Shown here: piece by piece, positions 1 to 64,000 of the stretch
How the letters are laid out: every line of letters begins with the position of its first letter
Position numbering within the stretch: position 1 is the stretch's first letter
From: Escherichia phage vB_EcoM_PhAPEC2
Length of the DNA stretch: 64,000 bases
Reading direction: 5' to 3' (one strand)
Sequence record: NC_024794.1
Notes under the pieces: model-generated
What the model was told of the DNA's origin: nothing
The model's input: the letters and a program-made list of their open reading frames with translations, nothing else
Databases searched by the model: none
Translations under genes and position numbers: made by a program

Positions 1-943
1 TTTCACGAAGTTTAGAAATAGGGCCGTCATATTTCAGTTTACCAACGTTCAATTCAAATTCTGAAATGTAATCCAGAGAATAGGACGGTTGATTGGTAAA
101 AGAGAATTTTTTGTAAAGGTCAATGTAATCAAGAACAGAGATACCGAACAATGTAATGATTTCACGAGAACCATACATGTTTTCGATAACTTTAACACGA
201 GTTTTACGATGAGGTGATAAACGTTTCGCAGTAGATTCGCCAAAAATATTCTTGATTCGGTTATACACATATGGAATATCAAATGACTCAACGTTCCATC
301 CAGTCAAAATGACAGGAGTTTTCTGTTGCCAGAAGTTGAGATATTCCATCAATAATTCTTTTTCATTATCAAACGGCATATAAACGATTTTGTCGATAAT
401 TTCGGATGGAACTTCATCACCACCTTGTTCTTGAAGCTTAGCCGCAATTTCGATAGACCATTCTTCTACATTACCATATGGAGAATTCAATAGATCAAAT
501 ACGTAGAACCTGTCGTCAATTGAGTCATAATGGGTGATAGCATCAATAGGATGTTTTGCTTGTGACGGCTCAGGGAACCCGTCCGGAGATGTTACTTCGA
601 TGTCGAAGTTAGCCACACGAATTTTTGTATGGTCGTATTTGATTTCATAGTTATAAGTGTCAGACAAATACGCCAATTTAAAATCGTCCATGCCAAGTGC
701 TTCAAGTCCGATATCTTCCATGCGTTTAATCCATTGGGAGGCATCACGCATATTAGCGAACAACTTACGAGCACACGGTTTACCGTAGATATCGAAATAT
801 TTCGTAGCCTGACTTTCTGGACAATGAGCAAACAGTGATGGTTTATATTCTACTTCACGAGTACGTTCACGGCCATTAGAATCGATGTAACGTTCAAAAA
901 TTGAATCACCAATCTGTTCAACCGTTAAGTAAAATTCTTTCAT
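1..943 (-). CDS. 43: DNA polymerase gp43, N-terminal part (exonuclease region); gene continues beyond window start
   Basis: Open minus-strand frame running off position 1; ATG at 943 with AGGAAA SD; translation MKEFYLTVEQIGDSIFERYIDSNG... with exo motif FDIEV, as in T4-family B polymerases (RB69-like by recollection). Confidence 0.93.
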   Translation of the reverse strand, partial: MKEFYLTVEQIGDSIFERYIDSNGRERTREVEYKPSLFAHCPESQATKYFDIYGKPCARKLFANMRDASQWIKRMEDIGLEALGMDDFKLAYLSDTYNYEIKYDHTKIRVANFDIEVTSPDGFPEPSQAKHPIDAITHYDSIDDRFYVFDLLNSPYGNVEEWSIEIAAKLQEQGGDEVPSEIIDKIVYMPFDNEKELLMEYLNFWQQKTPVILTGWNVESFDIPYVYNRIKNIFGESTAKRLSPHRKTRVKVIENMYGSREIITLFGISVLDYIDLYKKFSFTNQPSYSLDYISEFELNVGKLKYDGPISKLRE

Positions 944-955
944 TTAATTTCCTTT

Positions 956-971
956 AGACGAGTTATTGTCT
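956..971 (-). promoter_or_regulatory. 5'UTR hairpin upstream of gene 43 SD (4-bp stem, 8-nt loop AAUAACUC); candidate gp43 autogenous translational operator
   Basis: Minus-strand AGAC-AATAACTC-GTCT immediately 5' of SD/ATG; T4 gp43 is known to bind a hairpin operator in its own mRNA. Confidence 0.35.
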
Positions 972-1004
972 TTTGTTTGTTGATGAACTTATTATACTCC
1001 AAAT

Positions 1005-1018
1005 GGGACCGAAGTCCC
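1005..1018 (-). terminator. GGGAC-UUCG-GUCCC tetraloop stem-loop between regA and gene 43
   Basis: Perfect 5-bp stem with UUCG loop on the minus transcript just 3' of the regA stop; no U-run, so more likely an RNA stability/processing hairpin than a strong terminator. Confidence 0.4.
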
Positions 1019-1024
1019 ATTGCT

Positions 1025-1393
1025 TTAATTACCAATTGTATATTTTGCTTTCAAAGTCCAGTCATCTTTCTGTTTAAAAGAGATAACTCGGAAGTTATTA
1101 GTCAGGCTAAATAGATCTTCACGAGCAGAGTCTTCAATAACAATCAATCCCCAGTCTTCAAGCAACTGAGCAATCGAATCACGCCGCTGATAGTCTTCAC
1201 CATCAATATCAACTTGTCGTCCGTCCATACGCAGCATTTCTTTAAAGTGGACGATATAGTACTTACCTTGCTTTTGGAGGATATGACAAGACTGGTAAAG
1301 GACTTTATCCTTGTTATTAGCGATGCCCATACGGGTCAGAGTCTCTTTGACTTTCAGAAAATCTTCAGGGTTCTTCAATTTAATTTCAATCAT
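1025..1393 (-). CDS. regA: RegA translational repressor
   Basis: 122 aa, MIEIKLKNPEDFLKVKETLTRMGIANNKDKVLYQSCHILQKQGKYYIVHF...; synteny 43-regA-62-44-45; start ATG 1393 chosen over upstream ATG 1402. Confidence 0.9.
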   Translation of the reverse strand: MIEIKLKNPEDFLKVKETLTRMGIANNKDKVLYQSCHILQKQGKYYIVHFKEMLRMDGRQVDIDGEDYQRRDSIAQLLEDWGLIVIEDSAREDLFSLTNNFRVISFKQKDDWTLKAKYTIGN

Positions 1394-1395
1394 TT

Positions 1396-1959
1396 TTACC
1401 ATTCCAATGCTAATTTTTTAAATTGTTTTTGTTCTTTCACATTTTTTGTAACTTCTTTGAGAAATTCATCAGTGACCATGGCCTTCAGTTCTTTAAGGAC
1501 TATTGGCAACTTGTTATTTTTTTCAAGGAGCCGCTTATACTCGGTAGCATCATTCATGTTGATTGTGTAACGTTTCATCAACAGTTTGATAACTAGTAAC
1601 TCTGAAGTGTCTTCGACTAGTTTAGCCCATTTAGAGAATCGACGACCACGCGGAATTGCCGCCATCATGTAGTTGAAGTGCGCTTCATCACTTAATTCAG
1701 AACCGACTAAGTTCATCATGTAAACAGCTGGCATACATTCTGGGAACTGGGATAATGAGTTCTCAACCATAAATTTTGAGTAGTCGACCTGAGCAATTGA
1801 CATAGATTTCTTTTCATTAATAGCATTAATGATTTTAAAGAATTCATTCTCAGGTTTTTCTTTAAACATATCAGCACATTTTTGAATCGCATCAGCGTCA
1901 TTAGACTTCCATGCAATTTGGTGCTCGTTAAGTTGGGCGTCATCATCAAATAAGTTCAT
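1396..1959 (-). CDS. 62: Clamp loader small subunit gp62
   Basis: 187 aa; position between regA and 44; stop overlaps regA start region. Confidence 0.88.
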
Positions 1960-1960
1960 A

Positions 1961-2923
1961 TTATTTCCAAGTCAGTTCGCAGGTCAGTTGAAGAAGCATA
2001 TACATAACATGTAATTCAATATTACTAGCTAGTCCATGAAACTTATTATTTTCGCCTGCAATTTCGTAAAGCGAAATAATACTTTTACCAGGTGCAACTT
2101 GGTCATAACATTCTGAAACTAATTTATCGATGAACCATGAATAATCTGCAGCATATTTTGGAGCTAATGCACGAAGCTGTTTGATATCTTTGTTCTTCAT
2201 TGCTTCGATAACATCAGAGACTGTGCCACGGTCATTAGTTACGATAGACAGAATACCTGCATCAAGAACACCTTTAGACGAGTACTGGTCTAATTGTCCA
2301 ATTGTACGACGAAAGTCCGGGAAGTTCTTTTTAACCAGAGCTGCAACAACTTTCATATCAGCGATTTCGATATTTTCATTCTTACAGATTTCAACCATAC
2401 GATGAATCATTTTCTTCATCATCGAGATTTTATCTTCTTCGGTTGGACGTCCGAATTCGATAACTCGACAACGACTACGTAATGGTTCAATAATTCCATC
2501 GATGTTGTTGGCAGTAATAATAATAGAACAGTTACTAGAGAATTCTTCCATAAACGTACGAAGGTGACGTTGTGATTCGGCGAGGCCACTACGGTCAAAT
2601 TCATCAATAACAATAACTTTCGGCTTGCCTTCCATTGAGACTGAACGAGCGAATGCAGTTAACGGACCACGCACAAAATCAATCTTACAATCAGAACCGT
2701 TGACGAACATCATTTCGGCATTGATATCATTACATAATGCTTTTGCTACAGTTGTTTTACCTGTGCCGGGAGAAGGAGAGTGCAAAATAATATGAGGAAG
2801 TTTTCCTTTAGATACTAAAGACTTGAATGTTTCATGGTCATACGCAGGCAGAATACATTCGTCAATGGAAGAAGGACGATATTTCTGTTCTAGAATGTGC
2901 TCTTTGGAATTGATAGTAATCAT
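1961..2923 (-). CDS. 44: Clamp loader ATPase subunit gp44
   Basis: 320 aa; Walker [11 protein letters not shown], Walker [12 protein letters not shown] motif (LRSRCRV) typical of RFC-like clamp loaders. Confidence 0.93.
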
Positions 2924-2998
2924 GTAATTTTCCTCATTATCATTAAACTGGAGGATTTCTCCTCCATAATCGTACTACATTAAACGTAAAGCTTTGAC

Positions 2999-3685
2999 TT
3001 AGAAGTCGTGAGTAGAATCGGCTTCCATCGCAATAACATAACTCACTTGAGAGCTTTCAAACTTGGCTGCAACTTTATCACCAGCTCCCCACAACATTAC
3101 TTTATAGTTACCTGGCTGAATTTTCATATTAGCCATATTGATTACGAAGTTAAAGTTGTTAGAACCATCATAATCGGTAAGAGTCAAAGAATACTTAGGA
3201 CGAGTCAAGCCAGAATCTTCAACTTTATTGTAACCGTTGATAACAATTTTACCATCTTTATTTGTAATAGCAATTGTATCAATCTGAAGGCCACGTGAAA
3301 CTCGAAGCAATTGTTGAAGGTCTTCAGCTTTAATTTCAGTAATCACAGAAGCCACTGGGAATTGAATTGGCTTATTAGGAAAAACAATGGTGCTCTTGTC
3401 AGCGGCAGGCCAATAAACTGTGGAACGTGTATCTGCAATTTTAATATTGCCATCAGTGTGCATTGAAATTTCAGCATCATCAGACACTAGACTCAAAATG
3501 CTTAAGAAGCTATTCAAATCATAAAGTGCTACGTCAAAATCAATTTCATCAGAGATATTTGCTTCCGCATAAGTGGTGCCATTAACTGCACGAGTCATAA
3601 TAAATTTACCTTGACTCAGCAGAATGCCGGAGTTAATAGAGGCAAAGTTTTTCAGAATAGCGATAGTATCTTTAGACAGTTTCAT
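2999..3685 (-). CDS. 45: Sliding clamp gp45
   Basis: 228 aa from ATG 3685 (SD AAAGGAAAT); MKLSKDTIAILKNFASINSG... ends ...EADSTHDF as in T4 gp45. Confidence 0.93.
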   Translation of the reverse strand: MKLSKDTIAILKNFASINSGILLSQGKFIMTRAVNGTTYAEANISDEIDFDVALYDLNSFLSILSLVSDDAEISMHTDGNIKIADTRSTVYWPAADKSTIVFPNKPIQFPVASVITEIKAEDLQQLLRVSRGLQIDTIAITNKDGKIVINGYNKVEDSGLTRPKYSLTLTDYDGSNNFNFVINMANMKIQPGNYKVMLWGAGDKVAAKFESSQVSYVIAMEADSTHDF

Positions 3686-3727
3686 TTTATTTCCTTTCAA
3701 GACAATTCAAAGTTTATAACAAATTTA

Positions 3728-4144
3728 TTATGCAGCAACCATCTGCTTTTTAATAGCTTCAGGCAGTGATTCAATATATTCTGGAATTTTAGAAGCAACA
3801 ATTTCGCCAGCTGCAATTAGTTGTTCGTCGGCATCAACACAATAGAAATCTTCCAGACGCTCAGAACCGTCTTTATCAAGAACGATTTTAGCACCTGCTT
3901 CAATAGAATCTTTATAGTGCTTACGCATCAGATGAATCCACATATCAGATACATCATTATCAATAAAACCATAAATCATAAAACGAGTTTCTTGTGGCAA
4001 AGATTGGAGTTTTTTAGCACTTGCGTCATCACAATGCAGGACCCATGCTTTACGAACACGATTATGGTTATGTGGGTTAGCGTCAGTACGGATAGAAGTA
4101 ACTTTCAGATCAGCAGCAGTGAAACCTTTAGCAGTAGTAAACAT
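3728..4144 (-). CDS. rpbA: RNA polymerase-binding protein RpbA-like (by synteny)
   Basis: 138-aa ORF directly downstream of gene 45 in T4 order 45-rpbA-45.2-46. Confidence 0.55.
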   Translation of the reverse strand: MFTTAKGFTAADLKVTSIRTDANPHNHNRVRKAWVLHCDDASAKKLQSLPQETRFMIYGFIDNDVSDMWIHLMRKHYKDSIEAGAKIVLDKDGSERLEDFYCVDADEQLIAAGEIVASKIPEYIESLPEAIKKQMVAA

Positions 4145-4156
4145 ATTATTTCTCTC

Positions 4157-4357
4157 TTATTCGTAGAAGTCGGTAACTGTCCATGCGGAATTGCGATTAG
4201 ACATTATTTTATTATACTCATCTTTAAAAGCAGATTTGAGCATTTGTTCAGTAACAATATGTTCTTCACCTGAAAACGTATTGGTCAAAACATATTTTTT
4301 AATTTCAGGGACAACAAGAAGATGTTGGCCGGTTGAATACTCCATGTTGTTCTCCAT
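4157..4357 (-). CDS. Hypothetical small protein (T4 45.2 position)
   Basis: 66-aa ORF between rpbA and 46. Confidence 0.45.
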   Translation of the reverse strand: MENNMEYSTGQHLLVVPEIKKYVLTNTFSGEEHIVTEQMLKSAFKDEYNKIMSNRNSAWTVTDFYE

Positions 4358-4399
4358 TTAATTTGATGTGGTCATTATAACCACATCATGTTAAAGCGT

Positions 4400-6088
4400 T
4401 TATGAAACAGTCATTACCGTAAATCGTCCAACTTTGCTCATCTGAAGATGTTGTCCATAACGTTGAGGGTCATGGTCTCGATGAGAGATAATGAACACGT
4501 TAGTATTTTGTAAACTTCCAAGAATGGTATCTATAGCCTTAACAGCTTCAGAATCTACAGCGCCGTCAAAAACCTCATCAAGAATCAACGTGTTGATTTT
4601 AACACCGGAGACCTTTTCAGCAATATCTCGCCATGTAAACAACAATGCGATATCGATACGTGCCTTTTCACCTTGACTAAATGAAGCATAACTAAAATCT
4701 TCACGACCACGTGATTTTATAGATTCATTGAATTCTTCGTCAATAGAAAACACGTAATCAGCTTCCATGATTTTAAGATAATAGTTAATCTGCTTGTTGA
4801 ACAGAGGCACGTATTTTTTAATGATAGCACCTTTAATACCAGAATCTTTTAACATATCTGTGATAATACCACGATGGTATTTTTCAAGAACGATATCTGA
4901 TTTTGTTTTAATGATTTTATCAAGTTCTTTTTGAAGCAAAGCTATTTCATCGGCATGGTCGATAAATTCCGCCGAGGCTTGTTCTATTGCAGCTTTAACT
5001 TTCTTAGCTTTATCAATAGTGGCAATCATTGCTTGTTTCTTGGTACGAATATCAGATGCAAGGTCCTGTTTAGTCTTAACATTAGCTCTATATTCGTCCA
5101 CTAGGACACTCAGATTATCTCTGTGACAGGTAAGTTGCTCGAATGAGTGATTACATTCATGAAGCTTATCGGTAATCTTAGAGACAATAGGATCACCCTG
5201 GTGCAACTGTGATGCACAAGTAGGACATGTACCGCCATCATGATACATCTTAATAACTTTGTTATATGAGTCAATTTTAGATTTAATCAAGAATGCTTCT
5301 TGTCCTATCTTGTTGAATGCCTCGGTAGGGTCTTCATCAAGAACGATATTAAGTAGTCGCTCATTAGCTTCTTCGATTTCTGCTTTTAATGAACGAGCTT
5401 CTTTGGCTAGGTCGTCATACATATTCTGTAGACGAGCTACATTATCACCAGATAATTTCTTTTGACGTTCGATATTCTCGTTATAAATCTTAATTTGTTG
5501 GATAACACCATCTTTCTTAGCATCGAGAACTTGTCCCTGGGAATTAAGTTCTCGAACTTGAGACTTATTGATTTTATCCATTTCAGCGAGTGTGCCGACT
5601 TCTAAAAGGTCTTCGACAAGTTTTCTACGAGCAGGGGTGCTAAGAGCCATGAAAGGGGTATACCCTGCCGTCCCAAGCACAACGATTTGTTTAAAAGACG
5701 CATATGACATTCCGATGCTACGTTCAAATTCTTCTTGGAAGTCACGACTGCTGGCAGATTCATCGAGACGAACACCGTCAACGGAGATTTCGAAAATATT
5801 GGGCTTTTGTCCACGTCTAATGAAGTATTTTTTATCATCGAATTCCATCCAAAGCTCAACTAAGAGCTCTTTCTTGTTCGTGCTATTAATGATTTGTCCT
5901 TTCTTAACATCACGAAATGGTTTACCGAAAAGTCCGAAAGTAATGGCTTCTAACATCGTAGATTTACCACCGCCATTTTTACCAGTGATTAATGTCTTTT
6001 GGACTTTATCTAATTGGATATCAATAGGATTCCCACCTACCGACATGATGTTTTGATAACGAACACGATTTAATTTAAATGATTTCAT
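4400..6088 (-). CDS. 46: Recombination endonuclease subunit gp46 (Rad50/SbcC-like ATPase)
   Basis: 562 aa; N-terminal Walker A GKNGGGKST, long coiled-coil middle, C-terminal signature/Walker B (LILDEVFDG). Confidence 0.93.
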   Translation of the reverse strand: MKSFKLNRVRYQNIMSVGGNPIDIQLDKVQKTLITGKNGGGKSTMLEAITFGLFGKPFRDVKKGQIINSTNKKELLVELWMEFDDKKYFIRRGQKPNIFEISVDGVRLDESASSRDFQEEFERSIGMSYASFKQIVVLGTAGYTPFMALSTPARRKLVEDLLEVGTLAEMDKINKSQVRELNSQGQVLDAKKDGVIQQIKIYNENIERQKKLSGDNVARLQNMYDDLAKEARSLKAEIEEANERLLNIVLDEDPTEAFNKIGQEAFLIKSKIDSYNKVIKMYHDGGTCPTCASQLHQGDPIVSKITDKLHECNHSFEQLTCHRDNLSVLVDEYRANVKTKQDLASDIRTKKQAMIATIDKAKKVKAAIEQASAEFIDHADEIALLQKELDKIIKTKSDIVLEKYHRGIITDMLKDSGIKGAIIKKYVPLFNKQINYYLKIMEADYVFSIDEEFNESIKSRGREDFSYASFSQGEKARIDIALLFTWRDIAEKVSGVKINTLILDEVFDGAVDSEAVKAIDTILGSLQNTNVFIISHRDHDPQRYGQHLQMSKVGRFTVMTVS

Positions 6089-6324
6089 ATGTATTCTCTT
6101 CGAATGAAGTCCTCTACATATTTTAACATGTCATCTCTATCAGCAAAATATTCATCCAGTTCTGCATACATAACAACACCTGGCGCGTACTCACAGGTAA
6201 CATACATTGTTCCAAAGAAACGAGGAGTTGATTCCTCGTAATTCTCGGTCCATTCAACGATACCAATATAACCGTCACCAATACTAAATTCATGACGATG
6301 GATTTCATAATCAGTCTTCGTCAT
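6085..6324 (-). CDS. Hypothetical protein (T4 46.1 position)
   Basis: ORF coupled to gene 46; start ATG 6324 has GAGGA SD (track start 6339 overlaps it). Confidence 0.5.
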   Translation of the reverse strand: MTKTDYEIHRHEFSIGDGYIGIVEWTENYEESTPRFFGTMYVTCEYAPGVVMYAELDEYFADRDDMLKYVEDFIRREYI

Positions 6325-6568
6325 TATATGCATCCTCAATACACGCTTCAGCCATTTTAAGAATAGAGCCAGGAGTATCGTTGTCCATTATATTAAAGCT
6401 AAATTCAATAGCCCAGTCGGTGCAGACATGAACTGCTTTAACTTCATTGCCTTCAACGCGTAATGGCTCAATCCAATACTTGATAGTGTTCTCGAATCCA
6501 TCATCATCTTTAACGTCCATTTCAACTTCAAGCCTGAGTCCAGCATTGTTAAATTCATCTAAAGTCAT
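6311..6568 (-). CDS. Hypothetical acidic protein (T4 46.2 position)
   Basis: 85-aa ORF, stop/start coupled to gene 47. Confidence 0.5.
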   Translation of the reverse strand: MTLDEFNNAGLRLEVEMDVKDDDGFENTIKYWIEPLRVEGNEVKAVHVCTDWAIEFSFNIMDNDTPGSILKMAEACIEDAYNDED

Positions 6569-7584
6569 TGTGTTGCCTCAATATAAAGTTCGTTGGAATA
6601 TTTGACCAGCGCTTCTCTGTCTTCGTCTGAGATATCTGGAATCGCGTCAATATATTCTTTAATGATATCTTGAAGTGATTTAATCTCGATTTCCTGGTCA
6701 TCATCAGATTCAACACTGTTATCAACTTTAGAAACCATACGAAGAGAGTGAACTACTTTTTCAAGTTCAGATTCAAACTTAGTCAACTCTGAATCAATTT
6801 CTGATACTATAACACGTACGGCTAGATTAGTATAATCAGAATAATTGATTTTGCCTTTAAACGGATAAGTGATTCGTCGATGCCATGTTGTTTCATTAGG
6901 AATAAATTCCATACGTTCAACATCAGTGTCAAATACCCAGAATCCGCGCGGGTCGTTCTCATCACCTGCAGTAAGGGTCCATGGTGTCCCAATATATTTG
7001 ACGTTAGCAGCTTCAGAGATTGTGTGGAAGTGGCCGGACCAGACTTGTTTATAGGTCTTTAAGAAATCAGGTTCAAGCCCATGAGACTTCATTCCTTTAT
7101 AGAAATAAAAACCATTCAGTTCCCAGTGCCCAACACAATACGCGGCAGAAGAAGTCTTGATGTGCTCTAAGATTTCACCTGTATTTTCTTCACACATCCA
7201 TGGAACGATATCAATCAGACATCCGTCAAAATCTACAGTAGTTGGATGCTCGTAAATAGTAAAGTTTTCAAATTGAGTTAACAATTCAGAAACAGTGTTA
7301 GGTGTTATTGTATTCTTAAACGCCATGTCATGGTTTCCTATCGTGACATGAACGTGAATGCCTGCTTTAGAAATCATATCAACGATTTCACGATTGAATT
7401 CCATTGTACGATGTGTTATTGCTTTACGGACGTCAAACCAATCACCGTACTGAATCCAAGTTTTAATCCCGTGTTTCTTAGAGTATTCAATTGCTTGACG
7501 AATACCATCACGTTGAATATCTTGAACCCACGGGTCGTCTTGTTTGACTCCGATATGGAAGTCGCCTAAGTGCAAAATTTTCAT
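6565..7584 (-). CDS. 47: Recombination endonuclease subunit gp47 (Mre11/SbcD-like phosphoesterase)
   Basis: 339 aa; calcineurin-like phosphoesterase motifs (HLGDFH, GNHD, GHWH). Confidence 0.93.
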   Translation of the reverse strand: MKILHLGDFHIGVKQDDPWVQDIQRDGIRQAIEYSKKHGIKTWIQYGDWFDVRKAITHRTMEFNREIVDMISKAGIHVHVTIGNHDMAFKNTITPNTVSELLTQFENFTIYEHPTTVDFDGCLIDIVPWMCEENTGEILEHIKTSSAAYCVGHWELNGFYFYKGMKSHGLEPDFLKTYKQVWSGHFHTISEAANVKYIGTPWTLTAGDENDPRGFWVFDTDVERMEFIPNETTWHRRITYPFKGKINYSDYTNLAVRVIVSEIDSELTKFESELEKVVHSLRMVSKVDNSVESDDDQEIEIKSLQDIIKEYIDAIPDISDEDREALVKYSNELYIEATQ

Positions 7585-7628
7585 ATTATTTCCTCATTAG
7601 TTAATTCATTCTATCATCCGTTTATAAA

Positions 7629-7656
7629 GCAAAAAAGGAACTCCGAAGAGTTCCTA
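7629..7656 (-). terminator. Rho-independent terminator (UUCG-loop hairpin + U-run) upstream of gene 47
   Basis: Minus transcript GGAACUC-UUCG-GAGUUCC followed by UUUUUUG. Confidence 0.6.
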
Positions 7657-7827
7657 TCCACATAGTACACCGTACAGAGGCTCATTTGAACTTTTAAATC
7701 GAATGGGCTTGTATGTAATAGTTCCTTCGGCTTTAGCTTTATCATAAGACTCTTTAAAACGTCTCATTCTTTCTGCTTTGCCTTTACGGATTTTATCGAA
7801 ATTTTCAGAGGTCAGGTCATTCGTCAT
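7654..7827 (-). CDS. Hypothetical small protein (57 aa)
   Basis: Hand-translated MTNDLTSENFDKIRKGKAERMRRFKESYDKAKAEGTITYKPIRFKSSNEPLYGVLCG; below ORF-track cutoff; stop overlaps terminator hairpin. Confidence 0.3.
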   Translation of the reverse strand: MTNDLTSENFDKIRKGKAERMRRFKESYDKAKAEGTITYKPIRFKSSNEPLYGVLCG

Positions 7828-7866
7828 GCATAATCACCTCTCAGAAAATACCTAAATCGATTTCTC

Positions 7867-8073
7867 TCATCGTTTCCACCATTTCTTAACTTGAAATGAA
7901 TCGACCCACACGAGTTGTTTTGGGTCTGCCTTTACAATAGGCGGACAAATTTCTGTAATAGAACTGTCGTGATATTCCTTTTCAGAAATTTTAACACAAA
8001 GAGGACCTCCCAATTTAAGGGTGAACCCTGCGTTCAGCTTCAGACGTTTAAACTTTGTTTGAACTAGCGCCAT
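7867..8073 (-). CDS. Hypothetical protein
   Basis: ORF with ATG at 8073 (MALVQTKFKRL...); overlaps end of upstream ORF, start uncertain. Confidence 0.3.
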   Translation of the reverse strand: MALVQTKFKRLKLNAGFTLKLGGPLCVKISEKEYHDSSITEICPPIVKADPKQLVWVDSFQVKKWWKR

Positions 8074-8371
8074 TAATGATGTCCTCAATAGCCTGACGAG
8101 TAGTAACCCACTGGATTTTAATTAACTTGTCATTATATGGTTGTCGTAGAATATCCCGAGATTTCTTAATAGCATATTCGTAAGCTTCGAAGTTGTTTTG
8201 AATTGCTGCTTCTTGAGCATGAGCATAAAGACGGTTTAGTTCAAAACGATTCTTTTTAAGAATCTTTTCGGATTTTTTACGTGCTTCAGCTTCATTTTTC
8301 TTTTGGATTTCTTGTAGCATTTTAGCTACTGCATCTTCTGCTTCTTTATTTTCAATAATCTCGGTAGTCAT
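8048..8371 (-). CDS. Hypothetical protein (107 aa)
   Basis: ORF between 47 and 55, in the interval where T4 carries a-gt. Confidence 0.45.
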   Translation of the reverse strand: MTTEIIENKEAEDAVAKMLQEIQKKNEAEARKKSEKILKKNRFELNRLYAHAQEAAIQNNFEAYEYAIKKSRDILRQPYNDKLIKIQWVTTRQAIEDIINGASSNKV

Positions 8372-8372
8372 A

Positions 8373-8588
8373 TTATCTCATTAAATTAAAATAAAAACGT
8401 CCATCCTCTTCAATACAGAACTCATACTCAACCGGAGTCCCATTTATCGAAAATGACACGTCATGTGGGTTCAAAGGGTCGATGTCAAAATTAATTTTAA
8501 ATTCACGACCCAACAGTTTTACCAAATAAGGGATTGCTTCGTCAAAAGGTTCTTCTAAGTAGTTAGAGATGTCAATTGTCATCCTCAT
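8373..8588 (-). CDS. Hypothetical protein (start uncertain)
   Basis: ORF overlapping 3' end of gene 55; plausible ATGs at 8588/8582. Confidence 0.4.
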
Positions 8589-9129
8589 ATAAAAAATCCA
8601 AACTAGGCGAATCGCTAACAACTTCCTTCTTTTCAGCCCCAGGAGCTTTATAAGCGGATTCTTCATAATGCGTCATTTTATCGTAGATGTCTTGAATAAA
8701 CGTTTCATCTACCAACGCTACCATATCATCGTCATGACTGTCGTAGACATTATGAACGAAGTAACTATATTTCTTTGCAACTTCCTTACGTTCTTTTTTG
8801 ATACGTTGGACAAAAGCATTAAAACAAGCTCGAGTTATGTATGCATGTGGGTTATTGTACTTAGTTTCGTCGAAATTATGAAGTCCCTTAATAGAGGCTT
8901 CAATCCCATCTGCAATCATCTCCTGCTTCCAAGACTGGGTATATCCTGAAAAGTTGAAACGTTTGGACAGGCCTTCGGCGATAAGCATAATTGCTAAACC
9001 GATGGTATCATTCTGACGAATAATTTTGTTTGGGTCTTTATTATTTAAGAGCTCCTTTTTCCACTCGATTATAGCGGCGAGAAGCTCTTTATTATTCACA
9101 TAGTTATTTTTAGGTTTTTGTTCGGTCAT
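8572..9129 (-). CDS. 55: Late-transcription sigma factor gp55
   Basis: 185 aa from ATG 9129: [27 protein letters not shown]...[35 protein letters not shown]... near-identical to T4 gp55 as recalled; track start 9147 is a TTG extension. Confidence 0.93.
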
Positions 9130-9284
9130 AAGTATCTCTTGGCTCAATTCATAGGTCTATTATATCATAATATTTAGAGACCTATCTTAAAGCACGAGAT
9201 ACTATCAAAGATACGTAACTTTTATAAAGTTGTCGACTTAAAATTCACCAAACTTTTCTTCGGATATAGTGATTCGAGATAGTT

Positions 9285-9512
9285 TCATTTTAGTTCCTTT
9301 GCTGCTTCAAGAGCAGCATCCAGCGAATCAAATTGGTCAACGAAATCAATATTCAACGCATCGTCAACCGTAGCATATAACCACCATTGTTTGAATTCAT
9401 ATTCTAGGATAAATCCAGGCCCTTCAATCTGAGGAAGACCTAGGCTATTTGTACCAACTTCGTAACCAGCTAGACGCAAGTCATTAATCAAAGTTTCTGT
9501 TAATACGCTCAT
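9285..9512 (-). CDS. Hypothetical acidic protein (T4 55.x position)
   Basis: 75-aa ORF, ATG verified at 9512, coupled (ATGA) to upstream gene. Confidence 0.5.
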   Translation of the reverse strand: MSVLTETLINDLRLAGYEVGTNSLGLPQIEGPGFILEYEFKQWWLYATVDDALNIDFVDQFDSLDAALEAAKELK

Positions 9513-9841
9513 TTTACCGCCTTAACAATTTTCAGGTCAACGAATTTTTTCTTACGTTGATTTTTCATACGACGGATAGTCTTTTCAGAGATTTCATGTT
9601 TCTGATAAGCTTTAGATTCAACACCAAATGCAGCAACGTCAAATTCAGAAAGAATATATTGTACTAGAATTTCACGAATAGAATTACGTCCAATTTTCTG
9701 GTCGTGTTTTTGCATGATTTCATAAAGACGGAATTCCCACGCGTCAAGAACTTGAGGAGTAACAATATTGCCGGATTCCAGAAGAGCAACAACTTTATCG
9801 AAAGCGAAAGAATTAACTACGTTTTTGATTTTAGTAGACAT
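9509..9841 (-). CDS. Hypothetical protein (T4 55.x position)
   Basis: 110 aa from ATG 9841 (MSTKIKN..., SD GAGGAAAA); first gene after the early promoter at 9879-9907. Confidence 0.55.
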   Translation of the reverse strand: MSTKIKNVVNSFAFDKVVALLESGNIVTPQVLDAWEFRLYEIMQKHDQKIGRNSIREILVQYILSEFDVAAFGVESKAYQKHEISEKTIRRMKNQRKKKFVDLKIVKAVK

Positions 9842-9878
9842 ATTATTTTCCTCGGTTATTTTATTATCCAATGAGAGC

Positions 9879-9907
9879 ATTATACTCTGCTCTCAAGAGT
9901 TTGTAAA
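9879..9907 (-). promoter_or_regulatory. T4-type early (sigma70) promoter, TTTACA-N17-TATAAT
   Basis: Minus strand TTTACAAACTCTTGAGAGCAGAGTATAAT; the 48-bp block is duplicated exactly at 38995-39042. Confidence 0.6.
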
Positions 9908-9910
9908 TCG

Positions 9911-10111
9911 TTATCCGAACTTTTTAGCGCCTTTCCAGCCTTCGTACATAACTGCACAAGTCAGTAGTACAGCGTGCTGGCATTCTTTGTATTTGTAAAT
10001 CCAGAACCAGCGTAAGAAGTCTTCGTCCTCAACACCGTTGAGTTTCATGTTCGCGAAGAATTCAGCTCGTTCTTCGCGAAGTTTTTGAGATAACATAGAT
10101 TCAGGATTCAT
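9911..10111 (-). CDS. Hypothetical protein
   Basis: 66-aa ORF, ATG verified at 10111. Confidence 0.45.
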   Translation of the reverse strand: MNPESMLSQKLREERAEFFANMKLNGVEDEDFLRWFWIYKYKECQHAVLLTCAVMYEGWKGAKKFG

Positions 10112-10242
10112 TTTATATTCCAGACCCCATTTTCATCGATGAACTTAATCCAGTCATTTACAGACCATTTAGTTGTATCACCCTTTGGATTAACATTTAA
10201 AGTATATAATCCCTGCTTAAAAAGCATTCGTTTGATATTCAT
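10108..10242 (-). CDS. Hypothetical small protein (44 aa)
   Basis: ATG 10242 with SD GAGGAAATT; ATGA-coupled to downstream ORF. Confidence 0.35.
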   Translation of the reverse strand: MNIKRMLFKQGLYTLNVNPKGDTTKWSVNDWIKFIDENGVWNIK

Positions 10243-10249
10243 AATTTCC

Positions 10250-10543
10250 TCAACTGTAACGATAACATTCGTTAGCTTTACGTTTGGCTTCAGTATGAGA
10301 AGTATTATAATCATACTCTTCTTTACTGTAAACATCCTTTTTCAACTTACGAACTTCTTTGCGGAGTTGTCGATTCATTTCATTCTTGACTTCAGAATCA
10401 ACGCCTTTCGTACGTTTCCATTTATCTGAGCGGAAAATGTTTTCAACCATGTCTTTGTGGCTAACACCGTCAGGAGCTTTACGCTTACCAAAATAGTCGT
10501 AATCACGAACTTTCAAATCTTTACGACGATATGTTTTACCCAT
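10250..10543 (-). CDS. Hypothetical highly basic protein
   Basis: 97 aa from ATG 10543 (MGKTYRRKDLKVRDYDYFGKRK...), K/R-rich. Confidence 0.45.
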   Translation of the reverse strand: MGKTYRRKDLKVRDYDYFGKRKAPDGVSHKDMVENIFRSDKWKRTKGVDSEVKNEMNRQLRKEVRKLKKDVYSKEEYDYNTSHTEAKRKANECYRYS

Positions 10544-10550
10544 AAGTACC

Positions 10551-10799
10551 TCAGAGGTTGATTGATACAACACGTTTGATAAAATTCACTTCACTTACTG
10601 AAAGGTCTTTAAGACCGATTGATTCTAAACGCTGAGTAAGCGTCAACATCGGGATATAATCCCATTGGGTTTTATTTGCTTGATAAGTACGAACGCCATT
10701 AGCAATTTCAACATGCAAATCGGAAATGGTAACGAATACCGGTCGCTCGTCATTAACTTTAAGGGTTAGAACAACTTTCTTTGAATCTAAACTAATCAT
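10551..10799 (-). CDS. Hypothetical protein
   Basis: 82-aa ORF, ATG verified 10799, ATGA-coupled. Confidence 0.5.
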   Translation of the reverse strand: MISLDSKKVVLTLKVNDERPVFVTISDLHVEIANGVRTYQANKTQWDYIPMLTLTQRLESIGLKDLSVSEVNFIKRVVSINL

Positions 10800-10978
10800 G
10801 GCTTAATTTCCTTCGCAATTGAACAGAAGATACCACGGTCACAAAGCATTTCGCCAATTTCTGGATATTTGATTGAACGGTACCAAACATCCAGGCTTGA
10901 AACTCTGGTTATCTGTACTGCATTACCGTTGACAGAATAGTACTGGTCAACCTTAATTTCTTTATCTTCAATTGTCAT
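10796..10978 (-). CDS. Hypothetical protein
   Basis: 60 aa from ATG 10978 (MTIEDKEIKVDQYYSVNG..., SD GAGGAAAA). Confidence 0.45.
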   Translation of the reverse strand: MTIEDKEIKVDQYYSVNGNAVQITRVSSLDVWYRSIKYPEIGEMLCDRGIFCSIAKEIKP

Positions 10979-11143
10979 TTTATTTTCCTCTATAGTAGAT
11001 GGTTTAATCTTAACACATCTATTGAGGATGTAAACTGTTTTATGAAAATATTTTCGATTTGAGAGGGGCACAAGGAGATAGTGAAGTGAAGATTCCAATG
11101 GATTATATTAGAAATGAGATAAAGAAGACCAGGCGGCACCTGG

Positions 11144-11437
11144 TCAATCTTCTATGATATCAGAGTCATATCCTAATGAAATCAAGGACTTTTTAAACTC
11201 TGCAATATTCTTTTGTTTCTTATCATTTAAAAATATGACAGGATAACGAATATTAAGTGAAGTGAATCCTGCACGTTTAGCAAGAGATACGATTAAAGGA
11301 CGGTCATATTCAATCTTACCATTATTAGTGAGGACTTTATAAAATGTATAAGGAGCATTGAGCTCCTTTAAAAGTTTTGTAACAGTATAACATCCTGGAC
11401 AACGTCCAACTTCTTCAGGGATGCCATAGATTTCAAT
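11144..11437 (-). CDS. Glutaredoxin/thioredoxin-like protein (CPGC motif); start codon unresolved
   Basis: Frame encodes ...IEIYGIPEEVGRCPGCYTVTKLLKEL... but has no in-frame ATG after the stop of the upstream ORF; possible ATT start, coupling or frameshift. Confidence 0.45.
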   Translation of the reverse strand: MEIYGIPEEVGRCPGCYTVTKLLKELNAPYTFYKVLTNNGKIEYDRPLIVSLAKRAGFTSLNIRYPVIFLNDKKQKNIAEFKKSLISLGYDSDIIED

Positions 11438-11750
11438 CTTGTTCTTTAAGTTCGAGTTTTGTTCCACGAGAAATAATTCCTTGGTAAGCCCAATAAGGAG
11501 GATTAACAGAATCCTCACCAGAGTTTTCTTCAGGAAAATAAACCTGGATAACGAAGCCGGATTCATCAAAGGTAAAATAAACCGTAGGCAGTTCACCTAA
11601 CAAATCGGCACGAGCGTTGATTTCTTCGAGGTCTTGTTCACGTCCAGCCCAGAAGCTTGGGTTCAGACTACATTCATAGAAATAATAGTCATTACCGAAC
11701 ATATCAAAACCATTCCAACTCTCTACTACATACCGCTCAAAACTAATCAT
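11433..11750 (-). CDS. Hypothetical acidic protein
   Basis: 105-aa ORF, ATG verified at 11750. Confidence 0.5.
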   Translation of the reverse strand: MISFERYVVESWNGFDMFGNDYYFYECSLNPSFWAGREQDLEEINARADLLGELPTVYFTFDESGFVIQVYFPEENSGEDSVNPPYWAYQGIISRGTKLELKEQD

Positions 11751-11752
11751 AA

Positions 11753-11968
11753 TTAAGCCTTTTTATCAAGAACAGAATTCAGTTTATTAGTAATTTTGTC
11801 CAAACGTTCATTGAATTCGCTGGAGGATAAACCCTTTTCTGGAGAAATTAAACTAATCACGAAAAATACACCAGTAAAAGGAATAAGAAAAATAGCTCCA
11901 ACTGCCATAAACAAAAAGAACGTTACAGTTGTAAGAAAATCAGCTAAACCTTTACGAAATTTGTACAT
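11753..11968 (-). CDS. Hypothetical small membrane protein
   Basis: 71 aa with central hydrophobic segment (FFLFMAVGAIFLIPFTGVFFVISLI). Confidence 0.5.
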   Translation of the reverse strand: MYKFRKGLADFLTTVTFFLFMAVGAIFLIPFTGVFFVISLISPEKGLSSSEFNERLDKITNKLNSVLDKKA

Positions 11969-12078
11969 ATTTACCCTTAATTAACTAAGCATTGATAATC
12001 ATTAAACTATATTGCGAATAAAATTCTGGACCAAAACGAAAAATCATATCATTTATAGTATCCATAATGTAATTCAAT

Positions 12079-12549
12079 TTAATCATGTTTCCACACCCCA
12101 TCGGTATTTGACCAAAGTCGCTGATTATCTGATCCTCGCCACAGTTTTTTGGTCGGAAGATTTTTCTCATACTTCCCATCAATAATAACATCAACATATT
12201 TAAGCATTTCTAGTTGTTTAATATCTTCAAACTTATATCCTGTCCACAACCAAATGCTTTTATTGGGATAAAGATTTTTTACTGTTTGAGCAATGCAATG
12301 AATAACATCTCGGTTATCAGGATAGAGAGGGTCACCTCCGGTTATAGTTAATCCTTCTATATAATCATTATTCAAACATTCAATTAATTGTTCTAGTGTT
12401 TCACCAGTGAATGGAGCACCATTTCTAGCATTCCATGTTGATTTATTATAACACCCTTCGCATTTATGCAAACAACCTGTAACGAAAAGAACGACCCTGC
12501 AACCAGGGCCATTCACAAAATCGCAAGGGTAAAATCTATCATAATTCAT
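12079..12549 (-). CDS. nrdG: Anaerobic ribonucleotide reductase activating protein NrdG (radical SAM)
   Basis: 156 aa; CxxxCxxC cluster motif (CLHKCEGC); coupled to nrdD. Confidence 0.9.
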   Translation of the reverse strand: MNYDRFYPCDFVNGPGCRVVLFVTGCLHKCEGCYNKSTWNARNGAPFTGETLEQLIECLNNDYIEGLTITGGDPLYPDNRDVIHCIAQTVKNLYPNKSIWLWTGYKFEDIKQLEMLKYVDVIIDGKYEKNLPTKKLWRGSDNQRLWSNTDGVWKHD

Positions 12550-14363
12550 TGGTGTTTAACCCTATGCATGATTTCTTTATTTTTACCGAGATTAAATCCG
12601 CGTTCGTTCGGATTTCCAAGATAACCGCATGTTCTTCTTATGGTGTTCATCTTTTTAGGATCAGTTTCTCCACAAACTGAACAAACAAATCCGTTTTCAG
12701 TAGGAGTCATTTCATGGGTACTTCCACATGTAAAACATTTATCTACTGGCATATTAACACCAAAATAATCTAAATGTTGTGCAGCATAATCCCACACGGC
12801 CTCAAGACCTTTTAAATTGTTTTTCATGTCAGGTAATTCAACATAAGAAATGTGACCACCTGTCGCAATGAAATGATATGGCGCTTCACGAGAAATCTTT
12901 TCAAACGGAGTAATATTTTCTTCTACTGAAACATGGAAACTGTTAGTGTACCAGCCTTTATCGGTAACATCTTTTACGCTTCCATATTTTTCTGTGTCGA
13001 GTTTACAGAAACGATAACACAAGTTTTCAGCAGGAGTAGAATATAAACTAAAAGCAAATCCAGTTCTTTCGGTCCACTGTTTAAGATGAGCATTCATTTT
13101 AGTTAAAATTTCTTGTCCAATATCACGGCCAACAAGAATATTCAATTCGTGAATACCAATGTATCCTAGGGACACTGAACTTCTACCGTTTTTAAATAAC
13201 TCAATTATATCGTCATCAGGTTTAAGACGAACCCCGAATGCACCTTCTTGGTAAAGAATAGGAGCAACAGTAGCTTTAACACCCTTTAAAGAACTAATTC
13301 TACACATCAAGGCTTCAAAACACAGATCCATTCGTTCATTAAATAGCTCAACAAATTTCTGTTCATTGAACTGTGTTCCAATATAAGAATCTAATGCGAT
13401 ACGAGGAAGATTCAGTGTTACAACGCCAAGATTATTACGACCGTCAAGAATTTCATTTCCAGTTGAATCTTTCCATACGCTCAAGAAACTACGACAACCC
13501 ATTGGAGAAACAGGAACAGATGAACCAGTGATAGCTTTATTATTCTTAACCGAAATAATGTCAGGATACATTCTTTTGCTTGCACATTCTAATGCAAGTT
13601 GTTTAATATCATAGTTCGGATCATCTTTATAAAGATTAACACCTTCTTCAACAAACATAACAAGTTTAGGAAAAATAGGAGTTATTCCATCACGACCAAG
13701 ACCTTTAATGCGGTTTTTAAGAATTGCCTTCTGAATCATTCGTTCAGTCCAGTCAGTTCCTGTACCAAATGTAATTGTCACAAAAGGCGTTTGTCCGTTT
13801 GAACTAAAGAGAGTATTTACTTCATACTCATAAGCTTGAAATGCGTCATAGACATCTTTTTCTGTTTTGGATTGAGCATAATTCAACGCATCAGCGATTT
13901 GCCATTTTTCTGCATCCTCAATATGTTTTGCATAGGTGCGTTTAACATAAGGAGAAAGAACTTTATCGACATTCGCAAATGTAGTTCCGCCATACTGGTG
14001 AGAAGCAACTTGTGCAGTAATTTGTGCCATAATTGCAGTAGCAACACCAATCGATTTAGGCGTTTCAATTTGAGCATTGCCTAATTTAAATCCATTCTCA
14101 AGCATCCCCTTTAAATCGACTAAACAACAATTGGTAAACGGAAGAGCAGGAGAATAATCAATATCATGCATGTGAATGATTCCGCTTTCATGCGCATGCA
14201 TAATAAAAGACGGGACCATATTTTTGGCAATGTGCTTAGACACAATACCAGCCATAAGGTCCCGTTGAGTTGGAAAAACACGAGAATCTTTATTAGCATT
14301 CTCGTTCAAAAGATCTTTATTAGTTTTATAAATTAATCCTTCAATTTCTTTTTCAATTTTCAT
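12546..14363 (-). CDS. nrdD: Anaerobic ribonucleoside-triphosphate reductase NrdD, uninterrupted
   Basis: 605 aa; C-terminal glycyl-radical motif RRTCGYLG and Zn-ribbon CFTCG...CSVCG; contiguous ORF, no intron. Confidence 0.93.
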   Translation of the reverse strand: MKIEKEIEGLIYKTNKDLLNENANKDSRVFPTQRDLMAGIVSKHIAKNMVPSFIMHAHESGIIHMHDIDYSPALPFTNCCLVDLKGMLENGFKLGNAQIETPKSIGVATAIMAQITAQVASHQYGGTTFANVDKVLSPYVKRTYAKHIEDAEKWQIADALNYAQSKTEKDVYDAFQAYEYEVNTLFSSNGQTPFVTITFGTGTDWTERMIQKAILKNRIKGLGRDGITPIFPKLVMFVEEGVNLYKDDPNYDIKQLALECASKRMYPDIISVKNNKAITGSSVPVSPMGCRSFLSVWKDSTGNEILDGRNNLGVVTLNLPRIALDSYIGTQFNEQKFVELFNERMDLCFEALMCRISSLKGVKATVAPILYQEGAFGVRLKPDDDIIELFKNGRSSVSLGYIGIHELNILVGRDIGQEILTKMNAHLKQWTERTGFAFSLYSTPAENLCYRFCKLDTEKYGSVKDVTDKGWYTNSFHVSVEENITPFEKISREAPYHFIATGGHISYVELPDMKNNLKGLEAVWDYAAQHLDYFGVNMPVDKCFTCGSTHEMTPTENGFVCSVCGETDPKKMNTIRRTCGYLGNPNERGFNLGKNKEIMHRVKHQ

Positions 14364-14833
14364 TTTAAACTCTTTCTAAGCTGCTTTTTGAATGAAGCTA
14401 TTAATTGTGTTTTAGTGTCAGATTCATTATATTTAAATCCTCTTTGAAGCATCTCAGTCATCATTTCCTCTTTACCTAGTCTTGAGAACTCTTTAGTTTT
14501 GTCTGGAACAAAATTAGGATGGATATTATTATCAGAATAATCTTGTTTCAAATAAGCAAGAAGAGCTTCAAGCCATTCTAGGTAGTCGACATCACGGCCT
14601 TTAAGACCAGAACGGTTGAACTTATGCTTCATTTGGCCTTCTGCTGCGTTGCACAGATTACAGAGTAATCCACGAACTCTACCTGCTTTTGGCCCGTTTA
14701 ATTCGTGGTCGTGGTCAAGATGGTTACCTTGAACATCAGGGTCTAATTCACGGTGGCAAATAGGACACTTACCGTTCTGTGCATCATAAAATTTTTGTTT
14801 TTCTTCTTTATATTTTGAGCCTGATAATAACAT
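14360..14833 (-). CDS. 49: Endonuclease VII (Holliday junction resolvase) gp49
   Basis: 157 aa; ...GKCPICHRELDPDVQGNHLDHDHELNGPKAGRVRGLLCNLCNAAEG... as in T4 endo VII. Confidence 0.92.
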   Translation of the reverse strand: MLLSGSKYKEEKQKFYDAQNGKCPICHRELDPDVQGNHLDHDHELNGPKAGRVRGLLCNLCNAAEGQMKHKFNRSGLKGRDVDYLEWLEALLAYLKQDYSDNNIHPNFVPDKTKEFSRLGKEEMMTEMLQRGFKYNESDTKTQLIASFKKQLRKSLK

Positions 14834-14838
14834 GATAA

Positions 14839-14871
14839 ACCCTTACCTTAAATAGATAAGGGTATTTATTA
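14839..14871 (-). promoter_or_regulatory. Gene 49 regulatory hairpin sequestering the SD, with late-promoter-like AATAAATA just upstream
   Basis: Minus ACCCTTA-(11 nt)-TAAGGGT stem covering the AAGGG SD; AATAAATA (7/8 to TATAAATA) at 14864-14871; T4 gene 49 is known to use this early-hairpin/late-promoter arrangement. Confidence 0.4.
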
Positions 14872-15282
14872 ACTTAAACGTCTTTCTAAATATTCAATGT
14901 ATTCTGCGGCTGCTTGCATCAGGTTACCTTCATAGCCGTCGTTATTTTCTTGTCCGGCTAATTTAGCTAATGCATAAGAAATTCGTTCACCTTCGAATTC
15001 ACCAAGTCCACCATCACAAACTACTTGGTCAATTTCTTCGAGTTCATCTATTGAATGGGATTCCCAGAAGCACCAAAGAGAAGTATCACGGTCATAGATG
15101 CAAAGTTTCTCACCTGTGTTCAACATCACTTCGATAATGCCATGGCCGCCATAACCATCTTCAGTAGTAGTACCAATTACCTTGATGATCGTATCTTTCT
15201 TTAATTCAGGAAACTTGAATTGTAGTTCTTCATCTTCTTTAACAATCTTGAACCATTTACCGCGAGTTTCAGAAATATTCAT
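14869..15282 (-). CDS. Hypothetical protein (T4 pin/49.x position)
   Basis: 138 aa from ATG 15282 (MNISETRGKWFKIVKEDEELQ...). Confidence 0.45.
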   Translation of the reverse strand: MNISETRGKWFKIVKEDEELQFKFPELKKDTIIKVIGTTTEDGYGGHGIIEVMLNTGEKLCIYDRDTSLWCFWESHSIDELEEIDQVVCDGGLGEFEGERISYALAKLAGQENNDGYEGNLMQAAAEYIEYLERRLS

Positions 15283-15283
15283 A

Positions 15284-15454
15284 TCAATATTCTCTATAAA
15301 AGTTACGATGAGAACGTTTAGCTTTGCGAAGCTGTCGTTTAGTAGGACGAACTGTAAATGGTTGTCCGGAGAAAAAATTCGGATCGGTTTTAATAAGCAA
15401 ATACCAATCATGTTTGCCGTTTTTTAATAAACGGTACAATAATTTAACTTGCAT
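15284..15454 (-). CDS. Hypothetical small basic protein
   Basis: 56 aa from ATG 15454 (MQVKLLYRLLKNGKHDWYLL...). Confidence 0.35.
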   Translation of the reverse strand: MQVKLLYRLLKNGKHDWYLLIKTDPNFFSGQPFTVRPTKRQLRKAKRSHRNFYREY

Positions 15455-15503
15455 AATAATCTCTTCCCATTTCCATATCAATTAATTCATTTATTGAAGG
15501 TTC

Positions 15504-15533
15504 ATCATAACATGGTTCTTCGTCGTTGTAAAC
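15504..15533 (-). promoter_or_regulatory. Candidate early promoter TTTACA-N17-TATGAT
   Basis: Minus GTTTACAACGACGAAGAACCATGTTATGAT. Confidence 0.35.
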
Positions 15534-15582
15534 TGTTTCGACGTCTGGCTCGACAGTCTCCCATCGAGCAGAATACCACGGT

Positions 15583-15918
15583 TTAACCCCGGAGTTTATT
15601 GAGCTCTTCATAATCAATCCAGGATTCTAGCCCTGACGGCAGGTCACATTCAATGTTCCACAGAAGCTCTTCAATGGCTTGCAGGCGATTATATTCTTCA
15701 ACAGTAATAGTAACCATTGTTTCAGGCTTTTTAACCATCATGTCATTCATCAGAATGTACAGGTCTTCACAAACAGCCGGGTCGTCCCATGTCCATATTT
15801 CAGCATCTCGAACCAATGAAGTCGGAATCGAATTTAAAACTTCAAGCTTAGTAGGAGCGTCAGGACCGAGAAGAGTTGCTACAAATTTATATGCTTTGGT
15901 GAAATCAATATTGTTCAT
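15583..15918 (-). CDS. Hypothetical acidic protein
   Basis: 111-aa ORF, ATG verified at 15918. Confidence 0.5.
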   Translation of the reverse strand: MNNIDFTKAYKFVATLLGPDAPTKLEVLNSIPTSLVRDAEIWTWDDPAVCEDLYILMNDMMVKKPETMVTITVEEYNRLQAIEELLWNIECDLPSGLESWIDYEELNKLRG

Positions 15919-16178
15919 TTAAAATATTCTCGCAGTTGGTCAAATCCACCAATGTGACTTCCGTCAGGAGCAAACACTTGAGGCATAGTCAATCCGACTT
16001 GTGATTCACGTCCAAGCTTAACCAGAAGCTCAGCAATTTTCTCATCATCAAACACACCTTTTTCTGGCATAACATTAATGAATTCAAATGGCTGTTTCTT
16101 AACAGTCAGCAATCGTTTTGCATTATCACAATAAATGCATTTATGAATAGTAGAGTCATACCCGTACACTTTAAACAT
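15915..16178 (-). CDS. nrdC: Thioredoxin/glutaredoxin NrdC
   Basis: 87 aa; MFKVYGYDSTIHKCIYCDNAKRLL... with CxYC redox motif, near-identical to T4 NrdC as recalled. Confidence 0.9.
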   Translation of the reverse strand: MFKVYGYDSTIHKCIYCDNAKRLLTVKKQPFEFINVMPEKGVFDDEKIAELLVKLGRESQVGLTMPQVFAPDGSHIGGFDQLREYFK

Positions 16179-16585
16179 TATTTTTTCCTTTCATCGATTA
16201 AATACGCAACACCAAATACAATACATGTAATAAAACCTGTGATACCGATAGAGAACATCAACACTGTACCAAAGAACCAAATCAGATTATCTTTAGTAGT
16301 TTGTTTGATATCCATCTCACGAATTTCTATAGCTATCGTATCACCTTTATTCAGAAGCGTATAAAACGACGGTGATACATGCCTGTCAAAAACTCGACCT
16401 TGTTCATCTTTATAAACTGCAATAAATTCCAATTTAGAATATTTTCCTGTAGATTGGCCTGAGATTAATTCTACTACCTCCACAGGAATTACTTTAGTTT
16501 CCATGTAAGTATTCTGGCTGTTCCAAATGAATGGAATAATGGCAAAAACTAAAGCTGCGATAAAACAACGAAGGCTATATCTCAT
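16178..16585 (-). CDS. Hypothetical membrane protein
   Basis: 135 aa with N- and C-terminal hydrophobic segments. Confidence 0.5.
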   Translation of the reverse strand: MRYSLRCFIAALVFAIIPFIWNSQNTYMETKVIPVEVVELISGQSTGKYSKLEFIAVYKDEQGRVFDRHVSPSFYTLLNKGDTIAIEIREMDIKQTTKDNLIWFFGTVLMFSIGITGFITCIVFGVAYLIDERKK

Positions 16586-16890
16586 TATAATGTTCTCTCA
16601 AATTTGTGGAAGCATTTACGGCATTTCAATTTCAAGTTATCAGTGGTCCAGTTAACCAGTTGGACTTGGATAGTTCCACATTCCGGGCATGGATGTTTTG
16701 CTGCCGATTTGGCAGCATTTTCACGTCGTTCAACCATTTTCATTATTTCGTTCCATGCCGGAGGAACGAACTCTTCTTCACCGTGGATTTTATCTCGCTG
16801 AACAAATTCAATCTTTGAACTATCGTCAATAAACTTAACCAAGCCATGACTAGTGCTCATATCAATATCCTCTAAAAGACGTAGTTTCAT
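16585..16890 (-). CDS. Hypothetical zinc-ribbon protein
   Basis: 101 aa with CPEC...CRKC pair. Confidence 0.5.
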   Translation of the reverse strand: MKLRLLEDIDMSTSHGLVKFIDDSSKIEFVQRDKIHGEEEFVPPAWNEIMKMVERRENAAKSAAKHPCPECGTIQVQLVNWTTDNLKLKCRKCFHKFERTL

Positions 16891-17840
16891 TATAACACCT
16901 CAATGGCATTTCGTAAACCGTCCGCTTTCGCATTCAGAGCTTTTAACGATTTAGTTTGTTCTTTAATCTGGGCTTCGACTTCTTTCAGACGAGATTTGAG
17001 GTACTCACGTTCTTCGCTCAAGTTGTCAACTTTTTCTACTTTAGGTTCTTTAATAGTCTTAAGTTTATACTCGTTAGGGTTCTTCAGCTTAATTCGGGTA
17101 CGAGAACTGAATAACATTGAACCGTTATCTTCGGATTCGTCGAACGTTTCAACAACATCCATAGTCTCTAACAATGTAATAAGTTTATAAGACAACGAAC
17201 GAATAGTTTTGTTGTGCTTATTAATTTCTTCGGCTTTCATAGTACCGAGATTACGTGAGTAGTAATAAGGAACCTGGATATCAATTGACAATGATGCGTT
17301 ACCATTACCAGTTGGTTTGAATACTGCAGTAACCCAATCTTTAACATGAACTTTATTTGTACGGCCATCACCGCCAGTGAATAATTTACGAGAATGTTTA
17401 AAAAGCATATTCACTTGTTTATTGAATTCACAAGCAAATTTATCAGCAAATTTAGTTTCAGGAATGGTAGATAACCAATCAGCCAAATGAGTCTTTTTAA
17501 CATCATTAACAATAGTGAATTCAACCAAATCGGTTTTAGATGTCACAGATTTAATAAAGCTCGGTTTCATAAAGTTTTTAATGTTATCGCGAGCTACAGT
17601 AGAAGATAATAAACGAGAACGTTTGAACCATTGAAGCAGCGTCCCTAGTGAATGAGAATATGCATTTTGAGTATCTTTACAGATATGATTTTCTTGGCCT
17701 GTGTATGTACCAAAATCGCGAAGAATACCACTTACTACATCTCGGTGTGGAACATCAAATCCTAGTGCACCAACAGCGCGCTGGGCACGAACGTTAGCGA
17801 TAAGACCGGCAAAGTATTCAATGTAATGTGAACGTGTCAT
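16890..17840 (-). CDS. Hypothetical protein (316 aa) with C-terminal coiled-coil-like tail
   Basis: Long ORF, first gene after the early promoter at 17869-17897; SD AGAGGAAAA. Confidence 0.6.
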   Translation of the reverse strand: MTRSHYIEYFAGLIANVRAQRAVGALGFDVPHRDVVSGILRDFGTYTGQENHICKDTQNAYSHSLGTLLQWFKRSRLLSSTVARDNIKNFMKPSFIKSVTSKTDLVEFTIVNDVKKTHLADWLSTIPETKFADKFACEFNKQVNMLFKHSRKLFTGGDGRTNKVHVKDWVTAVFKPTGNGNASLSIDIQVPYYYSRNLGTMKAEEINKHNKTIRSLSYKLITLLETMDVVETFDESEDNGSMLFSSRTRIKLKNPNEYKLKTIKEPKVEKVDNLSEEREYLKSRLKEVEAQIKEQTKSLKALNAKADGLRNAIEVL

Positions 17841-17868
17841 AATATTTTCCTCTCGTTAAGATAGATTC

Positions 17869-17897
17869 ATTATACTCCAACCATCCTTGGTTGTAAA
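17869..17897 (-). promoter_or_regulatory. T4-type early promoter TTTACA-N17-TATAAT
   Basis: Minus GGTTTACAACCAAGGATGGTTGGAGTATAAT; 25-bp core identical to the promoter at 18889-18917. Confidence 0.6.
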
Positions 17898-17902
17898 CCG
17901 TT

Positions 17903-18862
17903 TTATGATTTTAATGCATTCATTGCGTTAAAAAGTTTAGAATACTGCAACTGGAGATTCGTTACAACACTTTGAGCATCACGAAGCTTAGCTTGTGCTT
18001 TGTCAAGTTCAACGGACAGTTGGTCTACAGTAGCCTTGATTTGGTTGTAATGATAATCTTCGGCCGGAAGAAGGTCATTAGAAACATTTAGTTTTACTGC
18101 CGACAGTTTGCACACATTTGGCAAACATTTAAACATATCGGGTTGTGCCGGAGAATATGCGCTTAGAACCTCTGCATTACCGACTGGTGTTGCTGTGATA
18201 TTGCCTTCGAACGTTGCATTTTCCTTTTTAAGATTTTGATAGTATTCAGAGTCTTTGTGCCACCATGGCGCAGGAACCTTTTTACCAATAGATACACGAG
18301 CCTGGATAGCGATATGGCCCTTATTCTTGATAATGTCGATAATATTAAGCTCACGAGAATAAATCGCTTTAATCTGGTGGATATTATCACCTAAAACTTC
18401 CAACGCTTGGTGGAATACACGAGCAACGTTATCATTCTTAGGTTTATACGTGAGAGTGAACTCGTTCTCACTGATAACCATGATTTCCAACTTATCGTAA
18501 GTATATTTCAAATGTTTCATGTTAATTGCTTGAGGACGAATACGAGAAGCAATGGCCATCAAATTGTTAAGGTTATTTCTGAACTGTTTAGCAAAATATT
18601 GTCCATAACCGCCAATACAAAAATTACGAAGTTTCTGTTTGGCTAATAAACGGCTGAACTCACCATTTTTAATGAACTCTTTAACGGGTGTGTTAGTAAC
18701 GCATTCAAATTGAGTAAACTTACGAGAAGTAATCCCGTAATATGAACAGATTTCCTCAATCTCTTCAGGAGTCTTTACAGGCATACGGATAGGATTAGGT
18801 CCTGTGGTATATGCGTTCGAGGTAAATTCTTTGATAAGTTCTCTACGTGTAATAGAAGCCAT
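17903..18862 (-). CDS. Hypothetical protein (319 aa) with C-terminal coiled-coil-like tail
   Basis: Long ORF, first gene after the early promoter at 18889-18917. Confidence 0.6.
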   Translation of the reverse strand: MASITRRELIKEFTSNAYTTGPNPIRMPVKTPEEIEEICSYYGITSRKFTQFECVTNTPVKEFIKNGEFSRLLAKQKLRNFCIGGYGQYFAKQFRNNLNNLMAIASRIRPQAINMKHLKYTYDKLEIMVISENEFTLTYKPKNDNVARVFHQALEVLGDNIHQIKAIYSRELNIIDIIKNKGHIAIQARVSIGKKVPAPWWHKDSEYYQNLKKENATFEGNITATPVGNAEVLSAYSPAQPDMFKCLPNVCKLSAVKLNVSNDLLPAEDYHYNQIKATVDQLSVELDKAQAKLRDAQSVVTNLQLQYSKLFNAMNALKS

Positions 18863-18888
18863 TTTATATTCCTCATGTTGAAAAATTT

Positions 18889-18917
18889 ATTATACTCCAA
18901 CCATCCTTGGTTGTACA
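18889..18917 (-). promoter_or_regulatory. T4-type early promoter TGTACA-N17-TATAAT
   Basis: Minus TGTACAACCAAGGATGGTTGGAGTATAAT. Confidence 0.55.
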
Positions 18918-19916
18918 TCATTCCTTAAGAAGTTTTACTACTTGAATAAGATTAGCTCGTTCTGTTTTATTTTTACCGTTTAAGCCTGCTAATCGTGAGA
19001 TCTCATCGTCAGTCTGTTGAATAGTTACATTAAGTTCGTTAATCAAAGCTTCAAAGTATTTGATTTGCTCAGCATGTTTTGATTCAAATTTCTGAACCGG
19101 AATAACGTCTTGGTTTAGTTCATCAATAAGGTCTTTAAGAGCATCTTCTTGGTTGATATCATATTCAACTTCTTTTATTTCTTCAACGAGCTCGTCTTTA
19201 TATCTAACGTCTTTTAGTCCTGGAGCTGGTCCTGAAATCTCTTCTTTAAGAGTACAAACATACCCAATACGGTATCCAATACCCAGGAACGGCTTGATAT
19301 CAACTTCGTCGATAAATCCACAATGTTTAAGACCAGAGCCGATTAGGTCAAAATATCCTTGACGTCGTCCTTCAAACGTTACACGAACTACTAAGACGGT
19401 TTTACCTGCAACCTTTTGAAGCTCACATTTATAAAAGTCAGTTGAACCTGAATAACGTGGATGAGTTTTAAAGTTCATCTGACGATCTAGGCCCATTTGT
19501 AAACGTGCTGTTACGGCCATAAAACGTGTTTGGTTCTCGTTAAGATGAGCAACAATCCATTTCAAAGGCATTTTACCCTGTTCACGTCCGAACAAATCAG
19601 TACGTCCTAGATTACGCAGGATGTTGTTAGAGTTAATCATCGACAGAACGTTAAGTTTATTCAGCGCGCTGAAGATTCCATCAGCCATTGATTTTCCATA
19701 ACCTTTACACGCTTTAATAAGTGCTCGCGGCAGATTAGTATAGATTTCAGACGGCATATGAAAATCAAATTTTCTAACCAATAATTGATGAACTTGGATA
19801 GCAATTTGCTCATAATTAAGTGCTCTGCGATCGTTATGGTCTTTAAACCACACTTTAATCTGTGAAGCACATAAACCGTTAATTTCATGTTTTATCGCAT
19901 CAGATGTAATGCTCAT
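18918..19916 (-). CDS. Hypothetical protein (332 aa) with C-terminal coiled-coil-like tail
   Basis: Long ORF, ATG verified at 19916. Confidence 0.6.
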   Translation of the reverse strand: MSITSDAIKHEINGLCASQIKVWFKDHNDRRALNYEQIAIQVHQLLVRKFDFHMPSEIYTNLPRALIKACKGYGKSMADGIFSALNKLNVLSMINSNNILRNLGRTDLFGREQGKMPLKWIVAHLNENQTRFMAVTARLQMGLDRQMNFKTHPRYSGSTDFYKCELQKVAGKTVLVVRVTFEGRRQGYFDLIGSGLKHCGFIDEVDIKPFLGIGYRIGYVCTLKEEISGPAPGLKDVRYKDELVEEIKEVEYDINQEDALKDLIDELNQDVIPVQKFESKHAEQIKYFEALINELNVTIQQTDDEISRLAGLNGKNKTERANLIQVVKLLKE

Positions 19917-19950
19917 AACTATTTCCTCAGATTGAATTGGAACTCAAAAC

Positions 19951-19976
19951 CATTATAACCCGTCCTTGGGTAAAGC
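19951..19976 (-). promoter_or_regulatory. Candidate MotA-type middle promoter (CGCTTTA box, 13-nt spacer, TATAAT)
   Basis: Minus ACGCTTTACCCAAGGACGGGTTATAAT upstream of 18918..19916. Confidence 0.3.
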
Positions 19977-19978
19977 GT

Positions 19979-20506
19979 TTATGCGTGAACCGTCTTTAAA
20001 CGTTCTTCAAATTTCCGAAGAGTACTAATACGTTCTGCTTTCTGTTTTGTATAGTTTGCAATACGTTCTGAAGTGAGAGCGTATCGTTCGTTTACTGTTT
20101 CTTTCATGAAGTCAGGGATTTCACGAGAAGCTTTAATTTCATCAAACTTATCGAGTACTGCCTGGTCTTCAGCGATTAAATTTTCGTACATCTCGATATC
20201 TTTCTTGATAAACTCGATATCTTCCTGGGTTACTTTGGATAAACGAGATGCTTTATCCTTTTTGTACTGCTCGTTAGTTTCACGAGACCAGAATAATGTA
20301 CGTTTTTTGTTGGTGTTTTTGTAGACTTCCACAATTCCAACTGAATCGATGATAACAATCCAATTCCAGCGAGATTTGAAAATCTGACCTCCGTCCACGG
20401 TAATCTCGTTACCATAAGCAACGTCATTAAAGAACTTGCTTTGTGCTTCAGATTTAAATTTACCGTCGTTATAATTTACCAGGTTGAAAATATCTTTAGC
20501 GTTCAT
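19979..20506 (-). CDS. Hypothetical protein (175 aa)
   Basis: ORF directly downstream of the promoter cassette at 20523-20562. Confidence 0.55.
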   Translation of the reverse strand: MNAKDIFNLVNYNDGKFKSEAQSKFFNDVAYGNEITVDGGQIFKSRWNWIVIIDSVGIVEVYKNTNKKRTLFWSRETNEQYKKDKASRLSKVTQEDIEFIKKDIEMYENLIAEDQAVLDKFDEIKASREIPDFMKETVNERYALTSERIANYTKQKAERISTLRKFEERLKTVHA

Positions 20507-20522
20507 GTTTTACCTCCAGTAG

Positions 20523-20562
20523 TTGATAGGTCTATAATAACATAACCATAGACCTTGTAAAC
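20523..20562 (-). promoter_or_regulatory. PeSL-like early promoter cassette (GTTTAC -35, TATTAT/ATTATA -10, conserved CCTATCAA tail)
   Basis: Minus GTTTACAAGGTCTATGGTTATGTTATTATAGACCTATCAAC; one of a repeated family. Confidence 0.4.
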
Positions 20563-20564
20563 AA

Positions 20565-20852
20565 CTAAAAGAAACTTTTTTCGGTATTTTTTCCACTGAA
20601 CCAAACAGACTTCGGGATTTTTTGTAATTTTTCAGATTTAAGTTTCTCTTCCCGTTCTTTCTTATATACACCCTTGTCGTACTGGAGCATCTCTATGGCA
20701 TTCTTTTGCAAACGATCTAAGGTAATTAAGGCTTTAGTTTTTCCTTTCAAGGAAGAGTCCTGGCGAACTTCCTCGCTATATTGCATCGTAGAACTAACCA
20801 TACGATGAGCATACAGTTCTACTGCGGCTTTAATTTTTTGCATAAAATCCAT
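20565..20852 (-). CDS. Hypothetical protein (95 aa)
   Basis: ORF; lysine-rich C-terminus. Confidence 0.45.
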   Translation of the reverse strand: MDFMQKIKAAVELYAHRMVSSTMQYSEEVRQDSSLKGKTKALITLDRLQKNAIEMLQYDKGVYKKEREEKLKSEKLQKIPKSVWFSGKNTEKSFF

Positions 20853-20990
20853 AACATATCCTCTTCGATTTGTACATCATTATTTTTAAATATTTCTATG
20901 CCCTCAGTAAGTTCCTGGTGTCCTTCTTTGAGGTAAGCCATATGATTATTCATCTTTATGGCTTTTGTTACCTCAGAACTTCCTGTAAGC

Positions 20991-21992
20991 TTATTTCAGT
21001 AAAGTTACTTCAGAGATTTCCTCCCAACCATCCTTATCAGTTGAAATAAAATCTGCTACATAAAGAGCCGTACGTAATGATACATTGCGAAGACGAGATA
21101 CGTTAGCCTTCATCCAGGACAATGCTTTGTACGTTTCAGCATCAGTCAAGCCACGTTTCTGCATCATGTCAGTAGATAATATTACATCTTCAACTCGAAC
21201 CATAATCTCTTCATTAGAGTGTACTCCAAGGTCGAGATACACTGAACGAGATACTAAAGCTTGAAGGTGTGGAGCAAGTTTCGAACCGCGTTCTAACTCT
21301 TTATCGATATCAACGTTTGTAATGAAAACGATAGTACCTTCAAACTCAAATTCTTTATCAATACCCTTATCATCGAGATAAGATGACGCAGTGCTCCAAC
21401 AAACTTTGCGTTTATCTCCGGTATCTAATGCTGCTTTAAGAAGGTTCAAGATGTCCATATCTGAGAATACGTCAACGTCGTCGATTAAGAGAACGCTGTC
21501 TGCATCACGGTTGAGCCAAAGTTGTTCGTAAAGGCCAATACCAGAGATTTTACCATTAATGCTTTTGTATTTGATGAAACCGTTATCATTAGCGTTATTA
21601 AGTGCTTTATCCAGAGAATACGTCTTACCAATACCAGCTGCACCTGAAATAATGAGTGAACGAATTTTGCCATCGATAATGCCATTCGTCATCATGTTCA
21701 TTACTTTAAAGCGTTTGTTGATACGAGTTTTCATATCTTCAGTGCTTTCAACAACTGCAACTGGTGACGTCTCAACTCCTTCCATTACGATGTCTGATTT
21801 GAAGACCCATACTCCACGTTCAGAACCATCGATCATAACGAAAATTTTACCATCACCTAAGTGGGAACATTCAGGATTAAGCTTTGCCGGGAACCATGTC
21901 TTTGTGGCAACATAAGAACCAGAGATTTCGTTATTACGATAGATACCTTTTTTGATTTGAACGTTGAACATTTTATTCTCCAATTTACTCAT
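20991..21992 (-). CDS. P-loop NTPase of unknown function
   Basis: 333 aa; Walker A GAAGIGKT and Walker B-like VLLIDDVD; own promoter cassette upstream. Confidence 0.6.
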   Translation of the reverse strand: MSKLENKMFNVQIKKGIYRNNEISGSYVATKTWFPAKLNPECSHLGDGKIFVMIDGSERGVWVFKSDIVMEGVETSPVAVVESTEDMKTRINKRFKVMNMMTNGIIDGKIRSLIISGAAGIGKTYSLDKALNNANDNGFIKYKSINGKISGIGLYEQLWLNRDADSVLLIDDVDVFSDMDILNLLKAALDTGDKRKVCWSTASSYLDDKGIDKEFEFEGTIVFITNVDIDKELERGSKLAPHLQALVSRSVYLDLGVHSNEEIMVRVEDVILSTDMMQKRGLTDAETYKALSWMKANVSRLRNVSLRTALYVADFISTDKDGWEEISEVTLLK

Positions 21993-22000
21993 TTTGTTTC

Positions 22001-22038
22001 GATAGGTCTATAATAACATGTTTAAAGCAAAAGTAAAC
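22001..22038 (-). promoter_or_regulatory. PeSL-like early promoter cassette (GTTTAC-N17-TATTAT; also contains TTTGCTTTA MotA-box-like motif)
   Basis: Minus GTTTACTTTTGCTTTAAACATGTTATTATAGACCTATC. Confidence 0.4.
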
Positions 22039-22040
22039 AA

Positions 22041-22259
22041 TTATTTGCGACGAGATTTTTTGGTAAGAGGTTTAAAGAACACTGCTTTACCGGCTGGGGT
22101 TAAGGTGACTCGTAATGCATTACCGATTCCTAAGGATGCTTTAACCAAACCTTTAGCTTTCAGTTCACCGAATGCTTGACGTTGGTCTGCATCACGAGTG
22201 TTAACCATAAGACCTTTATCACCTGCTTCACGAATCATTTCTAACATTTTGGTTTTCAT
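22041..22259 (-). CDS. Hypothetical small basic protein (72 aa)
   Basis: ATG 22259 with SD AGAGGAGAA (MKTKMLEMIREAGDKG...); track start 22316 is an upstream extension. Confidence 0.45.
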   Translation of the reverse strand: MKTKMLEMIREAGDKGLMVNTRDADQRQAFGELKAKGLVKASLGIGNALRVTLTPAGKAVFFKPLTKKSRRK

Positions 22260-22278
22260 TTTGTTCTCCTCTTGTTTT

Positions 22279-22316
22279 GATAGGTCTATAATAACATATC
22301 CTAAAAACATGTACAC
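22279..22316 (-). promoter_or_regulatory. PeSL-like early promoter cassette
   Basis: Minus GTGTACATGTTTTTAGGATATGTTATTATAGACCTATCAAAAC. Confidence 0.35.
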
Positions 22317-22344
22317 TACTTTTTAAAAATATTTTTACCCCCTA

Positions 22345-22362
22345 AAGGGCCCGAAGGCCCTT
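22345..22362 (-). terminator. UUCG-tetraloop stem-loop after the nucleotidyltransferase gene
   Basis: Minus AGGGCC-UUCG-GGCCCU immediately 3' of the 22364 stop; weak U-tract. Confidence 0.4.
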
Positions 22363-22363
22363 A

Positions 22364-23353
22364 TCATTTATAGTATGAATTGTGGTTTTCTAAATAGACT
22401 TGCTCAAGGAAATCATCCCAGAAACTCATATCTACTTTTTGTTGCATACCGTTCTTAGCGGCTTGTTCCGATGCTTGTTCAACTTGGCCAACGATATCTT
22501 CTAGGAATTCTTGTACAGTTTTAAACGTATGTTTACCAAGCTTAACATCGAGAATAAATGGAGCATCCTGAAGTGGGTAAACAAGGTCACCGGTTTTGTA
22601 AATTTCCAATAGTTGAAGTCCACCACGACATGCATGACTCAATGCTTTCCAGTCAATACCTTCGTTGGCTTCGGCCTTACGAGCACGTTCACCATAGTTC
22701 TCTTCCAGTTTAACCAGGATGGCATTGAACTCTTTATTGGTTAACGTGTCTTGGAATTTACGGTCCAACAGATTATAGAACGTTTGCTTACCCGTTTTCT
22801 CGTTTTCGGTTTCAACCCACGAAGCAAATTCACCTACAGGCAGAACATTCTTCATATGTGATAAACGAATTACTGCACCATTATCAAAGTATTGTCCCCA
22901 TTCATTAGAACGTTTAAGGGCTTGACGAAGAGCAGCCAGTCGAGAACCCTTGACGCCGTATTTAGAAGCTTGCTTACGGACATACCCTAAATAAGATTTC
23001 ATGTTAGTGGTATAGAAACGAGACCTGTTGTCTTGAATATACTTCCACACGTCAGGCAAATCAGATTTAATTACTAGACTTTGTGGAGTGTGAAGCATAT
23101 CTAATGCGACAGTTTCACCATCCGCAGCTAGTTTAAAGAAATATTTGAGACTATATAACTCATGGTCCACGTCGTCTTTTGTGTTCTTAGAAGATGTGTT
23201 ATTCGTGTTCTTGCTCATATGTTCTTTAACGTTACCGGTCAAGATATCACGAGCATGAGGGACATAAATTTCTTTAAAATCGACGTCAGATTCAGGAGTA
23301 GACGTTCCATAAAGGTGGCTACCAAAGTAGCCTTTCATAATTGTTTTCATCAT
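22364..23353 (-). CDS. Pol-beta-superfamily nucleotidyltransferase-like protein
   Basis: 329 aa; N-terminal GS-x10-DVD motif (YFGSHLYGTSTPESDVDF) with downstream hDh (VALDML); helical C-terminal half; SD AAGG. Confidence 0.6.
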   Translation of the reverse strand: MMKTIMKGYFGSHLYGTSTPESDVDFKEIYVPHARDILTGNVKEHMSKNTNNTSSKNTKDDVDHELYSLKYFFKLAADGETVALDMLHTPQSLVIKSDLPDVWKYIQDNRSRFYTTNMKSYLGYVRKQASKYGVKGSRLAALRQALKRSNEWGQYFDNGAVIRLSHMKNVLPVGEFASWVETENEKTGKQTFYNLLDRKFQDTLTNKEFNAILVKLEENYGERARKAEANEGIDWKALSHACRGGLQLLEIYKTGDLVYPLQDAPFILDVKLGKHTFKTVQEFLEDIVGQVEQASEQAAKNGMQQKVDMSFWDDFLEQVYLENHNSYYK

Positions 23354-23823
23354 TTAGCCTTATATTCAAGAGTAGGACAGACTTTTTCTTTACGAGCTTT
23401 AAGGTATTCACCTATTAATGATTTCTTACGTTCAATAGGCTCAAGTCCATTTTTAATTCGTTCTTGGTTTTGTGCAATGAGCTCAACTTCTTTATAATAC
23501 TTCCGCTCTCTGTATAAGTCGATTAGCCACGGTATGCCTAATACTAAAACTATAGAAATACCAACACATAATGCAATGAATAAAACACCTACACCAATTG
23601 AGGCCGGAACTAATGTCCATAAACTACTAAAGACAAAGAATTTAGTTAAAATTTCCTGGCCAACGATTGTGGCCGCTGCTAAAATCGCAAATCCAATAAT
23701 CGAAACAAACAATACCGGGAGAAACGTTTTCCAAAAATAAGCACACAACGTTTTCGGTCGATTCCATGTACTATTAAACGCGGCATAAATTTTAAAGTGC
23801 CAAGAGTTTTCATTGATAATCAT
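23350..23823 (-). CDS. Hypothetical multi-pass membrane protein
   Basis: 157 aa with about 3 hydrophobic segments; ATGA-coupled to the nucleotidyltransferase gene. Confidence 0.55.
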   Translation of the reverse strand: MIINENSWHFKIYAAFNSTWNRPKTLCAYFWKTFLPVLFVSIIGFAILAAATIVGQEILTKFFVFSSLWTLVPASIGVGVLFIALCVGISIVLVLGIPWLIDLYRERKYYKEVELIAQNQERIKNGLEPIERKKSLIGEYLKARKEKVCPTLEYKAK

Positions 23824-23832
23824 AATAATTCC

Positions 23833-24366
23833 TTATTTCAAAGTTGGTATAATAGAATCAAGATAAGCTTTAAGAGCAACTGCTTCATCTTTGTCTAATG
23901 TAATGATATGTTGACGAAGGTCATCAATTTGACGAATAACTACGACATCACCATCTTCATAAGAAGGATTAACTCCTAGGACTGTTGTATAGTCAGGGCG
24001 GTCCTGATTTGTAATAAAAGCATTACGGCATTTAGCCCATTGAAGTTTGGCCTTTTTGGCTGTTTCAGATTCCATTAATTCTTTCACCTTAGTGACGAAT
24101 GTTTTCCAATTATTAATAGAAAAACATTCATCTTCGGTTTCGATATTGGCCGCATTGTAAAGACCAGGATAAAAACGAACTTGGAGGTCTTCACCAATGT
24201 TAATTACCTCTCGACGACGTCCAGACTGATTGAGTTTCAAAATCTTGTCCAGTTCCATAGGAAGAATAGTAGCAGCATCATCTTCTTGTGTCAGAACGTA
24301 CACATAACCACGTTTTTCAATACATAAATCACCGAACAGCTCGGTTGTTTCAATTACGGTTTTCAT
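23833..24366 (-). CDS. Hypothetical protein (about 177 aa)
   Basis: ORF; likely start MKTVIETTEL... at 24366. Confidence 0.5.
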   Translation of the reverse strand: MKTVIETTELFGDLCIEKRGYVYVLTQEDDAATILPMELDKILKLNQSGRRREVINIGEDLQVRFYPGLYNAANIETEDECFSINNWKTFVTKVKELMESETAKKAKLQWAKCRNAFITNQDRPDYTTVLGVNPSYEDGDVVVIRQIDDLRQHIITLDKDEAVALKAYLDSIIPTLK

Positions 24367-24472
24367 ATTATTCACCAATTAAAGTTTCAACAAAATTCAC
24401 CAAAGCATTCTGGCAAGCGTCAACCTGATTTCTATAAAAATTAAATAATATCCATCAATTTATTAGCTTGTT

Positions 24473-24589
24473 CACGGGTCATTTTACCATACTCGTTTCA
24501 ATAAGATTCACTATGCCGTTTACCATGTTATAAGTAAACATCGGATAATTGTATTGTACTACAACATAAGCGATAAGCAAAAGTTTCAT
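24473..24589 (-). CDS. Hypothetical small hydrophobic protein (38 aa)
   Basis: Hand-found ORF MKLLLIAYVVVQYNYPMF... with SD GGAGAA, directly downstream of the promoter cassette at 24608-24646. Confidence 0.3.
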
Positions 24590-24607
24590 TTTGTTCTCCA
24601 TTTGTTT

Positions 24608-24646
24608 TGGTAGGATTACTATATCATAGTCCTACCAAGACGTAAA
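24608..24646 (-). promoter_or_regulatory. PeSL-like early promoter cassette (GTTTAC-N18-TATAGT with dyad GGTAGGACT/AGTCCTACC)
   Basis: Minus GTTTACGTCTTGGTAGGACTATGATATAGTAATCCTACCAAAAC. Confidence 0.4.
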
Positions 24647-24862
24647 CTACCGATTATGTTTTAAAATACTATAAAGAGCTTCTACTTGGCTTGCATCCAG
24701 GTAAATAACATCATCATCTTGCTCAATGGAAATTCCGCCAGTATTACCTTCAACGAAATTACATTCGCATACTTCAACAGTGCGATATACATCACCAACT
24801 GGATGCTCAGGCTCCAGAACAATCACACCATCTTCAGAACAACCGCTTGGGTCATATAACAT
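24647..24862 (-). CDS. Hypothetical small Cys-containing protein (paralog B of MLYD pair)
   Basis: 71 aa from ATG 24862 (MLYDPSGCSEDGVIVLEPE...CECNF...), SD GAGGAAA. Confidence 0.45.
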   Translation of the reverse strand: MLYDPSGCSEDGVIVLEPEHPVGDVYRTVEVCECNFVEGNTGGISIEQDDDVIYLDASQVEALYSILKHNR

Positions 24863-24974
24863 TACAGTTTCCTCGCTAACCATGAAAAGAATAAACCAAT
24901 TAAAACAGGTCCTACAGCCATTGTTAACCAAGCCCAAGGTTCAAGATAATAAATCATCTCATGCTCCTGTGCCA

Positions 24975-25118
24975 TCAGTTTCTTGGTTCACGTTTAAAAA
25001 TTTCATCATGCATTGATTGACAACCAACACAATATATCACCACCATATCATCTTCAGCGCTTTCAGGTAAAAGTTCAAGTACGCCGTCTTCAGATTTTCC
25101 AGTATAATCGTAAAGCAT
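24975..25118 (-). CDS. Hypothetical small Cys-containing protein (paralog A of MLYD pair)
   Basis: 47 aa hand-translated (MLYDYTGKSEDGVLELLPE...CVGCQ...), SD GAGGA; below ORF-track cutoff. Confidence 0.4.
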   Translation of the reverse strand: MLYDYTGKSEDGVLELLPESAEDDMVVIYCVGCQSMHDEIFKREPRN

Positions 25119-25125
25119 AATATCC

Positions 25126-25305
25126 TCACATAATCTCGTTAACATACATTTGCAATTCGGTGTGAGCTTCGGCCATCTTTTTCATAGCTCTGTTAATGTC
25201 GATGTCTCCATCTTCGCAACCATGAGCATTTTCCCAATCAGATACCGCATTAGCGTACTCTTCAATCAAAAACATTAACTTAGAAATTTTTTCTTTACGT
25301 GACAT
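25126..25305 (-). CDS. Hypothetical protein (59 aa)
   Basis: ATG 25305 with SD GAGGAG (MSRKEKISKLMFLIEEYANAVSD...). Confidence 0.45.
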   Translation of the reverse strand: MSRKEKISKLMFLIEEYANAVSDWENAHGCEDGDIDINRAMKKMAEAHTELQMYVNEIM

Positions 25306-25327
25306 AACGTTCTCCTCTAGTAAGTAA

Positions 25328-25361
25328 AGACTACTATAACACAACCTGTGGAGAAGTAAAC
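25328..25361 (-). promoter_or_regulatory. PeSL-like early promoter cassette (GTTTAC-N17-TATAGT)
   Basis: Minus GTTTACTTCTCCACAGGTTGTGTTATAGTAGTC. Confidence 0.45.
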
Positions 25362-25371
25362 TGCTAAATGC

Positions 25372-25399
25372 AAAAAAGCCCCAACCTTTCGGAAGGGGC
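25372..25399 (-). terminator. Rho-independent terminator after rI (GAAA-loop hairpin + U-run)
   Basis: Minus GCCCCUUCCGAAAGGUUGGGGC followed by UUUUUU; same hairpin recurs at 40795 and 41342. Confidence 0.6.
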
Positions 25400-25406
25400 T
25401 AGTAAA

Positions 25407-25709
25407 TTAGATAGATGTAGGCTCTAATTTTATTTTCATGAACTCGGCAAATTGTCTGGCAGTTTTTATGCCTTGTTCCTGGCATTCAAATGCATCATCA
25501 CAGGGGCTATTTTTGTAATGCTTTGCCATATAGTTATAAAATTTTTCAGAATTCTCAACATTTTGAATTTCGAACAAAGTATATACGTTTTTAATCCCTG
25601 ATTCCATAAAGTTATCAAAGTACGGGTCAACATATGCAGTGCCAACAATAGGAGTCGTTGCTGCAAAAAACCCCAGCATCGCCACAATGGCTATCGCTCT
25701 TAAGGCCAT
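25407..25709 (-). CDS. rI: Lysis inhibition regulator RI (antiholin)
   Basis: 100 aa; signal-anchor N-terminus and ...YVDPYFDNFMESGIKNVYTLFE...SPCDDAFECQEQG... resembling T4 RI. Confidence 0.85.
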   Translation of the reverse strand: MALRAIAIVAMLGFFAATTPIVGTAYVDPYFDNFMESGIKNVYTLFEIQNVENSEKFYNYMAKHYKNSPCDDAFECQEQGIKTARQFAEFMKIKLEPTSI

Positions 25710-25721
25710 ATAGGCCTCCTG

Positions 25722-25934
25722 TTAATTTTGGCCAGTATTTATTTTTCGCCTTTGGACGGCCTTAACATCTGCGAGGTATTTTTCCAGCTTGCGCTTGCGT
25801 GTATAATCAGCTTTAGAACCAGTTTGACGGATATCCTCGTTTAAATGAGAAATAGAATGTCCTAATTCTCTTCGGATTTCATCCAATTGGGTTACAGTAA
25901 GATTACGAAGTTGTCTTTCGTTTAATTGCTGCAT
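25722..25934 (-). CDS. Hypothetical protein between tk and rI
   Basis: 70-aa ORF. Confidence 0.5.
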
Positions 25935-25961
25935 ATATACCTCTTGGTTAGATATTAGTAT

Positions 25962-26543
25962 TTATAACAACCCTGTCAAATCATTCCAATGCTTCCGGCA
26001 TAATGACACATATCTATCGGTATCACCAATTTCAATTTGACTGCCATCTGTAATTGGAAGTCCGTCTTCCGTGACTCTAGCTACCATTGTGGCCTTTTTA
26101 CCACAATGACAGACACCTTTAAGTTCAACAAGCTTATCGGCAATAGCCATTAATGCTTGAGAACCTTCAAATAGATTACCTTTAAAATCTGTTCGTAGAC
26201 CATATGCCATTACCGGCACATTGTATACGTCAACAATACGACTAAGTTGATACACCTTTTCAGTAGTTAAGAACTGAGCTTCGTCAACAAATACACAGTG
26301 AATATCCTTTTGCGCTGCAGCCCATTTATAGAATTCAAAGATATCCATGTCTTTTGTAATTATATTGGCATCCTGACGAATACCAATACGAGAGACTATT
26401 TCACCTTTTGAATCACGAGTATCAATAGCCGGTTTAAGAACTAATACACCCATGCCACGTTCTTTATAGTTGTGTGCGGCAGTAAGTAATGAAGCAGACT
26501 TACCAGCGTTCATAGCGGCATATGTAAAAATTAAACTAGCCAT
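25962..26543 (-). CDS. tk: Thymidine kinase
   Basis: 193 aa; P-loop MNAGKS, VFVDEAQF, C-terminal Zn motif CHCG...CRKH. Confidence 0.92.
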   Translation of the reverse strand: MASLIFTYAAMNAGKSASLLTAAHNYKERGMGVLVLKPAIDTRDSKGEIVSRIGIRQDANIITKDMDIFEFYKWAAAQKDIHCVFVDEAQFLTTEKVYQLSRIVDVYNVPVMAYGLRTDFKGNLFEGSQALMAIADKLVELKGVCHCGKKATMVARVTEDGLPITDGSQIEIGDTDRYVSLCRKHWNDLTGLL

Positions 26544-26552
26544 AAGAGTCCC

Positions 26553-26735
26553 TTATAGTGAATTCACGTAGTCAATGAGTTCTTGTTCTTTCCTGTCAAA
26601 TGATTCCATCAATGCTTGATATTCTTCATCTGTTAAAGGAGCATATTCATCGTACGCATTGGTGGCTGCTTGCTCATCCAATAGGTCATGGATAAGTTCG
26701 AACAGTTTAGTTTTCTCTTCTTTAGTCAATTTCAT
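26553..26735 (-). CDS. Hypothetical acidic protein
   Basis: 60-aa ORF coupled to downstream gene. Confidence 0.45.
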   Translation of the reverse strand: MKLTKEEKTKLFELIHDLLDEQAATNAYDEYAPLTDEEYQALMESFDRKEQELIDYVNSL

Positions 26736-27226
26736 TTAGGTTCCCAATCGACAATCACAATTTCTAGTTTAGTGGAATACGTATCTAAAATCTCTTCAAT
26801 GACATCCCAGTTTCCACCACCAATACCTGCACCAATTCTTGGCATATAAATTACAGGCTTTGTTATCTTATTCTTTCCGAATTCATTTAATTCTATTATA
26901 CAATTCATTAAAGCAGAGTACTCAAAATTAGGTCCAGGCTCAAACTGTGTATAAAGATTAAAGCAATAAGCTTTATGGGTCTTAAAATATTTTTCATAAA
27001 CCGAATAAGTCCCGAGTTTAGACTCGTCTCCGAATTCGGTTTGAAGTTTATCGGCTTCTAAAATTTTTGGATAAGCCTTTGCTAATTGTCCTGCCACACC
27101 AGCGCCCATTGTATGAAAACAATTACACCCATGAGCAATATTATTACCTTTAGAAAACAGGGCGACAATATCGCCCTTGATATAGTTTTTAATCACTTGC
27201 TGCAAGTCCTCTAGTATAAGAGTCAA
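26732..27226 (-). CDS. Macro-domain-like protein (putative ADP-ribose binding/processing)
   Basis: 164 aa; glycine-rich motifs HGCNCFHTMGAGVAGQL and RIGAGIGGG resembling macro-domain phosphate-binding loops. Confidence 0.5.
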   Translation of the reverse strand: MTLILEDLQQVIKNYIKGDIVALFSKGNNIAHGCNCFHTMGAGVAGQLAKAYPKILEADKLQTEFGDESKLGTYSVYEKYFKTHKAYCFNLYTQFEPGPNFEYSALMNCIIELNEFGKNKITKPVIYMPRIGAGIGGGNWDVIEEILDTYSTKLEIVIVDWEPK

Positions 27227-27536
27227 CTAGGCGGTCTACCATAGAATTGCATGCTGCCTTATCTTTAGGTTCCGCCACCGAGCATTCTAATATTTGCCAT
27301 TTTTTATGATATCGTTTAATTAAGGTAGACGCCTTGAACCTACTAGACGCCCCATCTTTTTCTCCGTCTTTATACGCATATAATAATTTTTGTGAAAAAT
27401 CTACTTTACACTCTTGACTTTTACCACAATAATCAGACGCCGTTCTGTTTGTATACTCCGTTACATCAGTATATGTAGTATTAGCAAAAGCGTTAAATGA
27501 AACCAAGCCAACTATTAAAGCCAACATTTTGGTCAT
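27189..27536 (-). CDS. Secreted Cys-rich protein (signal peptide)
   Basis: 115 aa; N-terminal MTKMLALIVGLVSFNAFA signal-peptide-like segment, 4 Cys. Confidence 0.5.
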   Translation of the reverse strand: MTKMLALIVGLVSFNAFANTTYTDVTEYTNRTASDYCGKSQECKVDFSQKLLYAYKDGEKDGASSRFKASTLIKRYHKKWQILECSVAEPKDKAACNSMVDRLVDSYTRGLAASD

Positions 27537-28075
27537 TCTTTTATTTCCAGTAGTTTATTTGATTTAAGGTAATTAGCCTTTTCTAGGACTTCAGAAGCAT
27601 ATTTACTTCCAGCACTTGTCTTCCATCCTGCATTATATGAGGATATAGCTTTTCTTATATCCCCATTATGTATATTTAACCAATAAGAAAATTCGATATA
27701 AGCCCATCTGGCTGAATTAGACCGCTTAGATAGCATTTTCTTAATTTGGGCATCAGTCATATTATAACCAAGCTGGTTAATTCTTGCCCTCATTGTTGGT
27801 AGATAATTTTGGAACATTCCATACGCATGGTGACCTTTCTTATCTTTAAGATTAATACCGGCAGATGATTCCTGCCATAGTATTGCGGCCATTATGTATC
27901 CAAGTCCTTTCTTATGCATATTTTCATGCGTTTTAAATTTTCCGTCCTTAGAAAACTGTTCCCCAAACTGATAAGCATAATTCAAGTTATCGAGTTGGAC
28001 ATTACTAAAAGTATGCTCGGAGCTATGTGCTGATAATGAAAGAGCAAATAGACCAGCGAGTAGTGCTTTTCTCAT
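27533..28075 (-). CDS. Secreted lytic transglycosylase (SLT)-like protein
   Basis: 180 aa; signal peptide MRKALLAGLFALSLSAHS; SLT-like motifs WQESS, GMFQ, YNAG. Confidence 0.5.
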   Translation of the reverse strand: MRKALLAGLFALSLSAHSSEHTFSNVQLDNLNYAYQFGEQFSKDGKFKTHENMHKKGLGYIMAAILWQESSAGINLKDKKGHHAYGMFQNYLPTMRARINQLGYNMTDAQIKKMLSKRSNSARWAYIEFSYWLNIHNGDIRKAISSYNAGWKTSAGSKYASEVLEKANYLKSNKLLEIKE

Positions 28076-28083
28076 GTTTACCT

Positions 28084-28542
28084 CTAGATTTTAATCACTG
28101 CTTTAGAAGCTTTTCCTGGTAGTCGTTTATTGTTAATAATAGCCATTCTGCATTGAAGAGTCTTCATTTTGAATGCTGGATTTTCGCGACAAACTGTAAG
28201 TCCTAACCAAAGATTTCCATCAGTTATTTCTAAACGGCCTGGGCGATATTCGACACCTTCGACAAAATCTTCATCAACATCTGGACGTGCCGGCATTGAT
28301 AAAAATTCTGTAACTTCTTTAACATGATTTTTTACTTTACGAAATAATTCAAAAACGTAATTCTCATCTATTTCTCTTTGGATGGCACGATCTAAGAGAT
28401 GTTGAGAATACTTGATATGAAAGCCTGGTAGTCCAAGAGACTTTGCAGCATCTTTTATACCGGCATTGATTTGACGAAACTCCGTTTCAAAGATTCGACG
28501 GAGTTTATTGCGGCGGATAAAAACGTCTGAATTGATAGTCAT
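28084..28542 (-). CDS. regB: RegB site-specific endoribonuclease
   Basis: 152 aa; MTINSDVFIRRNKLRR...YSQHLLDRAIQREIDE...CRMAIINNKRLPGKASKAVIK matches T4 RegB as recalled. Confidence 0.9.
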   Translation of the reverse strand: MTINSDVFIRRNKLRRIFETEFRQINAGIKDAAKSLGLPGFHIKYSQHLLDRAIQREIDENYVFELFRKVKNHVKEVTEFLSMPARPDVDEDFVEGVEYRPGRLEITDGNLWLGLTVCRENPAFKMKTLQCRMAIINNKRLPGKASKAVIKI

Positions 28543-28561
28543 TTTGATTTCTCCTCTAGTT

Positions 28562-28599
28562 GACAGGTCTATAGTAACACAACTAGAGGAGAAGTAAAC
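28562..28599 (-). promoter_or_regulatory. PeSL-like early promoter cassette with 12-bp dyad (CTCCTCTAGTTG/CAACTAGAGGAG) covering the regB SD
   Basis: Minus GTTTACTTCTCCTCTAGTTGTGTTACTATAGACCTGTCAACTAGAGGAG. Confidence 0.45.
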
Positions 28600-28603
28600 T
28601 ACT

Positions 28604-28819
28604 TTATTGATAAAATGGAGTTAAAGCCCAAGATTCTTTAGATACCATATTGGCGAAATGCCTCATCTCTTCGATTTGGCGACGACGCTGGTCAGCATAG
28701 TCTTCTTCGCCTTCTTCCTTACAATCTTCAAGGTCTTCTTCAAGATACTTTAAGTATTCACTACAAATTTTGTTGACCTTTTCTTGAAAGTCCAATAACC
28801 CAGTAATACTAGAAGCCAT
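28604..28819 (-). CDS. Hypothetical acidic protein
   Basis: 71-aa ORF (T4 vs.x interval). Confidence 0.5.
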   Translation of the reverse strand: MASSITGLLDFQEKVNKICSEYLKYLEEDLEDCKEEGEEDYADQRRRQIEEMRHFANMVSKESWALTPFYQ

Positions 28820-29064
28820 TAGTATTTTTCCTCAGGTCGAAATACCGCGCGACAAGCCCACATACTAGCTTCCTTTAGACGCTCTTTAGCGCAGTTAAGT
28901 TGGGACAAAGCCGTCAGAGCTTCAGGAGTATTTGCTGATAATGCTTCTTCTGCCAGGGCGTCCAGAATAAGTCCTAAACGAACTTCGGCATCTTTAATAG
29001 CGTTCACTTTACCGATTTTATCATCGGTATGTGGCTTGTAGCCTTTGATGTCTTCAATCGACAT
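28819..29064 (-). CDS. Hypothetical small all-helical protein
   Basis: 81 aa from ATG 29064 (MSIEDIKGYKPHTDDKIGKVNAIKDAEVRLGLILDALAEEAL...), SD GAGGAAA. Confidence 0.45.
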   Translation of the reverse strand: MSIEDIKGYKPHTDDKIGKVNAIKDAEVRLGLILDALAEEALSANTPEALTALSQLNCAKERLKEASMWACRAVFRPEEKY

Positions 29065-29278
29065 AAGGAATTTCCTCATCGGTGGCAAGGTCATATTCGA
29101 CCAATTGGATAGGCTCATTAATACCATATCCACGTACAGTGATATCGGTTGTCGGATATTTTCCAGTAATATCACCCGTTCTAAATGCTTCAATGAATGA
29201 TTGCTCGCCTGAGCAACTAAACCAGGCGGCAAAACATTTTAAAACATCTTCAGACCCTTCTATAACCAATTTAGCCAT
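29054..29278 (-). CDS. Hypothetical protein
   Basis: 74-aa ORF, ATG verified at 29278. Confidence 0.45.
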   Translation of the reverse strand: MAKLVIEGSEDVLKCFAAWFSCSGEQSFIEAFRTGDITGKYPTTDITVRGYGINEPIQLVEYDLATDEEIPYVD

Positions 29279-29640
29279 TATAGACTCTCAGTAAAGGTAC
29301 GAGCGATAACGTCGCGCTGTTGTTCCGGAGTCAGAGAGTTAAAGCGAACTGCATATCCGGATACACGGATGGTCAGCTGCGGATATTTTTCCGGATGCTT
29401 AACTGCATCTTCCAGAGTTTCACGACGCAGAACGTTAACGTTCAGGTGTTGACCACCTTCAATTTTAACTTTAGGTTGATGTTCAATTTCAATTTCACGA
29501 GCATGCAAACCGTAGAAAATTTCTGGGTCTACAATAGCGTCTTCTTTAAAAGTCTTAGAGACAATAATCCGGGCTTGAGTACCGTCTTCAAAATAAATAG
29601 TGCCTTTATGTGCACCTTCAAGAATTTGATATGCTTTCAT
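29278..29640 (-). CDS. Hypothetical protein (120 aa)
   Basis: ORF in tk-regB-denV interval. Confidence 0.5.
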
Positions 29641-29646
29641 ATAACC

Positions 29647-29955
29647 TCAATTAGAAAATAAATTTATCCAAGATTTTTCTTTAATCAAAAATGGGTCGGA
29701 ATTAAACGCCATTAAACTTTGAGTGATTAATCCCTTAAATGGCCCATCAATAAATTCCATTTTGAAATGCGGAATACTAGTCATCATCCGTGCATTAGGA
29801 GCAGTACAAAGAACCTGCTGCCCGGCGAACGGACCTTTAGTCAAACGATATCGTTTAGGTTTAAAATGGTAAATCTCGTAATTTTCTACAAGAGCCCTTT
29901 TATTGCATACTGGGCTGTTATAACAATACTCAAAAACTTCAATAGTGGTCATCAT
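29647..29955 (-). CDS. Hypothetical protein (102 aa)
   Basis: ORF. Confidence 0.5.
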   Translation of the reverse strand: MMTTIEVFEYCYNSPVCNKRALVENYEIYHFKPKRYRLTKGPFAGQQVLCTAPNARMMTSIPHFKMEFIDGPFKGLITQSLMAFNSDPFLIKEKSWINLFSN

Positions 29956-30491
29956 TGCATTCCAATCACAAAAAATTGAGGACGAGCATTACCGCCGATG
30001 CAATATTTGCTTTTGCAGCAGTGCTGTACTGTTTTAATGTGGACATTGTAAATCTTATCCATATCGGGAGCTTTAATAGGCTCGTCAATTATATACAGAA
30101 TACGAGAAAGCGTTAATCCACGGAATTTAGAACCTTCATTGCCAATAAAACTACGAACAGAATCAGTAAATAAACGGAATCGAATATCATCGCTAGAATA
30201 ACGAGAAAATTCTTTTTCAATGTTGCCAGCAGAAATTTTAGCATAAGCTGAAGTATTAGAAAGAACAATAACTGTTCCACCGTCGTGCAGCCAATTAACA
30301 GCAAAATTAGTTACTGCGGTCGATTTACCTGATTGTCTGCCGCCGTCTAAACGAAGTGTACAGTACTGCTTGAGTACGTCTTCAAATGGTGGGACATAAC
30401 CATTCTTACAAATTTCTTCTACTCTAGCATCAGAATGGTGTGTAAAAGCATTCATCAGGGATAGATAAGGTCCGGTTAAAAATGTTCTCAT
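29952..30491 (-). CDS. P-loop NTPase-like protein
   Basis: 179 aa; Walker A GGRQSGKST. Confidence 0.5.
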   Translation of the reverse strand: MRTFLTGPYLSLMNAFTHHSDARVEEICKNGYVPPFEDVLKQYCTLRLDGGRQSGKSTAVTNFAVNWLHDGGTVIVLSNTSAYAKISAGNIEKEFSRYSSDDIRFRLFTDSVRSFIGNEGSKFRGLTLSRILYIIDEPIKAPDMDKIYNVHIKTVQHCCKSKYCIGGNARPQFFVIGMQ

Positions 30492-30670
30492 TTAGTTTCT
30501 CTTTTAGATTGGGGCCATTCCGTGGCGCATGAATTGTCCATTTCTGTATTTACCCATTACCGCACTTGGGCTCGACCTTATTACAGGTTGGCGGGAATCC
30601 CTCATAGAATCATGAGGTCCAGGTTGTTCCCATATTATTTAAATGTAAATAGGTCTAAGTATTAGCTTTA

Positions 30671-31249
30671 TTAATTACCACGGGCCGCATTAGCAACGGC
30701 GTAAGCATACTGAACATTAGCGTCCTTAAACGTACCTTTAGAGGTATCTATTTCTGCCTTAAAGCCGCCTTTAGCCATAACATCGGCAAATTCTTTACGG
30801 AAAGCCATTGCATCAAGACCTTTCCATGATGATTTATGCTTGGCAAATTCAAGACCGGCGTAGTTGACAGCTTTAGCCAATTTATTATCAATGACCCATT
30901 TACCGGCTTTAGGCACAAACTTCGGGCCTTTTTGTTTAGAGAACAGTTTTAAATTCCAGCGACGAAGATCACTATCGGCTTTAACAAAAGCTGCGTCTAA
31001 GTTACTAGCAACAACATCTTCAATATGAGCAAATTTAAGTCCGTCAACTTCAATATTTAGATCGTTACGCCAACGTAGTCCTTCCCAAGCGAAGGCTTTA
31101 AAATCAGAAGCTTTTGTGGCTAGATATCGTTCAAGTGGAGCAGTTTTAGGGTCAAAGCCGTTTCCGCCACGATAATTCCACTCGTCCTTATTAATGCCTT
31201 GAGCTTTTCCTGCAAAGGCCTCGGCGATAAATTCTTTATACGTTTTCAT
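30671..31249 (-). CDS. ipIII: Internal head protein, IPIII-like
   Basis: 192 aa; N-terminal capsid-targeting sequence MKTYKEFIAE; basic, Ala/Lys-rich. Confidence 0.7.
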   Translation of the reverse strand: MKTYKEFIAEAFAGKAQGINKDEWNYRGGNGFDPKTAPLERYLATKASDFKAFAWEGLRWRNDLNIEVDGLKFAHIEDVVASNLDAAFVKADSDLRRWNLKLFSKQKGPKFVPKAGKWVIDNKLAKAVNYAGLEFAKHKSSWKGLDAMAFRKEFADVMAKGGFKAEIDTSKGTFKDANVQYAYAVANAARGN

Positions 31250-31279
31250 TTTTGTTTCCTTGTTTGTTTTGATAGAGTA

Positions 31280-31309
31280 ATTATACCATATTAATACTTA
31301 AGCGTAAAC
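31280..31309 (-). promoter_or_regulatory. Early promoter TTTACG-N17-TATAAT upstream of ipIII
   Basis: Minus GTTTACGCTTAAGTATTAATATGGTATAAT. Confidence 0.45.
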
Positions 31310-31312
31310 AAT

Positions 31313-31429
31313 TTAAGCTTTATCGCCAGAAATAATTCCGAAGTTGTTAAAATCGTATCCAATATCGTCAACATCTACTTTAGGACCTTTGGCATCTGCT
31401 TCAATGATAAATTCTTGATACATTTTCAT
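31313..31429 (-). CDS. Candidate mini internal peptide (38 aa) with capsid-targeting-like N-terminus
   Basis: Hand-translated MKMYQEFIIEADAKGPKVDVDDIGYDFNNFGIISGDKA; strong SD AAGGAAAAA; below ORF-track cutoff. Confidence 0.4.
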   Translation of the reverse strand: MKMYQEFIIEADAKGPKVDVDDIGYDFNNFGIISGDKA

Positions 31430-31435
31430 TTTTCC

Positions 31436-31849
31436 TTAGTAAATTGATTTACCATAGTATTTGTACCAAGTCGGACGTTGAGCAATTTTTTCATCTAAGC
31501 GTGCTTGACTTATCGCAATGGACGCTTCGGACGGGACATAATTATTACGAAATTCGGCAGGGATGTCGGAAATATCCTGGACTGTCGTGTCCTTGATTTT
31601 GAAACCACGTTTCAAACATTCAGCGATTAGCTCGATTTGTCGTAAACGTAAAAATTCGAGTTTGTCGTAAAAGAATGTTACGTGACCTGTGCCTAAGATA
31701 AATGTTGGAGAGATTTTAAAATCCTTTACACGTTTACCATTTTGAACATGTTTACGGACTGCACCGAATACACGAGGTAATTCGCGATACTCAGCCATAA
31801 GATGTTGGTCGGCCAGTTCAGAAACAAGTGTTAAATTGATACGAGTCAT
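31436..31849 (-). CDS. denV: Endonuclease V (pyrimidine-dimer DNA glycosylase)
   Basis: 137 aa from ATG 31849; [35 protein letters not shown]... matches T4 DenV as recalled. Confidence 0.92.
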
Positions 31850-31864
31850 AATTTCCTCCAAGTA

Positions 31865-31906
31865 GTTGATGAATGTATAGTATCAAAACTCTTGGAGGAA
31901 GTAAAC
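31865..31906 (-). promoter_or_regulatory. PeSL-like early promoter cassette upstream of denV
   Basis: Minus GTTTACTTCCTCCAAGAGTTTTGATACTATACATTCATCAACTACTTGGAGGA; dyad CTCCAAG/CTTGGAG covers the SD. Confidence 0.45.
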
Positions 31907-31907
31907 A

Positions 31908-32189
31908 CTATTTTTCTGAAGCGCCTGAAATATATTTTTCAAGACGTTGTTTCATTAGCGAGCCGTTCTTAGCGATTTCTTCTGGCTTATCGCACATACG
32001 CAACAAGGCTTCAAGCTTAACGATATCGCTGGTACGTTCAAATTTGCGAGTATCTATCTTACTAGCAAGTTCAGAAATACGTGCTAATAGACTTTCAGCT
32101 TCAACCAAAGCTGCACCTAGCTTAGTCGCAAATGTGTCAGTAGCTTCGCTAAGAATAGATTCTGATAAAAATTCACTATATGTTTTCAT
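31908..32189 (-). CDS. ipII: Internal head protein, IPII-like
   Basis: 93 aa from ATG 32189; capsid-targeting-like N-terminus [10 protein letters not shown]; ATGA-coupled to e. Confidence 0.7.
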
Positions 32190-32674
32190 ATATACGCTTT
32201 CCAAGTTCCTGTTTTAAATGTTGAGATTACGCGTTTCGCGCGATTAGGTGTCTGACGATACCATTTAGATTTGGCTAGATTTACTGCCGCTTCGTCCCAA
32301 CGTTTCTGTTGAAGCATACGAAGAGAATTAGTAAAACCAGCGACGCCTGCTACACCCATTTGGAAGACCATATTGATCAATGCACATCGACGAACCGCAT
32401 CTAAAGAATCATATACCGGTTTAAGTTTAGCATTACCTAAGATTCCGCGAACGGCTTTATCAACGTCTTCATTAAATAGCTTTTCAGCCTCATCAAGGGT
32501 AATTGTACCGTTGCATTTACGACCGATCATTCTGTCAAGTTCAGCTTTAGCTACGGCTAAAGACGGGTTCTTTGTTACTAAATGGCCTATGCCAATCGTC
32601 CAAAAGCCTTCAGTGTCTTTGTATAAAGTCAGTCTAAGACCTTCGTCGTTACGAAGCATTTCAAATATATTCAT
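32186..32674 (-). CDS. e: Lysozyme (endolysin) e
   Basis: 162 aa from ATG 32674; [32 protein letters not shown]... with catalytic E11/D20/T26 context. Confidence 0.93.
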
Positions 32675-32678
32675 AATA

Positions 32679-32707
32679 CCTCCCACGTTTATAGGAGGTA
32701 TTTATTA
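32679..32707 (-). promoter_or_regulatory. Gene e SD-sequestering hairpin (CCUCC/GGAGG) with late-promoter-like AATAAATA upstream
   Basis: Minus TAATAAATACCTCCTATAAACGTGGGAGGTATTATG; matches the known T4 gene e early-hairpin/late-promoter arrangement. Confidence 0.45.
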
Positions 32708-32708
32708 C

Positions 32709-33167
32709 TTATAGGAGGGTAGTGAGCACCTTATATAATGATTTGCCCATTACATATTCCCATTGAGAAGGTTTAATTAAAGCGAATGCATCAAATTCAG
32801 GAATCTGACGTCCATCTGGGAATGTATGATAGGAATTACAAATACTGTTTCTGAATTGCTCGTGCTCTACAGGGATGGTATATAGGAACAGATGAATATT
32901 CTTATTGTCTGAGTAATGATGTTCGCCTAGGTCTTTCAGGAAGGCAGGGTCATATTGTGTAAACCCAGTTTCTTCTTCGCATTCACGAATAGCGGCTTCG
33001 ATAGGAGATTCGCCAGGTTCGACACGGCCTTTAGGAATATCCCACCGATGAGCTAATGCACCTTTAGGACGAGAACCAGTTACACGGCCCATGAATAACT
33101 CTTTATCTTTTGTCATGAAGATAATACCGGCTGATAGTTCTTTCACTTTATTTTTCTTACTCATCAT
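32709..33167 (-). CDS. nudE: Nudix hydrolase NudE
   Basis: 152 aa; Nudix box GRVEPGESPIEAAIRECEEETG. Confidence 0.85.
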   Translation of the reverse strand: MMSKKNKVKELSAGIIFMTKDKELFMGRVTGSRPKGALAHRWDIPKGRVEPGESPIEAAIRECEEETGFTQYDPAFLKDLGEHHYSDNKNIHLFLYTIPVEHEQFRNSICNSYHTFPDGRQIPEFDAFALIKPSQWEYVMGKSLYKVLTTLL

Positions 33168-33393
33168 CTCGGTCCCATGATTTGGCCATTAATTCGGACA
33201 TAAATTCTTCAATGCGCGTTTCTTTAGACGGACTTTCACTATTAGAGACCGCAAGTTTGTAATCTGCAATAGGACGGAACAAATCAAGGTCCATATTAAG
33301 ATCGTCTTTGATTTTTTCTTCTGACACATCTTTATCGTATGTGTACAGATAACTATCACATGATTCTGATTTAATGTAAATTGCTATACTCAT
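33157..33393 (-). CDS. Hypothetical acidic protein
   Basis: 78 aa from ATG 33393 (MSIAIYIKS...), ATGA-coupled. Confidence 0.4.
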   Translation of the reverse strand: MSIAIYIKSESCDSYLYTYDKDVSEEKIKDDLNMDLDLFRPIADYKLAVSNSESPSKETRIEEFMSELMAKSWDRDDE

Positions 33394-33881
33394 CTCAAAT
33401 TCCTGCATTCGGTAATAAAACGTTCAACTTCATTATTCTTGGCTTTTATCTTGTCTTTATGTTCTTGTAAACTACTTTTAATAAGATTAATAATGATGGC
33501 AGCGGTACCACCGCCAATGATGCCACCAACAACACTTATGATACTAGATGCTAATAAGATAGCAATAATATCAACAAAACCGAAAGAACTCACCTTAGTA
33601 CTAAAAAACCACACTGACGGTACAAATATAATCCATCCTGTTATCCATTGGCACTTATTGAAAAACTTTTCAAGCTCAGCTTGAGTTGTTCGTATTACTT
33701 CATCGATAGGTTGATATCCGTTAATGTATCTGTTCACAATAATACCTGCTGGCTGGTCGATTTTAAATTCTTGGCAAATATGTTTCACTAAGTAGGATGG
33801 ACATCCTGTCCAATCTACTGAATAGTATGAAATACCTTCATTGCCATCGTCTATATTAGACCAATATGTTTTGTTAATCAT
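33390..33881 (-). CDS. Membrane protein, FIKECR-tail family member
   Basis: 163 aa; hydrophobic core, Gly-rich segment, C-terminal ...ERFITECRNLR. Confidence 0.5.
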   Translation of the reverse strand: MINKTYWSNIDDGNEGISYYSVDWTGCPSYLVKHICQEFKIDQPAGIIVNRYINGYQPIDEVIRTTQAELEKFFNKCQWITGWIIFVPSVWFFSTKVSSFGFVDIIAILLASSIISVVGGIIGGGTAAIIINLIKSSLQEHKDKIKAKNNEVERFITECRNLR

Positions 33882-34567
33882 TACCAGCCTTCCATAGGGA
33901 ATTCCAGATAAACTTGAGCATTGACACGAATTTCATTGGTAATCTTTTTAACTCGATCTGTATTACGAGATACACGTCCGAACCAACGCCATCCGTTACT
34001 AATTGCACGAGAACCAGTGTGCCATGTTTGCCAATCAAACTGAAGAAGAGTACGGTCTGGAGCTTCCCATTTCTCTAGTTCGCCTTTTTCGATTTTTTCG
34101 AGGACTTCTTTGTGCCACTGACGATAGATAAGTTCGCCATCAGGAATCTGACTGAACTCTGCAGTTCCTGTTGCAAAATGAGTAGGACACACACCAGCGT
34201 TAACAAGACCAAGAATATGTTCAGAATGGTAACGAGGGTTGTCATAGTCAGGTTGTCCTGCAGTAATAAAGTGTTGACCAACTGGAATATCAGGGCGTGG
34301 TACGTCATCATGGTGATAGCCTGGGATTGCAGGATACCAACCAGGCATCAGCATGTGGACTCGTGAATCAAATACAACCTGGTCGGTGTTCCAATCATCA
34401 GGCAAGTTCATAATGAAAGAGCGAGTAATAGGACCGCCGTTATTATAAGCAAATTCTAAACTACAGTTGAAGAACATAGGCTCGTTCTTGATTTTATCAT
34501 TAGAAATGCTACCGGCAAAACCACCTACTGCACGAGCTTGACTATTAAACACTTTAGAACTATTCAT
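33881..34567 (-). CDS. Hypothetical protein (228 aa), His/Asp-rich putative enzyme
   Basis: ORF with SD GAGGAAA; segments YHHDDVP and HSEH. Confidence 0.55.
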   Translation of the reverse strand: MNSSKVFNSQARAVGGFAGSISNDKIKNEPMFFNCSLEFAYNNGGPITRSFIMNLPDDWNTDQVVFDSRVHMLMPGWYPAIPGYHHDDVPRPDIPVGQHFITAGQPDYDNPRYHSEHILGLVNAGVCPTHFATGTAEFSQIPDGELIYRQWHKEVLEKIEKGELEKWEAPDRTLLQFDWQTWHTGSRAISNGWRWFGRVSRNTDRVKKITNEIRVNAQVYLEFPMEGW

Positions 34568-34568
34568 A

Positions 34569-34874
34569 TTATTTTCCTCGACATTCTTTAATGAAATTTT
34601 CTAGATTGGTAGATTCAATAGCTTTTTTACGAGCTTCTGCGTGTTCTTCTTCAGACAATTTACGTTTATAATTGACCCAGACATTATGGTCTAAACCAGT
34701 TGTGGCATATAATATCAAAGCTCCGACGAATAATAAAAACGGTGATAAAAATATACAACCAGGAACACCATCCATACTGTAAGCCTTTTGTAATACGGCA
34801 ACAGAAAGAGCTGCGTAAAAAAGCGATGCAAATATTGTAAAAAGACCGATTCGGTTGGTTTCGCCTAATTTCAT
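34569..34874 (-). CDS. Membrane protein, FIKECR-tail family member
   Basis: 101 aa; two hydrophobic segments; C-terminal ...LENFIKECRGK. Confidence 0.55.
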   Translation of the reverse strand: MKLGETNRIGLFTIFASLFYAALSVAVLQKAYSMDGVPGCIFLSPFLLFVGALILYATTGLDHNVWVNYKRKLSEEEHAEARKKAIESTNLENFIKECRGK

Positions 34875-34893
34875 AATATTCTCCTCATGTTTT

Positions 34894-34932
34894 AATAGGA
34901 CTACTATAACATAGTCCTATAATTGTGTAAAC
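34894..34932 (-). promoter_or_regulatory. PeSL-like early promoter cassette (TTTACA-N17-TATAGT with 8-bp dyad ATAGGACT/AGTCCTAT)
   Basis: Minus GTTTACACAATTATAGGACTATGTTATAGTAGTCCTATTAAAAC. Confidence 0.5.
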
Positions 34933-34944
34933 AGTTTTGTGAAG

Positions 34945-35901
34945 TTATTTGAAAGGTTTTACCATATGGAAATTTTGTTTGAAACGTTTTACGTAATCGT
35001 CGTGTCCTAAGCTTTGGTACATACTTACAACTTTGCTGTAGTTTTCCCAGGCGTATTCACGGAACCAACCGGAGGTGATGCTTGTGCAGACTTTTTCTAA
35101 TGCCATCATGAAACTGGCTTCAGGGTTAATTTTAAAGTCATTAGGAATCTGAGAACGTTCTAACGCTAGTACACATGATTCTTCGTATACACCGGCCAAT
35201 TTGACCATTTCTGGTAACGATTCGAACTTCTCGCGTGAGGTCATGACTTCAGAACCGTCTTTCATGTAAAACGTATAAGCCGGACGGTCTGTTAGTGCAA
35301 TGGCTTCATGAATAGTATCATGGTCATATGTATAGATGTCATCTTTAAAGAACGCACTTTTAGAAGTGTCAAGAACTGGGTGAGCATAGTTCAAAGTTTC
35401 TTTCTGGCGTTTCAGCATAATTTCAGTAAGTTCATCGTTCAGTGTAACACCTTTACCACGAAGATACTGGATATGGTTCATAGTCTTTAAAAAGAATGGA
35501 TTATTTTTCTTGAAACGATGAGACATTTTAATTGCAAGACATATCTCAGGAGTTGCCCAGTAAAACCCGGTCAAACGATCTTTAGTCAAATTTTTCTTGG
35601 CGTATTTTAAAAGGTCATAAGAAGACGTGAAATCTTCAGGAGTGAGTTCGCCGATTAATTCACGGACATTAGTGATTGCCGGAACAATATACGCTTCAAA
35701 ATGAGTTTCGCGTCCGTTATGGAAGCATTTGAAAACTTGGACATCAGGGTTATCTTGGTGAACATATACACCCATCATTTGATTTTTGAATGCATTCCAA
35801 GAACATTGGTCTGCAATAAAGTCCCAGTCACTATTTTTGATAGCGTTAGAATCAATAAGACCATGATAGTGAAGTGCACGAGAACCAATAACTAACATCA
35901 T
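34945..35901 (-). CDS. Hypothetical protein (318 aa)
   Basis: Long ORF; no motif recognised by eye. Confidence 0.55.
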   Translation of the reverse strand: MMLVIGSRALHYHGLIDSNAIKNSDWDFIADQCSWNAFKNQMMGVYVHQDNPDVQVFKCFHNGRETHFEAYIVPAITNVRELIGELTPEDFTSSYDLLKYAKKNLTKDRLTGFYWATPEICLAIKMSHRFKKNNPFFLKTMNHIQYLRGKGVTLNDELTEIMLKRQKETLNYAHPVLDTSKSAFFKDDIYTYDHDTIHEAIALTDRPAYTFYMKDGSEVMTSREKFESLPEMVKLAGVYEESCVLALERSQIPNDFKINPEASFMMALEKVCTSITSGWFREYAWENYSKVVSMYQSLGHDDYVKRFKQNFHMVKPFK

Positions 35902-35929
35902 AATATTTTCCTCGGATTAATTCATTAAC

Positions 35930-36169
35930 TTAAATTTCACGACATGCGATATTATATTCATCCCAGAGGTCATCATGTGAAGCCTCTACCAATGGAACGA
36001 TTGTACCGTTTATGTCTTCATTATAAGGGCAAATTGTACAGTGCGCGTCTTCGAATCGGATGCCTTTGTGTTCAGATTTTTTATAACGCATATCGAATAT
36101 CTTTGCAAACTTTTCACGAGTAATGGTTTTAGCAACCACTTTGGTTCCAATACTTTCGTAATAAATCAT
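35930..36169 (-). CDS. Hypothetical small Cys-containing protein
   Basis: 79-aa ORF, ATG verified at 36169. Confidence 0.5.
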   Translation of the reverse strand: MIYYESIGTKVVAKTITREKFAKIFDMRYKKSEHKGIRFEDAHCTICPYNEDINGTIVPLVEASHDDLWDEYNIACREI

Positions 36170-36188
36170 TGTGGACTCCGTTTAATTT

Positions 36189-36227
36189 GATAGGACTACT
36201 ATAACATAGCCCTATCTTGTTGTAAAC
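36189..36227 (-). promoter_or_regulatory. PeSL-like early promoter cassette (TTTACA-N17-TATAGT)
   Basis: Minus GTTTACAACAAGATAGGGCTATGTTATAGTAGTCCTATCAAATTAAAC. Confidence 0.5.
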
Positions 36228-36231
36228 TGTT

Positions 36232-36429
36232 TTAGCAAGAATAACTAGATGATACCCAGCCTTGAACAGTGATACTATTGTGGGATAATGAGATCGCGTC
36301 CTGGAGATTCAGACCTGCGTTATCTTCAATCCATAATGTAACTTCTTCGCGTTCTTCTGTTGCAATTTGGAACAGGTTTTCCAGGGCAGCTACTGCCGTA
36401 CGTACAGCACAATCTAATTCACGAGACAT
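36232..36429 (-). CDS. Small protein, WVSSSxxC-tail family member
   Basis: 65 aa ending ...QGWVSSSYSC. Confidence 0.5.
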   Translation of the reverse strand: MSRELDCAVRTAVAALENLFQIATEEREEVTLWIEDNAGLNLQDAISLSHNSITVQGWVSSSYSC

Positions 36430-36438
36430 ATGATTTCC

Positions 36439-36711
36439 TTAACAAGTGTGAGAAGATGCAACCCAACCACCAGTTTCGAGGCTCAGGTTGTAGTCGTATT
36501 GGTAAACGTCGGCCCATTCAGCATAGCCGTTTTTTGTACAACGTTCAAGATCGGCTTTAAGATGTCCTGGTGAATGATAGGTTCCACCCATACCATAAGC
36601 TGGGTACAAGTCGAATGTTGTGTTTTGTTTATCAGCAATTTCTTTGGCAGCCTCAATAGCTGCATAGATTTTTGCTACGGCTTCAGCCAGTTCGGTTTGT
36701 TCTTTAGACAT
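36439..36711 (-). CDS. Small protein, WVSSSxxC-tail family member
   Basis: 90 aa ending ...GGWVASSHTC; shares GGTYHSPG-like motif with next paralog. Confidence 0.5.
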   Translation of the reverse strand: MSKEQTELAEAVAKIYAAIEAAKEIADKQNTTFDLYPAYGMGGTYHSPGHLKADLERCTKNGYAEWADVYQYDYNLSLETGGWVASSHTC

Positions 36712-36720
36712 AATGATTCC

Positions 36721-37026
36721 TTAGCACAACGCAGAAGACGAAACCCAAGCACCTTCAGTAATAACGTAACCATTACCTTCACGCTTAACATCGCCACCAT
36801 TATTTTCAATTTCATCTTTCATCCACTGGGATACGATTTCACCCTTAGGATAATAAGTACGACCGCTACCATAATCACCTACAGAAAATGATACGGCATA
36901 TTGGTCTGCGATCTTTGTTGCTTCTTCTTCGATACGTTCAGCTTGATTCAGAAGTTTATAAATTGCATCTGAAGCGGATTTGGCATCATTAAACTCTGGT
37001 ACTTTAATTTCAATAATCTTACTCAT
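36721..37026 (-). CDS. Small protein, WVSSSxxC-tail family member
   Basis: 101 aa ending ...GAWVSSSALC. Confidence 0.5.
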   Translation of the reverse strand: MSKIIEIKVPEFNDAKSASDAIYKLLNQAERIEEEATKIADQYAVSFSVGDYGSGRTYYPKGEIVSQWMKDEIENNGGDVKREGNGYVITEGAWVSSSALC

Positions 37027-37382
37027 TTTCTACATTCCTTAATAAAGTTTTCAATTGTTTCATTTTCACGTCTAGCTAGGAGTTCATTATAACTAATCAT
37101 TTGAGAAGCGTAAACCTTTTTATTTTTCTTGTTATGGTTTATAAAATCGTAGTAAAAATAGACTACAGTACAAAATGATGCGATGGATGCAAAGGCTTGG
37201 GTGTATCTTAGGTCCTGCCATTGGTCTGTGAATCCACCGGTATTCCCTATAAATCCTAACACAACTCCGTCAATAAGAAATCCAACTAATCCAAAGGCAA
37301 ATCCCATGCCAATACTCATAATAAAAATTAGAATGTTCTCACCAAGAGACGGCCATACGGTTAAGAGTTGAGGCTTTTGCAT
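37023..37382 (-). CDS. Membrane protein, FIKECR-tail family member
   Basis: 119 aa; two TM-like segments; C-terminal ...ENFIKECRK. Confidence 0.5.
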   Translation of the reverse strand: MQKPQLLTVWPSLGENILIFIMSIGMGFAFGLVGFLIDGVVLGFIGNTGGFTDQWQDLRYTQAFASIASFCTVVYFYYDFINHNKKNKKVYASQMISYNELLARRENETIENFIKECRK

Positions 37383-37756
37383 CTTATTTCCTTAACGAAT
37401 TCCATAGCTTCTTCATATTCATATTTTTTAACAGCTTCATCATACTGAGCTTGGGCTTTTGCGCACTGAACTTTCCACTCGCGAACTCGAGCTCTGTGAT
37501 GACGGCCTTGGTGCCAATATCCTGCCCAATTAATAGGCATTAATAAAAACGGTACAATAAGTGGTGCGACGAACATTAATGAAAACGCTGCATCAGACGA
37601 TATAACTTTATTGGAATCTAAAATAGCTCCTATAATCATAAAGATTAAAAATGCTAAAGCTAAAATAGGGCCAAATAGTACTTCGTTTGGGATTAATTTA
37701 CGTTTGTATTCGTATGCCCATGGCTTAATTGGCATGTACAGGGTTGGCTTTGACAT
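37361..37756 (-). CDS. Membrane protein, FIKECR-tail family (divergent; start uncertain)
   Basis: ORF with hydrophobic segments; C-terminal ...EFVKEIRCKSLNS; alternative ATGs at 37786/37756/37735. Confidence 0.45.
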   Translation of the reverse strand: MSKPTLYMPIKPWAYEYKRKLIPNEVLFGPILALAFLIFMIIGAILDSNKVISSDAAFSLMFVAPLIVPFLLMPINWAGYWHQGRHHRARVREWKVQCAKAQAQYDEAVKKYEYEEAMEFVKEIRCKSLNS

Positions 37757-38327
37757 ATTCTCTACATTCCATAATAAATTGCTCAAGGATTAAATTGTTA
37801 GTGAAATTAGGACTAACAACCATAGTTTCATAAAGCGCATCAATAGCACTTAAAGCATCAACTCTTTTAAGCAAAGGCTTGCCTTCATACATAGTTTCAG
37901 AATCGACGATTAACGTAAAGTAATATTTTTTATTATCGACTAGAACTTCTGTGTCGATATAAAACATATTAGACCTCAGAAGCTTATCTCTAAAACCATA
38001 ATAATCTTCTGAACGTTCGCTGATATATTCCAATTCAGTGTTTAAACAACAAACAGACCACGTAGGAGCAACGAAATCAGTGAATCTAATATCATGGTCT
38101 GCAACTAGTTTAGCAATAGCTCCGATATCATGAATCATAATACCTGGGGCTAATAAAGATTTTCTGCTATGGCTAGCAGTTTTCTCAGTGGTCTCATAAG
38201 AAGCTGACCAGTACCATTTACGTCCGGTTGCAACATATCGTAATGAATCAACTAAAGACGTAGGTGGATTTACCTTATCTCGGAACTCTTCGAACATTGA
38301 GTCAATATCATTATTTTGGTTTCGCAT
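37725..38327 (-). CDS. Hypothetical protein (200 aa) with FIMECR-containing C-terminus
   Basis: ATG 38327 with SD AAAGGAG directly after the terminator at 38346-38368. Confidence 0.5.
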   Translation of the reverse strand: MRNQNNDIDSMFEEFRDKVNPPTSLVDSLRYVATGRKWYWSASYETTEKTASHSRKSLLAPGIMIHDIGAIAKLVADHDIRFTDFVAPTWSVCCLNTELEYISERSEDYYGFRDKLLRSNMFYIDTEVLVDNKKYYFTLIVDSETMYEGKPLLKRVDALSAIDALYETMVVSPNFTNNLILEQFIMECREYVKANPVHAN

Positions 38328-38345
38328 GTTAACTCCTTTATTATC

Positions 38346-38368
38346 CAAAAGGAGGACCGGAGTCCTCC
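38346..38368 (-). terminator. Rho-independent terminator (GGAGGAC-N4-GTCCTCC + U-run)
   Basis: Minus GGAGGACUCCGGUCCUCC followed by UUUUGG. Confidence 0.55.
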
Positions 38369-38376
38369 GCATTATT

Positions 38377-38970
38377 TTATTTCAAAGAGTTAATATATTC
38401 TTGTACATCAGCAGAAGTGGTTTCGACACCGGCTGGAGTGCCATTGAACGTTTCAACACGAGTCAGAGTGTCTTCGATATCAACCTTAGTCAGTGCAGCG
38501 ATTTCAATTACATCATCGGCTGTAGAGATACCAAGGGCATTGGCTGCTCGAGTTTCACGAATGTATTCGAGTTTAATTGCCAGGTTCTGACGAGCATCGT
38601 CAAGTTCAACCACCTTACGAGCAATTTCAATTCGCATAGCGGCATACCCGTCGGCTTTTGTATTAAGTTGTTCGGCAGTTCGACGATACAGAAGACCAAG
38701 TTTAGCATGCATAGTAACATCTTGTCCTTCAGCCAGGAGCTTGCGAATTTCACGTTCCTTAGAAGCGGCTTGCTTGTTCTTTTCATTAACAAGTTCGCGA
38801 ATACGTTTTTCTTCATTAATAGATTTAACAGAAGCCGTTTTTAGTTCTTTGATTTGGGTAATCAACTTATCTGCAGCTGCGTTATACTGTTCTTCGACAG
38901 TCAGATTTTTAGCCATAGCAGTACCCAGTTTAGTGCGGATGAATTCAACAAGTTTCTTCAGTGTGTTCAT
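38377..38970 (-). CDS. Hypothetical coiled-coil protein (197 aa)
   Basis: ATG 38970 ([10 protein letters not shown]...); heptad-like charged helical sequence; flanked by strong early promoter and terminator. Confidence 0.55.
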
Positions 38971-39011
38971 ATTATTACCTTTCAATTGGTGGTTTATTAT
39001 CCAATGAGAGC

Positions 39012-39040
39012 ATTATACTCTGCTCTCAAGAGTTTGTAAA
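39012..39040 (-). promoter_or_regulatory. T4-type early promoter TTTACA-N17-TATAAT (exact duplicate of the one at 9879-9907)
   Basis: Minus TTTACAAACTCTTGAGAGCAGAGTATAAT within a 48-bp block identical to 9863-9910. Confidence 0.6.
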
Positions 39041-39268
39041 TTATTTTTTAATCAAATTGACATAAAACTTGGCGTCTTCCGGGTGCATGCCTTCACAGTA
39101 TTCTTCAACCATGAACTTCTTAACAGCTTCATAAGGACCACTCAGATTAAGCTCAGTTGTCCAGAACTTGGAATCTTGGGCTGAATCGATACGAACTTCA
39201 GGGTGACGGTTGCGAATAACTTCTTCGGTATATTCATAATCAACGACATCAATACTAACTTTAGCCAT
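39041..39268 (-). CDS. Hypothetical protein (75 aa)
   Basis: ORF, start MAKVSID at 39268. Confidence 0.5.
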   Translation of the reverse strand: MAKVSIDVVDYEYTEEVIRNRHPEVRIDSAQDSKFWTTELNLSGPYEAVKKFMVEEYCEGMHPEDAKFYVNLIKK

Positions 39269-39283
39269 TTTGTTTCTCCTCTG

Positions 39284-39326
39284 TAGTTGATAAGTCTATA
39301 GTATCACCATCCTTGGTGCTTGTACA
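39284..39326 (-). promoter_or_regulatory. PeSL-like early promoter cassette (TGTACA-N17-TACTAT)
   Basis: Minus TGTACAAGCACCAAGGATGGTGATACTATAGACTTATCAACTAC. Confidence 0.4.
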
Positions 39327-39334
39327 TCATTATT

Positions 39335-39667
39335 TTATTTTTTCCAACTTAACAACTTGTAGTGTCCTTCATTCGTACGAGGTTTATCCCAAGAAACACT
39401 AATATATGATTCGCTGTCAATAGAAGTCGCCGGGTTTTTCTCTACCGTAAGACCTTCACTTTCCAACCATTCAATAGTATTTGCACATAAATCAGAAGAA
39501 CACCTAATCGGGAACCGGCAAGATTTTTCACCTTTAGCTGCAGTGTTATACATCTTTTCTAAAATACGCTTTTGCACGTTTTTAAAAATAGTTTCAGCAG
39601 ATTCTTCAGATTTTTTATTCAGTTCAGTATAAAGACTCATAACATTCTTCTCATTAATAGGGCTCAT
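39335..39667 (-). CDS. Hypothetical protein (110 aa)
   Basis: ORF; start may be internal (MSLYTELNKK...). Confidence 0.5.
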   Translation of the reverse strand: MSPINEKNVMSLYTELNKKSEESAETIFKNVQKRILEKMYNTAAKGEKSCRFPIRCSSDLCANTIEWLESEGLTVEKNPATSIDSESYISVSWDKPRTNEGHYKLLSWKK

Positions 39668-39697
39668 AATATCTTAATCATGAGCCCATGTACACAT

Positions 39698-39961
39698 TTA
39701 TTTCATATTATTGAAATAATCTTCCGCATCAAAATCGTTATCATGGTAAACTTTGGTAGACGATTTGGCGTAGCCTTCGGCCGAGAACATATTAATCACA
39801 ACTTTAATTGTATACCACTGTCCGTCTTCATTACCCATTACTGCGTAAGTTTCAAACATCGGATGGTCAGGTCCAATAACTTTAATATCATTCACCGTAC
39901 GTCCGAAATCTTCTGGAACACATTTCATAAAGAAGTTGAACAGTTCACCGTAATTATCCAT
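39698..39961 (-). CDS. Hypothetical acidic protein (87 aa)
   Basis: ATG 39961 with SD GGAG (MDNYGELFNFF...). Confidence 0.5.
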   Translation of the reverse strand: MDNYGELFNFFMKCVPEDFGRTVNDIKVIGPDHPMFETYAVMGNEDGQWYTIKVVINMFSAEGYAKSSTKVYHDNDFDAEDYFNNMK

Positions 39962-39989
39962 TTCATTCTCCAAGTTTTTTCTGTATCGG

Positions 39990-40033
39990 TAGTTGATAGT
40001 TGTATAGTACCACGGAAGAACAGGGATGTAAAC
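39990..40033 (-). promoter_or_regulatory. PeSL-like early promoter cassette (TTTACA-N17-TACTAT)
   Basis: Minus GTTTACATCCCTGTTCTTCCGTGGTACTATACAACTATCAACTAC. Confidence 0.45.
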
Positions 40034-40101
40034 AGTTTTGTGAAAAAATTTTTAAAAAGTTCTGGGGAATTCTAGGGCAGGGAGAGGAAAGGCCTAGATA
40101 C

Positions 40102-40130
40102 CAAAAAGCCCTATCATTTAGATAGGGCTT
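40102..40130 (-). terminator. Rho-independent terminator (9-bp stem AGCCCUAUC + U-run) after IP-like gene
   Basis: Minus AGCCCUAUC-UAAAU-GAUAGGGCU followed by UUUUUGG. Confidence 0.55.
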
Positions 40131-40135
40131 TAAAA

Positions 40136-40699
40136 TTATTTACCTAGTTTAGTTATTATAGCTTCGGCAGCAGCTTTTAGCTTAGATGCAGTGTTAATAC
40201 GATTTTTAATTTCAGTATACGCATCGCCAAGAACATCAAGGCTATCAGAATAAACACTTACACTATTGCGTTCGCTATTTGAAATAGAACCTTTAGTTTT
40301 ACGATCAAAATCAGTGTACACGTCTTGAAGATCACGGGCTGCCTTCTTTGCATCATCCAATGCGTCAAGAGCTTTATTCAAAGCATTGACATATTTTTTA
40401 GTGTCAAACATATTCTTAGAAATTTTAACAGGTGCACGTTCAGGAGTAGCTAAGGCGGATTTAGGAACCTGCGTGCCAGATGCCAGTTTCTTAGAAATTT
40501 TGAAAAACGCTTTATTGAAACTATTTTCTTGACTCATCGTAAAAGAACTAGTATCGATGTTATACATTTCAATAGCTTTAGCTTTCCACTTAAGAAAATC
40601 GCCACGGTCTTTTGGATCCAAGTGGAAGAATACTTTAGTAAGATCTGCTTCAGATGGTAATTTTGCTGCTTCGGTTAAAAATTCGGCATAGGTTTTCAT
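40136..40699 (-). CDS. Internal-protein-like head protein (additional IP family member)
   Basis: 187 aa; capsid-targeting-like N-terminus MKTYAEFLTE; own late-promoter-like TAATAAATA about 40 nt upstream and own terminator. Confidence 0.6.
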   Translation of the reverse strand: MKTYAEFLTEAAKLPSEADLTKVFFHLDPKDRGDFLKWKAKAIEMYNIDTSSFTMSQENSFNKAFFKISKKLASGTQVPKSALATPERAPVKISKNMFDTKKYVNALNKALDALDDAKKAARDLQDVYTDFDRKTKGSISNSERNSVSVYSDSLDVLGDAYTEIKNRINTASKLKAAAEAIITKLGK

Positions 40700-40788
40700 T
40701 TAAAATCCTTGAAATAATTTATCGGTTTGTTATTAATTATTTATTACTTTGGTATTATCAGTAACAGCATTCTCCGAGTGAGTCAAAC

Positions 40789-40816
40789 TAAAAAGCCCCA
40801 ACCTTTCGGAAGGGGC
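40789..40816 (-). terminator. Rho-independent terminator (GAAA-loop hairpin + U-run)
   Basis: Minus GCCCCUUCCGAAAGGUUGGGGC + UUUUU; repeat of the 25378 and 41342 hairpin. Confidence 0.6.
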
Positions 40817-40822
40817 ATTCTA

Positions 40823-41287
40823 TTATTTAATTTGTTTAGCAGACCAGATACGGTCTTTAATAAGTTTTTGGATATCTTCAACATACTCAAGGCTATGAGC
40901 GTGAGGATTATCTTTGAAGCTATGTGCTCGTGCCAGTTTCTGGCCTTCTGTTTTGATTACTAAAAGCTCTTTAAGAATTGCTTCATACTTAGAAATAATT
41001 CCTTTGGCGATATTTTTTTCTTGAGCGGCTTTAGGGTCCGCTTTTGGCACAGGTGCTTTACCTGTAGCTTTCTGGAACAATTCACCTGATGCAGCTAGGC
41101 TTTTAAAAACTCGGCTAACAGTATTAGCATTAGTAAAACCTTCGGCTTTAAAATCTCTAATAAAACGGAAACGTTCTTCATCAGAGGCGTCTTTGTAAGA
41201 ATATTTACCTGCTTGAATTGCTGCAATCGCAGCGGCTTTTACATCTGAACTAGATTGTTCAGTCAAAAATTCAGCGTATGATTTCAT
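40823..41287 (-). CDS. Internal-protein-like head protein (additional IP family member)
   Basis: 154 aa; capsid-targeting-like N-terminus MKSYAEFLTE; late-promoter-like TAATAAATA at 41307-41315. Confidence 0.6.
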   Translation of the reverse strand: MKSYAEFLTEQSSSDVKAAAIAAIQAGKYSYKDASDEERFRFIRDFKAEGFTNANTVSRVFKSLAASGELFQKATGKAPVPKADPKAAQEKNIAKGIISKYEAILKELLVIKTEGQKLARAHSFKDNPHAHSLEYVEDIQKLIKDRIWSAKQIK

Positions 41288-41332
41288 GTTGCTTTTCCTA
41301 AGTTAATTAACTTATCTATTTATTATTATGCC

Positions 41333-41363
41333 AAAAAAAAAGCCCCAACCTTTCGGAAGGGGC
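41333..41363 (-). terminator. Rho-independent terminator (GAAA-loop hairpin + 9-U run) ending the tRNA/stable-RNA transcription unit
   Basis: Minus GCCCCUUCCGAAAGGUUGGGGC + UUUUUUUUU. Confidence 0.65.
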
Positions 41364-41365
41364 TA

Positions 41366-41660
41366 TGCCTTGCGGCAACCTTGTCGGGGTTCCACCTGCT
41401 AAGGCAAGTGTTTGTACGAAACGCCGGGATTCGAACCCGGTTATTAAGTAGTTGACGCTACTCAATATTTTTAAAAGGCCATATCTCGACCATATCCGAA
41501 CGTTCCGTCAAAAACGCTACTCGGCTTACGGCAAAGATATTTCCTCGAATCGATAATTCGGTGCGCCGTTTCTGCTGTGATGTAAGGGGATATTAACAAA
41601 TCGTAAAGATTTATTAAGACCAGTCCTTACTCAGGGAACATCAGTCCGACGACTTACCGG
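41366..41660 (-). ncRNA. Candidate small stable RNA(s) (position of T4 rnaC/rnaD species 1/2 RNAs)
   Basis: About 300 nt with no credible ORF, between an ORF and a strong terminator at the 3' end of the tRNA operon; contains tRNA T-arm-like CCGGGTTCGAATCCCGG. Confidence 0.3.
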
Positions 41661-41675
41661 TAGCGACCCGGCTTC

Positions 41676-42020
41676 TTATTTTGACATATCATCAATTTGC
41701 TCTCGACGCCGACGCCATAGATTAATCACTTCATTACCACATTCGGCGTTTGGTATATGACGGCAATAATATAATGATTCGCGTTTCTGGAACCGATGTT
41801 GCAATGGGATTTCGTTTAAAAGGTCTTTACGGTCAAAGTATTCAAAACTAGTTAACCCAGAACGATTTTTAATGAACTTCCAATGTCCAAATTCATTTTG
41901 AACATAGATGTAATCGGCATGCTGATACAACGAATTAATCAATCGGTCTGAAATAACTGTATCATGTTCGTTAAAATAAAACGTTAAATCATGAACTACT
42001 AAGTAAACATTACCTTTCAT
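41676..42020 (-). CDS. Hypothetical protein (114 aa) embedded in tRNA operon
   Basis: ORF between tRNA-Arg and the stable-RNA region; basic C-terminus (WRRRREQ). Confidence 0.45.
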   Translation of the reverse strand: MKGNVYLVVHDLTFYFNEHDTVISDRLINSLYQHADYIYVQNEFGHWKFIKNRSGLTSFEYFDRKDLLNEIPLQHRFQKRESLYYCRHIPNAECGNEVINLWRRRREQIDDMSK

Positions 42021-42039
42021 ATTTTCCTCACTTATTAAA

Positions 42040-42115
42040 TGGTCGAGACAGTAGGGATCGAACCTACGACCTAGGACTTAGAAGGTCCTTGCTCTTCCTT
42101 CTGAGCTATGCCTCG
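42040..42115 (-). tRNA. tRNA-Arg (anticodon UCU)
   Basis: Hand-folded 76-nt cloverleaf incl. encoded CCA: acceptor CGAGGCA/TGTCTCG, D-arm GCTC/GAGC, anticodon loop CTTCTAA, T-arm GTAGG-TTCGATC-CCTAC. Confidence 0.85.
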
Positions 42116-42119
42116 TATT

Positions 42120-42194
42120 TGGCGGACGTGCATGGATTCGAACCATGGGCCAATTGATTAACAGTCAACTGCTCTACCACTGAGCTACACATCC
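42120..42194 (-). tRNA. tRNA-Asn (anticodon GUU)
   Basis: 75-nt cloverleaf GGATGTGTAGCTCAGTGGTAGAGC...CTGTTAA...GGTTCGAATCC...CCA; 4-nt spacer to neighbours. Confidence 0.85.
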
Positions 42195-42198
42195 AAAT

Positions 42199-42273
42199 TG
42201 GTGGCCCTGGCTGGTTTCGATCCAGCTACCTATCAGTTATGAGCTGACAGCTCTCCCATTGAGCTACAGGGCC
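42199..42273 (-). tRNA. tRNA with CAU anticodon (elongator Met or lysidine-type Ile2)
   Basis: 75-nt cloverleaf GGCCCTGTAGCTCAATGGGAGAGC...CTCATAA...GCTGG-ATCGAAA-CCAGC...CCA; G1-C72 pair argues against initiator. Confidence 0.8.
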
Positions 42274-42352
42274 TAAATAACTTTCTATTATGAAAGGCAC
42301 TTTAGAGCACCTTTGGTAATAGAGGGTATGAATTAATAATAACACATAATTC

Positions 42353-42868
42353 TTAAAGCAAATCAATCATTTTAACAGTCGGCAAAACGATTTCTTCTTC
42401 AATATAAGCAAATTCGACACGTTCAACTACACGCAAGAAATCATAATCATAATATTCAGAAGCATGGCCAAGAATATCAGTGAGACCTTCTGATACCAAA
42501 TATCCGTTCTCACGGAACAGGTCAAATACACGTGATTCGTCTTCTTCAGATTTATTGCCGAGGTCGACTTCAATATCAAAGACCTTTTTAATGAATTCTG
42601 GATAAAGCTGGTCTGAGAACAGTCCTTCAACCAAGTATTCATAGATTAAAAGCGAGCAATCACTGAATAGTGTATTACCACAGTAACGTTCAGCTTTAGT
42701 GCTGGAATGACGACTCTTAAATTTCTTCAAGAGATATTTAAACTGCTGGAGCTCATGCTCTTCCACACCAAATAATGTTTTGGTTTTATAGTTGTCACCA
42801 TCATTTTCGTAGGTAGTGACATCAATTACGTAGCCCTTAGGAATTGTACTGCCTAAACAAATATTCAT
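42353..42868 (-). CDS. Hypothetical acidic protein (171 aa)
   Basis: ORF, ATG verified at 42868, SD GGTGAG. Confidence 0.5.
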   Translation of the reverse strand: MNICLGSTIPKGYVIDVTTYENDGDNYKTKTLFGVEEHELQQFKYLLKKFKSRHSSTKAERYCGNTLFSDCSLLIYEYLVEGLFSDQLYPEFIKKVFDIEVDLGNKSEEDESRVFDLFRENGYLVSEGLTDILGHASEYYDYDFLRVVERVEFAYIEEEIVLPTVKMIDLL

Positions 42869-42872
42869 TTAC

Positions 42873-43163
42873 TCACCGTACCATATTAATGTAATTATAT
42901 TCAATGCAACGTAATTTCAAAGGATTCTTGAAAATATCATATTCAAGAGGGCCTTTTTCTGTTTCAATAAAGAAATCAAAGTTAACTGTGTTAAATTTAT
43001 CATCTTCACAGAGTAATTTAACTTGCGAAGATGAACGGTCGATATAAACCTTTTCAACCTCAAAGTTAGTCAGAATACCATAGTCATTAACTAGTGCTTT
43101 AGCTGCACGTTGATCGCTTTCATATCCATTCTCGACAGATTTTACTTTAGCATAAAGAATCAT
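42873..43163 (-). CDS. Hypothetical protein (96 aa)
   Basis: ORF, ATGA-coupled. Confidence 0.5.
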   Translation of the reverse strand: MILYAKVKSVENGYESDQRAAKALVNDYGILTNFEVEKVYIDRSSSQVKLLCEDDKFNTVNFDFFIETEKGPLEYDIFKNPLKLRCIEYNYINMVR

Positions 43164-43522
43164 GAGTGTTCCACCACTTCAAAGGTATGAGCATCAACAA
43201 TATGATACCAGTCAAAATTTTCTTCTGCGTTTTTATAAATTTCGCGAAGAGCCTCAACAGTTTTTCCTGTAGCAACAAGGTCGTCAATACCACCAAGAGG
43301 ATAACAGTCATAACCAGCAAACAGAAGGAAATTAATAGTTTCTGTAGGTTCTGGATGCAGAACTCCGTTATCGTCTACCACTTCAAAGAAAGTGTAAGAA
43401 GGAGTACAAGTTTTAATCCAGGCCCATGCTTGAGCCGCTGAATCAAATGGTCTGCGTATCAAACGACAATCAGGGTCTTTAGAAGGATTTGCTTCAAAAT
43501 CCGCATATACATGATATTTCAT
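43160..43522 (-). CDS. Hypothetical protein (120 aa)
   Basis: ATG 43522 with SD AAAGGTGAG (MKYHVYADFEANPSKDP...). Confidence 0.5.
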   Translation of the reverse strand: MKYHVYADFEANPSKDPDCRLIRRPFDSAAQAWAWIKTCTPSYTFFEVVDDNGVLHPEPTETINFLLFAGYDCYPLGGIDDLVATGKTVEALREIYKNAEENFDWYHIVDAHTFEVVEHS

Positions 43523-43523
43523 T

Positions 43524-43709
43524 TTACTCACCTTTTGCAATTTTATCCATAACGATAGCGATTAAGCCGATTAGAAATGCTACTACCAATGAGATAGAGT
43601 TTTCAGTTGTTGTCAGTAGTCCACAAATGAATCCTACAAACATCGAAAAACTAAAAGCCATTGAAGCAATTACTACAGCAACATTACGAATCAGTTCAGC
43701 GCGTTTCAT
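43524..43709 (-). CDS. Hypothetical small membrane protein
   Basis: 61 aa from ATG 43709 (SD TGGAGAAA); two hydrophobic segments. Confidence 0.45.
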   Translation of the reverse strand: MKRAELIRNVAVVIASMAFSFSMFVGFICGLLTTTENSISLVVAFLIGLIAIVMDKIAKGE

Positions 43710-43737
43710 TTTATTTCTCCATTTACTCATTTGTTTT

Positions 43738-43776
43738 GATAGGACTACTATAACATAGTCCTATCGTGTTGTAAAC
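43738..43776 (-). promoter_or_regulatory. PeSL-like early promoter cassette (TTTACA-N17-TATAGT)
   Basis: Minus GTTTACAACACGATAGGACTATGTTATAGTAGTCCTATCAAAAC. Confidence 0.5.
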
Positions 43777-43779
43777 TAC

Positions 43780-44067
43780 TTACAGAAGAGTTTTTGCAAT
43801 AATTTTAAGCTGAGCTACAGAAATATGCTTAGCTTTAAACAGTGCGGTCTCTTCAGCCGGAGAGATAACAATAGTAGCGCCGTCTTTCTTAGCAGACCAT
43901 CCGTCCCCTAAGTAAACAGTACCTTTTACTTCTTCACCGTCAACCAGACTAATCATTGGTTTACCCTCACGTCCTTTATTTGTTTTAATAACTTCAGAAG
44001 TAAGGGATGCTTCGGTCAGAGTAGAAACGTTAGCAACAGGTGATATAAATTCTTTATAGGTTTTCAT
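43780..44067 (-). CDS. ipI: Internal head protein IPI-like
   Basis: 95 aa (same length as T4 IPI); capsid-targeting-like N-terminus MKTYKEFIS...TLTE; SD AAGGAAAT. Confidence 0.7.
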   Translation of the reverse strand: MKTYKEFISPVANVSTLTEASLTSEVIKTNKGREGKPMISLVDGEEVKGTVYLGDGWSAKKDGATIVISPAEETALFKAKHISVAQLKIIAKTLL

Positions 44068-44092
44068 TTTATTTCCTTGAGGCTGTTTATTT

Positions 44093-44133
44093 GATAGGAT
44101 GATAGTATCACACCATCATCCTTATGTAAACTG
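44093..44133 (-). promoter_or_regulatory. PeSL-like early promoter cassette (TTTACA-N17-TACTAT)
   Basis: Minus GTTTACATAAGGATGATGGTGTGATACTATCATCCTATCAAATAAAC. Confidence 0.45.
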
Positions 44134-44144
44134 TTTTGTGAAAA

Positions 44145-44830
<686 letters not shown>

Positions 44831-44834
44831 TTTA

Positions 44835-45569
44835 TTACCTTAAGATTTTTTCAATTTTAGAATAAAGCTCTTCTAAAGAGCCGTCGTTTGTAATAACTAA
44901 ATCGCCTTCTTCAATAGGCAACCCAGCTTCTGTAATATGTTTATCAGTGGATTCCGTACCAGAGCGAACCACATGAATAACTGTAGCACCCATCGCTCTA
45001 GCGGTTTCCATTTCATGGACTTGGCGTGTATCGGTCACAACGTAGTAATCGAAATCACTTCCAATATAATCCATATAGTTTAATGCAAAAAGCTTAACCC
45101 AATACATACGGTCAAATAAATTAACGACAACATCCGTACCGAGGGCTTGCATAAGACGGCGGATTGACCATGTGTCGTTGATATTATTTATAGCTTCACG
45201 CAGGGCTTCGTACGGTTTAATATCTAGATATGAATATCCACCTTCTAGTGATGATAATACGTTAACACCGTTAATTGGCAGGTATTGTCGTTGTAAATAA
45301 ATTAGCGTTTCTTCCATTAATTCAATAACATCCAATTTATTGAGATTTAATGGTGTTTCACGGTCGTATCCAATGCCTTCAAAGTATTCATATTTCAACT
45401 CGGTGAATACATCCGGGTTTTCGGCATGTTTACGCTCCCAAGCTATTGCTAGAGCGTCTTTAATTGGATATGCTAATTGATATTTTATGGATTTAAAGTT
45501 TGAATTGATGTAATCAGCAGTAGTGTCTTTACCACTACGTTTGATGCCGCTTAAAAAGATTAGCTCCAT
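44835..45569 (-). CDS. 1: Deoxynucleoside monophosphate kinase gp1
   Basis: 244 aa; P-loop FLSGIKRSGKDT; ...FDRMYWVKLFALNY...VTDTRQVHEMETARAMGATVIHVVR... as in T4 gp1. Confidence 0.9.
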   Translation of the reverse strand: MELIFLSGIKRSGKDTTADYINSNFKSIKYQLAYPIKDALAIAWERKHAENPDVFTELKYEYFEGIGYDRETPLNLNKLDVIELMEETLIYLQRQYLPINGVNVLSSLEGGYSYLDIKPYEALREAINNINDTWSIRRLMQALGTDVVVNLFDRMYWVKLFALNYMDYIGSDFDYYVVTDTRQVHEMETARAMGATVIHVVRSGTESTDKHITEAGLPIEEGDLVITNDGSLEELYSKIEKILR

Positions 45570-45623
45570 AGGTTTTTCCTCATATAATTTATGAACGATT
45601 ATAACATATGGAGCTAGAAGCGA

Positions 45624-46208
45624 TTAGCGCAAGGAAGGGTGTCTAGAAATGGATTTAGATTCGACTGCTTGACGTGGTTGTTGAGATACAATGACTTCGC
45701 CATCTTTTTCTATCGTCATATACGCGTAGTGAATAGTTGCTACGCACGTAACGGCAGGGTCAGAGTCTTCAGTGTAACTAAATTCAATTTCACTCAAATC
45801 AGAAATCCATGGTTTATAGAAATTTGCCGTCAAAACTACTTCTGTCTTATTGTTGTTTAAAATGTGCAAAGTAACAAACTCAGGACCATCGGAGTGGGCC
45901 GTATTATGTCCGGTTATATAGTTATTAGTGCTGAGCATCCATTTATACATGTTCATCCAGGACGTCATGTCTTCATCAACTATAAATCGTACAACAAAAG
46001 GGTCATATTCAAATGTGGTGCCTGCACGCATTGCACGTCCTAACCCCATTGTGCCTGTCACAGTTTCAACAACAGGAATTCTCACACCTGGCAATGGTGC
46101 CGTTTGGGCATTGAGCACAAAACCTGAAGTTCGTGTACTATCCGGGATATCCACAACAAAGTTTGTTATATTTGTTTGGTTAAAAATCTGTCTCGTTGGA
46201 CGAGTCAT
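45624..46208 (-). CDS. 3: Tail completion / sheath stabiliser gp3 (by synteny)
   Basis: 194 aa from ATG 46208; order 1-3-2-4 as in T4. Confidence 0.7.
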   Translation of the reverse strand: MTRPTRQIFNQTNITNFVVDIPDSTRTSGFVLNAQTAPLPGVRIPVVETVTGTMGLGRAMRAGTTFEYDPFVVRFIVDEDMTSWMNMYKWMLSTNNYITGHNTAHSDGPEFVTLHILNNNKTEVVLTANFYKPWISDLSEIEFSYTEDSDPAVTCVATIHYAYMTIEKDGEVIVSQQPRQAVESKSISRHPSLR

Positions 46209-46318
46209 AAGCACCTCAAAAACGCTTTAATAAAAATGCAGTATAATGGTTTTAGGTCTCTTCCATTAATCCGGTTCAACAGAATATCAGAATATCAGAC
46301 GAACGGAAGAGAATAGAA

Positions 46319-47140
46319 TTAAGATTTCCAAACAGTATTCGCAGAGAAACGTTTTCCTTTTGACATAAATTGCTGAGTAGGTAACATGATTATGTTAGCC
46401 CAGTCTTTAGGAGCTATTTCTGTTATTGTTCCTCTAATGTGGCCTGGCAGGTATGCTTTAATCATTTTGTCAGCACCTTGAAATCCTTTCACCTTGCTCC
46501 AGTCTATCTTCAACTTTGTGTTATTAGTAATAGTAGTTGTGCTAGCATATTGCTTCAGCAATTCTTCAAGAAACTGTTGACGTGCTTTAGGTGGGATATA
46601 GTGCAAGTTTAGCCCATACATCAAATTATGTTTACCTAATCCTAAATAAATAATCAAAGGATATCGGTCCCAATATGGCAGAGTATCTTTATGTTTAGCA
46701 TCATACACGTAAGTATAAATTTTGCCTGGCGTAGGCTTAACTACTTTATGACCTTTTACACTTTTCTTAATTGTTTCAACAAACCACTTAGATGATTTGT
46801 TGTTTACTGCTGCGCCTTCATTTCTAATCTTTTCTCGTATTGAACTGCGAAACGAGTTTATCATCAGAAGTTGACGTTCTTGCTTATTGAGTTTATTTTT
46901 AGGTTTAGATTCAAGCGTTTCAATTTTCTGTGCAGTCTTAATAGATGATGCATATCTAGACATTGCAGATGTAAACGATGAGTATTTTATTCCTTTTGAT
47001 TCTGCAAATGCTTTTGCAGTGATTCCTTTCTCTTTAGCTTTCTTGTATTCTAATCCTATCTCAATCCATTTTCTTTCATTTATAGACTGAGCAATCTTAG
47101 GGGCTTGTACGCCTTCAGATATAATTTGGAATATGCTCAT
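46319..47140 (-). CDS. 2: DNA end-protector protein gp2
   Basis: 273 aa, basic; position between 4 and 3. Confidence 0.85.
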
Positions 47141-47142
47141 AA

Positions 47143-47592
47143 TTACCCCTTGTATCCGAGTTTCCTAAGTCCGTCTTCGGTTAGAACTCGAAATTTTATA
47201 TTTCTCTTTTCAGCAACAGCTGAGGCAGCTTTCCATTTGTCACAGTTCACAGACCAGGTATATATTTCATTCATATAACGTTTCTTTGCTGCAGTCGTAA
47301 GATTTGCAGGCTTAATAGGCGGCTGAGTTTCTTTCTTTGGTTTTATTTCTACAAAGAACTCTTGACCTGATGCATCTTTCATCCATATATCCATAAAGTA
47401 TCTACGTTTTTTACCTTCTGCGTTACAGAAATATGGAATTACTGCTGTTTCGCTGCCCCATGCAATAATTTCTGGATTTTTATCTAACCATTCGAAAAAG
47501 AATTTTTCCCAGTTTGAACGATACGTTATTTTGGTATGGTCTCCACGGTATTTTTTTAAATTTTTTGGGACCCATTTACCAGAGTAGGCCAT
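47143..47592 (-). CDS. 4: Head completion protein gp4
   Basis: 149 aa from ATG 47592 (SD AAGGAGG); [54 protein letters not shown]... as in T4 gp4; track start 47736 is an upstream extension. Confidence 0.88.
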
Positions 47593-47603
47593 GTTGTCCT
47601 CCT

Positions 47604-47611
47604 TATAAATA
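47604..47611 (+). promoter_or_regulatory. Late promoter TATAAATA for gene 53 and downstream baseplate genes
   Basis: Exact T4 late consensus TATAAATA on plus strand about 43 nt upstream of the gene 53 ATG. Confidence 0.6.
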
Positions 47612-47618
47612 GTATTAT

Positions 47619-47626
47619 TATTTATA
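47619..47626 (-). promoter_or_regulatory. Divergent late promoter TATAAATA for genes 4-2-3
   Basis: Exact TATAAATA on minus strand 27 nt upstream of the gene 4 ATG. Confidence 0.55.
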
Positions 47627-47653
47627 CCAATTTCATATTGGAAGGAGACTATC

Positions 47654-48229
47654 TTGTTATTTACATTCTTCGACCCAATAGGATATAGTGCTAAAACCAT
47701 TAATAAGAATGCACCTACTATTCCTATGACAGACATATTTCGTAACTATAAAGAGTACTTTAAGCGTGTTGCTGCCAATTATAGATTACGTTCTTATTAT
47801 ATTAAAGGCTCTCCGCGTCCTGAAGAACTAGCAAACATAATTTATGGAAACCCTCAATTATACTGGGTCCTTTTGATGTGTAATGATAACTATGATCCGT
47901 ATTATGGTTGGATTACATCTCAGGAAGCAGCATATCAAGCTTCTATTCAGAAATATGCAAATGCCGGCGGAGACCAAATTCTTTATCATATTAACGAAAA
48001 ACGCGAGAAATTTTATAACTTAGTTTCATATCCAGATGAGCCATTAGTATGGTATGATAAAGGCGATAAAGCTCGTAAGTATCCACAATATAAAGGACCT
48101 TTAGCTGCAGTAGATACTTATGAAGCGGCAGTATTAGATAATGAAAAACTTCGTAAAATAAAAATTGTTGCAAAAGAAGATATAAACTCGTTTATCACAG
48201 ATTTGATTCGTGAGATGGAGATTGCATAA
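47654..48229 (+). CDS. 53: Baseplate protein gp53
   Basis: 191 aa; MLFTFFDPIGYSAKTINKNAPTIPMTDIFRNYKEYFKR... closely matches T4 gp53 as recalled. Confidence 0.9.
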   Translation: MLFTFFDPIGYSAKTINKNAPTIPMTDIFRNYKEYFKRVAANYRLRSYYIKGSPRPEELANIIYGNPQLYWVLLMCNDNYDPYYGWITSQEAAYQASIQKYANAGGDQILYHINEKREKFYNLVSYPDEPLVWYDKGDKARKYPQYKGPLAAVDTYEAAVLDNEKLRKIKIVAKEDINSFITDLIREMEIA

Positions 48230-49962
48230 TGGAAATGATTAGCAGTAGCCTTAATTGGTTCGTGGGTGTTGTCGAGGACAGAATGGACCCATTAAAACAA
48301 GGGCGAGTTCGAGTGCGAGTAGTTGGTCTTCATCCGGCACAGAGAGCACAAGGTGATGTACAAGGTATTCCTACAGAAAAACTTCCATGGATGACTGTTA
48401 TTCAACCTATTACGTCTGCATCAATGTCTGGTATTGGCGGATCTGTTACAGGCCCTGTCGAAGGAACTCGAGTATATGGTCATTTCTTAGACAAATGGAA
48501 AACAAACGGTATTGTACTTGGTACATATGGTGGAATTGTACGTGAAAAGCCTAATAGACTCGAAGGTTTTTCCGACCCTACAGGTCAATATCCGCGACGT
48601 TTAGGTAATGATACGAACGTATTAAACCAAGGTGGTGAAGCTGGTTATTATTCGAACTCTAACGTAATTCAAGATAACAACTTAGATTATGGTATAAACC
48701 CGGACGATACAGATTTAGCAAATATTCCAGAAGATGATGACCCTAATTTTACAATAACAGAAATGTTACGTCGTGACGAAGGTCTTCGTGATAAAGTGTA
48801 TTGGGACCATCTCGGATATCCTACCGTAGGTATTGGACACCTTATCGTAATGGAAAAGACCCGAGATATGTCTCGAATTAATAAATTGCTATCCGATCAA
48901 GTAGGGCGTGAAGTAACAGGAAATCCCGGGACTATTACATTAGAAGAAGCAACAGCTCTATTTGAGAAGGACCTTGCTAAGATGCAGAAAGACATTCGTT
49001 CTAATTCTAAAGTAGGTCCTGTTTATGCTAAAATGAACAGATCTCGCCAAATGGCATTAGAAAACATGTGCTTCCAAATGGGCGTTGGTGGTGTAGCAAA
49101 ATTCAATACTATGCTTAAAGCAATGGCCTCAGGCGATTGGAAAACTGCATACAAATCTGGACGCGATTCGTTATGGTTCCAACAGACTAAAGGACGCGCT
49201 TCACGTGTAACAACAATTATTTTAACCGGTAACATGGAATCATACGGTGTTCCTGTTAAAACACCACCTTCACCAGGAGTTGGTGCCGATTTAGTTACTA
49301 GAAATACCGATTCAGAAGACCCGGCTGGTCCTCCTGTTCCATTAGATTCACGCATCCTTTTTAAAGAACCGGAATCAAGTTATCGTGGTGAATACCCGTA
49401 TGTTCATGCTATGGAAACAGAAAGTGGTCATATCCAAGAATTTGACGATACTCCAGGTAATGAACGTTATCGCTTAGTTCATCCAACAGGGTCATATGAG
49501 GAAGTTTCTCCGTCAGGGCGTCGTACTCGTAAAACTGTAGAAGACCTTTTTGACATCACTAATGGTGATGGGAACTTCTTGATTTCTGGCGATAAGCTTG
49601 TTAACGTTGGTGCTAATGAAATATATTATAACATGGCAGACCGCCTCCATCAAATAGACGGCAATGACACAATCTTTATTCGCGGTAACCAATCTAAAAC
49701 TGTTGAAGGCGATGGAACTCTTTACGTTAAGGGTAATATCAAAATAGTTGTTGACGGAAATGCAGATATTCTTGTTAAAGGTGATGCCAAAACTCAGGTC
49801 GAAGGGAATCATGATTACACCGTCAACGGAAACGTTAAATGGACTGTTAATGGTAATGTTGATATGACTGTTGCTGGCAATTGGTCGGAGTCAATGTCTA
49901 CAATGAGCTCAATAGCTTCAGGACAATATACTGTTGACGGATCTCGTATTGATATTGGGTAA
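48229..49962 (+). CDS. 5: Baseplate central spike / tail lysozyme gp5
   Basis: 577 aa; N-terminal OB domain, central lysozyme domain (RRDEGLRDKVYWDHLGYPTVGIGHL), C-terminal VxGxxxxx beta-helix repeats. Confidence 0.93.
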   Translation: MEMISSSLNWFVGVVEDRMDPLKQGRVRVRVVGLHPAQRAQGDVQGIPTEKLPWMTVIQPITSASMSGIGGSVTGPVEGTRVYGHFLDKWKTNGIVLGTYGGIVREKPNRLEGFSDPTGQYPRRLGNDTNVLNQGGEAGYYSNSNVIQDNNLDYGINPDDTDLANIPEDDDPNFTITEMLRRDEGLRDKVYWDHLGYPTVGIGHLIVMEKTRDMSRINKLLSDQVGREVTGNPGTITLEEATALFEKDLAKMQKDIRSNSKVGPVYAKMNRSRQMALENMCFQMGVGGVAKFNTMLKAMASGDWKTAYKSGRDSLWFQQTKGRASRVTTIILTGNMESYGVPVKTPPSPGVGADLVTRNTDSEDPAGPPVPLDSRILFKEPESSYRGEYPYVHAMETESGHIQEFDDTPGNERYRLVHPTGSYEEVSPSGRRTRKTVEDLFDITNGDGNFLISGDKLVNVGANEIYYNMADRLHQIDGNDTIFIRGNQSKTVEGDGTLYVKGNIKIVVDGNADILVKGDAKTQVEGNHDYTVNGNVKWTVNGNVDMTVAGNWSESMSTMSSIASGQYTVDGSRIDIG

Positions 49963-49965
49963 TAT

Positions 49966-50481
49966 ATGGCACAAATACTTCCTTTAAACACCGACTTAGG
50001 AGAAGACATGGAAGGGGCGTCTATTGACGTCCTTTTTACTCCACAGTTAGAAACAACCGAAACTTTAGTGTCAATAAATATAACAGATTATGAACCAACA
50101 CAAGGCATTACGGTAGATGGTAATCGTTTATATGGAACATATGAAAGTGTGTTTAGCTTTTCTTCGGATGCATTGAAATACCGATTAAATGATGATTTTG
50201 AAACCGCATCTTCATGGGACGATTTACCAAAAGATGAATCCACACAGTTATATTTGTGGAGAGCTCCTCAGAATCTTCGTAAAGTGTTTAGTTATACGGT
50301 TGAAATGATTTATAACTACCAAGAAGAAAGTTCATCAGGCGGTTCTAGAAGTGACTCTGGTACAGAACCTCCACCGGCTCCAGTACAAAAAACTCTTACT
50401 AAGGTTTATACAAAAACTATAGTAGGAAATTGGAGCAAATGGGCTCAACAATTACGAAACTATGTTTATGTGAGGCCGTGA
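49966..50481 (+). CDS. Hypothetical protein (T4 5.1 position)
   Basis: 171-aa ORF between 5 and 5.4. Confidence 0.6.
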
Positions 50482-50483
50482 AA

Positions 50484-50777
50484 ATGTCTGGCTTAAGTTA
50501 CGACAAGTGCATTACAACAGGCCATGAAGCATGGCCTCCTACTGTAATAAATGCTTCCCAATCTAAAGTATTCACCGGCGGTATTCCTGTTCTTGTGGCA
50601 GGAGACCAAATAACACCTCATACAGAAATTAAAAAACCATACGAGACTCATGGAGGTGTTACTGAACCTCGTACATCTAAAGTATATGTCACCGGTAAAA
50701 AGGCCGTTCAAATGGCTGACCCAATTTCATGCGGGGATACTGTTTCTCAGGCCTCGTCAAAAGTCTTTATAAAATAG
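50484..50777 (+). CDS. 5.4: PAAR-repeat spike tip protein gp5.4
   Basis: 97 aa from ATG 50484; [41 protein letters not shown]... as in T4 gp5.4. Confidence 0.8.
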
Positions 50778-50785
50778 GAATTAAA

Positions 50786-52756
50786 ATGGCAAACACTCCT
50801 GTAAATTATCAATTAACCCGAACAGCGAATGCTATTCCCGAGATTTTTATCGGGGGCACATTTGCCGAAATCAAACAGAACATTATTGAATGGCTCAATG
50901 GACAGAATGAATTTCTTGATTATGATTTTGAAGGTTCACGCTTAAACGTATTGTGCGACCTTTTAGCATATAACACTCTTTACATCCAACAGTTCAGTAA
51001 TAGTGCAGTGTATGAAAGTTTTATGCGTACTGCAAACTTGCGTAGTTCTGTTGTACAAGCGGCTCAAGATAACGGATATCTGCCTTCATCTAAATCAGCA
51101 GCACAAACAGAAATTATGCTCACGTGTACGGATGCATTAAATAGAAACTATATCACCATTCCACGCGGCACTCGTTTCTTAGCATACGCTAAAGATACTT
51201 CTGTTAACCCGTATAACTTTGTTTCTACTGAAGATGACATTGTAGTTAAAGACAAAAATAACCAATATTTTCCACGTCTTCGATTAGCTCAAGGACGCAT
51301 TGTTCGCACTGAATTAACATTTGATAGATTAAAACCTATCATTATTCGTGATAAGAATATTGACCGTAATTTGGTTAAGTTGTATGTTGACGGAGCAGAA
51401 TGGATTAATTGGACTCGCAAATCAATGGTTCATGCTGGTTCTACTTCAACCATTTATTATATGCGAGAAACTGTTGACGGGAACACTGAATTTTATTTTG
51501 GTGAAGGTGAAATCTCTATTAGCACATCAGAAGGTGCTTTAACATCCAACTACATTGGTGGCCTTAAACCTGTCCAGGGTTCTAAAATCGTAATTGAATA
51601 TATTTCTACTAATGGTGCTGAAGCAAACGGTGCAGTAGGATTCTCTTATGCTGATACATTAGCTAATATCACAGTTATTGGAATTAATGAAAACCCAAGT
51701 AATAACCCTGACTTCGTTGGTGCGGATGGCGGCGGCGACCCTGAAGATATTGAACGTATCCGTGAATTAGGTACAATTAAACGCGAAACTCAACAACGAT
51801 GTGTGACTGCGACTGATTACGACACATTCGTCTCTGAACGATTTGGTTCTATTATTCAAGCGGTTCAGACATTTACGGATTCATCTAAGCCTGGGTACGC
51901 ATTTATTGCTGCTAAACCTAAGTCCGGGTTATATTTGACTTCAGTCCAACGAGATGATATTAAAAATTATCTTAATGAGTATAACTTAGGGACGATAACT
52001 CCTGTTGTTATTTCTCCTGATTATTTGTTTATTAAAATGAATATTCGCGTTACGTACGCATTGAACAAATTACAAGAATCTGAACAATGGTTAGAAGGCC
52101 AAATTATTAATAAAATCGACCGTTATTATATTGAAGACGTGGAAATTTTTAACTCGTCATTCGCAAAATCTAAAATGTTAACGTATGTCGATGACGCAGA
52201 TATTTCTATCATTGGTTCGTCTGCGACTATTCAAATGGTTCGCGAGGTACAGAACTTCTACAAAACACCTGAAACAGGTATTAAATACAATAACCAGATT
52301 AAAGATAGAACATTAGAATCTAACGTGTTTTCATTTGATAGTTTACGCGTTGACCCTGAAACGGAAGCTACTATTAAATACGACGTTCGCATTGTAGGTT
52401 CAGATAGAAATGACCGCGGCATTGGACAAGTTATTATTGGCCCGTTTGCAGATGGCGACGTTATAGAAAACGCTTATATTCAACCATATACTGGTGACGA
52501 TTTTAATAAACTTCATGTTACGGACGGAAGAAACAAATATTACTCTATAGGTGAAGTAAATTATCCGGCTGATTCAATTTATTGGAATATAGCTAAAATT
52601 GATTTAACTTCTGATAGGTTTGAAGTTCAAACTATTGAACTCTATTCAGACCCAGCTGATGATGTTATCTTTACTAAAGACGGGTCGTTAATTGTATTTG
52701 AAAATGACTTACGTCCGCAATATTTAACCATAGATTTGGAGCCTATTTCACAATGA
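50786..52756 (+). CDS. 6: Baseplate wedge protein gp6
   Basis: 656 aa from ATG 50786 (SD AGGAA); MANTPVNYQLTRTANAIPEIF... as in T4 gp6; track start 50729 is an upstream extension. Confidence 0.92.
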   Translation: MANTPVNYQLTRTANAIPEIFIGGTFAEIKQNIIEWLNGQNEFLDYDFEGSRLNVLCDLLAYNTLYIQQFSNSAVYESFMRTANLRSSVVQAAQDNGYLPSSKSAAQTEIMLTCTDALNRNYITIPRGTRFLAYAKDTSVNPYNFVSTEDDIVVKDKNNQYFPRLRLAQGRIVRTELTFDRLKPIIIRDKNIDRNLVKLYVDGAEWINWTRKSMVHAGSTSTIYYMRETVDGNTEFYFGEGEISISTSEGALTSNYIGGLKPVQGSKIVIEYISTNGAEANGAVGFSYADTLANITVIGINENPSNNPDFVGADGGGDPEDIERIRELGTIKRETQQRCVTATDYDTFVSERFGSIIQAVQTFTDSSKPGYAFIAAKPKSGLYLTSVQRDDIKNYLNEYNLGTITPVVISPDYLFIKMNIRVTYALNKLQESEQWLEGQIINKIDRYYIEDVEIFNSSFAKSKMLTYVDDADISIIGSSATIQMVREVQNFYKTPETGIKYNNQIKDRTLESNVFSFDSLRVDPETEATIKYDVRIVGSDRNDRGIGQVIIGPFADGDVIENAYIQPYTGDDFNKLHVTDGRNKYYSIGEVNYPADSIYWNIAKIDLTSDRFEVQTIELYSDPADDVIFTKDGSLIVFENDLRPQYLTIDLEPISQ

Positions 52757-55700
52757 CAGTAAAAGCGCCAGCAGTCACGAGTCTCAGATTATCTAAATTG
52801 TCCGCAAACCAAGTTCAAATTCGCTGGGATGAGGTTGGCGCTAATTTCTACTATTTTGTGGAAATAGCTGAGACCAAAACAGCTAATGGGGAAGAAATTC
52901 CCCGTAATAGTTATAGATGGACTAATTTAGGATATACCGCTGATAACAATTTCTTTGAGTCTGGTTTAAATTCATTAACAACATATATGATGCGTGTGGC
53001 TACAGCAGCGGAGGGATTTGAGCAGTCTGATTGGAGATACACCGAAGAGTTTGAAACATTTGAAATAAACGCTTATACATTCCAACATATGATTGAAATG
53101 CAATTAGCTAACGAGTTTATTTCTGAAAAATTTACAAAAAATAATACAAACTACGTCGATTTTAATAATGACACGATCATGGCAGCACTGATGAGCGAGT
53201 CGTTCCAATTTAGTCCTGCGTACACCGATGTGTCATCGATTAGAAATTTTATAATTGGTGAAAATCAGTATCATGAAATCCAGGGGCATATCCAGGACGT
53301 ATGTAAAGATATAAATCGAGTATATCTAATGGAATCTGAAGGAATTCTTTACCTTTTTGAAAGATTCCAACCTATTGTAAAAGTGTCTAATGATAAAGGC
53401 CAAACATGGAAAGCGGTTAAATTGCTTAATGACCGTGTAGGATATCCACTTTCACGAACTGTATATTACCAATCAGAATATACGACGTATTTGCTCGGCT
53501 ATGATAAGATTTTTTACGGGCGTAAATCATCCGATATTCGTTGGTCTGCTGATGATGTTCGTTTCAGTTCACAAGATGTAACATTTGCTAAAATCGGGGA
53601 CCGATTAAATTTAGGTTTTGATGTAGAGATTTTCGGTACATACGCGTCATTACCAGGAAACGTATCACGTATTGCAGAAGCTATTACTTGTAATGACGAC
53701 TATGTTTATATTGCGGCCAGAGATAAAGTTCGCTTCGTTAAAACCAGTAACGCTCCTATTGATTCAGATCCATTATCTCCGACCTATTCCGAACGGTTGT
53801 TTGAACCTGAGACGTTTACAATAACAGGCAACCCTAAAGCAGTTTGTTATAAAATGGATTCTGTTGGTGGAAGAATATTCGCTCTTATTATTGGTGAAGT
53901 CGAAAATGTTAATGACGACCCAAGAACAAAGCCTATTTTGGATTCCGTTGATAAAGGTGTATACGTTTTAGACCATGACGCTGGAACATTTAAAAGGATA
54001 TTTGGTAATACCGAAGAAGAACGCCGTCGTATAGAACCGGCTTTCACTAATATGTCTACTGATGGTGTTGAGCTTTATATCTCTTCTAGTAATTTTAAAT
54101 TTTTAGAATCTGATATTGTTGACGACCCAGAAACGCAATCTAAGTATGGACTTTTAAGAGCAGTTAAGTATGAATATCCTAGAGAATGGCTCGCAGATAA
54201 ACATTACCATATGATGATTTTCGCATCAAACGAAGAAAGTAATTGGGAAACTTTTTCACCAACTCCTATGCAGTATTATGCAGAACCTTTCTTTAGTTAT
54301 TCTAGAAAATCAGGCACACGTTCTTGGATTAATAACTCTGATAGAGCGGTAGTGATTTATTCTGATTTGCTTTACACAAAGGTAGTGGAAAGCCACCCTA
54401 GCACTTCACCTGATCGTAAAGTTCATGAATACTGGAATGATGGCGATTGTAAGATTGTTATGCCGAATATAGAATTCACTGGATTTAAAAAATACGCATC
54501 TGGTATGTTGTTTTATAAATCATCAGGTGAAATAATTTCATATTACGATTTTAGTTATCGTGTTAGAGATAACGTTTCTATAATTTGGAAGCCCACTAAC
54601 GTATTCTTGACCGCCTCATTACAAAACCAAGAAAAAGAAACTTCTTGGGTTCCTGTTGAAGAGACAGGTCTAGCTGACCCGGATTTACGCCCATTACTCA
54701 CTACAATGATGCCAGAGTCTTATCTGTTGGATAATACAAACTTTGAAGCATTTTGTGAAGCGTATATTCAATATCTTTCTGATGGATACGGGACTCATTA
54801 TAATAACTTATTGAATTTGATTAAAAATAAATACCCACGAGAAGAACACGCATGGGAATATCTTTGGTCCGAAATTTATAAACGGAACATTTATTTGAAT
54901 GCTGAGAAACGTGATTTAGTTTCTAGGTTCTTTGAGTCCAGAAGTTATGATTTTTATTCTACTAAAGGAACTGAAGCGTCGTATAAGTTTTTGTTTAAAG
55001 TTCTTTATAACGAAGACGTTGAAGTGGAAATTGAGTCATCTGCTGGAACAGAGTACGATATCATAATTCAATCTGATTCTATAAGTGAAGATTTGGTTGG
55101 ACAAACTATATATACCGCTACAGGTAGATGTAATGTTACATATTTAGAAAGAAGCTATTCTAAAGGTAGATTACAATGGACTGTGACTATTCATAACCTT
55201 TTAGGTAGGCTTTTAGTCGGTCAAGAAGTAAAAGCCGAAAGACTAGCAGATTTTGAAGGTGAAATAGTTCGCGGTATTAAAGGTAAAGAACTTGCCCAAA
55301 ACACTATTGATTATTTTAATCGTGGTAGAGCTTATTACGTCATGAAAATAAAGTCAAATCTTCCGTCCTCTCGTTGGAAATCTGACGTACTACGTTTTGT
55401 ACATCCGGTAGGATTTGGATTTATTGCAATAACCTTATTAACAATGTTTATTAATACAGGATTAACGCTTAAACATGTTGAAACTATTATTAATAAATAT
55501 AAAAATTATAAATGGGATTCCGGACTGCCTACGGAATATGCAGACCGCGTCGCTCGTTTAGACCCTCAAGGTAATGTAGAATTCAATCCTGTTACAGGTG
55601 AAGTAATTTATGATGCTGGACCTTATGCCGGTATCGAATACCCTTTACCTGCAAATTATAACGAAGAAAATGATAACTCTATTTTCCAAGGACAATTACC

Positions 55701-55851
55701 GTCTGAACGACGCAAGCCAATGAGCCCATTATTTGATGCATCAGGTACAACGTTCTCTAGATTTAGAGAGCTTGTTAATGAAAGATTGTTAGATAACGTG
55801 GGAAATCCTAGAGACCCGATTAATCCACCACAGGTTAAATTAGATGAATGA
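52753..55851 (+). CDS. 7: Baseplate wedge protein gp7
   Basis: 1032 aa; MTVKAPAVTSLRLSKLSANQVQIRWDEVGANFYYFVEIAE... as in T4 gp7. Confidence 0.93.
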   Translation: MTVKAPAVTSLRLSKLSANQVQIRWDEVGANFYYFVEIAETKTANGEEIPRNSYRWTNLGYTADNNFFESGLNSLTTYMMRVATAAEGFEQSDWRYTEEFETFEINAYTFQHMIEMQLANEFISEKFTKNNTNYVDFNNDTIMAALMSESFQFSPAYTDVSSIRNFIIGENQYHEIQGHIQDVCKDINRVYLMESEGILYLFERFQPIVKVSNDKGQTWKAVKLLNDRVGYPLSRTVYYQSEYTTYLLGYDKIFYGRKSSDIRWSADDVRFSSQDVTFAKIGDRLNLGFDVEIFGTYASLPGNVSRIAEAITCNDDYVYIAARDKVRFVKTSNAPIDSDPLSPTYSERLFEPETFTITGNPKAVCYKMDSVGGRIFALIIGEVENVNDDPRTKPILDSVDKGVYVLDHDAGTFKRIFGNTEEERRRIEPAFTNMSTDGVELYISSSNFKFLESDIVDDPETQSKYGLLRAVKYEYPREWLADKHYHMMIFASNEESNWETFSPTPMQYYAEPFFSYSRKSGTRSWINNSDRAVVIYSDLLYTKVVESHPSTSPDRKVHEYWNDGDCKIVMPNIEFTGFKKYASGMLFYKSSGEIISYYDFSYRVRDNVSIIWKPTNVFLTASLQNQEKETSWVPVEETGLADPDLRPLLTTMMPESYLLDNTNFEAFCEAYIQYLSDGYGTHYNNLLNLIKNKYPREEHAWEYLWSEIYKRNIYLNAEKRDLVSRFFESRSYDFYSTKGTEASYKFLFKVLYNEDVEVEIESSAGTEYDIIIQSDSISEDLVGQTIYTATGRCNVTYLERSYSKGRLQWTVTIHNLLGRLLVGQEVKAERLADFEGEIVRGIKGKELAQNTIDYFNRGRAYYVMKIKSNLPSSRWKSDVLRFVHPVGFGFIAITLLTMFINTGLTLKHVETIINKYKNYKWDSGLPTEYADRVARLDPQGNVEFNPVTGEVIYDAGPYAGIEYPLPANYNEENDNSIFQGQLPSERRKPMSPLFDASGTTFSRFRELVNERLLDNVGNPRDPINPPQVKLDE

Positions 55852-56848
55852 TTCAAGTGTTGTCTATCGTGCGATAGTTACTTCAAAATTTAGAACTGAA
55901 AAAATGTTGAATTTCTACAATTCAATAGGTGATGGTGATAATAAAAACACCATCTTTATAACGTTTGGTCGGTCTGAACCATGGGCTGCTAATGAAAATG
56001 AGGTGGGCTTCGCCCCACCGTATCCAACAGACTCGGTTTTAGGTGTAACAGATATGTGGACTAACATGATGGGTTTAGTTAAAGTTATCCCATCTATGTT
56101 AGACTCGGTTATTCCTAGACGTGACTGGGGAGATATTCGTTATCCAGACCCTTATACATTCAAAATAAATGATATAGTCGTATGTAATACAGCCCCTTAT
56201 AATGCTACTGAAGTCGGGGCCGGATGGTTAGTATATCGTTGCGTAGATGTTCCTGATGTTGGGATGTGTTCTATTGAGTCTCTCGACAACAAAGAAGAAT
56301 GTCTTAAATTAGGTGGTAAATGGACTCCATCTGTTAGGTCTTTAACCCCTCCTGAAGGCCGTGGAGATGCTGAAGGGATTATCGAAGTTGGTGATGGATA
56401 TATATGGGAGTATCTTTATGAGATTCCACCTGATGTGTCTATAAACCGATGTACTAATGAATATATAGTCGTTCCATGGCCTGAAGAAGTTAAAGAAGAC
56501 CCTGCTCGTTGGGGATATGAAAACAATCTAACCTGGCAACAAGATGATTTTGGCCTTGTGTATAGAGTTAAAGCAAACATAATTCGTTTTAAAGCCTATT
56601 TAGACTCAGTTTATTTCCCTAATGCAGCACTGCCTGGTAATAAAGGATTTAGACAAATTTCTATTATCACAAACCCCTTGGAAGCTAAACTCCGTCCTAA
56701 TGACCCTAATATAAAGGCTGAAAAGGATTATTATGACCCTAGAGATTTACAGCGTCATTCTGGTGAAATGATTTATATGGAAAACCGTCCACCTATTATT
56801 ATGGCAATGGACCAAACCGAAGAGATCAATATTTTGTTTATGTTCTAA
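55844..56848 (+). CDS. 8: Baseplate wedge protein gp8
   Basis: 334 aa; MNDSSVVYRAIVTSKFRTEKMLNFYNSIG... as in T4 gp8. Confidence 0.93.
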   Translation: MNDSSVVYRAIVTSKFRTEKMLNFYNSIGDGDNKNTIFITFGRSEPWAANENEVGFAPPYPTDSVLGVTDMWTNMMGLVKVIPSMLDSVIPRRDWGDIRYPDPYTFKINDIVVCNTAPYNATEVGAGWLVYRCVDVPDVGMCSIESLDNKEECLKLGGKWTPSVRSLTPPEGRGDAEGIIEVGDGYIWEYLYEIPPDVSINRCTNEYIVVPWPEEVKEDPARWGYENNLTWQQDDFGLVYRVKANIIRFKAYLDSVYFPNAALPGNKGFRQISIITNPLEAKLRPNDPNIKAEKDYYDPRDLQRHSGEMIYMENRPPIIMAMDQTEEINILFMF

Positions 56849-56852
56849 TTTA

Positions 56853-56870
56853 GGGAGACTTCGGTCTCCC
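56853..56870 (+). terminator. UUCG-tetraloop stem-loop after gene 8
   Basis: GGGAGAC-UUCG-GUCUCCC followed by UUUCG; precedes the gene 9 late promoter. Confidence 0.5.
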
Positions 56871-56877
56871 TTTCGTG

Positions 56878-56885
56878 TATAAATA
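56878..56885 (+). promoter_or_regulatory. Late promoter TATAAATA for gene 9
   Basis: Exact TATAAATA 26 nt upstream of the gene 9 ATG. Confidence 0.6.
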
Positions 56886-56910
56886 GTATAAACTATTAAG
56901 GATTAGCCAC

Positions 56911-57774
56911 ATGTATATTCAAACTCCAAAACAATTGATTGACGTTGGCGAAATTGGTAACGCTTCTACAGGCGATATCCTTTTTGACGGCGGTGTTAAA
57001 ATAAACAATGATATAAATGCTATTTACAATGCGTTTGGTGACCAACGAAAAATGGCAACTGCTAATGGGACAGGACCAAATGGACAAATAATCCATGCCA
57101 CTGGATACTACCAAAAAGGAGGCCCTACTGATTATTTCACCCCTGTTCCAGTAGGAAGTAGACACGACATAGATGCTTCTACCGGTGGTGTTATTGTTAC
57201 TGTTGCTAGAGGTGAACTCGGCGATTCCGTGGAATTTATAAATTCAAACGGATCAATTTCGGTAAACAACCCATTAAGTATCCAAGCATTAGATTCTATT
57301 AAAGGTGTTGCAGGTAATTTAGTTATAACCACACCTTATACTAAAGTTACTCTTCGTTGTATTTCTTCTGGTGCAGGCGGTTCAATATGGGATTATTCTA
57401 CAGAAAGTATGTTTAGTCATACCGAAATTCCTGTAGACGGGACATGGAATATTATTTCAGACTATGTCAATATTCCTCTATTTTATAAAACTGAATATAA
57501 CGCTGCTAAACTTTTGGTTACATGCCAATCTGCCAACGGTAGAAAAATTAAATCATGTGAAATAAATATTCTAATAGATACAATTAATTCAAGAGTTATT
57601 TCAACCGAATACGCAGTGATGCGCGTTGGTAATGATAACGAAGAAGATGAAATTGCGAATATTAGTTTTTCAATAATTAACAATTTTGCCACTATGACAG
57701 TTTCTTCACATATAAATGGTCTTCGAGTGGCAGCTAAAGTTATTTCAACTCAGAAAATTAGGGTCGCTCAATAA
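56911..57774 (+). CDS. 9: Baseplate wedge / long-tail-fibre socket protein gp9
   Basis: 287 aa; MYIQTPKQLIDVGEIGNASTGDILFDGGVKINNDINAIYNAFGDQRKMA... as in T4 gp9. Confidence 0.92.
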   Translation: MYIQTPKQLIDVGEIGNASTGDILFDGGVKINNDINAIYNAFGDQRKMATANGTGPNGQIIHATGYYQKGGPTDYFTPVPVGSRHDIDASTGGVIVTVARGELGDSVEFINSNGSISVNNPLSIQALDSIKGVAGNLVITTPYTKVTLRCISSGAGGSIWDYSTESMFSHTEIPVDGTWNIISDYVNIPLFYKTEYNAAKLLVTCQSANGRKIKSCEINILIDTINSRVISTEYAVMRVGNDNEEDEIANISFSIINNFATMTVSSHINGLRVAAKVISTQKIRVAQ

Positions 57775-59588
57775 TGAAACAAAATATTAAAATTGGGAAC
57801 GTCGTTGATGACGGACAAGGCGATTACCTTCGTCGTGGTGGTGCAAAAATTAATGAAAACTTTGATGAGTTGTATTATGAATTAGGCGATGGCGAAGTTC
57901 CGTATTCCGCTGGTGCCTGGAAAACATACCATTCTTCAGATGGACTTAATTTAGCTGCTGAATGGGGTAAATCATACGCAATTGATACTTCAACAGGGCG
58001 TGTTTCTATAAATTTACCTAAAGGAACAGTGGAAGATTATAATAAAGTAATTAGAGCCCGTGATGTATTCGCCACATGGAATATTAACCCTGTAACATTA
58101 ATTGCTGCCAGCGGTGATACTATTAAAGGTTCTTCTAACCCAGTAGAAATCAATGTGCAGTTTTCAGACTTAGAATTAGTTTACTGTTCTCCTGGGCGCT
58201 GGGAATACGTTAAAAATAAACAAATAGACAAAATTACTAGTTCTGATATTAGTAGTGTAGCTCGTAAAGAATTTTTAGTCGAAGTTCAAGGTCAAACTGA
58301 TTTTCTTGATGTATTTGGGCCTGTTTCTTATAATGTGAATAATATCCGTGTAAAACATCGTGGTAACGAATTATACTACGGTGACGTGTTCAGTGACAAT
58401 AGTGACTTTGGTTCTCCAGGAGCTAATCCTGGTGAAATCGTTGCATTAGATGGTAAAAACATCCGTTTAAGACAACCATGTAATATCGGCGACACCGTAC
58501 AAATTGAAACCTTTTTAGATGGGATTACACAATTACGTAGTTCTTATTCTCGCCGCCAAATACGTATTTTAGATTCGAAATTAACAACCCGTCCTTCCTT
58601 AGAAGGAAGTGTATATGTCGCGGATTTGTCAACTTTGAAATCTATTCCTTTTTCGGCATTTGGAGTTAATCCTTCAGAACCGGTCAATACCAATTCTTTA
58701 GAAGTTCGTTTTAACGGTATTCTTCAAGAATTAGCTGGTACTGTTGGTTTACCTATGTTCAGATGTGAAGGTGCTGATGCAGAAACTTCTACCGAGTGTT
58801 CAGCTTTAGGTGGGACTTGGGTTACATCTAACACCGATTATTCTATTGAATATGATGATAACGATGCAACTATTGCACGTGCTTTAGTCTTTGACCGTAA
58901 GTTTGAAGACCAAGACATTATTGATATTACATGGTTTAATAACGATTTAGGCACTTTATTAAGTATCGATGACATTTTAGATACAACTGATGAAAGGTAT
59001 GTCGCACAAGGTGCAACCGTAAATGTGACCGGCGATGTGGCTTTGACAGATTTCAATAATATCGGATGGCCTAATGTAGAATCTGTTCCTGCATATAGCA
59101 GGGAATTCTCGTCTATTGCAAATATTTTTAACACCATTTACCCTGTCGGTACTATTTACGAAAATGCAGTGAACCCTAATAACCCAGCCACGTATTTAGG
59201 ATTTGGCTCTTGGAAATTATGGGGACAAGGAAAAGTATTAGTTGGATGGAACGACGATATTAGCGATCCTAATTTTGCATTAAATAATAACGACCTTGAT
59301 TCTAGCGGGAATCCTACACATACCGCTGGTGGAACAGTCGGAACAACGTCTAACACACTAACTAATTCTGATTTACCTCCTACTCAAACTGACGAGAAAG
59401 TTCTTATTTCCGATGAGAACGGTACAATTATTATTGGTGGTTGTCAATACGACCCTGATGCAGAAGGTCCTATATACACCAAATACCGTGAAGGCCACGC
59501 CACAACGAATAGTACACACATACCGCCTCAAGCCGTAAATAATATTCAACCGTCAATTACCGTATATCGTTGGGTAAGGATTGCATAA
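57774..59588 (+). CDS. 10: Baseplate wedge protein gp10
   Basis: 604 aa; synteny 9-10-11-12. Confidence 0.92.
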
Positions 59589-60247
59589 TGACCATACTTA
59601 ATACTAAAGCGGGAGTAATATCCCGCGAAGCAGATTTTTTAGGATTTAGAAAAAATCCTACTCAAATTGATATTTTAAACAACCAAGGCGTAGGTTCTGT
59701 AACCATTTCTCAATTGGCAAAAGGATTCTATGATGATAACGTAGAATCTGCAATAAACGATGTTCATAATATTGCTAGAGCAGATGTAGGAACAGTTACA
59801 ATTAACACCTCAGGTGTATCTCCTGAAGGAACTTCACAGGTAGATTATTGGTCCTTTAGTGGAAGTGTAACTGACCCTAGTTTGCCCGATGGAAGCCCTG
59901 TTATTGTAAAAGTTTACGGGCTTCCTGTTAATGCTACTGTAGGTATGACAGCCGACGAATTTGTTGTACAATTACGTACTACTCTCCGGAATGCGATTTC
60001 CGACCAATTGGCTATTGCAGAGTATAAAGATGACCCTAATGTTGGGACTAGATTACAAATAACATATTTAGATAACCAAAGACACGTACTCCCAACGTAT
60101 TCCTCTTATGGTATCACGGTTTCTCAAGAAATAGTGTCTCAGGCTAAGTCCGGGTACGGCACTTGGAATTTACTAGGTGCGCAAACCATTACTCTTGACA
60201 ACCATACTTCACCTACAACCTTTTATTATTTTGTGAGAACCGCATGA
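59588..60247 (+). CDS. 11: Baseplate wedge / short-tail-fibre connector gp11
   Basis: 219 aa from ATG 59588 (ATGA-coupled to gene 10); [22 protein letters not shown]... as in T4 gp11. Confidence 0.9.
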
Positions 60248-61794
60248 GTAACAATACATATCAACACGTTTCGAACGAATCGGTATATGTTGAATTTGAC
60301 CCGGTAGGGTCAAATTTTGATAGTTCAATAACCAATGTCCAGGCAGCCTTAGCCTCAATTAGCGCATATGGTGTTAAAGGTGTTCCAGACGCAAGCGAAG
60401 CAGAAAAAGGTGTAATTCAATTAGCGACAGAACAAGAAGTTCTTGATGGATTTAATAGTACTAAAGCCGTTACTCCCGCCACATTAAATGCAAGACTTCA
60501 GTATCCTAACGCGTCAGAAACACAGTACGGCGTAACTAAATATGCAACACAAGAGGAGGCCATTGCTGGCACTTTAGACACTGTTTCTATTACTCCGCTT
60601 AAATTAAACCAAACTATTGATAACACGTTCTCTACTCGTTATTCAACAGAAACAACTAACGGTGTTATTAAAATTGCAACTCAAACCGCTGCACTTGCCG
60701 GGTCTGATGACACCACAGCAATGACTCCGCTTAAAACGCAGCAATTAGCAATAAAATTAATTTCTCAAATAGCTCCTAATAACGACCCGGCTTCAGAATC
60801 TATTACCGGTGTTGTGCGTTTAGCTACAGTGGCTCAAACACGTCAAGGAACTCTTCGCGAAGGATATGCAATTTCCCCATATACCTTTATGAATTCTGTT
60901 GCAACACAAGAATATAAAGGTGTTATACGTCTAGGAACACAAACGGAAATTAATAGTAATTTGGGAGATGTTGCTGTAACAGGTGAAACGCTAAATGGTA
61001 GAGGAGCTACCGGTTCTATGCGTGGAGTCGTAAAATTAACGACGCAGGCCGGTGTTGCACCCGAAGGCGATAGCTCTGGAGCATTAGCATGGAACGCAGA
61101 TGTAATTAATACACGCGGTGGGCAAACTATTAATGGTTCTTTAAATTTAGATCACCTCACAGCAAATGGAATTTGGTCGCGTGGCGGAATGTGGAAAAAC
61201 GGTGACCAGCCAGTTGCAACAGAGAGATATGCATCTGAACGTGTTCCTGTTGGAACAATTCAAATGTTCGCAGGTGATAGTGCTCCTCCAGGTTGGGTTT
61301 TATGTCATGGTGGGACCATTTCTGGAGACCAATTTCCGGACTATCGAAATGTGGTTGGAACGAGATTTGGCGGTGATTGGAATAATCCTGGAATTCCAGA
61401 CATGCGAGGTCTTTTTGTTAGAGGAGCTGGCACAGGCAGCCATATTTTAAATAATCGCGGTCAAGACGGCTATGGAAAGGATAGATTAGGCGTAGGATGT
61501 GACGGCATGCATGTTGGCGGTGTCCAAGCACAGCAAATGTCATATCATAAACACGCTGGTGGATGGGGCGAATATCAACGTCATGAGGCACCATTCGGAG
61601 CATCCGTATATCAAGGTTATTTGGGTACTAGAAAATACTCTGATTGGGATAATGCGTCATATTTCACAAATGACGGCTTCGAATTAGGTGGTCACCGTGA
61701 CGCAACAGGCACTCTTAACCGTGAAGGACTTATCGGATATGAGACTCGTCCATGGAATATATCTTTAAATTATATTATTAAAGTCCATTACTAA
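60244..61794 (+). CDS. 12: Short tail fibre protein gp12
   Basis: 516 aa; repeated GVxxLATxxE motifs and C-terminal receptor-binding region with HxH Zn site ([15 protein letters not shown]). Confidence 0.92.
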
Positions 61795-61803
61795 GGGTAA
61801 AAA

Positions 61804-63246
61804 ATGATCGAATTAAAAAGTCTACCATACGTTGATGGCCCTCCTGATGAGGGTCAAAAACGTTTAAACTGGATTAAAAATTCAGAAGAAATAACTGGCG
61901 CTGATACGTTATACGGTTCTGAAGGAGTAATGAACCGTCCAATAACAGAAGTTCAACGAAATGTAGAAACAATTAACGATAACGTTAAGACTATCGCAGA
62001 ATCTTTAGATACCGCTAATGCTGATATTGTCACAATTAAAAGTATCTTGGATGTTTCTGGTGACGTAGATGCTTTAGCACAAATTGGACATAACACTGAT
62101 GATATTGAAGTATTAAAACACACTGTAAATTCACACGGTGTTGATATTTTAAACACTGAAGAAAAACTAGATGATACTATTGCTAATATCGGAGTAGTTA
62201 ATCCAGAAACAGATTCGGTGTATCGTACGGTGCGTAACGACCTTCTTTGGATTAAAACCGAATTAGGGCAATATACTGGACAAGATATTAATGGTGTCCC
62301 AACCGAAGGTAATGAAAGCACCGGGATGAAACGACGTATTATTACTAACAGTTCAGTGTTGGTCGACCAAGGCGTTCGTTTAACCGAGTTAGAAAATAAA
62401 TTTGCCGATTCTGACGTTGGGGCTCTGACAACCGAAGTTGAAAACCTCCGTCAAGAAATAGGTCCTAGACCATCGTTAACAGTACCGATTTACACTCGTT
62501 TATCCGGTATTGATTCATCCATTTCTATCCAAACTAGAGATATTGCGGCATTAAAAGATTTTGTTGGATATCCTAATTCAACCGCTAGTAAAACTCAAGT
62601 CGAGGCCAATCGTCTTTCTATATCAACAATAAATTCAGACATTAACTCGCCTGGCGGTATTAAACCACGTTTGACAACGTTAGAAACTACTATAGGCTCT
62701 CCAGATTTACCAACTACTCTTCAGGGTAAGATCAAATTAAATACTGATTCTATTTCAGGTATTAACACAGTTTTAGGTGTTGATTCTTCTAGTGGTTTAC
62801 GTTTTAACGTAGCATGGCTCAATCAGGTGGTTGGCGTTGATTCAAATGGTGGACAACCTGAACCGGCTGGTTCACTTTTATATAGGACTCGTATTCTTGA
62901 AACTGGTGTTACTGACCTAGGCAATAACATTCAAAACGTTCAAACCGAATTGGGAACTAATTCGTCCGGTATTAAAGGACAAGTGACTAGTTTAAATAAA
63001 CTTATAAGCGGCACTAACCCAAACGGTCAAACCATAGAAGAACGTGGTATATTGCCAACAGTTAAAAACCATGACACAACAATTATGGCTTTAACTACGC
63101 GTGTTACCACTTTAGAAACAGACCTTGCTGCAGCAGAAGCAGAAATTCAGGCCCTTAAAGAGGCTGGATATATCGAAGATGCTCCTTCAGACGGTAAATT
63201 CTATGTTCGCAAAGATGGTGCATGGGTTGAACTTCCTACAGCTTAA
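61804..63246 (+). CDS. wac: Fibritin (whisker antigen control) Wac
   Basis: 480 aa coiled-coil with C-terminal foldon-like GYIEDAPSDGKFYVRKDGAWVELPTA. Confidence 0.9.
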   Translation: MIELKSLPYVDGPPDEGQKRLNWIKNSEEITGADTLYGSEGVMNRPITEVQRNVETINDNVKTIAESLDTANADIVTIKSILDVSGDVDALAQIGHNTDDIEVLKHTVNSHGVDILNTEEKLDDTIANIGVVNPETDSVYRTVRNDLLWIKTELGQYTGQDINGVPTEGNESTGMKRRIITNSSVLVDQGVRLTELENKFADSDVGALTTEVENLRQEIGPRPSLTVPIYTRLSGIDSSISIQTRDIAALKDFVGYPNSTASKTQVEANRLSISTINSDINSPGGIKPRLTTLETTIGSPDLPTTLQGKIKLNTDSISGINTVLGVDSSSGLRFNVAWLNQVVGVDSNGGQPEPAGSLLYRTRILETGVTDLGNNIQNVQTELGTNSSGIKGQVTSLNKLISGTNPNGQTIEERGILPTVKNHDTTIMALTTRVTTLETDLAAAEAEIQALKEAGYIEDAPSDGKFYVRKDGAWVELPTA

Positions 63247-63251
63247 TGAAA

Positions 63252-63267
63252 AGGGCCTTCGGGCCCT
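63252..63267 (+). terminator. UUCG-tetraloop stem-loop after wac
   Basis: AGGGCC-UUCG-GGCCCU 6 nt after the wac stop; no U-run. Confidence 0.45.
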
Positions 63268-63278
63268 AAAGGATTTAT

Positions 63279-64000
63279 ATGTCAGGTTATAATGCACAAA
63301 ACCCTAAAGAATTAAAGGATGTAATATTACGTCGTTTAGGCGCTCCTATTGTAAATGTTGAATTAACTACAGACCAAATTTATGATTGTATTTCACGAGC
63401 GTTAGAACTTTATGGTGAATACCATTTTGACGGGTTGAATAAAGGTTTCCATGTATTTTTTGTTGATGACGAAGAAAAATACCGTCACGGCGTATTTGAT
63501 ATGCGTGGTTCTAACGTATTTGCTGTAACAAGAATTATAAGAACAAATGTTGGCTCTATTACTTCAATGGATGGTAATGCAACTTATCCGTGGTTCACTG
63601 ATTTCCTTTTAGGAATGGCTGGTGTTTCAGGTGGTATGGGTAGTAATTGTGGTAAATTCTACGGTCCGAACGCTTTTGGCGCTGATCTAGGGTATTATTC
63701 TCAATTAGTATCTTATATGGGTATGCTTCAAGATATGATTGCTCCTCTTCCAGATTTTTGGTTTAACTCTGCAAACGAGCAATTAAAAGTAATGGGTAAC
63801 TTTAGACAGAAAGATGTCATTATCGTTGAATCATATGTTCGCTCTTATATCGAGACCCATAAGATGGTAGGAAATACAGTAGGTTATGGGCAGGTCGGTC
63901 CTCGTGATTCATGGTCTATTTCTGAGCGGTATGACAACCCGGACCATAATTTGGTCGGACGACGAGTTGGTGAAGATCCTGCAACCAAACAAGGCGCATA
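63279..64000 (+). CDS. 13: Neck protein gp13, N-terminal part (continues beyond window end)
   Basis: Open frame to window end; [60 protein letters not shown]... as in T4 gp13; SD AAAGGA. Confidence 0.9.

Follow-up and report, generated by a model that had tools for sequence, protein, structure and literature searches.

The window, i.e. the whole 64,000-nt stretch of Escherichia phage vB_EcoM_PhAPEC2 DNA (NC_024794.1) that was analysed, belongs to an RB69-like Mosigvirus, a T4-family coliphage; across the nrdC-tk-vs-regB-denV-e-tRNA-ipI-57B region, it shows 95.8% identity with RB69 and 98% with phage ST2. A sequence-only reading had listed 13 repeated promoter-like sites on the minus strand between positions 20523 and 44133. 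All of them were recovered, each directly upstream of an ORF (Table 1). A two-block PWM search yielded one more, the 14th cassette, whose -10 lies at 31285, together with weaker sites at 18894, 17874, 15509 and 11012, and returned no plus-strand cassettes. The 14th cassette precedes an ORF of 192 aa that is internal-head-protein-like. Cassettes 22015 and 22293 share a common -10/tail core.

Table 1. Cassettes and neighbouring hairpins in the PhAPEC2 window
Feature	Downstream gene	Position	Strand	RB69 ortholog	Dyad	z	Remarks
Further cassette outside 20523-44133, -10 at 11012		10976..11035	-			-3.2	two-block PWM
Early promoter/RBS cassette 20539	nrdC.8	20504..20562	-	Pe:53683	type I-like, arms 20545-20555 and 20528-20538, core AGGTCTAT/ATAGACCT	-1.9	
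Cassette 22015	nrdC.10	21969..22038	-	Pe:55018	not significant	+0.25	
Cassette 22293	RB69ORF102c homolog	22257..22316	-	Pe:55296	not significant		-35 TGTACA
GC-rich palindromic hairpin GGGCCTTCGGGCCC, terminator-like		22345..22362	.				adjoins cassette 22293 upstream, past nrdC.11 stop
Cassette 24623	36-40 aa ORF and tk.1	24587..24647	-	Pe:57689	type I, arms 24626-24641 and 24604-24619, TTGGTAGGA/TCCTACCAA	-4.5	
Cassette 25338	mobD.2a	25303..25361	-	Pe:58138	weak helix	+0.66	
Intrinsic-terminator-like hairpin and T6, AGCCCCTTCCGAAAGGTTGGGGCTTTTTT		25371..25400	-				directly upstream of cassette 25338
Cassette 28576	regB	28540..28599	-	Pe:61376	type II	-5.1	
14th cassette, -10 at 31285		31247..31309	-	Pe:64193	none		-10 TATAAT; missing from earlier list
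Cassette 31882	denV	31847..31906	-	Pe:64934	type II	-6.1	
Cassette 34908	RB69ORF133c homolog	34872..34932	-	Pe:67959	type I, arms 34911-34920 and 34895-34904	-4.4	
Cassette 36203	RB69ORF135c homolog	36167..36227	-	Pe:69254	type I, arms 36206-36216 and 36189-36199	-3.9	G.U pair, sense RNA only
Hybrid cassette 39303	RB69ORF145c promoter joined to frd.3 start	39266..39327	-				
Cassette 40009	e.8	39959..40033	-	Pe:73274	no strong helix	+0.2	long leader
Early promoter/RBS cassette 43752	tRNA.4	43707..43776	-		type I, arms 43755-43765 and 43738-43748, GATAGGACTAT/GTAGTCCTATC	-6.3	
Cassette 44107	ipI-type internal protein gene	44065..44131	-	Pe:77187	arms 44111-44122 and 44096-44107, core AGGATGAT/ATCATCCT	-3.2	register shifted

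Aligned on the -10, the cassettes give the consensus (A/G)nnG-TTTAC(A/T)-16/17 nt-TGn-TA(T/C)(T/A)(A/G)T-AG(A/T)CCTATCAA...GGAG...ATG. With +1 assumed to lie 7 nt past the -10, each cassette comprises an A/T-rich UP-like stretch, a G-TTTAC(A/T) -35, 16-17 nt of spacer, the TGn of an extended -10, TA(T/C)(T/A)(A/G)T, a conserved start region AG(A/T)CC-T-A(+1)-TCAA, a leader of 20-30 nt, a GGAG Shine-Dalgarno (SD) and ATG. The TG of the extended -10 is invariant, and A+T content upstream of the cassettes is 75% versus 62% for the window. The GTTTAC -35 proposed earlier holds for most cassettes, although those at 22279 and 39284 carry GTGTAC or ATGTAC; the spacer, given as 17 or 18 nt, measures 16-17 nt when counted from the TTTACA hexamer, and the tail motif as originally written is exact in only two cassettes and one site outside the range, the true consensus being AG(A/T)CCTATCAA.

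GTTTAC-N16-18-TANNNT has 19 minus-strand and 2 plus-strand matches, with 5 of the N17 form found versus 0.2 expected. The -10 plus tail motif with at most three mismatches occurs 15 times versus 2.8 expected, and 0/100 shuffles contain as many. One could argue that these are just ordinary strong sigma-70 promoters, with dyads arising from chance complementarity in AT-rich DNA or from passive copying of one cassette, given that scanning the region for generic sigma-70 sites shows no excess (69 sites against 65.9 in shuffles). However, while both hexamers together hold 14.8 bits, 38.0 bits lie outside them, compared to 10.5 +/- 1.0 in random 14-sequence alignments, so that the likeness far exceeds that expected from the sigma-70 consensus alone.

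The primary papers for the T4 early-promoter consensus are those of Liebig and Rueger from 1989 and of Wilkens and Rueger. T4 early promoters combine UP, -35, TGn and -10 elements with extra consensus (Hinton 2010, PMC2988021). The PhAPEC2 cassettes resemble them in the GTTTAC -35, the TGn extended -10, the A-rich UP-like region and extra conserved positions, and likewise are sited upstream of early genes and oriented exclusively with early transcription; the orthologous T4 promoters in this region have the CTATCAA start region and helices too. Unlike in T4, the PhAPEC2 -10 is mostly TATAGT, TACTAT or TATTAT and is followed by the AG(A/T)CCTATCAA start region, forms that are RB69-lineage preferences; for RB69, a C at -3 to -1 has been noted (Nolan et al. 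2006, PMC1524935). All 14 cassettes, including 31247-31309, lie 5' of minus-strand ORFs, and each overlaps an HMM-predicted early promoter of RB69 (Nolan et al. 2006, Additional file 3), with one-to-one positional orthology and 93-100% identity, which bears out the assignment of the 13 listed sites as T4-type early-promoter cassettes. PhAPEC2 differs from RB69 in missing RB69ORF145c and one cassette and in its ipI module, and over 45 nt, the core of cassette 43752 matches another RB69 cassette, Pe:76812, at 100% identity. The RB69 study gives promoter coordinates and a sequence logo only, and stem-loops or palindromes have no occurrence in the accessible part of its text. The cassettes are thus a real feature of an already known kind (T4 early promoters and T-even PeSL analogues), and the repeats are likely to be cassettes in which an RB69-like T4-family phage combines an immediate-early promoter with translation-initiation signals. 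Their sequence and their orthology to early promoters of T4 and RB69 suggest that host sigma-70 RNA polymerase would start transcription from them within minutes of infection.

The inverted repeats described in the sequence-only reading exist, and its example CTCCTCTAGTTG/CAACTAGAGGAG is exact, but they are not universal. Stable helices are present in 8 of the 13 cassettes (20539 at z = -1.9; 24623, 28576, 31882, 34908, 36203, 43752 and 44107 at -3.2 to -6.3, i.e. z <= -3.2 in 7/13). Five (22015, 22293, 25338, 39303 and 40009) have no significant helix, showing that it is dispensable for promoter function; hybrid cassette 39303 has only a 5-bp hairpin within the spacer (39305-39318). These five are compatible with plain promoters, as are the nearly identical cores of type I cassettes 34908, 36203 and 43752, which for that reason are not independent. 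Nevertheless, the cassettes as a set exceed 3000 random 61-nt windows in stability (p = 0.004), and pairing is cassette-specific, the spacer binding its own downstream segment at -11.33 kcal/mol compared to -8.25 +/- 0.9 kcal/mol for those of other cassettes (p = 0.0002). The dyads come in two forms, type I and type II, both of which covary. The helices are kept in T4 and other lineages with different arm sequences; the T4 arms differ at the orthologous regB, denV, mobD-region and ipI-region promoters. Where a helix is superimposed, as in most cassettes, it would form only in read-through RNA initiated at a promoter further upstream, since transcripts from the cassette itself begin 3' of the 5' arm.

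In type I, the commoner form, the partner of the spacer arm runs from the last -10 base to +3, the axis being fixed on the first two -10 bases; the helix stops at about +3, and the SD stays free. Across 22 distinct cassettes from PhAPEC2, five Mosigvirus relatives and T4, 89% of cells in the 13-pair helix are paired, both sides change at 8/13 pairs and 0/500 shuffles score as high, a significance that is inflated because the sequences are related. Sliding the register lowers pairing to 28-64%, and among cassette 24623 orthologs one pair runs A-U / G.U / G-C. Cassette MFEs for type I range from -13.6 to -17 kcal/mol, with AT-rich stems. As a conjecture, type I would be a cistron-boundary hairpin in read-through RNA, serving as attenuator, pause site or 3'-end stabiliser.

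Alternatively, the type I dyad might act as DNA, either as an operator to which a dimeric phage protein binds or as a cruciform for a structure-specific factor, for example a recombination protein or the agent that silences early promoters from about 3 minutes on. The dyad axis does occupy the same place relative to the -10 in T4 and RB69-like phages, the early-promoter shut-off mechanism is stated as unknown in the literature, and Arbiol et al. speculated on a stem-loop-binding recombination protein. However, the arm sequences lack conservation and show compensatory changes (GATAGGACTA, AGGTCTAT, AGGATGAT, GTTGACAAGATT, GATGAGGTA), which disfavours sequence-specific recognition. Moreover, G.U cells outnumber A.C cells in type I stems (12 vs 5), and the sense strand is usually the stabler one (sense in 33 and antisense in 17 of 52 related cassettes, binomial p = 0.03; the mean difference is about zero for the window cassettes alone). 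Stems of 9-11 bp with 6-8-nt loops also form cruciforms poorly, and the five same-family cassettes that have no dyad would, by analogy with T4, be expected to be shut off alike. We therefore consider a DNA-level site very unlikely.

In type II, an arm just 3' of the -35 pairs with the SD; this occurs at regB, at denV and in cassette 10976-11035 outside the range. At regB, 28580-28593 pairs with 28549-28562 (SD GAGGAG) over 14 bp at -21.6 kcal/mol, and P(SD unpaired) is 0.000 in read-through RNA vs 0.62 in the own transcript. Across five lineages, own pairing reaches -20.8 vs -12.1 kcal/mol for cross pairing, with 1/120 permutations as good. The denV core TTCCTCCAAG (31891-31900) pairs with CTTGGAGGAA (31853-31862), giving P(SD unpaired) in PhAPEC2 of 0.000 in read-through vs 0.24 in the own transcript. 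For 13 of 14 denV lineages the read-through value is <= 0.02, own transcripts having 0.13-0.94, and own pairing is -14.33 against -10.20 +/- 0.74 for cross pairing (0/100000 permutations as good). In cassette 10976-11035, an outer 5-bp helix (TCCTC with SD GAGGA) encloses an inner 9-bp helix, and the predicted fold has P(SD unpaired) of 0.001 in read-through vs 0.67 in the own transcript. These covariation tests contradict the plain-promoter explanation: compensatory double changes affect 8/13 type I positions, and orthologous helices differ in sequence between the five regB and 14 denV lineages. Together with the cassette-specific pairing and the information outside the hexamers, they make that explanation extremely improbable.

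The SD lies within the dyad only at 28576 and 31882 among the 13 cassettes, and weakly at 40009 (e.8), where it is partly paired in read-through (P(SD unpaired) 0.04 vs 0.39 in the own transcript). RBS sequestration in read-through RNA, as suggested for the cassettes, is consequently predicted for regB, denV and, weakly, e.8, but not for the other ten. SD pairing is present and conserved at type II cassettes. Since the spacer there pairs with the SD, we infer that read-through mRNA should be translationally silent, and type II genes would be translated only from their own early promoter, i.e., only in the early burst. In T4, e, soc, 49 and I-TevI are gated by an SD-sequestering hairpin containing a promoter, and the regB promoter is described as a typical early one (Uzan and Miller 2010, PMC3014915). 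As in that gate, the SD is paired in the long transcript and the proximal start lies 3' of the 5' arm, leaving only that RNA translatable. The T4 internal promoter, however, is late and delays expression, whereas that of PhAPEC2 regB and denV is early, so that the gate would confine translation to the early burst; it would be an early-gene mirror of the T4 late gate. In the reviews and papers searched, we found no early-promoter gate described for either gene, and the conserved translational gate predicted at these two genes is the modestly new part of our analysis.

PeSLs were described in phi1/RB49 (Arbiol et al. 2010) and in PST/T4 and nt-1/KVP40 (Comeau et al. 2014), with IP-locus elements in Repoila et al. 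1994. The proposed likeness to them is supported for the T-even flavour, i.e. TTTACW-N17-TAYWAT, AT-rich stems, and SD plus ATG 3' (Comeau 2014; Arbiol 2010 discussion); the T-even version has AT-rich, variable stems (Arbiol 2010). Like PeSLs, the PhAPEC2 cassettes combine a strong early promoter, stem-loop, SD and ATG upstream of small ORFs in hyperplastic regions, and crossovers between the -10 and ATG of two cassettes remove the ORF between. In contrast, the published PST/T4 stem-loops are drawn directly upstream of the promoter, and those of PhAPEC2 lie mostly inside it. The original PeSL reading would make the hairpins terminator or attenuator halves of promoter-terminator elements that insulate each gene cassette. 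In its favour, an RB49/phi1 PeSL stem-loop lowered expression of a downstream lacZ to about the same extent as rrnB T1, stem-loops over the -10 or spacer are the commonest class in those phages, and true terminator-like hairpins lie directly upstream of two PhAPEC2 cassettes (22345-22362 and 25371-25400). However, with neither polyG/polyC nor a U-tract, the cassettes are not predicted to have terminator activity. All eight embedded, AT-rich helices lack a U-tract behind them, where the first 8 nt are A-rich instead (e.g. AAAACAAA, ATCAAAAT), which means that they are not classical terminators, and a terminator scan gave no match at the cassettes. Type II helices, moreover, end in the SD, 5-10 nt ahead of the ATG, and translational masking therefore fits better. 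Overall, termination seems an unlikely role.

At the DNA level, the 40-90-bp cassettes form dispersed direct repeats in which the phage recombination system occasionally crosses over, deleting or swapping the gene between two of them. This is shown for a few junctions, with indel junctions falling within cassettes in several relatives. PhAPEC2 lost RB69ORF145c when two cassettes recombined within their SD-ATG segment (GAGGA..ACAAAATG), and hybrid cassette 39303 is the footprint of this cassette-by-cassette deletion. ORF102c is missing from 348Ecol098PP, with the junction (22029) in the core common to cassettes 22293 and 22015, and cassettes 43752 and 44107 flank the swapped ipI module. Breakpoints fall in cassettes more often than expected for the whole region (8/38 against 5.2%, p = 0.0006), but not when compared to other non-coding DNA (8/20 against 38%, p = 0.5). 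The modular shuffling proposed for the cassettes is thus seen at some junctions, without an excess over other intergenic DNA, a difference from PeSLs. Several indels are explained otherwise, by a duplicated terminator hairpin or a homing-endonuclease-like ORF. Indel junctions of 348Ecol098PP and phi25-307 lie at 22366-22370, by hairpin 22345..22362, and in phage ECO111 hairpin 25371..25400 is duplicated at either end of a 595-nt insertion.

All 13 cassettes proposed in the sequence-only reading, each an early promoter followed by a leader, a Shine-Dalgarno (SD) sequence and an ATG, are present on the minus strand; we name them by the position of the -10. Aligned on the -10, they share the consensus G-TTTAC(A/T), a 16-17-nt spacer, TGn, TA(T/C)(T/A)(A/G)T and AG(A/T)CCTATCAA, which a short leader separates from a GGAG-type SD and the ATG. 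The tail originally read after the -10 is matched exactly by no more than 2 of the 13 and by one site beyond their range, and was dropped for AG(A/T)CCTATCAA. The proposed -35, GTTTAC (-36 to -31), is exact in 11 of the 13, with GTGTAC or ATGTAC in the other two; G at -36 carries 1.8 bits. A position weight matrix (PWM) built from the 13 gives no plus-strand site and adds a 14th cassette and some weaker sites. Throughout the 14, the spacer is 16 or 17 nt, an SD and ATG lie at the 3' end, and there is no variation in the TG of the extended -10 or at positions -12 (T), -11 (A) and -7 (T). The 26 nt 5' of the -35 are 75% A+T (40% A), versus 62% window-wide, with a recurring cacAAAAc(t/a)G motif, giving the cassettes the UP-like A/T-rich region of a T4-type early promoter.

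Positions of cassettes and associated features in the window
Feature	Position	Strand	Gene or remark	Folding
Cassette 20539	-10 at 20539	minus		z = -1.9
Cassette 22015	-10 at 22015	minus		no dyad signal
Cassette 22293	-10 at 22293	minus		no dyad signal
Cassette 24623	-10 at 24623	minus		z <= -3.2
Cassette 25338	-10 at 25338	minus		no dyad signal
Cassette 28576	-10 at 28576	minus	regB	z <= -3.2
Cassette 31882	-10 at 31882	minus	denV	z <= -3.2
Cassette 34908	-10 at 34908	minus		z <= -3.2
Cassette 36203	-10 at 36203	minus		z <= -3.2
Cassette 39303	-10 at 39303	minus	RB69ORF145c promoter fused to frd.3	no dyad signal
Cassette 40009	-10 at 40009	minus	e.8	no dyad signal
Cassette 43752	-10 at 43752	minus		z <= -3.2
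Cassette 44107	-10 at 44107	minus	ipI-type gene	z <= -3.2
14th cassette	31247-31309, -10 at 31285	minus	gained with the PWM
Cassette 11012	10976-11035, -10 at 11012	minus	weaker PWM site
Weaker PWM site	15509	minus
Weaker PWM site	17874	minus	third dyad layout in this region
Weaker PWM site	18894	minus	third dyad layout in this region
Third-layout hairpin	39305-39318	minus
RegB/S1 site in SD of 22015	21975-21985	minus	full match
RegB/S1 site in SD of 22293	22263-22273	minus	full match
RegB/S1 site in SD of 24623	24593-24603	minus	full match
Terminator-like hairpin	22345-22362		just upstream of a cassette
Terminator-like hairpin	25371-25400		just upstream of a cassette
GC-rich palindrome	38351-38368	both	terminator-like
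Promoter-like site	37114-37086	minus	TTTACG-17-TATAAT; indel breakpoint of relatives at 37115
Promoter-like site	near 42008	minus	upstream of tRNAs; indel breakpoint of relatives at 42031
tRNA genes	42043-42273	minus	three in tandem
tRNA gene borders	42031-42228		several indel breakpoints
340-nt segment	24688-25029		inside RB69ORF107c homolog

Over the whole window, GTTTAC-N16-18-TANNNT has 19 minus-strand and 2 plus-strand occurrences, and the -10 plus tail motif was found 15 times versus 2.8 expected. A generic sigma-70 scan was uninformative in this AT-rich DNA (69 sites versus 65.9 in shuffles). That the similarity might be no greater than a sigma-70 consensus would produce is contradicted by the information content: beyond the 14.8 bits of the two hexamers, 38.0 bits reside in the remaining 68 aligned columns, where random alignments of equal size give 10.5 +/- 1.0 bits. 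Two GTTTAC-N17-TAnnnT sites outside the PWM family lie at or near indel breakpoints of relatives (see table).

T4 early promoters are described as UP/-35/TGn/-10 with extra conserved positions (Hinton 2010, PMC2988021), and the T4 regB promoter is a typical one (Uzan and Miller 2010, PMC3014915). The T4 promoters of the homologous region share the layout of the cassettes, including ...CTATCAAC... after the -10. In RB69, 58 early promoters were predicted by HMM with listed coordinates (Nolan et al. 2006, PMC1524935), and 14 of 14 window cassettes map onto these sites with 93-100% identity. The cassettes lie 5' of co-oriented ORFs, with none on the plus strand. The -35, spacer, TGn/-10, UP-like region, location and orthology all agree with the early-promoter reading and, judged by sequence, the cassettes are members of the T4-type early promoter class. 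We found no transcription start site maps of T4 or RB69 in the literature searched. Because the family, its RB69 positions and the proposed shuffling role are all published, most of the finding already has an explanation. Taken as a family, the cassettes are textbook T4-type early promoters, and recognising them mainly serves to annotate an RB69-like genome correctly. Beyond this, the analysis contributes evidence that compensatory change has preserved the embedded helices across genera.

Sequence identity of the window region is 95.8% with RB69, 98% with phage ST2 and, over the parts that align, about 83% with T4. The homologous RB69 stretch comprises nrdC.5-nrdC.11, mobD.1, tk.1, rI, tk, vs, regB, vs.4-vs.8, denV, e, nudE and e.2-e.8, followed by two tRNAs, tRNA.2-4, ipI, 57B, 57A and gene 1, all on the strand that corresponds to the window's minus strand; scattered among them are many functionally uncharacterised RB69ORFxxx genes. 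Such an arrangement is classical for the variable early region in T4-family (Mosigvirus) genomes. Rfam 15, run on the whole window at gathering score, returned three tRNAs (62-75 bits) as its sole matches, and none at cassettes. The locus holds two tRNAs (Arg, Met) in RB69 and 348Ecol098PP, against three (Arg, Asn, Met) in ST2; the tRNA gene borders coincide with several indel breakpoints between relatives. The ST2 record (OM982647.1), a 171-kb T4-like genome, is filed in GenBank under Guernseyvirinae; Kagunavirus, with many ORFs labelled 'thioredoxin', and since it is 98% identical to this Mosigvirus window, both look like annotation errors.

Embedded dyad symmetry had been proposed for the family, with inverted repeats in several of its members. 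Folding each cassette between its -35 and an ATG that lies 3' of the -10 reveals a helix in 8 of the 13, also supported by covariation, and none in the other 5 (see table); taken together, the cassettes fold more stably than random 61-nt windows drawn from the region (p = 0.004). Two main geometries are seen. Type I joins an arm in the spacer to the stretch between the last -10 base and about +3 (e.g., GATAGGACTA with TAGTCCTATC), with TGn and most of the -10 in the loop and the SD left free. Type II joins an arm immediately 3' of the -35 to the SD itself, as at regB (TTCTCCTCTAGTTG with CAACTAGAGGAGAA) and denV (TTCCTCCAAG with CTTGGAGGAA). Assuming a start about 7 nt after the -10, helices of both types would be absent from the cassette's own transcript and possible only in RNA derived from upstream. 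A third, distinct layout is a 4-5 bp hairpin wholly within the near-identical spacer, (C)ACCAAGGATGGT(G), of three promoters at the minus-strand places marked in the table.

Several lines of evidence indicate that the helices are selected. Among the 13 cassettes, spacer segments pair better with their own downstream segments (-11.33 kcal/mol) than with those of the other 12 (-8.25 +/- 0.9 kcal/mol; p = 0.0002). Orthologous T4 promoters keep helices with other sequences, both at regB (TCCTCTTGACTG/CAGTTAAGAGGA) and denV (TCTCCTGTAG/CTACAGGAGA) and elsewhere (GTTGACAAGATT/AATCTTGTCAAC and GATGAGGTA/TACCTCATC). When 22 distinct type I cassettes, taken from T4, the window and five Mosigvirus relatives, are aligned without gaps, a 13-pair helix emerges with 89% of cells paired and both-side changes at 8 pairs, one pair running through the series A-U, G.U and G-C among orthologs. 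Slid registers are 28-64% paired and 0 of 500 shuffles reach the observed values; shuffle statistics overstate independence because the sequences are related, but the diversity of the arms is still plain by eye. The dyad axis lies between -10 bases 1 and 2 in both genera.

For type II, the SD-masking helix upstream of regB is kept in five lineages with differing inner sequences (own -20.8 versus cross -12.1 kcal/mol; 1 of 120 permutations as good), and that of denV in 14 (own -14.33 versus -10.20 +/- 0.74 kcal/mol; 0 of 100000 permutations as good). In some denV lineages, the 5' arm has shifted from the spacer to the -10..+3 segment with the logic unchanged. MAFFT and RNAalifold recovered only the SD/anti-SD pairs of the regB cassettes because the arms shift in register, which is why own-versus-cross duplex tests were used instead. 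Compensatory change across lineages thus indicates that the helices are under selection, and they appear therefore to be functional parts of the cassettes and not accidents.

A U-tract is absent 3' of the embedded helices in 8 of 8, the following bases being A-rich, and a terminator scan gave no match at them; since no U-tract follows, we rejected the reading of these helices as intrinsic terminators. True terminator-like hairpins lie just upstream of only 2 cassettes. Separately, a perfect GC-rich palindrome, GGAGGACCGGAGTCCTCC, lies within the e.5/e.6 region or at its end.

This bears on the proposed resemblance to promoter-early stem-loop cassettes (PeSLs), an idea that already covers such cassettes as recombination linkers. 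Like PeSLs, the cassettes have a stem-loop adjoining or overlapping the promoter (8 of 13), an SD and start codon 3' of it, and a location upstream of small or uncharacterised ORFs in a hyperplastic region (here nrdC-tk-vs-e-tRNA-ipI, a variable stretch rich in RB69ORFxxx genes). Judged by sequence, their helices lack the terminator feature, in contrast to the GC-rich stems of PeSLs assayed in RB49/phi1. Arbiol et al. (2010) regard T-even elements as PeSL analogues with AT-rich, variable stems, and the cassettes fit this T-even variant.

A sequence-specific operator as the main explanation of the dyads is unlikely, because the arm sequences are not conserved. Over 52 cassettes, the sense strand folds better in 33 and the antisense strand in 17, with 12 G.U versus 5 A.C cells in the type I stems, so that pairing leans towards sense RNA over DNA; within the window alone, the comparison was a draw. 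Type I may be a cistron-boundary hairpin or RNA element in read-through RNA; a less probable option is a link with the still unexplained early-promoter shut-off.

Sequestration of the ribosome-binding site in read-through RNA, proposed for the family at large, holds for a minority. The predicted probability that the SD is unpaired is at most 0.001 in read-through RNA versus 0.24-0.67 in the own transcript for regB, denV and 11012, and the prediction is weakly positive for e.8; the other window cassettes are not positive. In 13 of the 14 denV lineages, this probability stays at or below 0.02 for the read-through RNA, compared with 0.13-0.94 for the promoter-proximal transcript. The arrangement resembles the gates of T4 e, soc, 49 and I-TevI, where a late promoter lies inside an SD-masking hairpin (Uzan and Miller 2010, PMC3014915): at regB, denV and 11012, the SD is predicted to be paired in the upstream transcript and free in that of the embedded promoter, and the regB and denV helices are kept by compensatory change. 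Unlike in those T4 genes, it is an early promoter that the hairpin contains. In T4, regB promoter activity has ceased after 2-3 min (Uzan and Miller 2010, PMC3014915), and translation of the three genes would be tied to the short life of such a promoter. By modelling, regB and denV carry a predicted early-promoter version of the promoter-in-hairpin translational gate, a geometry predicting translation only from transcripts of the gene's own early promoter. If true, this would explain why synthesis of the RNase and the repair enzyme is confined to the first minutes despite longer transcripts that cross these genes. We found no earlier description of the regB and denV hairpins or gate in the literature searched, although older literature may contain one. 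More broadly, and with considerable doubt, the helices might form a conserved regulatory layer of T4-family early genes, apparently not explicitly described, in which an own-promoter-only gate (regB, denV and some others) silences read-through mRNA and ties synthesis to brief early-promoter activity, alongside a separate type I helix whose axis stays fixed on the -10 in both the T4 and RB69 lineages.

RNA structure protects GGAG from RegB (Uzan and Miller 2010, PMC3014915), and the RegB/S1 site is GGAGRAYARAA (Durand et al. 2006). GGAG is present in 12 of the 13 cassette SDs, and the full site in those of 22015, 22293 and 24623, whose mRNAs are likely RegB targets on this match. The denV SD, GGAGGAAATTA, does not match the site, in line with the RegB resistance of T4 denV.

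Comparison of the window with six Mosigvirus relatives reveals clear gene-content junctions inside cassettes. RB69ORF145c is absent from the window and its promoter is fused to frd.3, the crossover lying in the GAGGA..ACAAAATG segment common to two cassettes, the same zone in which Arbiol et al. placed mini-circle junctions. 348Ecol098PP lacks ORF102c, with the junction in the core common to cassettes 22293 and 22015. Three relatives carry a replacement of the ipI-type gene that lies between cassettes 43752 and 44107; one junction is in a cassette spacer, and the second is 22 nt inside the ORF that follows the other cassette. This fits the IP-locus shuffling of Repoila et al. (1994), as cited by Arbiol et al. 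(2010). Of 38 distinct breakpoints, 8 fall in cassettes, which make up 5.2% of the sequence (p = 0.0006); however, this enrichment is gone with non-coding DNA alone as background (8 of 20 versus 38% expected, p = 0.5). Cassettes do serve as crossover sites, with no demonstrable preference for them over other intergenic DNA in this region, which tempers the claim that PeSLs drive shuffling.

A cassette-mediated origin was rejected for two indels: a 595-nt insertion has duplicated terminator hairpins on both flanks (ECO111), and a 662-nt insertion encodes a homing-endonuclease-like ORF. An ORF of roughly 200 aa with CxxC...SCGC motifs and a homing-endonuclease look has its insertion point precisely at the -35 of the ortholog of cassette 34908. 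Extra genes that are not early-promoter cassettes occur in ECO111 (6732-7328 and 17525-18188) and 348Ecol098PP (3530-3903); among the relatives' extra genes, TATAAATA, the T4 late-promoter consensus, precedes both an ORF of roughly 185 aa and a 93-aa signal-peptide-like ORF. Finally, the 340-nt segment inside the RB69ORF107c homolog takes the place of a 72-96-nt segment present in all six close relatives examined. It recurs at 99% identity in other coliphages (AV110, TH58 and ZQ3), and the total comes to about 100 records, which makes it an alternative allele or module and not a unique insertion.

Follow-up and report, generated by a model that had tools for sequence, protein, structure and literature searches.

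The window, a stretch of 64,000 nucleotides from Escherichia phage vB_EcoM_PhAPEC2 (NC_024794.1), shares 98-99% nucleotide identity with Mosigvirus genomes. Between tk and regB, it contains four open reading frames, all on the minus strand and closely packed with overlapping ends, at the positions that the initial annotation had given for them (26553..26735, 26732..27226, 27189..27536 and 27533..28075). The T4 gene order (regB, vs.1, vs, tk.4, tk.2, tk) is kept in the window, and judging by sequence the region is the regB-vs.1-vs-tk.4-tk.2-tk early-gene block of a Mosigvirus, i.e. T4-like, phage. Its features are:

28084..28542, minus strand: regB, T4-type endoribonuclease, upstream flank (Pfam REGB_T4, 5.5e-69; phrog_1323)
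27533..28075, minus strand: vs.1 orthologue, 180 aa, SLT/GH23-like and putatively exported (predicted fold and motifs)
27189..27536, minus strand: vs orthologue, 115 aa, "valyl-tRNA synthetase modifier" (phrog_1256, 1.5e-35; 67% identity to T4 Vs)
26732..27196, minus strand: tk.4/adfM orthologue, stand-alone ALC1-like macro domain, 154 aa (Pfam Macro, AF2, Foldseek)
26553..26735, minus strand: tk.2 orthologue, 60 aa, DUF7438 (Pfam DUF7438, 1.5e-16; phrog_653)
25962..26543, minus strand: tk, thymidine kinase, downstream flank (Pfam TK, 7.3e-57)

The 60-residue frame has its best local alignment score with T4 Tk.2 (146, compared to 64 for Tk.1 and 20 for Tk.3). The overlap between vs and vs.1 is 4 nt long (ATGA). 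A search of positions 24000..31000 against Rfam gave no match. Promoter-like sites are rarer than in shuffled sequence and terminator-like sites are all intragenic, which leaves no case for a separate transcription unit. Database labels for these genes are often wrong: the tk.4 gene appears truncated or as a "phosphatase", Vs as a "valyl-tRNA synthetase" and Vs.1 as an "endoribonuclease". The initial annotation missed that three of the genes have T4 names (tk.4, vs and vs.1).

For the tk.4 orthologue, the stop end of the frame 26732..27226 stands, but its mechanical start at TTG 27226 (164 aa) does not. The start is most likely GTG 27196 (154 aa), because the N-terminus MIKNYIKGD then matches those of T4 Tk.4 (MIVKYIKGD) and the aligned homologues; TTG 27226 was rejected. 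With the GTG start, identity to T4 Tk.4 is 83% over the full length, beginning at residue 1. The vs-tk.4-...-tk synteny is kept in T4 and three other genera, and homologues of the macro family are found in about 2800 phage records covering many hosts. The protein has no signal peptide.

The suspicion that this protein resembles macro domains was well founded, since both of the approaches proposed for checking it, profile search and structure prediction, identify a genuine macro domain. The Pfam Macro profile (PF01661) matches with 28.1 bits (gathering score 22, E 2.1e-6) over profile positions 2-117 of 118. A PDB search with the family profile finds BT1257 (8e-17), TARG1 (1.7e-16), SCO6735 (5.6e-14) and DarG (1e-12), and the full-length matches, which include Poa1p, span 1e-11 to 1e-17. 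The AF2 model (pLDDT 95, pTM 0.90) has the three-layer alpha/beta/alpha macro fold. Foldseek returns 141 PDB matches at E<=1e-3, and the leading ones, at TM 0.68-0.80, are the same proteins as in the profile search (Poa1p, 5e-10, TM 0.80; DarG, 5.6e-8, TM 0.75; TARG1, BT1257 and SCO6735); the top matches also include serine hydrolases that were designed on a macro-domain scaffold.

The two glycine-rich loops that gave rise to the macro-domain proposal are indeed present (HTMGAGVAGQL at 27083..27115, RIGAGIGGG at 26813..26839). When aligned to TARG1, MGAGVA corresponds to MGAGIA and RIGAGIGG to RIGCGLD. In all 43 sequences compared, the loop residues G33, A35, I121, G122 and G124 are unchanged, and the phage protein has all 16 family-invariant residues. 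One of the invariant residues, Gln84 (encoded at 26945..26947), aligns with the catalytic lysine of TARG1 (K84) and DarG (K80), and the position of TARG1 D125 is occupied by glycine. A lysine mechanism of the DarG type was therefore rejected for the phage protein.

Both neighbours begin with signal-peptide-like N-termini of the n/h/c type, as originally described. We judged export by simple rules (a positive n-region, an uncharged hydrophobic h-region at least 10 residues long, and small side chains at -3 and -1), and a crude signal-peptide filter lets pass only 7 of the window's 156 ATG-initiated frames with 60 aa or more, among them Vs, Vs.1 and the known rI. By these rules, a putative signal peptide is seen in the two proteins of the window and in every Vs and Vs.1 homologue that we examined, with the exception of the Vs of VR25. 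The envelope remodelling or superinfection exclusion proposed for the two proteins in the initial annotation is a hypothetical role.

In Vs.1, the predicted signal peptide comprises residues 1-18 (28022..28075; MRK-ALLAGLFALSL-SAHS/S), with a Kyte-Doolittle maximum of 2.36 in an 11-residue window, and the model is of low confidence over its first 20 residues (pLDDT 66-71). The motifs that had been noted are all found, namely ES (E69-S70), GMFQ (86-89) and YNAG (147-150), and they are (nearly) invariant in the family: E69, S71, G86, Q89, Y147, N148 and G150 do not vary among 37 sequences. The proposed SLT profile search gave a mixed answer. With Pfam SLT (PF01464), Vs.1 stays below the gathering score (18.8 bits, cut-off 21.3, E 1.3e-3), but several of its relatives carry a precomputed PF01464 match. 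PDB sequence searches, with Vs.1 as a single sequence or as a 37-sequence profile, gave no SLT match, whereas structure prediction yields a lysozyme-like GH23 fold. Because of the sub-threshold Pfam score and the lack of a PDB sequence match, the assignment rests on the predicted fold together with the motifs. We infer that Vs.1 is a Sec-exported periplasmic protein resembling SLT/GH23 lytic transglycosylases, whose one putative catalytic residue is Glu69 (27869..27871).

The second neighbour had been called Cys-rich, which overstates the case, as it has 4 Cys (positions 37, 43, 85 and 96) in 115 residues. By its sequence, the protein is Vs, which has been annotated for decades as a valyl-tRNA synthetase modifier. 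We found no match for it in the Pfam, NCBIfam and PADLOC libraries searched, and PDB searches with Vs and with the Vs profile gave only insignificant matches to helical proteins. A HMMER search of 1.84 billion representative proteins returned 7 clusters, all of them apparently phage-type Vs proteins or fragments except for one weak match (E 1e-3). More divergent Vs-like proteins were located by gene context and hhalign.

For the location of Vs, the indications compete. Its predicted signal peptide covers residues 1-18 (27483..27536; MTK-MLALIVGLVSF-NAFA/N, with an AFA/N site), and the Kyte-Doolittle maximum is 2.69 (11-residue window). Mutants in vs have been linked to growth on hosts with temperature-sensitive valS, and such a link implies a role within the cell. 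According to the literature, Vs binds the host valyl-tRNA ligase (PMC8076793; HIDEN-SEQ preprint), and we regard it as a serious, if tentative, possibility that the hydrophobic N-terminus is no export signal at all and that Vs acts in the cytoplasm as classically described. However, His-tagged Vs, with the tag at the N-terminus, was insoluble (PMC8076793). An n/h/c-type N-terminus occurs in 10 of 10 Vs-family sequences (from phages of E. coli, Klebsiella, Enterobacter, Yersinia, Citrobacter and Acinetobacter), with a small-x-small (AxA-like) site in all but VR25, where isoleucine occupies position -3 (IAS/V). The mass reported for purified tau factor is about 10 kDa, and that predicted for mature Vs is about 10.9-11.2 kDa. 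The N-terminus varies in sequence and the mature part is conserved. The four cysteines are invariant in Vs of the window and 8 aligned homologues, and the unaligned Vs of CfP1 likewise has four in the mature part; the pattern of cysteines and signal peptide is kept in 6 close and 3 divergent homologues (hhalign Prob 97.5%, E 6e-12). Moreover, vs adjoins the gene for the putatively exported Vs.1, or lies one gene away from it, in all 9 loci in which we located it, in phages ranging from those of E. coli to those of Acinetobacter. These observations speak against a cytoplasmic Vs and give it the appearance of a Sec-exported protein. Together with the similar behaviour of T4 transposon insertions in vs and in vs.1, they would fit a Sec-exported, disulfide-bonded periplasmic protein that forms a conserved pair with Vs.1, for example as a partner or regulator in the way that Ivy, PliG and Spackle are for lysozymes, a scenario that we nevertheless consider rather unlikely. 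If it were correct, the valyl-tRNA synthetase story would be incomplete, or the assignment of the reading frame due for revisiting. In this analysis, possible novelty lies only in the apparent export of Vs and in its pairing with Vs.1 at every locus.

The macro-domain finding is correct and also already known, since the T4 counterpart has recently been tied to protection against DarTG2. T4 tk.4 was the single significant gene in a DarTG2 screen, a clean knockout sensitizes T4 to DarTG2, and the gene was named adfM (anti-DarT factor Macrodomain) in a 2025 preprint, whose support is a genetic phenotype and not an enzyme activity (bioRxiv 10.1101/2025.11.20.689424). On a plain K-12 host, T4 tk.4 is non-essential. 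AdfM of PhiKZ strips DarT2-made ADP-ribose off TNTC DNA in vitro (PMC13309987). SCO6735, for which Gln85 is essential, cleaves ADP-ribosylated thymidine of DNA and protects cells against DarT (PMC9411070). The suggestion that the protein reverses ADP-ribosylation and should be tried on DarTG hosts thus agrees with the phenotype published later for T4 Tk.4/AdfM (bioRxiv 10.1101/2025.11.20.689424).

Together, the data make it very probable that the macro protein is the T4 Tk.4/AdfM orthologue with anti-DarT2 DNA de-ADP-ribosylation activity, that Vs.1 is a putatively exported protein of the SLT/GH23 type, and that Vs is the valyl-tRNA synthetase modifier. By analogy with the T4 and PhiKZ relatives, the Mosigvirus copy would have the same activity. 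In the model that we propose, the macro protein would bind the ADP-ribose that host DarT2 sets on thymidine of single-stranded phage DNA and would then hydrolyze the ADP-ribose-thymidine bond, restoring replicable DNA. The active site would be of the SCO6735 type, with glutamine replacing the DarG/TARG1 lysine, plus an HGxN motif; as the catalytic lysine of DarG and TARG1 is missing, the mechanism is drawn by analogy with SCO6735. The protein would act akin to an "orphan antitoxin". The Mosigvirus copy is confirmatory in that the result for T4 AdfM and DarTG2 should extend to Mosigvirus phages, and Gln84 points to an active site of the AdfM family that is SCO6735-like rather than based on the DarG lysine.

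Other roles for the macro domain have to be weighed against anti-DarT2 activity. A substrate other than DarT2-modified DNA (protein modified by host or phage ADP-ribosyltransferases, ADP-ribosylated RNA, O-acetyl-ADP-ribose or ADP-ribose-1''-phosphate) is suggested by the top structural match, Poa1p, which is an ADP-ribose-1''-phosphate phosphatase, and by the labels "phosphatase" in PHROG and "O-acetyl-ADP-ribose deacetylase" at JGI. TARG1 and SCO6735 also have proteins as substrates (PMC9411070), and the spread over so many phage records may exceed what pressure from DarTG2 alone would explain. The labels, however, are inherited domain names and not assayed functions, and DarTG2 singled out tk.4, which T4 can dispense with on plain K-12. 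The T4 ADP-ribosyltransferases Alt, ModA and ModB modify arginine, and we know of no ALC1-like macrodomain that cleaves arginine-linked ADP-ribose; nor, to our knowledge, is ADP-ribose-1''-phosphate a product of T4-type RNA repair. We therefore consider another substrate improbable. Even less recommends the further suggestion in the initial annotation, that NAD-derived immune signals are degraded (or else sequestered) by the protein; the cyclic ADP-ribose isomers of Thoeris would be an example. Nothing in our analysis backs this idea apart from the fact that macro domains bind ADP-ribose-like ligands; the nearest characterized relatives (TARG1, DarG, SCO6735 and Poa1p) hydrolyze ADP-ribose conjugates and not cyclic ADP-ribose, and DarTG2 is the only conditional T4 tk.4 phenotype in the text of the preprint (bioRxiv 10.1101/2025.11.20.689424), making such a role highly improbable. 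It is scarcely credible either that the macro protein joins the two signal-peptide proteins in a single functional module, even though the genes are adjacent with overlapping ends in the window, T4, VR25, AmPh_EK29 and IME523. There is no vs or vs.1 near the macro gene in Acinetobacter phage Meroveus and Felixounavirus Alf5 (where the macro domain is part of a 261-aa protein), and in phiR1-RT and KpnM6E1 other genes lie between the macro gene and vs. The macro protein, moreover, lacks a signal peptide, and T4 mutants differ in phenotype, with tk.4 required on DarTG2 and vs mutants showing a fitness defect in M9 medium; insertion counts are about 10-fold higher in tk.4 than in vs and vs.1. We rejected the three-gene module in favor of lineage-specific synteny.

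Among known systems, T4 Tk.4/AdfM is the closest to the macro protein, with the same N-terminus, nearly the same length (155 aa in T4, 154 here) and the same placement right after vs and before tk. The differences are that T4 is a Tequatrovirus and the phage here a Mosigvirus, that the T4 gene starts with ATG instead of GTG, and that loop 2 reads GKG in T4 and GGG here. SCO6735 of Streptomyces coelicolor and BT1257 are, like the phage protein, ALC1-like, with glutamine at the DarG K80/TARG1 K84 position, an HxxN motif and profile matches over the full length; unlike it, they are bacterial proteins of the housekeeping or SOS type and not devoted to phage counter-defence, and identity is about 22-26%. 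DarG of DarTG2 (T. aquaticus 5m31/5m3e, M. tuberculosis 5m3i) shares its macrodomain class (Foldseek TM 0.72-0.77, profile E 1e-11 to 1e-12) and presumed substrate with the phage protein. The latter, however, ends at residue 154, lacks the C-terminal DarT-binding domain of DarG and has Gln84, as SCO6735 has Gln85, in place of the catalytic lysine. The NCBIfam equivalog for DarG (NF048014) scores 32.4 bits, far from its cut-off of 250, over positions 4-148 of 338, the PADLOC DarG model matches in the macrodomain part only (6e-9, positions 4-145 of 329), and no darT lies beside the macro gene, whose neighbours are vs and tk.2. PhiKZ gp104 (AdfM) is likewise a stand-alone phage ADP-ribosylglycohydrolase and "orphan antitoxin" that undoes DarT marks on DNA, but is imported into the phage nucleus (PMC13309987). 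T4 AdfN, another stand-alone phage "orphan antitoxin" against DNA ADP-ribosylation by DarT, differs in its NADAR fold and in acting on guanine-linked ADP-ribose from DarT1 (PMC11825919). Vs.1 differs from family 1 lytic transglycosylases/GH23 (Slt70, MltC, MltE, MltF and EtgA) in consisting of one small domain (about 160 residues; 12-20% identity to them), and in being the product of an early phage gene and not a host autolysin, virion enzyme or endolysin. Vs, finally, shows no material difference from T4 Vs (tau factor), which is equal in length, lies between vs.1 and tk.4 and has an apparent export signal as well.

Between tk and regB, the initial annotation had placed a macro-domain-like protein and two signal-peptide proteins, one Cys-rich and the other SLT-like. 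Each sequence feature that it quoted is found at the position given, and Pfam matches bear out the two flanking genes.

Genes from regB to tk in transcription order
28542..28084, minus strand: regB, 152 aa (Pfam REGB_T4, 5.5e-69)
28075..27533, minus strand: 180-aa ORF, assigned to vs.1
27536..27189, minus strand: 115-aa ORF, assigned to vs
27226..26732, minus strand: macro ORF as called mechanically, 164 aa
26735..26553, minus strand: 60-aa ORF, assigned to tk.2
26543..25962, minus strand: tk, 193 aa (Pfam TK, 7e-57)

Neighbouring genes abut or overlap, with ATGA overlaps at vs.1/vs and between the macro gene and the 60-aa ORF, and an 8-nt overlap between the end of vs and the GTG start of the macro gene. 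We found no convincing internal promoters or terminators in the regB-tk stretch, and an Rfam search of the region gave 0 matches. Many Escherichia phages of the genus Mosigvirus share 98-99% identity with this 2.7-kb stretch, and 149 records cover at least 80% of it. The annotated order in T4 is regB, vs.1, vs, tk.4, tk.3, tk.2, tk.1, tk, and the T4 order is also kept in Gaprivervirus VR25, Marfavirus AmPh_EK29 and Kanagawavirus IME523. On the strength of the Mosigvirus identity and the T4 gene order, we assign the four ORFs as orthologues of T4 vs.1, vs, tk.4 and tk.2; the alignment score of the 60-aa ORF is 146 for Tk.2 versus 64 for Tk.1. Most close relatives, such as ST2, UGJNEcP1 and AV110, carry about 415 bp extra at the tk.4/tk.2 junction (window about 26732..26735; positions 833-1248 of the compared locus L015), comprising two small ORFs of 68 and 70 aa that are missing from the window, as from 348Ecol098PP, JM10 and FL18.

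The 115-aa protein, described initially as Cys-rich, matches phrog_1256 ("valyl tRNA synthetase modifier", 1.5e-35) and shares 67% identity with T4 Vs, and by this homology it is Vs. Its N-terminus is of the textbook n/h/c type (MTK / MLALIVGLVSF / NAFA|N), a predicted and conserved Sec-type signal peptide, and the window protein and eight aligned homologues, six of them close, all keep the four Cys. The predicted mature mass is 10.9-11.2 kDa; the purified tau factor is about 10 kDa. Direct searches show a very narrow family, with 794 phage records and no more than 7 clusters in 1.84 billion representative proteins; database records frequently mislabel Vs as "valyl-tRNA synthetase". If Vs is Sec-exported and probably disulfide-bonded, this would be hard to reconcile with binding to a cytoplasmic synthetase. 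The searchable literature, which does not extend to the classical Vs papers, yielded no discussion of Vs export versus ValRS binding. This apparent paradox is the sole unexplained point of the locus.

The SLT-like motifs noted in the 180-aa protein are present, and all 37 members of the family alignment keep these of their residues: E69 and S71 (WQESS), G86, Q89 and N90 (GMFQN), and Y147, N148 and G150 (SYNAG). Taken by itself, the sequence makes a weak case: the Pfam SLT score (18.8 bits) falls under the cut-off of 21.3, a marginal match reported as early as 2006 (PMC1524935), and a PDB search with the family profile gave nothing significant. The AF2 model is good (pLDDT 90.4), with low confidence for the first 20 residues, as expected of a signal peptide. 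The aligned members shown have a hydrophobic leader at the N-terminus, in one case after a longer annotated extension. Model, motifs and leaders together make a small, predicted exported lytic transglycosylase of the family 1 type the best reading of Vs.1. Published T4 data show vs.1 to be dispensable. Vs.1 clusters are misnamed "endoribonuclease" or "site-specific RNA endonuclease" in UniRef/GenBank, names apparently transferred from regB.

A crude signal-peptide filter passes 7 of the 156 window ATG-ORFs of at least 60 aa, including the rI antiholin orthologue (25407..25709, minus strand, 100 aa), whose hydrophobic N-terminus forms a signal or anchor segment, and the ORFs at 6123..6308, 11753..11968, 21559..21915 and 34569..34874. 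Elsewhere, the C-terminal end of a 120-aa ORF (29278..29640, minus strand) reads ...RVSGYAVRF..., and the near-identical phage 348Ecol098PP has a counterpart carrying the annotation autonomous glycyl radical cofactor (GrcA-like; T4 vs.6).

In all nine loci where vs was found, it lies beside or near vs.1. Four of the Vs-like proteins are divergent.

Divergent Vs-like proteins (compared locus:positions within it)
L007:1586-1906, Yersinia phiR1-RT: directly downstream of vs.1, 106 aa, predicted cleavage VKA|D
L011:1992-2312, Klebsiella KpnM6E1: directly downstream of vs.1, 106 aa, predicted cleavage ANA|E
L009:1959-2285, Acinetobacter Mokit: directly downstream of vs.1, 108 aa, predicted cleavage TSA|S
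L012:2210-2539, Citrobacter CfP1: one gene further on from vs.1, 109 aa, predicted cleavage AYA|D

The first three were detected only via gene context and hhalign, which aligned all four Cys with the Vs profile (Prob 97.5%, E 6e-12); the CfP1 protein, outside the hhalign set, was assigned by eye and annotation. In the same three phages, a third signal-peptide protein (132-145 aa; L007:1903-2340, L009:2282-2707, L011:2309-2707) with mature N-terminus W..(L)PGYPE follows 3' of Vs, making a run of three predicted exported proteins; it is missing from the window and T4.

The T4 HIDEN-SEQ supplement (Extended Data Table 6, sheet S8; bioRxiv 10.1101/2025.11.20.689424) also sets vs and vs.1 apart. 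The strongest T4 hit for M9 versus LB medium is vs (mean reads 26.6 in LB, 5.0 in M9; log2FC -2.19), and vs.1 falls from 22.6 to 11.9 (log2FC -0.87, p 0.0055). Mean reads in LB and M9 are about 290 and 275 for tk.4, and about 180 and 400 for regB. Relative to tk.4, regB and vs.3, vs and vs.1 each carry about 10-fold fewer insertions; the two behave alike and unlike their neighbours, and both fall in M9. Such behaviour would be expected if vs and vs.1 share a function, or if vs.1 insertions have polar effects on vs.

The macro gene, vs and vs.1 are not one system. Their families differ in size (about 2800, 800 and 2060 phage records, respectively), the macro gene occurs in Acinetobacter phage Meroveus without vs or vs.1 nearby, and in phiR1-RT and KpnM6E1 other genes lie between it and vs. 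Moreover, the macro protein is without a signal peptide, the T4 phenotype of tk.4 is unlike that of vs and vs.1, and in Felixounavirus the macro domain is part of a larger protein. In Felixounavirus Alf5 (L008:2483-3268) this is a 261-aa protein, with the Tk.4-like domain N-terminal and about 100 aa of uncharacterised sequence added at the C-terminus.

The macro gene almost certainly starts at GTG 27196, judging by where alignments begin, by an N-terminus (MIKNYIKGD) like that of T4 Tk.4 (MIVKYIKGD), and by the homologues shown in a 43-sequence alignment, which start within 1-2 residues of this position. TTG 27226 was rejected, as T4 and all more distant phages align only from residue 11 of the mechanical ORF. 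Relatives' records (L002:2618-2995, L015:1245-1625) shorten the CDS to 125-126 aa, with the Met inside HTMGAG taken as the start and the domain's first strands lost.

At 154 aa, the protein passes the Pfam Macro cut-off of 22 with a score of 28.1 bits. Searching PDB with the 43-sequence family profile gave full-length matches to BT1257 (E 8e-17), TARG1 (1.7e-16), SCO6735 (5.6e-14), Poa1p (5e-13) and the DarG proteins of M. tuberculosis (1.3e-12) and T. aquaticus (5.7e-11). The AF2 model is confident (pLDDT 95, pTM 0.90), and its top Foldseek matches, Poa1p (TM 0.80), DarG (0.75-0.77) and TARG1 (about 0.7), are among the same proteins. The proposed likeness to macro folds is thus found, and the protein is an ALC1-like macrodomain.

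Reversal of ADP-ribosylation and a test on DarTG hosts, both put forward initially, have essentially been published since for the T4 orthologue, Tk.4/AdfM. The A1pp/macro match of T4 tk.4 was noted in 2006 (PMC1524935), and published T4 data show the gene to be dispensable on plain K-12. A November 2025 HIDEN-SEQ preprint (bioRxiv 10.1101/2025.11.20.689424) found tk.4 to be the single significant T4 gene required on a DarTG2 host, sensitised T4 to DarTG2 by clean knockout, aligned the predicted Tk.4 structure with the DarG macrodomain, and named the gene adfM. In 2026, PhiKZ AdfM was reported in Cell Reports to strip ADP-ribose from DarT2-modified TNTC DNA in vitro (PMC13309987). Given 83% identity to T4 AdfM, with every family-invariant residue kept, the best inference is that the window protein would have the same function. 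The initial observation was accurate and its main interpretation right, and all of its content maps to named T4 genes.

For the orthologue, the proposed function is already in print as a DarTG2 phenotype in T4, with enzyme activity shown in the more distant relatives PhiKZ AdfM and SCO6735. The window protein does not qualify as a DarG: its match to the PADLOC and NCBIfam DarG models is confined to their N-terminal macrodomain part (NCBIfam 32 bits versus a cut-off of 250), and, unlike DarG, it has neither a C-terminal DarT-binding domain nor a darT neighbour. In the profile alignment, the catalytic Lys84 of TARG1 lies opposite the family-invariant Gln84, and TARG1 Asp125 opposite a Gly. SCO6735 likewise has a glutamine, Gln85, at the DarG K80 / TARG1 K84 position, and near-identical residue offsets suggest that the HGxN motif (H22, N25) is probably the counterpart of SCO6735 H24 and N27. 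SCO6735 is efficient at taking ADP-ribose off thymidine in DNA and can rescue cells from DarT, and Q85A/E substitution abolishes its activity (PMC9411070).

Follow-up and report, generated by a model that had tools for sequence, protein, structure and literature searches.

Leader-tagged genes in the window

The stretch of DNA analysed here (the window, 64 kb) comes from an RB69-group T4-like coliphage (Mosigvirus) and carries six open reading frames (ORFs) that begin with the capsid-targeting leader of the T4 internal proteins, all on the minus strand (Table 1). Each of four proteins compared with database entries has an identical counterpart in phage vB_EcoM_PhAPEC2. Five are intact genes and the sixth, of 38 aa, is decayed; all six lie where the preliminary description had placed them. 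In a six-frame translation of the window, MK(T/S/M)YxEF(I/L) has exactly six matches, each at the first codon of a minus-strand ORF, and the relaxed motif M[KR].[YF].[ED]F[ILVM] returns exactly the same six starts against a chance mean of 0.02 (200 shuffles). Likewise, the DNA pattern ATGAAANNNTWYNNNSARTTY was observed six times versus 0.03 expected; a looser scan of the window revealed no additional member.

Table 1. Leader-tagged ORFs and associated regulatory features of the window
Feature	Position	Strand	Evidence or remark
IpIII orthologue, 192 aa, leader MKTYKEFIAE	30671..31249	-	91.7% identity to T4 IpIII over 192 aa
Early-type promoter (TTTACG-17-TATAAT) directly 5' of IpIII orthologue	31280..31308	-	consensus scan, 10/12 matches
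38-aa ORF, MKMYQEFIIE...	31313..31429	-	in-frame deletion remnant of 86-aa internal-protein gene (RB69ORF125c family)
93-aa leader-tagged protein (RB69ORF127c family)	31908..32189	-	phrog_3499 'internal head protein', E=3.5e-46
AATAAATA late-promoter variant upstream of e	32699..32706	-	site of the first of T4's two TATAAATA before e
Hairpin terminator of 187-aa cassette	40100..40131	-	-17.2 kcal/mol, z -4.5
187-aa orphan, leader MKTYAEFLTE, candidate new internal protein	40136..40699	-	leader + LTE at 8-10
AATAAATA late-promoter variant, 39 nt 5' of 187-aa start	40738..40745	-	
Terminator hairpin 3' of 154-aa gene	40790..40816	-	-16.1 kcal/mol; exact 27-nt copy of rnaC terminator
154-aa orphan, leader MKSYAEFLTE, candidate new internal protein	40823..41287	-	leader + LTE at 8-10
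AATAAATA late-promoter variant, 30 nt 5' of 154-aa start	41317..41324	-	
Terminator hairpin of rnaC-like RNA gene, upstream edge of two-cassette insert	41337..41363	-	aligned to T4 rnaC + terminator
IpI orthologue, 95 aa	43780..44067	-	Pfam IPI_T4 E=2.6e-49, residues 20-95; 86.3% identity to T4 IpI
Early-type promoter (TTTACA-17-TACTAT) upstream of IpI orthologue	44102..44130	-	

Within the leader, Y4 and F7 are kept in all six ORFs, and (I/L)xE occupies residues 8-10 in five (IAE, IIE, LSE, LTE and LTE). The IpI orthologue instead has LTE at 17-19, with the Pfam IPI_T4 match beginning at residue 20, and its mature form is predicted to comprise residues 20-95. Positions 4 and 7 (aromatic, Phe) are reported to be critical for targeting, and 8 and 10 (I/L, Glu), or a later I/L-x-E such as that of IpI, for processing (PMC9026906). 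Comparison of all six proteins showed that they are not a homologous family outside the leader. Overall, these leader-tagged genes are real but of an ordinary kind, and those of 187 and 154 aa are probably new members. The term "expanded family" used earlier is overstated: the set is normal for the group, with six to seven leader genes within the same 15 kb in relatives and three in T4. Carrying genes with a capsid-loading leader is already a known trait of T4-like phages. We favor, with some reservation, the reading that the six ORFs are this phage's internal-protein gene set and that the 187- and 154-aa genes are two further cargo genes.

Orthologues of T4 internal proteins and a separate family

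The window shares with T4 the leader, the (I/L)xE site and the gene neighborhood (around denV/e and adjoining 57B), and two of its six ORFs, labelled ipIII-like and ipI-like earlier, are direct orthologues: IpIII at 92% and IpI at 86% identity, the latter with the Pfam IPI_T4 domain. The IpIII orthologue belongs to phrog_5341 ('internal virion protein', E=4e-117), and its mature part has a pI of 9.6 and a net charge of +9. Both genes have early-type promoters upstream; the same kind of element precedes ipIII and ipII in T4, and T4 ipI has the same arrangement as its counterpart here. Gene order differs, reading vs.8-ipIII-(38 aa)-denV-(93 aa)-e in the window and vs.8-denV-ipII-ipIII-e in T4.

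The 93-aa ORF had been described as ipII-like, a label that is wrong as homology. Its alignment with T4 IpII covers only residues 1-11, the leader, and we rejected it as an IpII homologue. A real IpII orthologue (93% identity) fills the slot adjoining vs.8 in phages Shf125875 and SA79RD. On sequence grounds the 93-aa ORF is assigned to a separate internal-protein family, RB69ORF127c, and some phage records call the protein an internal head protein. Its ATG shares an ATGA with the stop codon of lysozyme gene e, and the AATAAATA located 5' of e would serve the 93-aa gene too.

Two probable new internal-protein genes

The 187- and 154-aa genes occupy a third site, the interval from e.8 to rnaC, which holds no gene in T4. 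Both proteins match T4 IpII and IpIII in size range and in basic, lysine-rich character, with mature parts of pI 9.5, net charge +8 and 25 Lys (187 aa) and pI 9.6 and net charge +8 (154 aa). In contrast, neither these two nor the 93- and 86/38-aa proteins have sequence similarity to T4 Ip1-3 beyond the leader.

The 187-aa protein is 'hypothetical' in each of the 40 matches listed out of 163 phage records and in the cluster members examined. An exhaustive search of 1.84 billion representatives returned its own cluster, fragments, a weak match to a 2561-aa protein and one relative; this sole distant relative is 31% identical and has a leader-like N-terminus, MITFNEFLNE. Similarly, the 154-aa protein is 'hypothetical' in each of the 40 matches listed out of 510 phage records and in the cluster members examined, and falls in phrog_2280, labelled function unknown. 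Its AlphaFold model is all-helical, and a structure search with the model gave no match beyond its own family except one borderline Serratia phage hit. The dN/dS values of 0.05 (187 aa) and 0.08 (154 aa) indicate that both are real genes under constraint.

Cassette structure and probable exchange

As the preliminary description held, each extra gene has its own late-promoter-like motif and terminator. TAATAAATA lies upstream of both, AATAAATA being at 41324-41317 and 40745-40738, and a hairpin with a U-run lies 3' of each gene. The 8-mer AATAAATA is about as frequent as chance in this AT-rich window (5-6 per strand), so that only position and conservation argue for its function. The AATAAATA of the 187-aa gene is conserved at the equivalent position in Tequatrovirus SCS4, where the orthologue of the 154-aa gene has a perfect TATAAATA at the promoter position. 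Among the natural variants of T4 late promoters, the one with A instead of T at -13 is the most common, occurring at 9 of 50 sites (PMC2988020). By motif, then, AATAAATA precedes the 187-aa, 154-aa and e/93-aa genes, and early-type promoters precede IpIII and IpI as in T4. In a promoter scan the two extra genes were preceded by late-type AATAAATA alone and by no early promoter; because the classical ip genes, both here and in T4, have early-type rather than late promoters directly upstream, the extra genes appear to be regulated differently.

The pair of extra genes exactly fills the interval from the rnaC terminator to the e.8 promoter. The copies of the rnaC terminator at the two ends of the 154-aa gene form direct repeat family D1 (100% identity, spacing 547 nt), and the terminator of the 187-aa cassette is followed by TTTTTGGTATCTAGG, as is found 3' of T4 rnaC. 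At this locus Shf125875 has only the 154-aa unit, and presence and absence among relatives place the cassette breakpoints at GGGGC-TTTTT(GGTAT) terminator tails. Between genera, dS is 0.14 for the 187-aa gene versus 1.63 and 0.69 for its two neighbors, which suggests a recent exchange of the 187-aa cassette across genera. These breakpoints, the patchy presence and the discordantly low divergence of the 187-aa gene bear out the earlier suggestion of self-contained insertable cassettes. We propose that each gene would form a late-transcribed unit of promoter, ribosome-binding site, leader-ORF and terminator, and that the units, stacked behind the rnaC terminator, may be gained, lost and exchanged via recombination at terminator hairpins.

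Conserved blocks that include a late promoter are said to flank leader ORFs, which shuffle between phages. Diverse leader-tagged, cassette-like internal proteins were described by Repoila et al. 1994, as summarised in PMC3012670 and PMC12373910. In that outline, the polymorphic T-even IP loci (Repoila, Tetart, Bouet and Krisch 1994; Ip4 onward) likewise hold many unrelated small ORFs with a leader of ~11 residues. The concept of a leader-tagged cassette is thus not new, having been published in 1994, and what is new are two probable additional members. Judged by record names, the 187- and 154-aa proteins appear to lie outside the published Ip1-Ip10+ set, because no phage record among the matches listed names them Ip; the Ip7 adjoining ipI is so named in Shf125875.

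PeSL cassettes (Arbiol et al. 2010) and phage 'morons' are likewise single orphan genes between conserved stem-loop/promoter elements, with breakpoints inside the bracketing elements and each unit transcriptionally self-contained. However, a PeSL combines a strong sigma-70 early promoter with a stem-loop, whereas the extra genes have a late-type motif and an rnaC-derived terminator hairpin. Their stem-loops are repeated, but the early promoter is absent upstream, and we rejected them as PeSL members. The two cassettes work like PeSL units without belonging to them.

An alternative is that the shared 5' end is only a portable expression or recombination module, comprising promoter, ribosome-binding site and first ten codons, which spreads with the cassettes while the 187- and 154-aa proteins act late in the infected cell, unpackaged. 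Nucleotide similarity among the six genes is indeed confined to the first 30 nt (17-24 of 30 identical), the cassettes recombine at flanking regulatory elements, and PeSL regulatory elements serve as recombination linkers in T4-like phages (PMC2839356). Nonetheless, we consider this alternative very unlikely: the leader is conserved as amino acids with synonymously different codons, the residues kept are exactly those required for targeting and cleavage, and the 31%-identical relative retains a leader-like N-terminus. Furthermore, GFP, nuclease and beta-galactosidase are all packaged in T4 by means of the leader alone (PMC3012670, PMC9026906), so that a late-made leader protein should be packaged whatever its 'purpose'.

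Packaging and function

For the extra genes as internal-protein cargo, the route can be outlined from T4, with leader sufficiency for packaging, cleavage rules and Ip1-3 targets taken from the literature and set beside the sequence features, IpI/IpIII orthology, deletion, cassette boundaries and purifying selection obtained in our analysis. The first ten residues of IpIII suffice for packaging foreign proteins (PMC9026906, citing Mullaney and Black 1996). Through the decapeptide MK(T/S)YxEF(I/L)xE at its N-terminus, a new protein would dock on the scaffolding core while the prohead assembles, and prohead protease gp21 would cleave after the Glu of (I/L)xE, at residue 10 in most and residue 19 in IpI. 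Once freed, the mature protein would remain with the DNA in the head and be ejected with the genome into the next host. T4 Alt and phage P1 DarA/DarB follow the same logic, in which a head-loaded protein is injected with DNA and acts before phage gene expression, but they use other targeting signals, are much larger and partly enzymatic as cargo, and are not homologous.

The previously suggested anti-defense role agrees with work of 2025 in which Ip1, Ip2 and Ip3 each inhibited a distinct GmrSD restriction enzyme (PMC12373910); IpIII is active in the cytoplasm without its leader (PMC9391042). Only the IpI and IpIII genes of the window are orthologous to the characterised GmrSD inhibitors Ip1 and Ip3, and sequence comparison found no homology to either in the 187-, 154- and 93-aa proteins. 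Structure and sequence searches also revealed no fold or sequence likeness of the extra proteins to any characterised inhibitor. When ip4-10 and Ip1-3 were set against newly synthesised GmrSD variants, no new inhibitory interaction appeared (PMC12373910), so that not every internal protein can safely be taken as 'anti-GmrSD' by default. For the 187-, 154- and 93-aa proteins, we infer packaging, cleavage, injection and an anti-restriction role; we found no virion proteomics, N-terminal sequencing or transcript mapping of them in the literature.

It is conceivable, though unlikely, that the extra leader proteins are packaged but act chiefly in the head, as basic counter-ions of the DNA or as helpers in packaging and core assembly, rather than as defense inhibitors. 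Their lysine-rich mature parts of net charge +8 would suit such a role, internal proteins of T4 touch the DNA phosphates in the head through their lysines (PMC3012670), IpIII mutants of T4 assemble heads more slowly and give a smaller burst (PMC9026906), and ip4-10 have no identifiable GmrSD target (PMC12373910). Against this, all three classical T4 internal proteins proved to be specific inhibitors, even very close relatives differ in whether they carry the genes, both genes are missing from this locus in T4, alleles are often truncated or frameshifted (as in RB69 ORF148c/149c and OE5505), and the 187-aa cassette has apparently been swapped between genera recently. Patchy presence, broken alleles and exchange are less in keeping with a structural need than with an accessory gene that is useful under some conditions.

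A deletion remnant between ipIII and denV

The preliminary description had counted the 38-aa ORF as a sixth member with a strong Shine-Dalgarno sequence. The ribosome-binding site is present (AAGGA, 5 nt 5' of the ATG), but the ORF is a remnant with an acidic mature part (pI 4.1) rather than a designed member, and a motif scan found no promoter of its own. DNA alignment with the genes of Shf125875 and ChristianSchoenbein revealed a clean 144-bp gap between two TCCTAAA repeats, the rest being near-identical, and the protein consists of residues 1-17 of the 86-aa form joined to its residues 66-86. About 200 phage records have the full-length form, whereas the short allele is found in a minority. 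The 38-aa ORF is a decaying allele produced by repeat-mediated deletion.

A functional injected micro-peptide, with a 28-residue mature product under selection, is a highly improbable reading of this ORF. The ORF does retain an intact leader, an IIE cleavage site and a good ribosome-binding site, and the short allele is present in several phages with its own PHROG. Nevertheless, because the deletion joins two in-frame 7-bp repeats, the frame stays open automatically and is no evidence of selection. In addition, 48 of the 76 mature residues are gone, the acidity of what remains is unlike known internal proteins, and small gp21 cleavage products are reported mostly to exit the head (PMC9026906). 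Among the matches listed, only Mosigvirus-type coliphages carry the short allele, as would be expected if it goes back to one event.

Across the leader-tagged proteins, small basic mature parts characterise the 187-aa, 154-aa, IpI and IpIII products (all pI 9.0-9.6), while those of the 93-aa (6.3), 86-aa (6.4) and 38-aa proteins are not basic. A basic mature part is a typical trait of internal proteins rather than a strictly defining one.

A probable capsid-targeting leader heads six ORFs

Every gene treated here lies on the minus strand. More than 1,000 phage records of the T-even type match the 15-kb region, with Mosigvirus members (the RB69 group) closest at ~96-98% identity. The 38-, 93-, 154- and 187-aa products, compared by exact sequence, are each identical to a protein of Escherichia phage vB_EcoM_PhAPEC2. 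Six-frame translation of all 64 kb yielded exactly six occurrences of M[KR].[YF].[ED]F[ILVM], each beginning at the first codon of one leader ORF, and a looser scan gave no further member in the window. All six ORFs are present where the preliminary description had placed them, and its attribution of their N-termini to the leader of T4 internal proteins (Ips) is supported: 200 shuffles of the window produced a mean of 0.02 occurrences against the six observed, and the leader DNA pattern matched six times against 0.03 expected. Over their first 30 nt, the six genes share 17-24 of 30 positions pairwise with synonymous differences; conservation of the leader is at the protein level, not the DNA level. 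The first ten residues of IpIII are enough to package foreign proteins, with positions 4 and 7 governing targeting and positions 8 and 10 governing cleavage by gp21 (PMC9026906, PMC3012670). These four residues are kept in 6/6 leader ORFs. The expanded family of that description is normal for Mosigviruses, which have six or seven leader ORFs in this region; T4 has three.

Table. Leader ORFs and neighbouring features of the region (mature N-termini are predicted for a cut after E10)
Feature	Positions	Strand	Predicted mature N-terminus	Basis or remark
T4 IpIII orthologue, 192 aa	30671-31249	-		91.7% identity over 192 aa
38-aa ORF, deletion remnant of 86-aa internal protein	31313-31429	-		protein and DNA alignment
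RB69ORF127c family, 93 aa	31908-32189	-		phrog_3499; not IpII
Five e.2-e.6 ORFs	33390-33881, 34569-34874, 37023-37382, 37361-37786, 37725-38372	-		several with hydrophobic stretches
Tandem ORFs, 65/90/101 aa	36232-36429, 36439-36711, 36721-37026	-		RB69ORF136c-139c region
Orphan with leader, 187 aa	40136-40699	-	AAKLPSEADLTK	record and HMMER searches
Terminator of 154-aa gene	40790-40816			
Orphan with leader, 154 aa	40823-41287	-	QSSSDVK	record searches
rnaC terminator	41337-41363			
rnaC (species 1 RNA) orthologue	41364-41600	-		T4 alignment
114-aa ORF	41676-42020			between tRNA cluster and rnaC-like gene
tRNA cluster	42040-42273	-		Arg-TCT, Asn-GTT, CAT-anticodon tRNA; eight genes in T4
trna.3-like ORF	43160-43540			
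T4 IpI orthologue, 95 aa	43780-44067	-		86.3% identity; Pfam IPI_T4 E=2.6e-49

Two widespread orphan proteins

Two of the leader ORFs encode orphan proteins of 187 and 154 aa. Of the 163 phage records with the 187-aa protein, all but one (85.6%) show ≥95% identity; the 154-aa type occurs in 510 records at 50-100% identity. Among the 40 matches listed for each search (of 163 and of 510), the annotation is "hypothetical protein" apart from a few unannotated entries. The cluster members examined are also named "hypothetical", save for one evident automated mislabel of a 187-aa member, and an Ip name for either protein appears in no record examined. Literature searches found neither virion proteomics nor earlier naming of the two proteins. 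When the 187-aa protein was searched exhaustively with HMMER against 1.84 billion representatives, six hits were obtained, comprising its own cluster, three fragments, a weak match to a 2561-aa protein, and a 204-aa relative (31% identity) with the leader-like N-terminus MITFNEFLNE.

Function could not be assigned by homology. For both proteins, Pfam gave nothing beyond sub-threshold helical noise, and NCBIfam and PDB sequence searches gave no match. The AlphaFold models are of modest to low confidence (pLDDT 70 and 63, the 187-aa model being low-confidence), and Foldseek with the 154-aa model returned nothing informative from the PDB (best E 0.24) and, among viral structures, its own family and one borderline Serratia phage protein (E 0.014). 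The mature parts are basic and lysine-rich, like T4 IpII and IpIII, with pI values of 9.5 (187-aa) and 9.6 (154-aa) and a net charge of +8 in both. Purifying selection acts on both genes (dN/dS against a Tequatrovirus copy 0.05 and 0.08, respectively). The two may be paralogues: they share a match to phrog_2280, and in both predicted models a Pro/Lys linker joins a helical domain at the N-terminus to a helical hairpin at the C-terminus, but leader-less pairwise alignment scored no better than shuffles (z about 1), and profile-profile comparison reached 38% probability over 26 residues only.

Variant forms of both genes were encountered. RB69 carries the 187-aa gene split into ORF148c and ORF149c (AY303349 73431-73990), by frameshift or sequencing error. 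A chimeric metagenomic ORF of 94 aa (P0065) carries the 28 C-terminal residues of the 154-aa protein (NPHAHSLEYVEDIQKIIKDRIWSAKQIK) behind an N-terminal part that resembles, by eye, the trna.3-like ORF of the window, which suggests that deletion or recombination fused these two loci in some phage.

Cassette anatomy and apparent exchange between genera

The preliminary description had credited each extra gene with its own late-promoter-like motif and terminator, and both elements are found: TAATAAATA stands 30 nt (154-aa) and 39 nt (187-aa) from the ATG, and a strong hairpin with a U-run ends each gene (-16.1 and -17.2 kcal/mol, respectively). The variant 8-mer AATAAATA, at 41317 before the 154-aa gene and 40738 before the 187-aa gene, was rejected as evidence by itself because its count in this AT-rich window is at chance level, with no enrichment. 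It carries weight because replacement of T by A at -13 is the commonest natural variant of the T4 late promoter (9/50 sites, PMC2988020), because the same variant precedes gene e at the position of the TATAAATA motif of T4, and because of its conservation in the Tequatrovirus SCS4, which despite diverged surroundings retains AATAAATA before the 187-aa gene and has a perfect TATAAATA at the same spot before the 154-type gene. For the 187-aa gene, an early or middle type of promoter was also considered but discarded on inspection for lack of acceptable spacing. Directly upstream of IpIII and IpI, in contrast, the promoters are of the early type, in the window as in T4.

The surrounding sequence places the point of insertion. 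In T4, TTTTTGGTATCTAAGCC and the e.8 promoter come immediately after the terminator of rnaC. The window holds a near-identical orthologue of rnaC with its terminator, but here the TTTTTGGTATCTAAGCC and e.8 promoter sequence stands behind the 187-aa gene and its terminator. The 154-aa and 187-aa genes were thus inserted exactly between terminator and tail. The rnaC terminator recurs as an exact copy of 27 nt behind the 154-aa gene. The relative Shf125875 has the 154-aa unit only, with the same kind of junction, and SCS4 has both units with GGGCTTTTTGGTAT on either side. The BASEL phage ChristianSchoenbein (Bas46) likewise has both, at protein identities of 98.9% (187-aa) and above 90% (154-aa). 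The earlier impression of insertable cassettes is supported, with both units absent from this site in T4, one present in Shf125875, and junctions at terminators. Between the window and SCS4, dS is 0.14 for the 187-aa gene but reaches 1.63 in the neighboring 154-aa gene and 0.69 in the e.8-like one, which argues that the 187-aa unit was exchanged between genera far later than the sequence around it diverged. Some copies are truncated or frameshifted (e.g., RB69, OE5505), as expected of a dispensable accessory gene.

This anatomy illustrates concretely how genes of this kind pass from phage to phage. [quoted passage not shown] An Rfam gathering scan returned the three tRNAs only, so the rnaC-like RNA appears to have no Rfam family.

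Leader-tagged ORFs outside the window and proposed role

An IMG/VR scan with the leader DNA pattern gave at least 120 loci (L006-L125). Nearly all of the matches listed are ORF starts, and their pattern-free positions are strongly non-random, with T/S at position 3 and A/S after the cleavage Glu. Among these listed matches, MK(T/S)YxEF(I/L)xE(A/S) heads extremely diverse, unrelated ORFs in uncultivated viral contigs, for example at L033 (12080-12109, -), L007 (3988-4017, +), L086 and L035. Some leader ORFs contain enzyme domains: the SAM-lyase family PF23780, a 2′-5′ RNA ligase/2H phosphoesterase with a weak Acb1 match, DUF6267, CHAP, and a fusion of SNF2 and DNA methylase. As candidate tags, these N-termini suggest capsid pre-loading of enzymatic cargo, but in AT-rich genomes some of the matches could have arisen by chance. 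L007 further encodes an SSB resembling T4 gp32 by eye.

For full-length leader products, the best-supported reading of the sequences is that they would be loaded onto the prohead core and trimmed by gp21, and that the mature proteins would stay with the DNA in the head and be injected with it. Of the GmrSD-type restriction enzymes, Ip1, Ip2 and Ip3 inhibit one apiece, a different one in each case and with no cross-protection (PMC12373910), and IpIII is active in the cytoplasm without its leader (PMC9391042). Given these precedents, inhibition of first-line nucleases is the likeliest putative function of the new members, although ip4-10 had no target in the study of Ip1-3 (PMC12373910). Injected Ips act before any phage gene expression and so decide T-even survival against type IV restriction in wild E. 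coli.

Leader-tagged, highly diverse Ips in polymorphic loci were described in 1994, as recounted in later work (PMC3012670, PMC12373910), where they are termed a "diverse set of defense proteins" in which the leader alone is conserved. The possible novelty is modest and lies in two widely distributed proteins at the e.8/rnaC locus, a third site, that have all the sequence hallmarks of Ips. A more ambitious proposal, which we regard as rather doubtful, is that the 187-aa and 154-aa proteins are previously unrecognized injected effectors at this third Ip site, each neutralizing a first-line host defense without a known phage inhibitor, that the 187-aa cassette is now sweeping Mosigvirus and Tequatrovirus (dS 0.14 versus 0.7-1.6), and that hundreds of unrelated cargo proteins encoded on uncultivated viral contigs share the leader, some having enzyme domains such as a SAM-lyase family or a 2H phosphoesterase/Acb1-like domain. 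On this view, the leader may be a general means of pre-loading anti-defense enzymes into capsids. Once flagged, the two proteins are testable candidates for orphan defense systems and matter for predicting the host range of therapeutic T4-like phages, and the leader marks further candidates cheaply and reliably at the sequence level.

Classical internal proteins and the gene e neighborhood

The Pfam match of the IpI orthologue covers residues 20-95, exactly the 76-residue mature IPI*, so cleavage is predicted after L17-T-E19, as in T4. The label "ipII-like", formerly given to the 93-aa ORF, is not tenable, as similarity to T4 IpII is limited to the 11-residue leader. This ORF, whose ATG overlaps the stop codon of the lysozyme gene e (ATGA), is named internal head protein in some records. 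A true IpII orthologue adjoins vs.8 in other Mosigviruses, and PhAPEC2 has IpIII in that slot.

At the position of the 38-aa ORF, relatives encode a leader-tagged protein of 86 aa (RB69ORF125c; "internal head protein", phrog_2667), whose residues 1-17 joined to 66-86 make up the 38-aa product. DNA alignment of the two genes shows a single clean 144-bp gap with near-identical flanks, edged by two TCCTAAA repeats that are in frame with each other. A deletion of this kind is bound to leave the frame open, so the open frame is uninformative on selection. The predicted 28-residue mature peptide is acidic (pI 4.1). About 200 phage records have the full-length gene, and a minority, including JS09 and 172859UKE1, have the short allele. 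We read the 38-aa ORF as a decaying allele. In ChristianSchoenbein (2137-2463), the 86-aa gene is annotated from an upstream ATG overlapping denV, giving 108 aa, an annotation problem.

Among the other ORFs near gene e, the five e.2-e.6 ORFs share a C-terminal F(I/V)xECR motif (ERFITECRNLR, NFIKECRGK, NFIKECRK, EFVKEIRCK and EQFIMECREYV), which could reflect paralogy or a conserved gene-junction element. The three tandem ORFs share a C-terminal GWV(S/A)SSxxC and look like a small local paralogue family.
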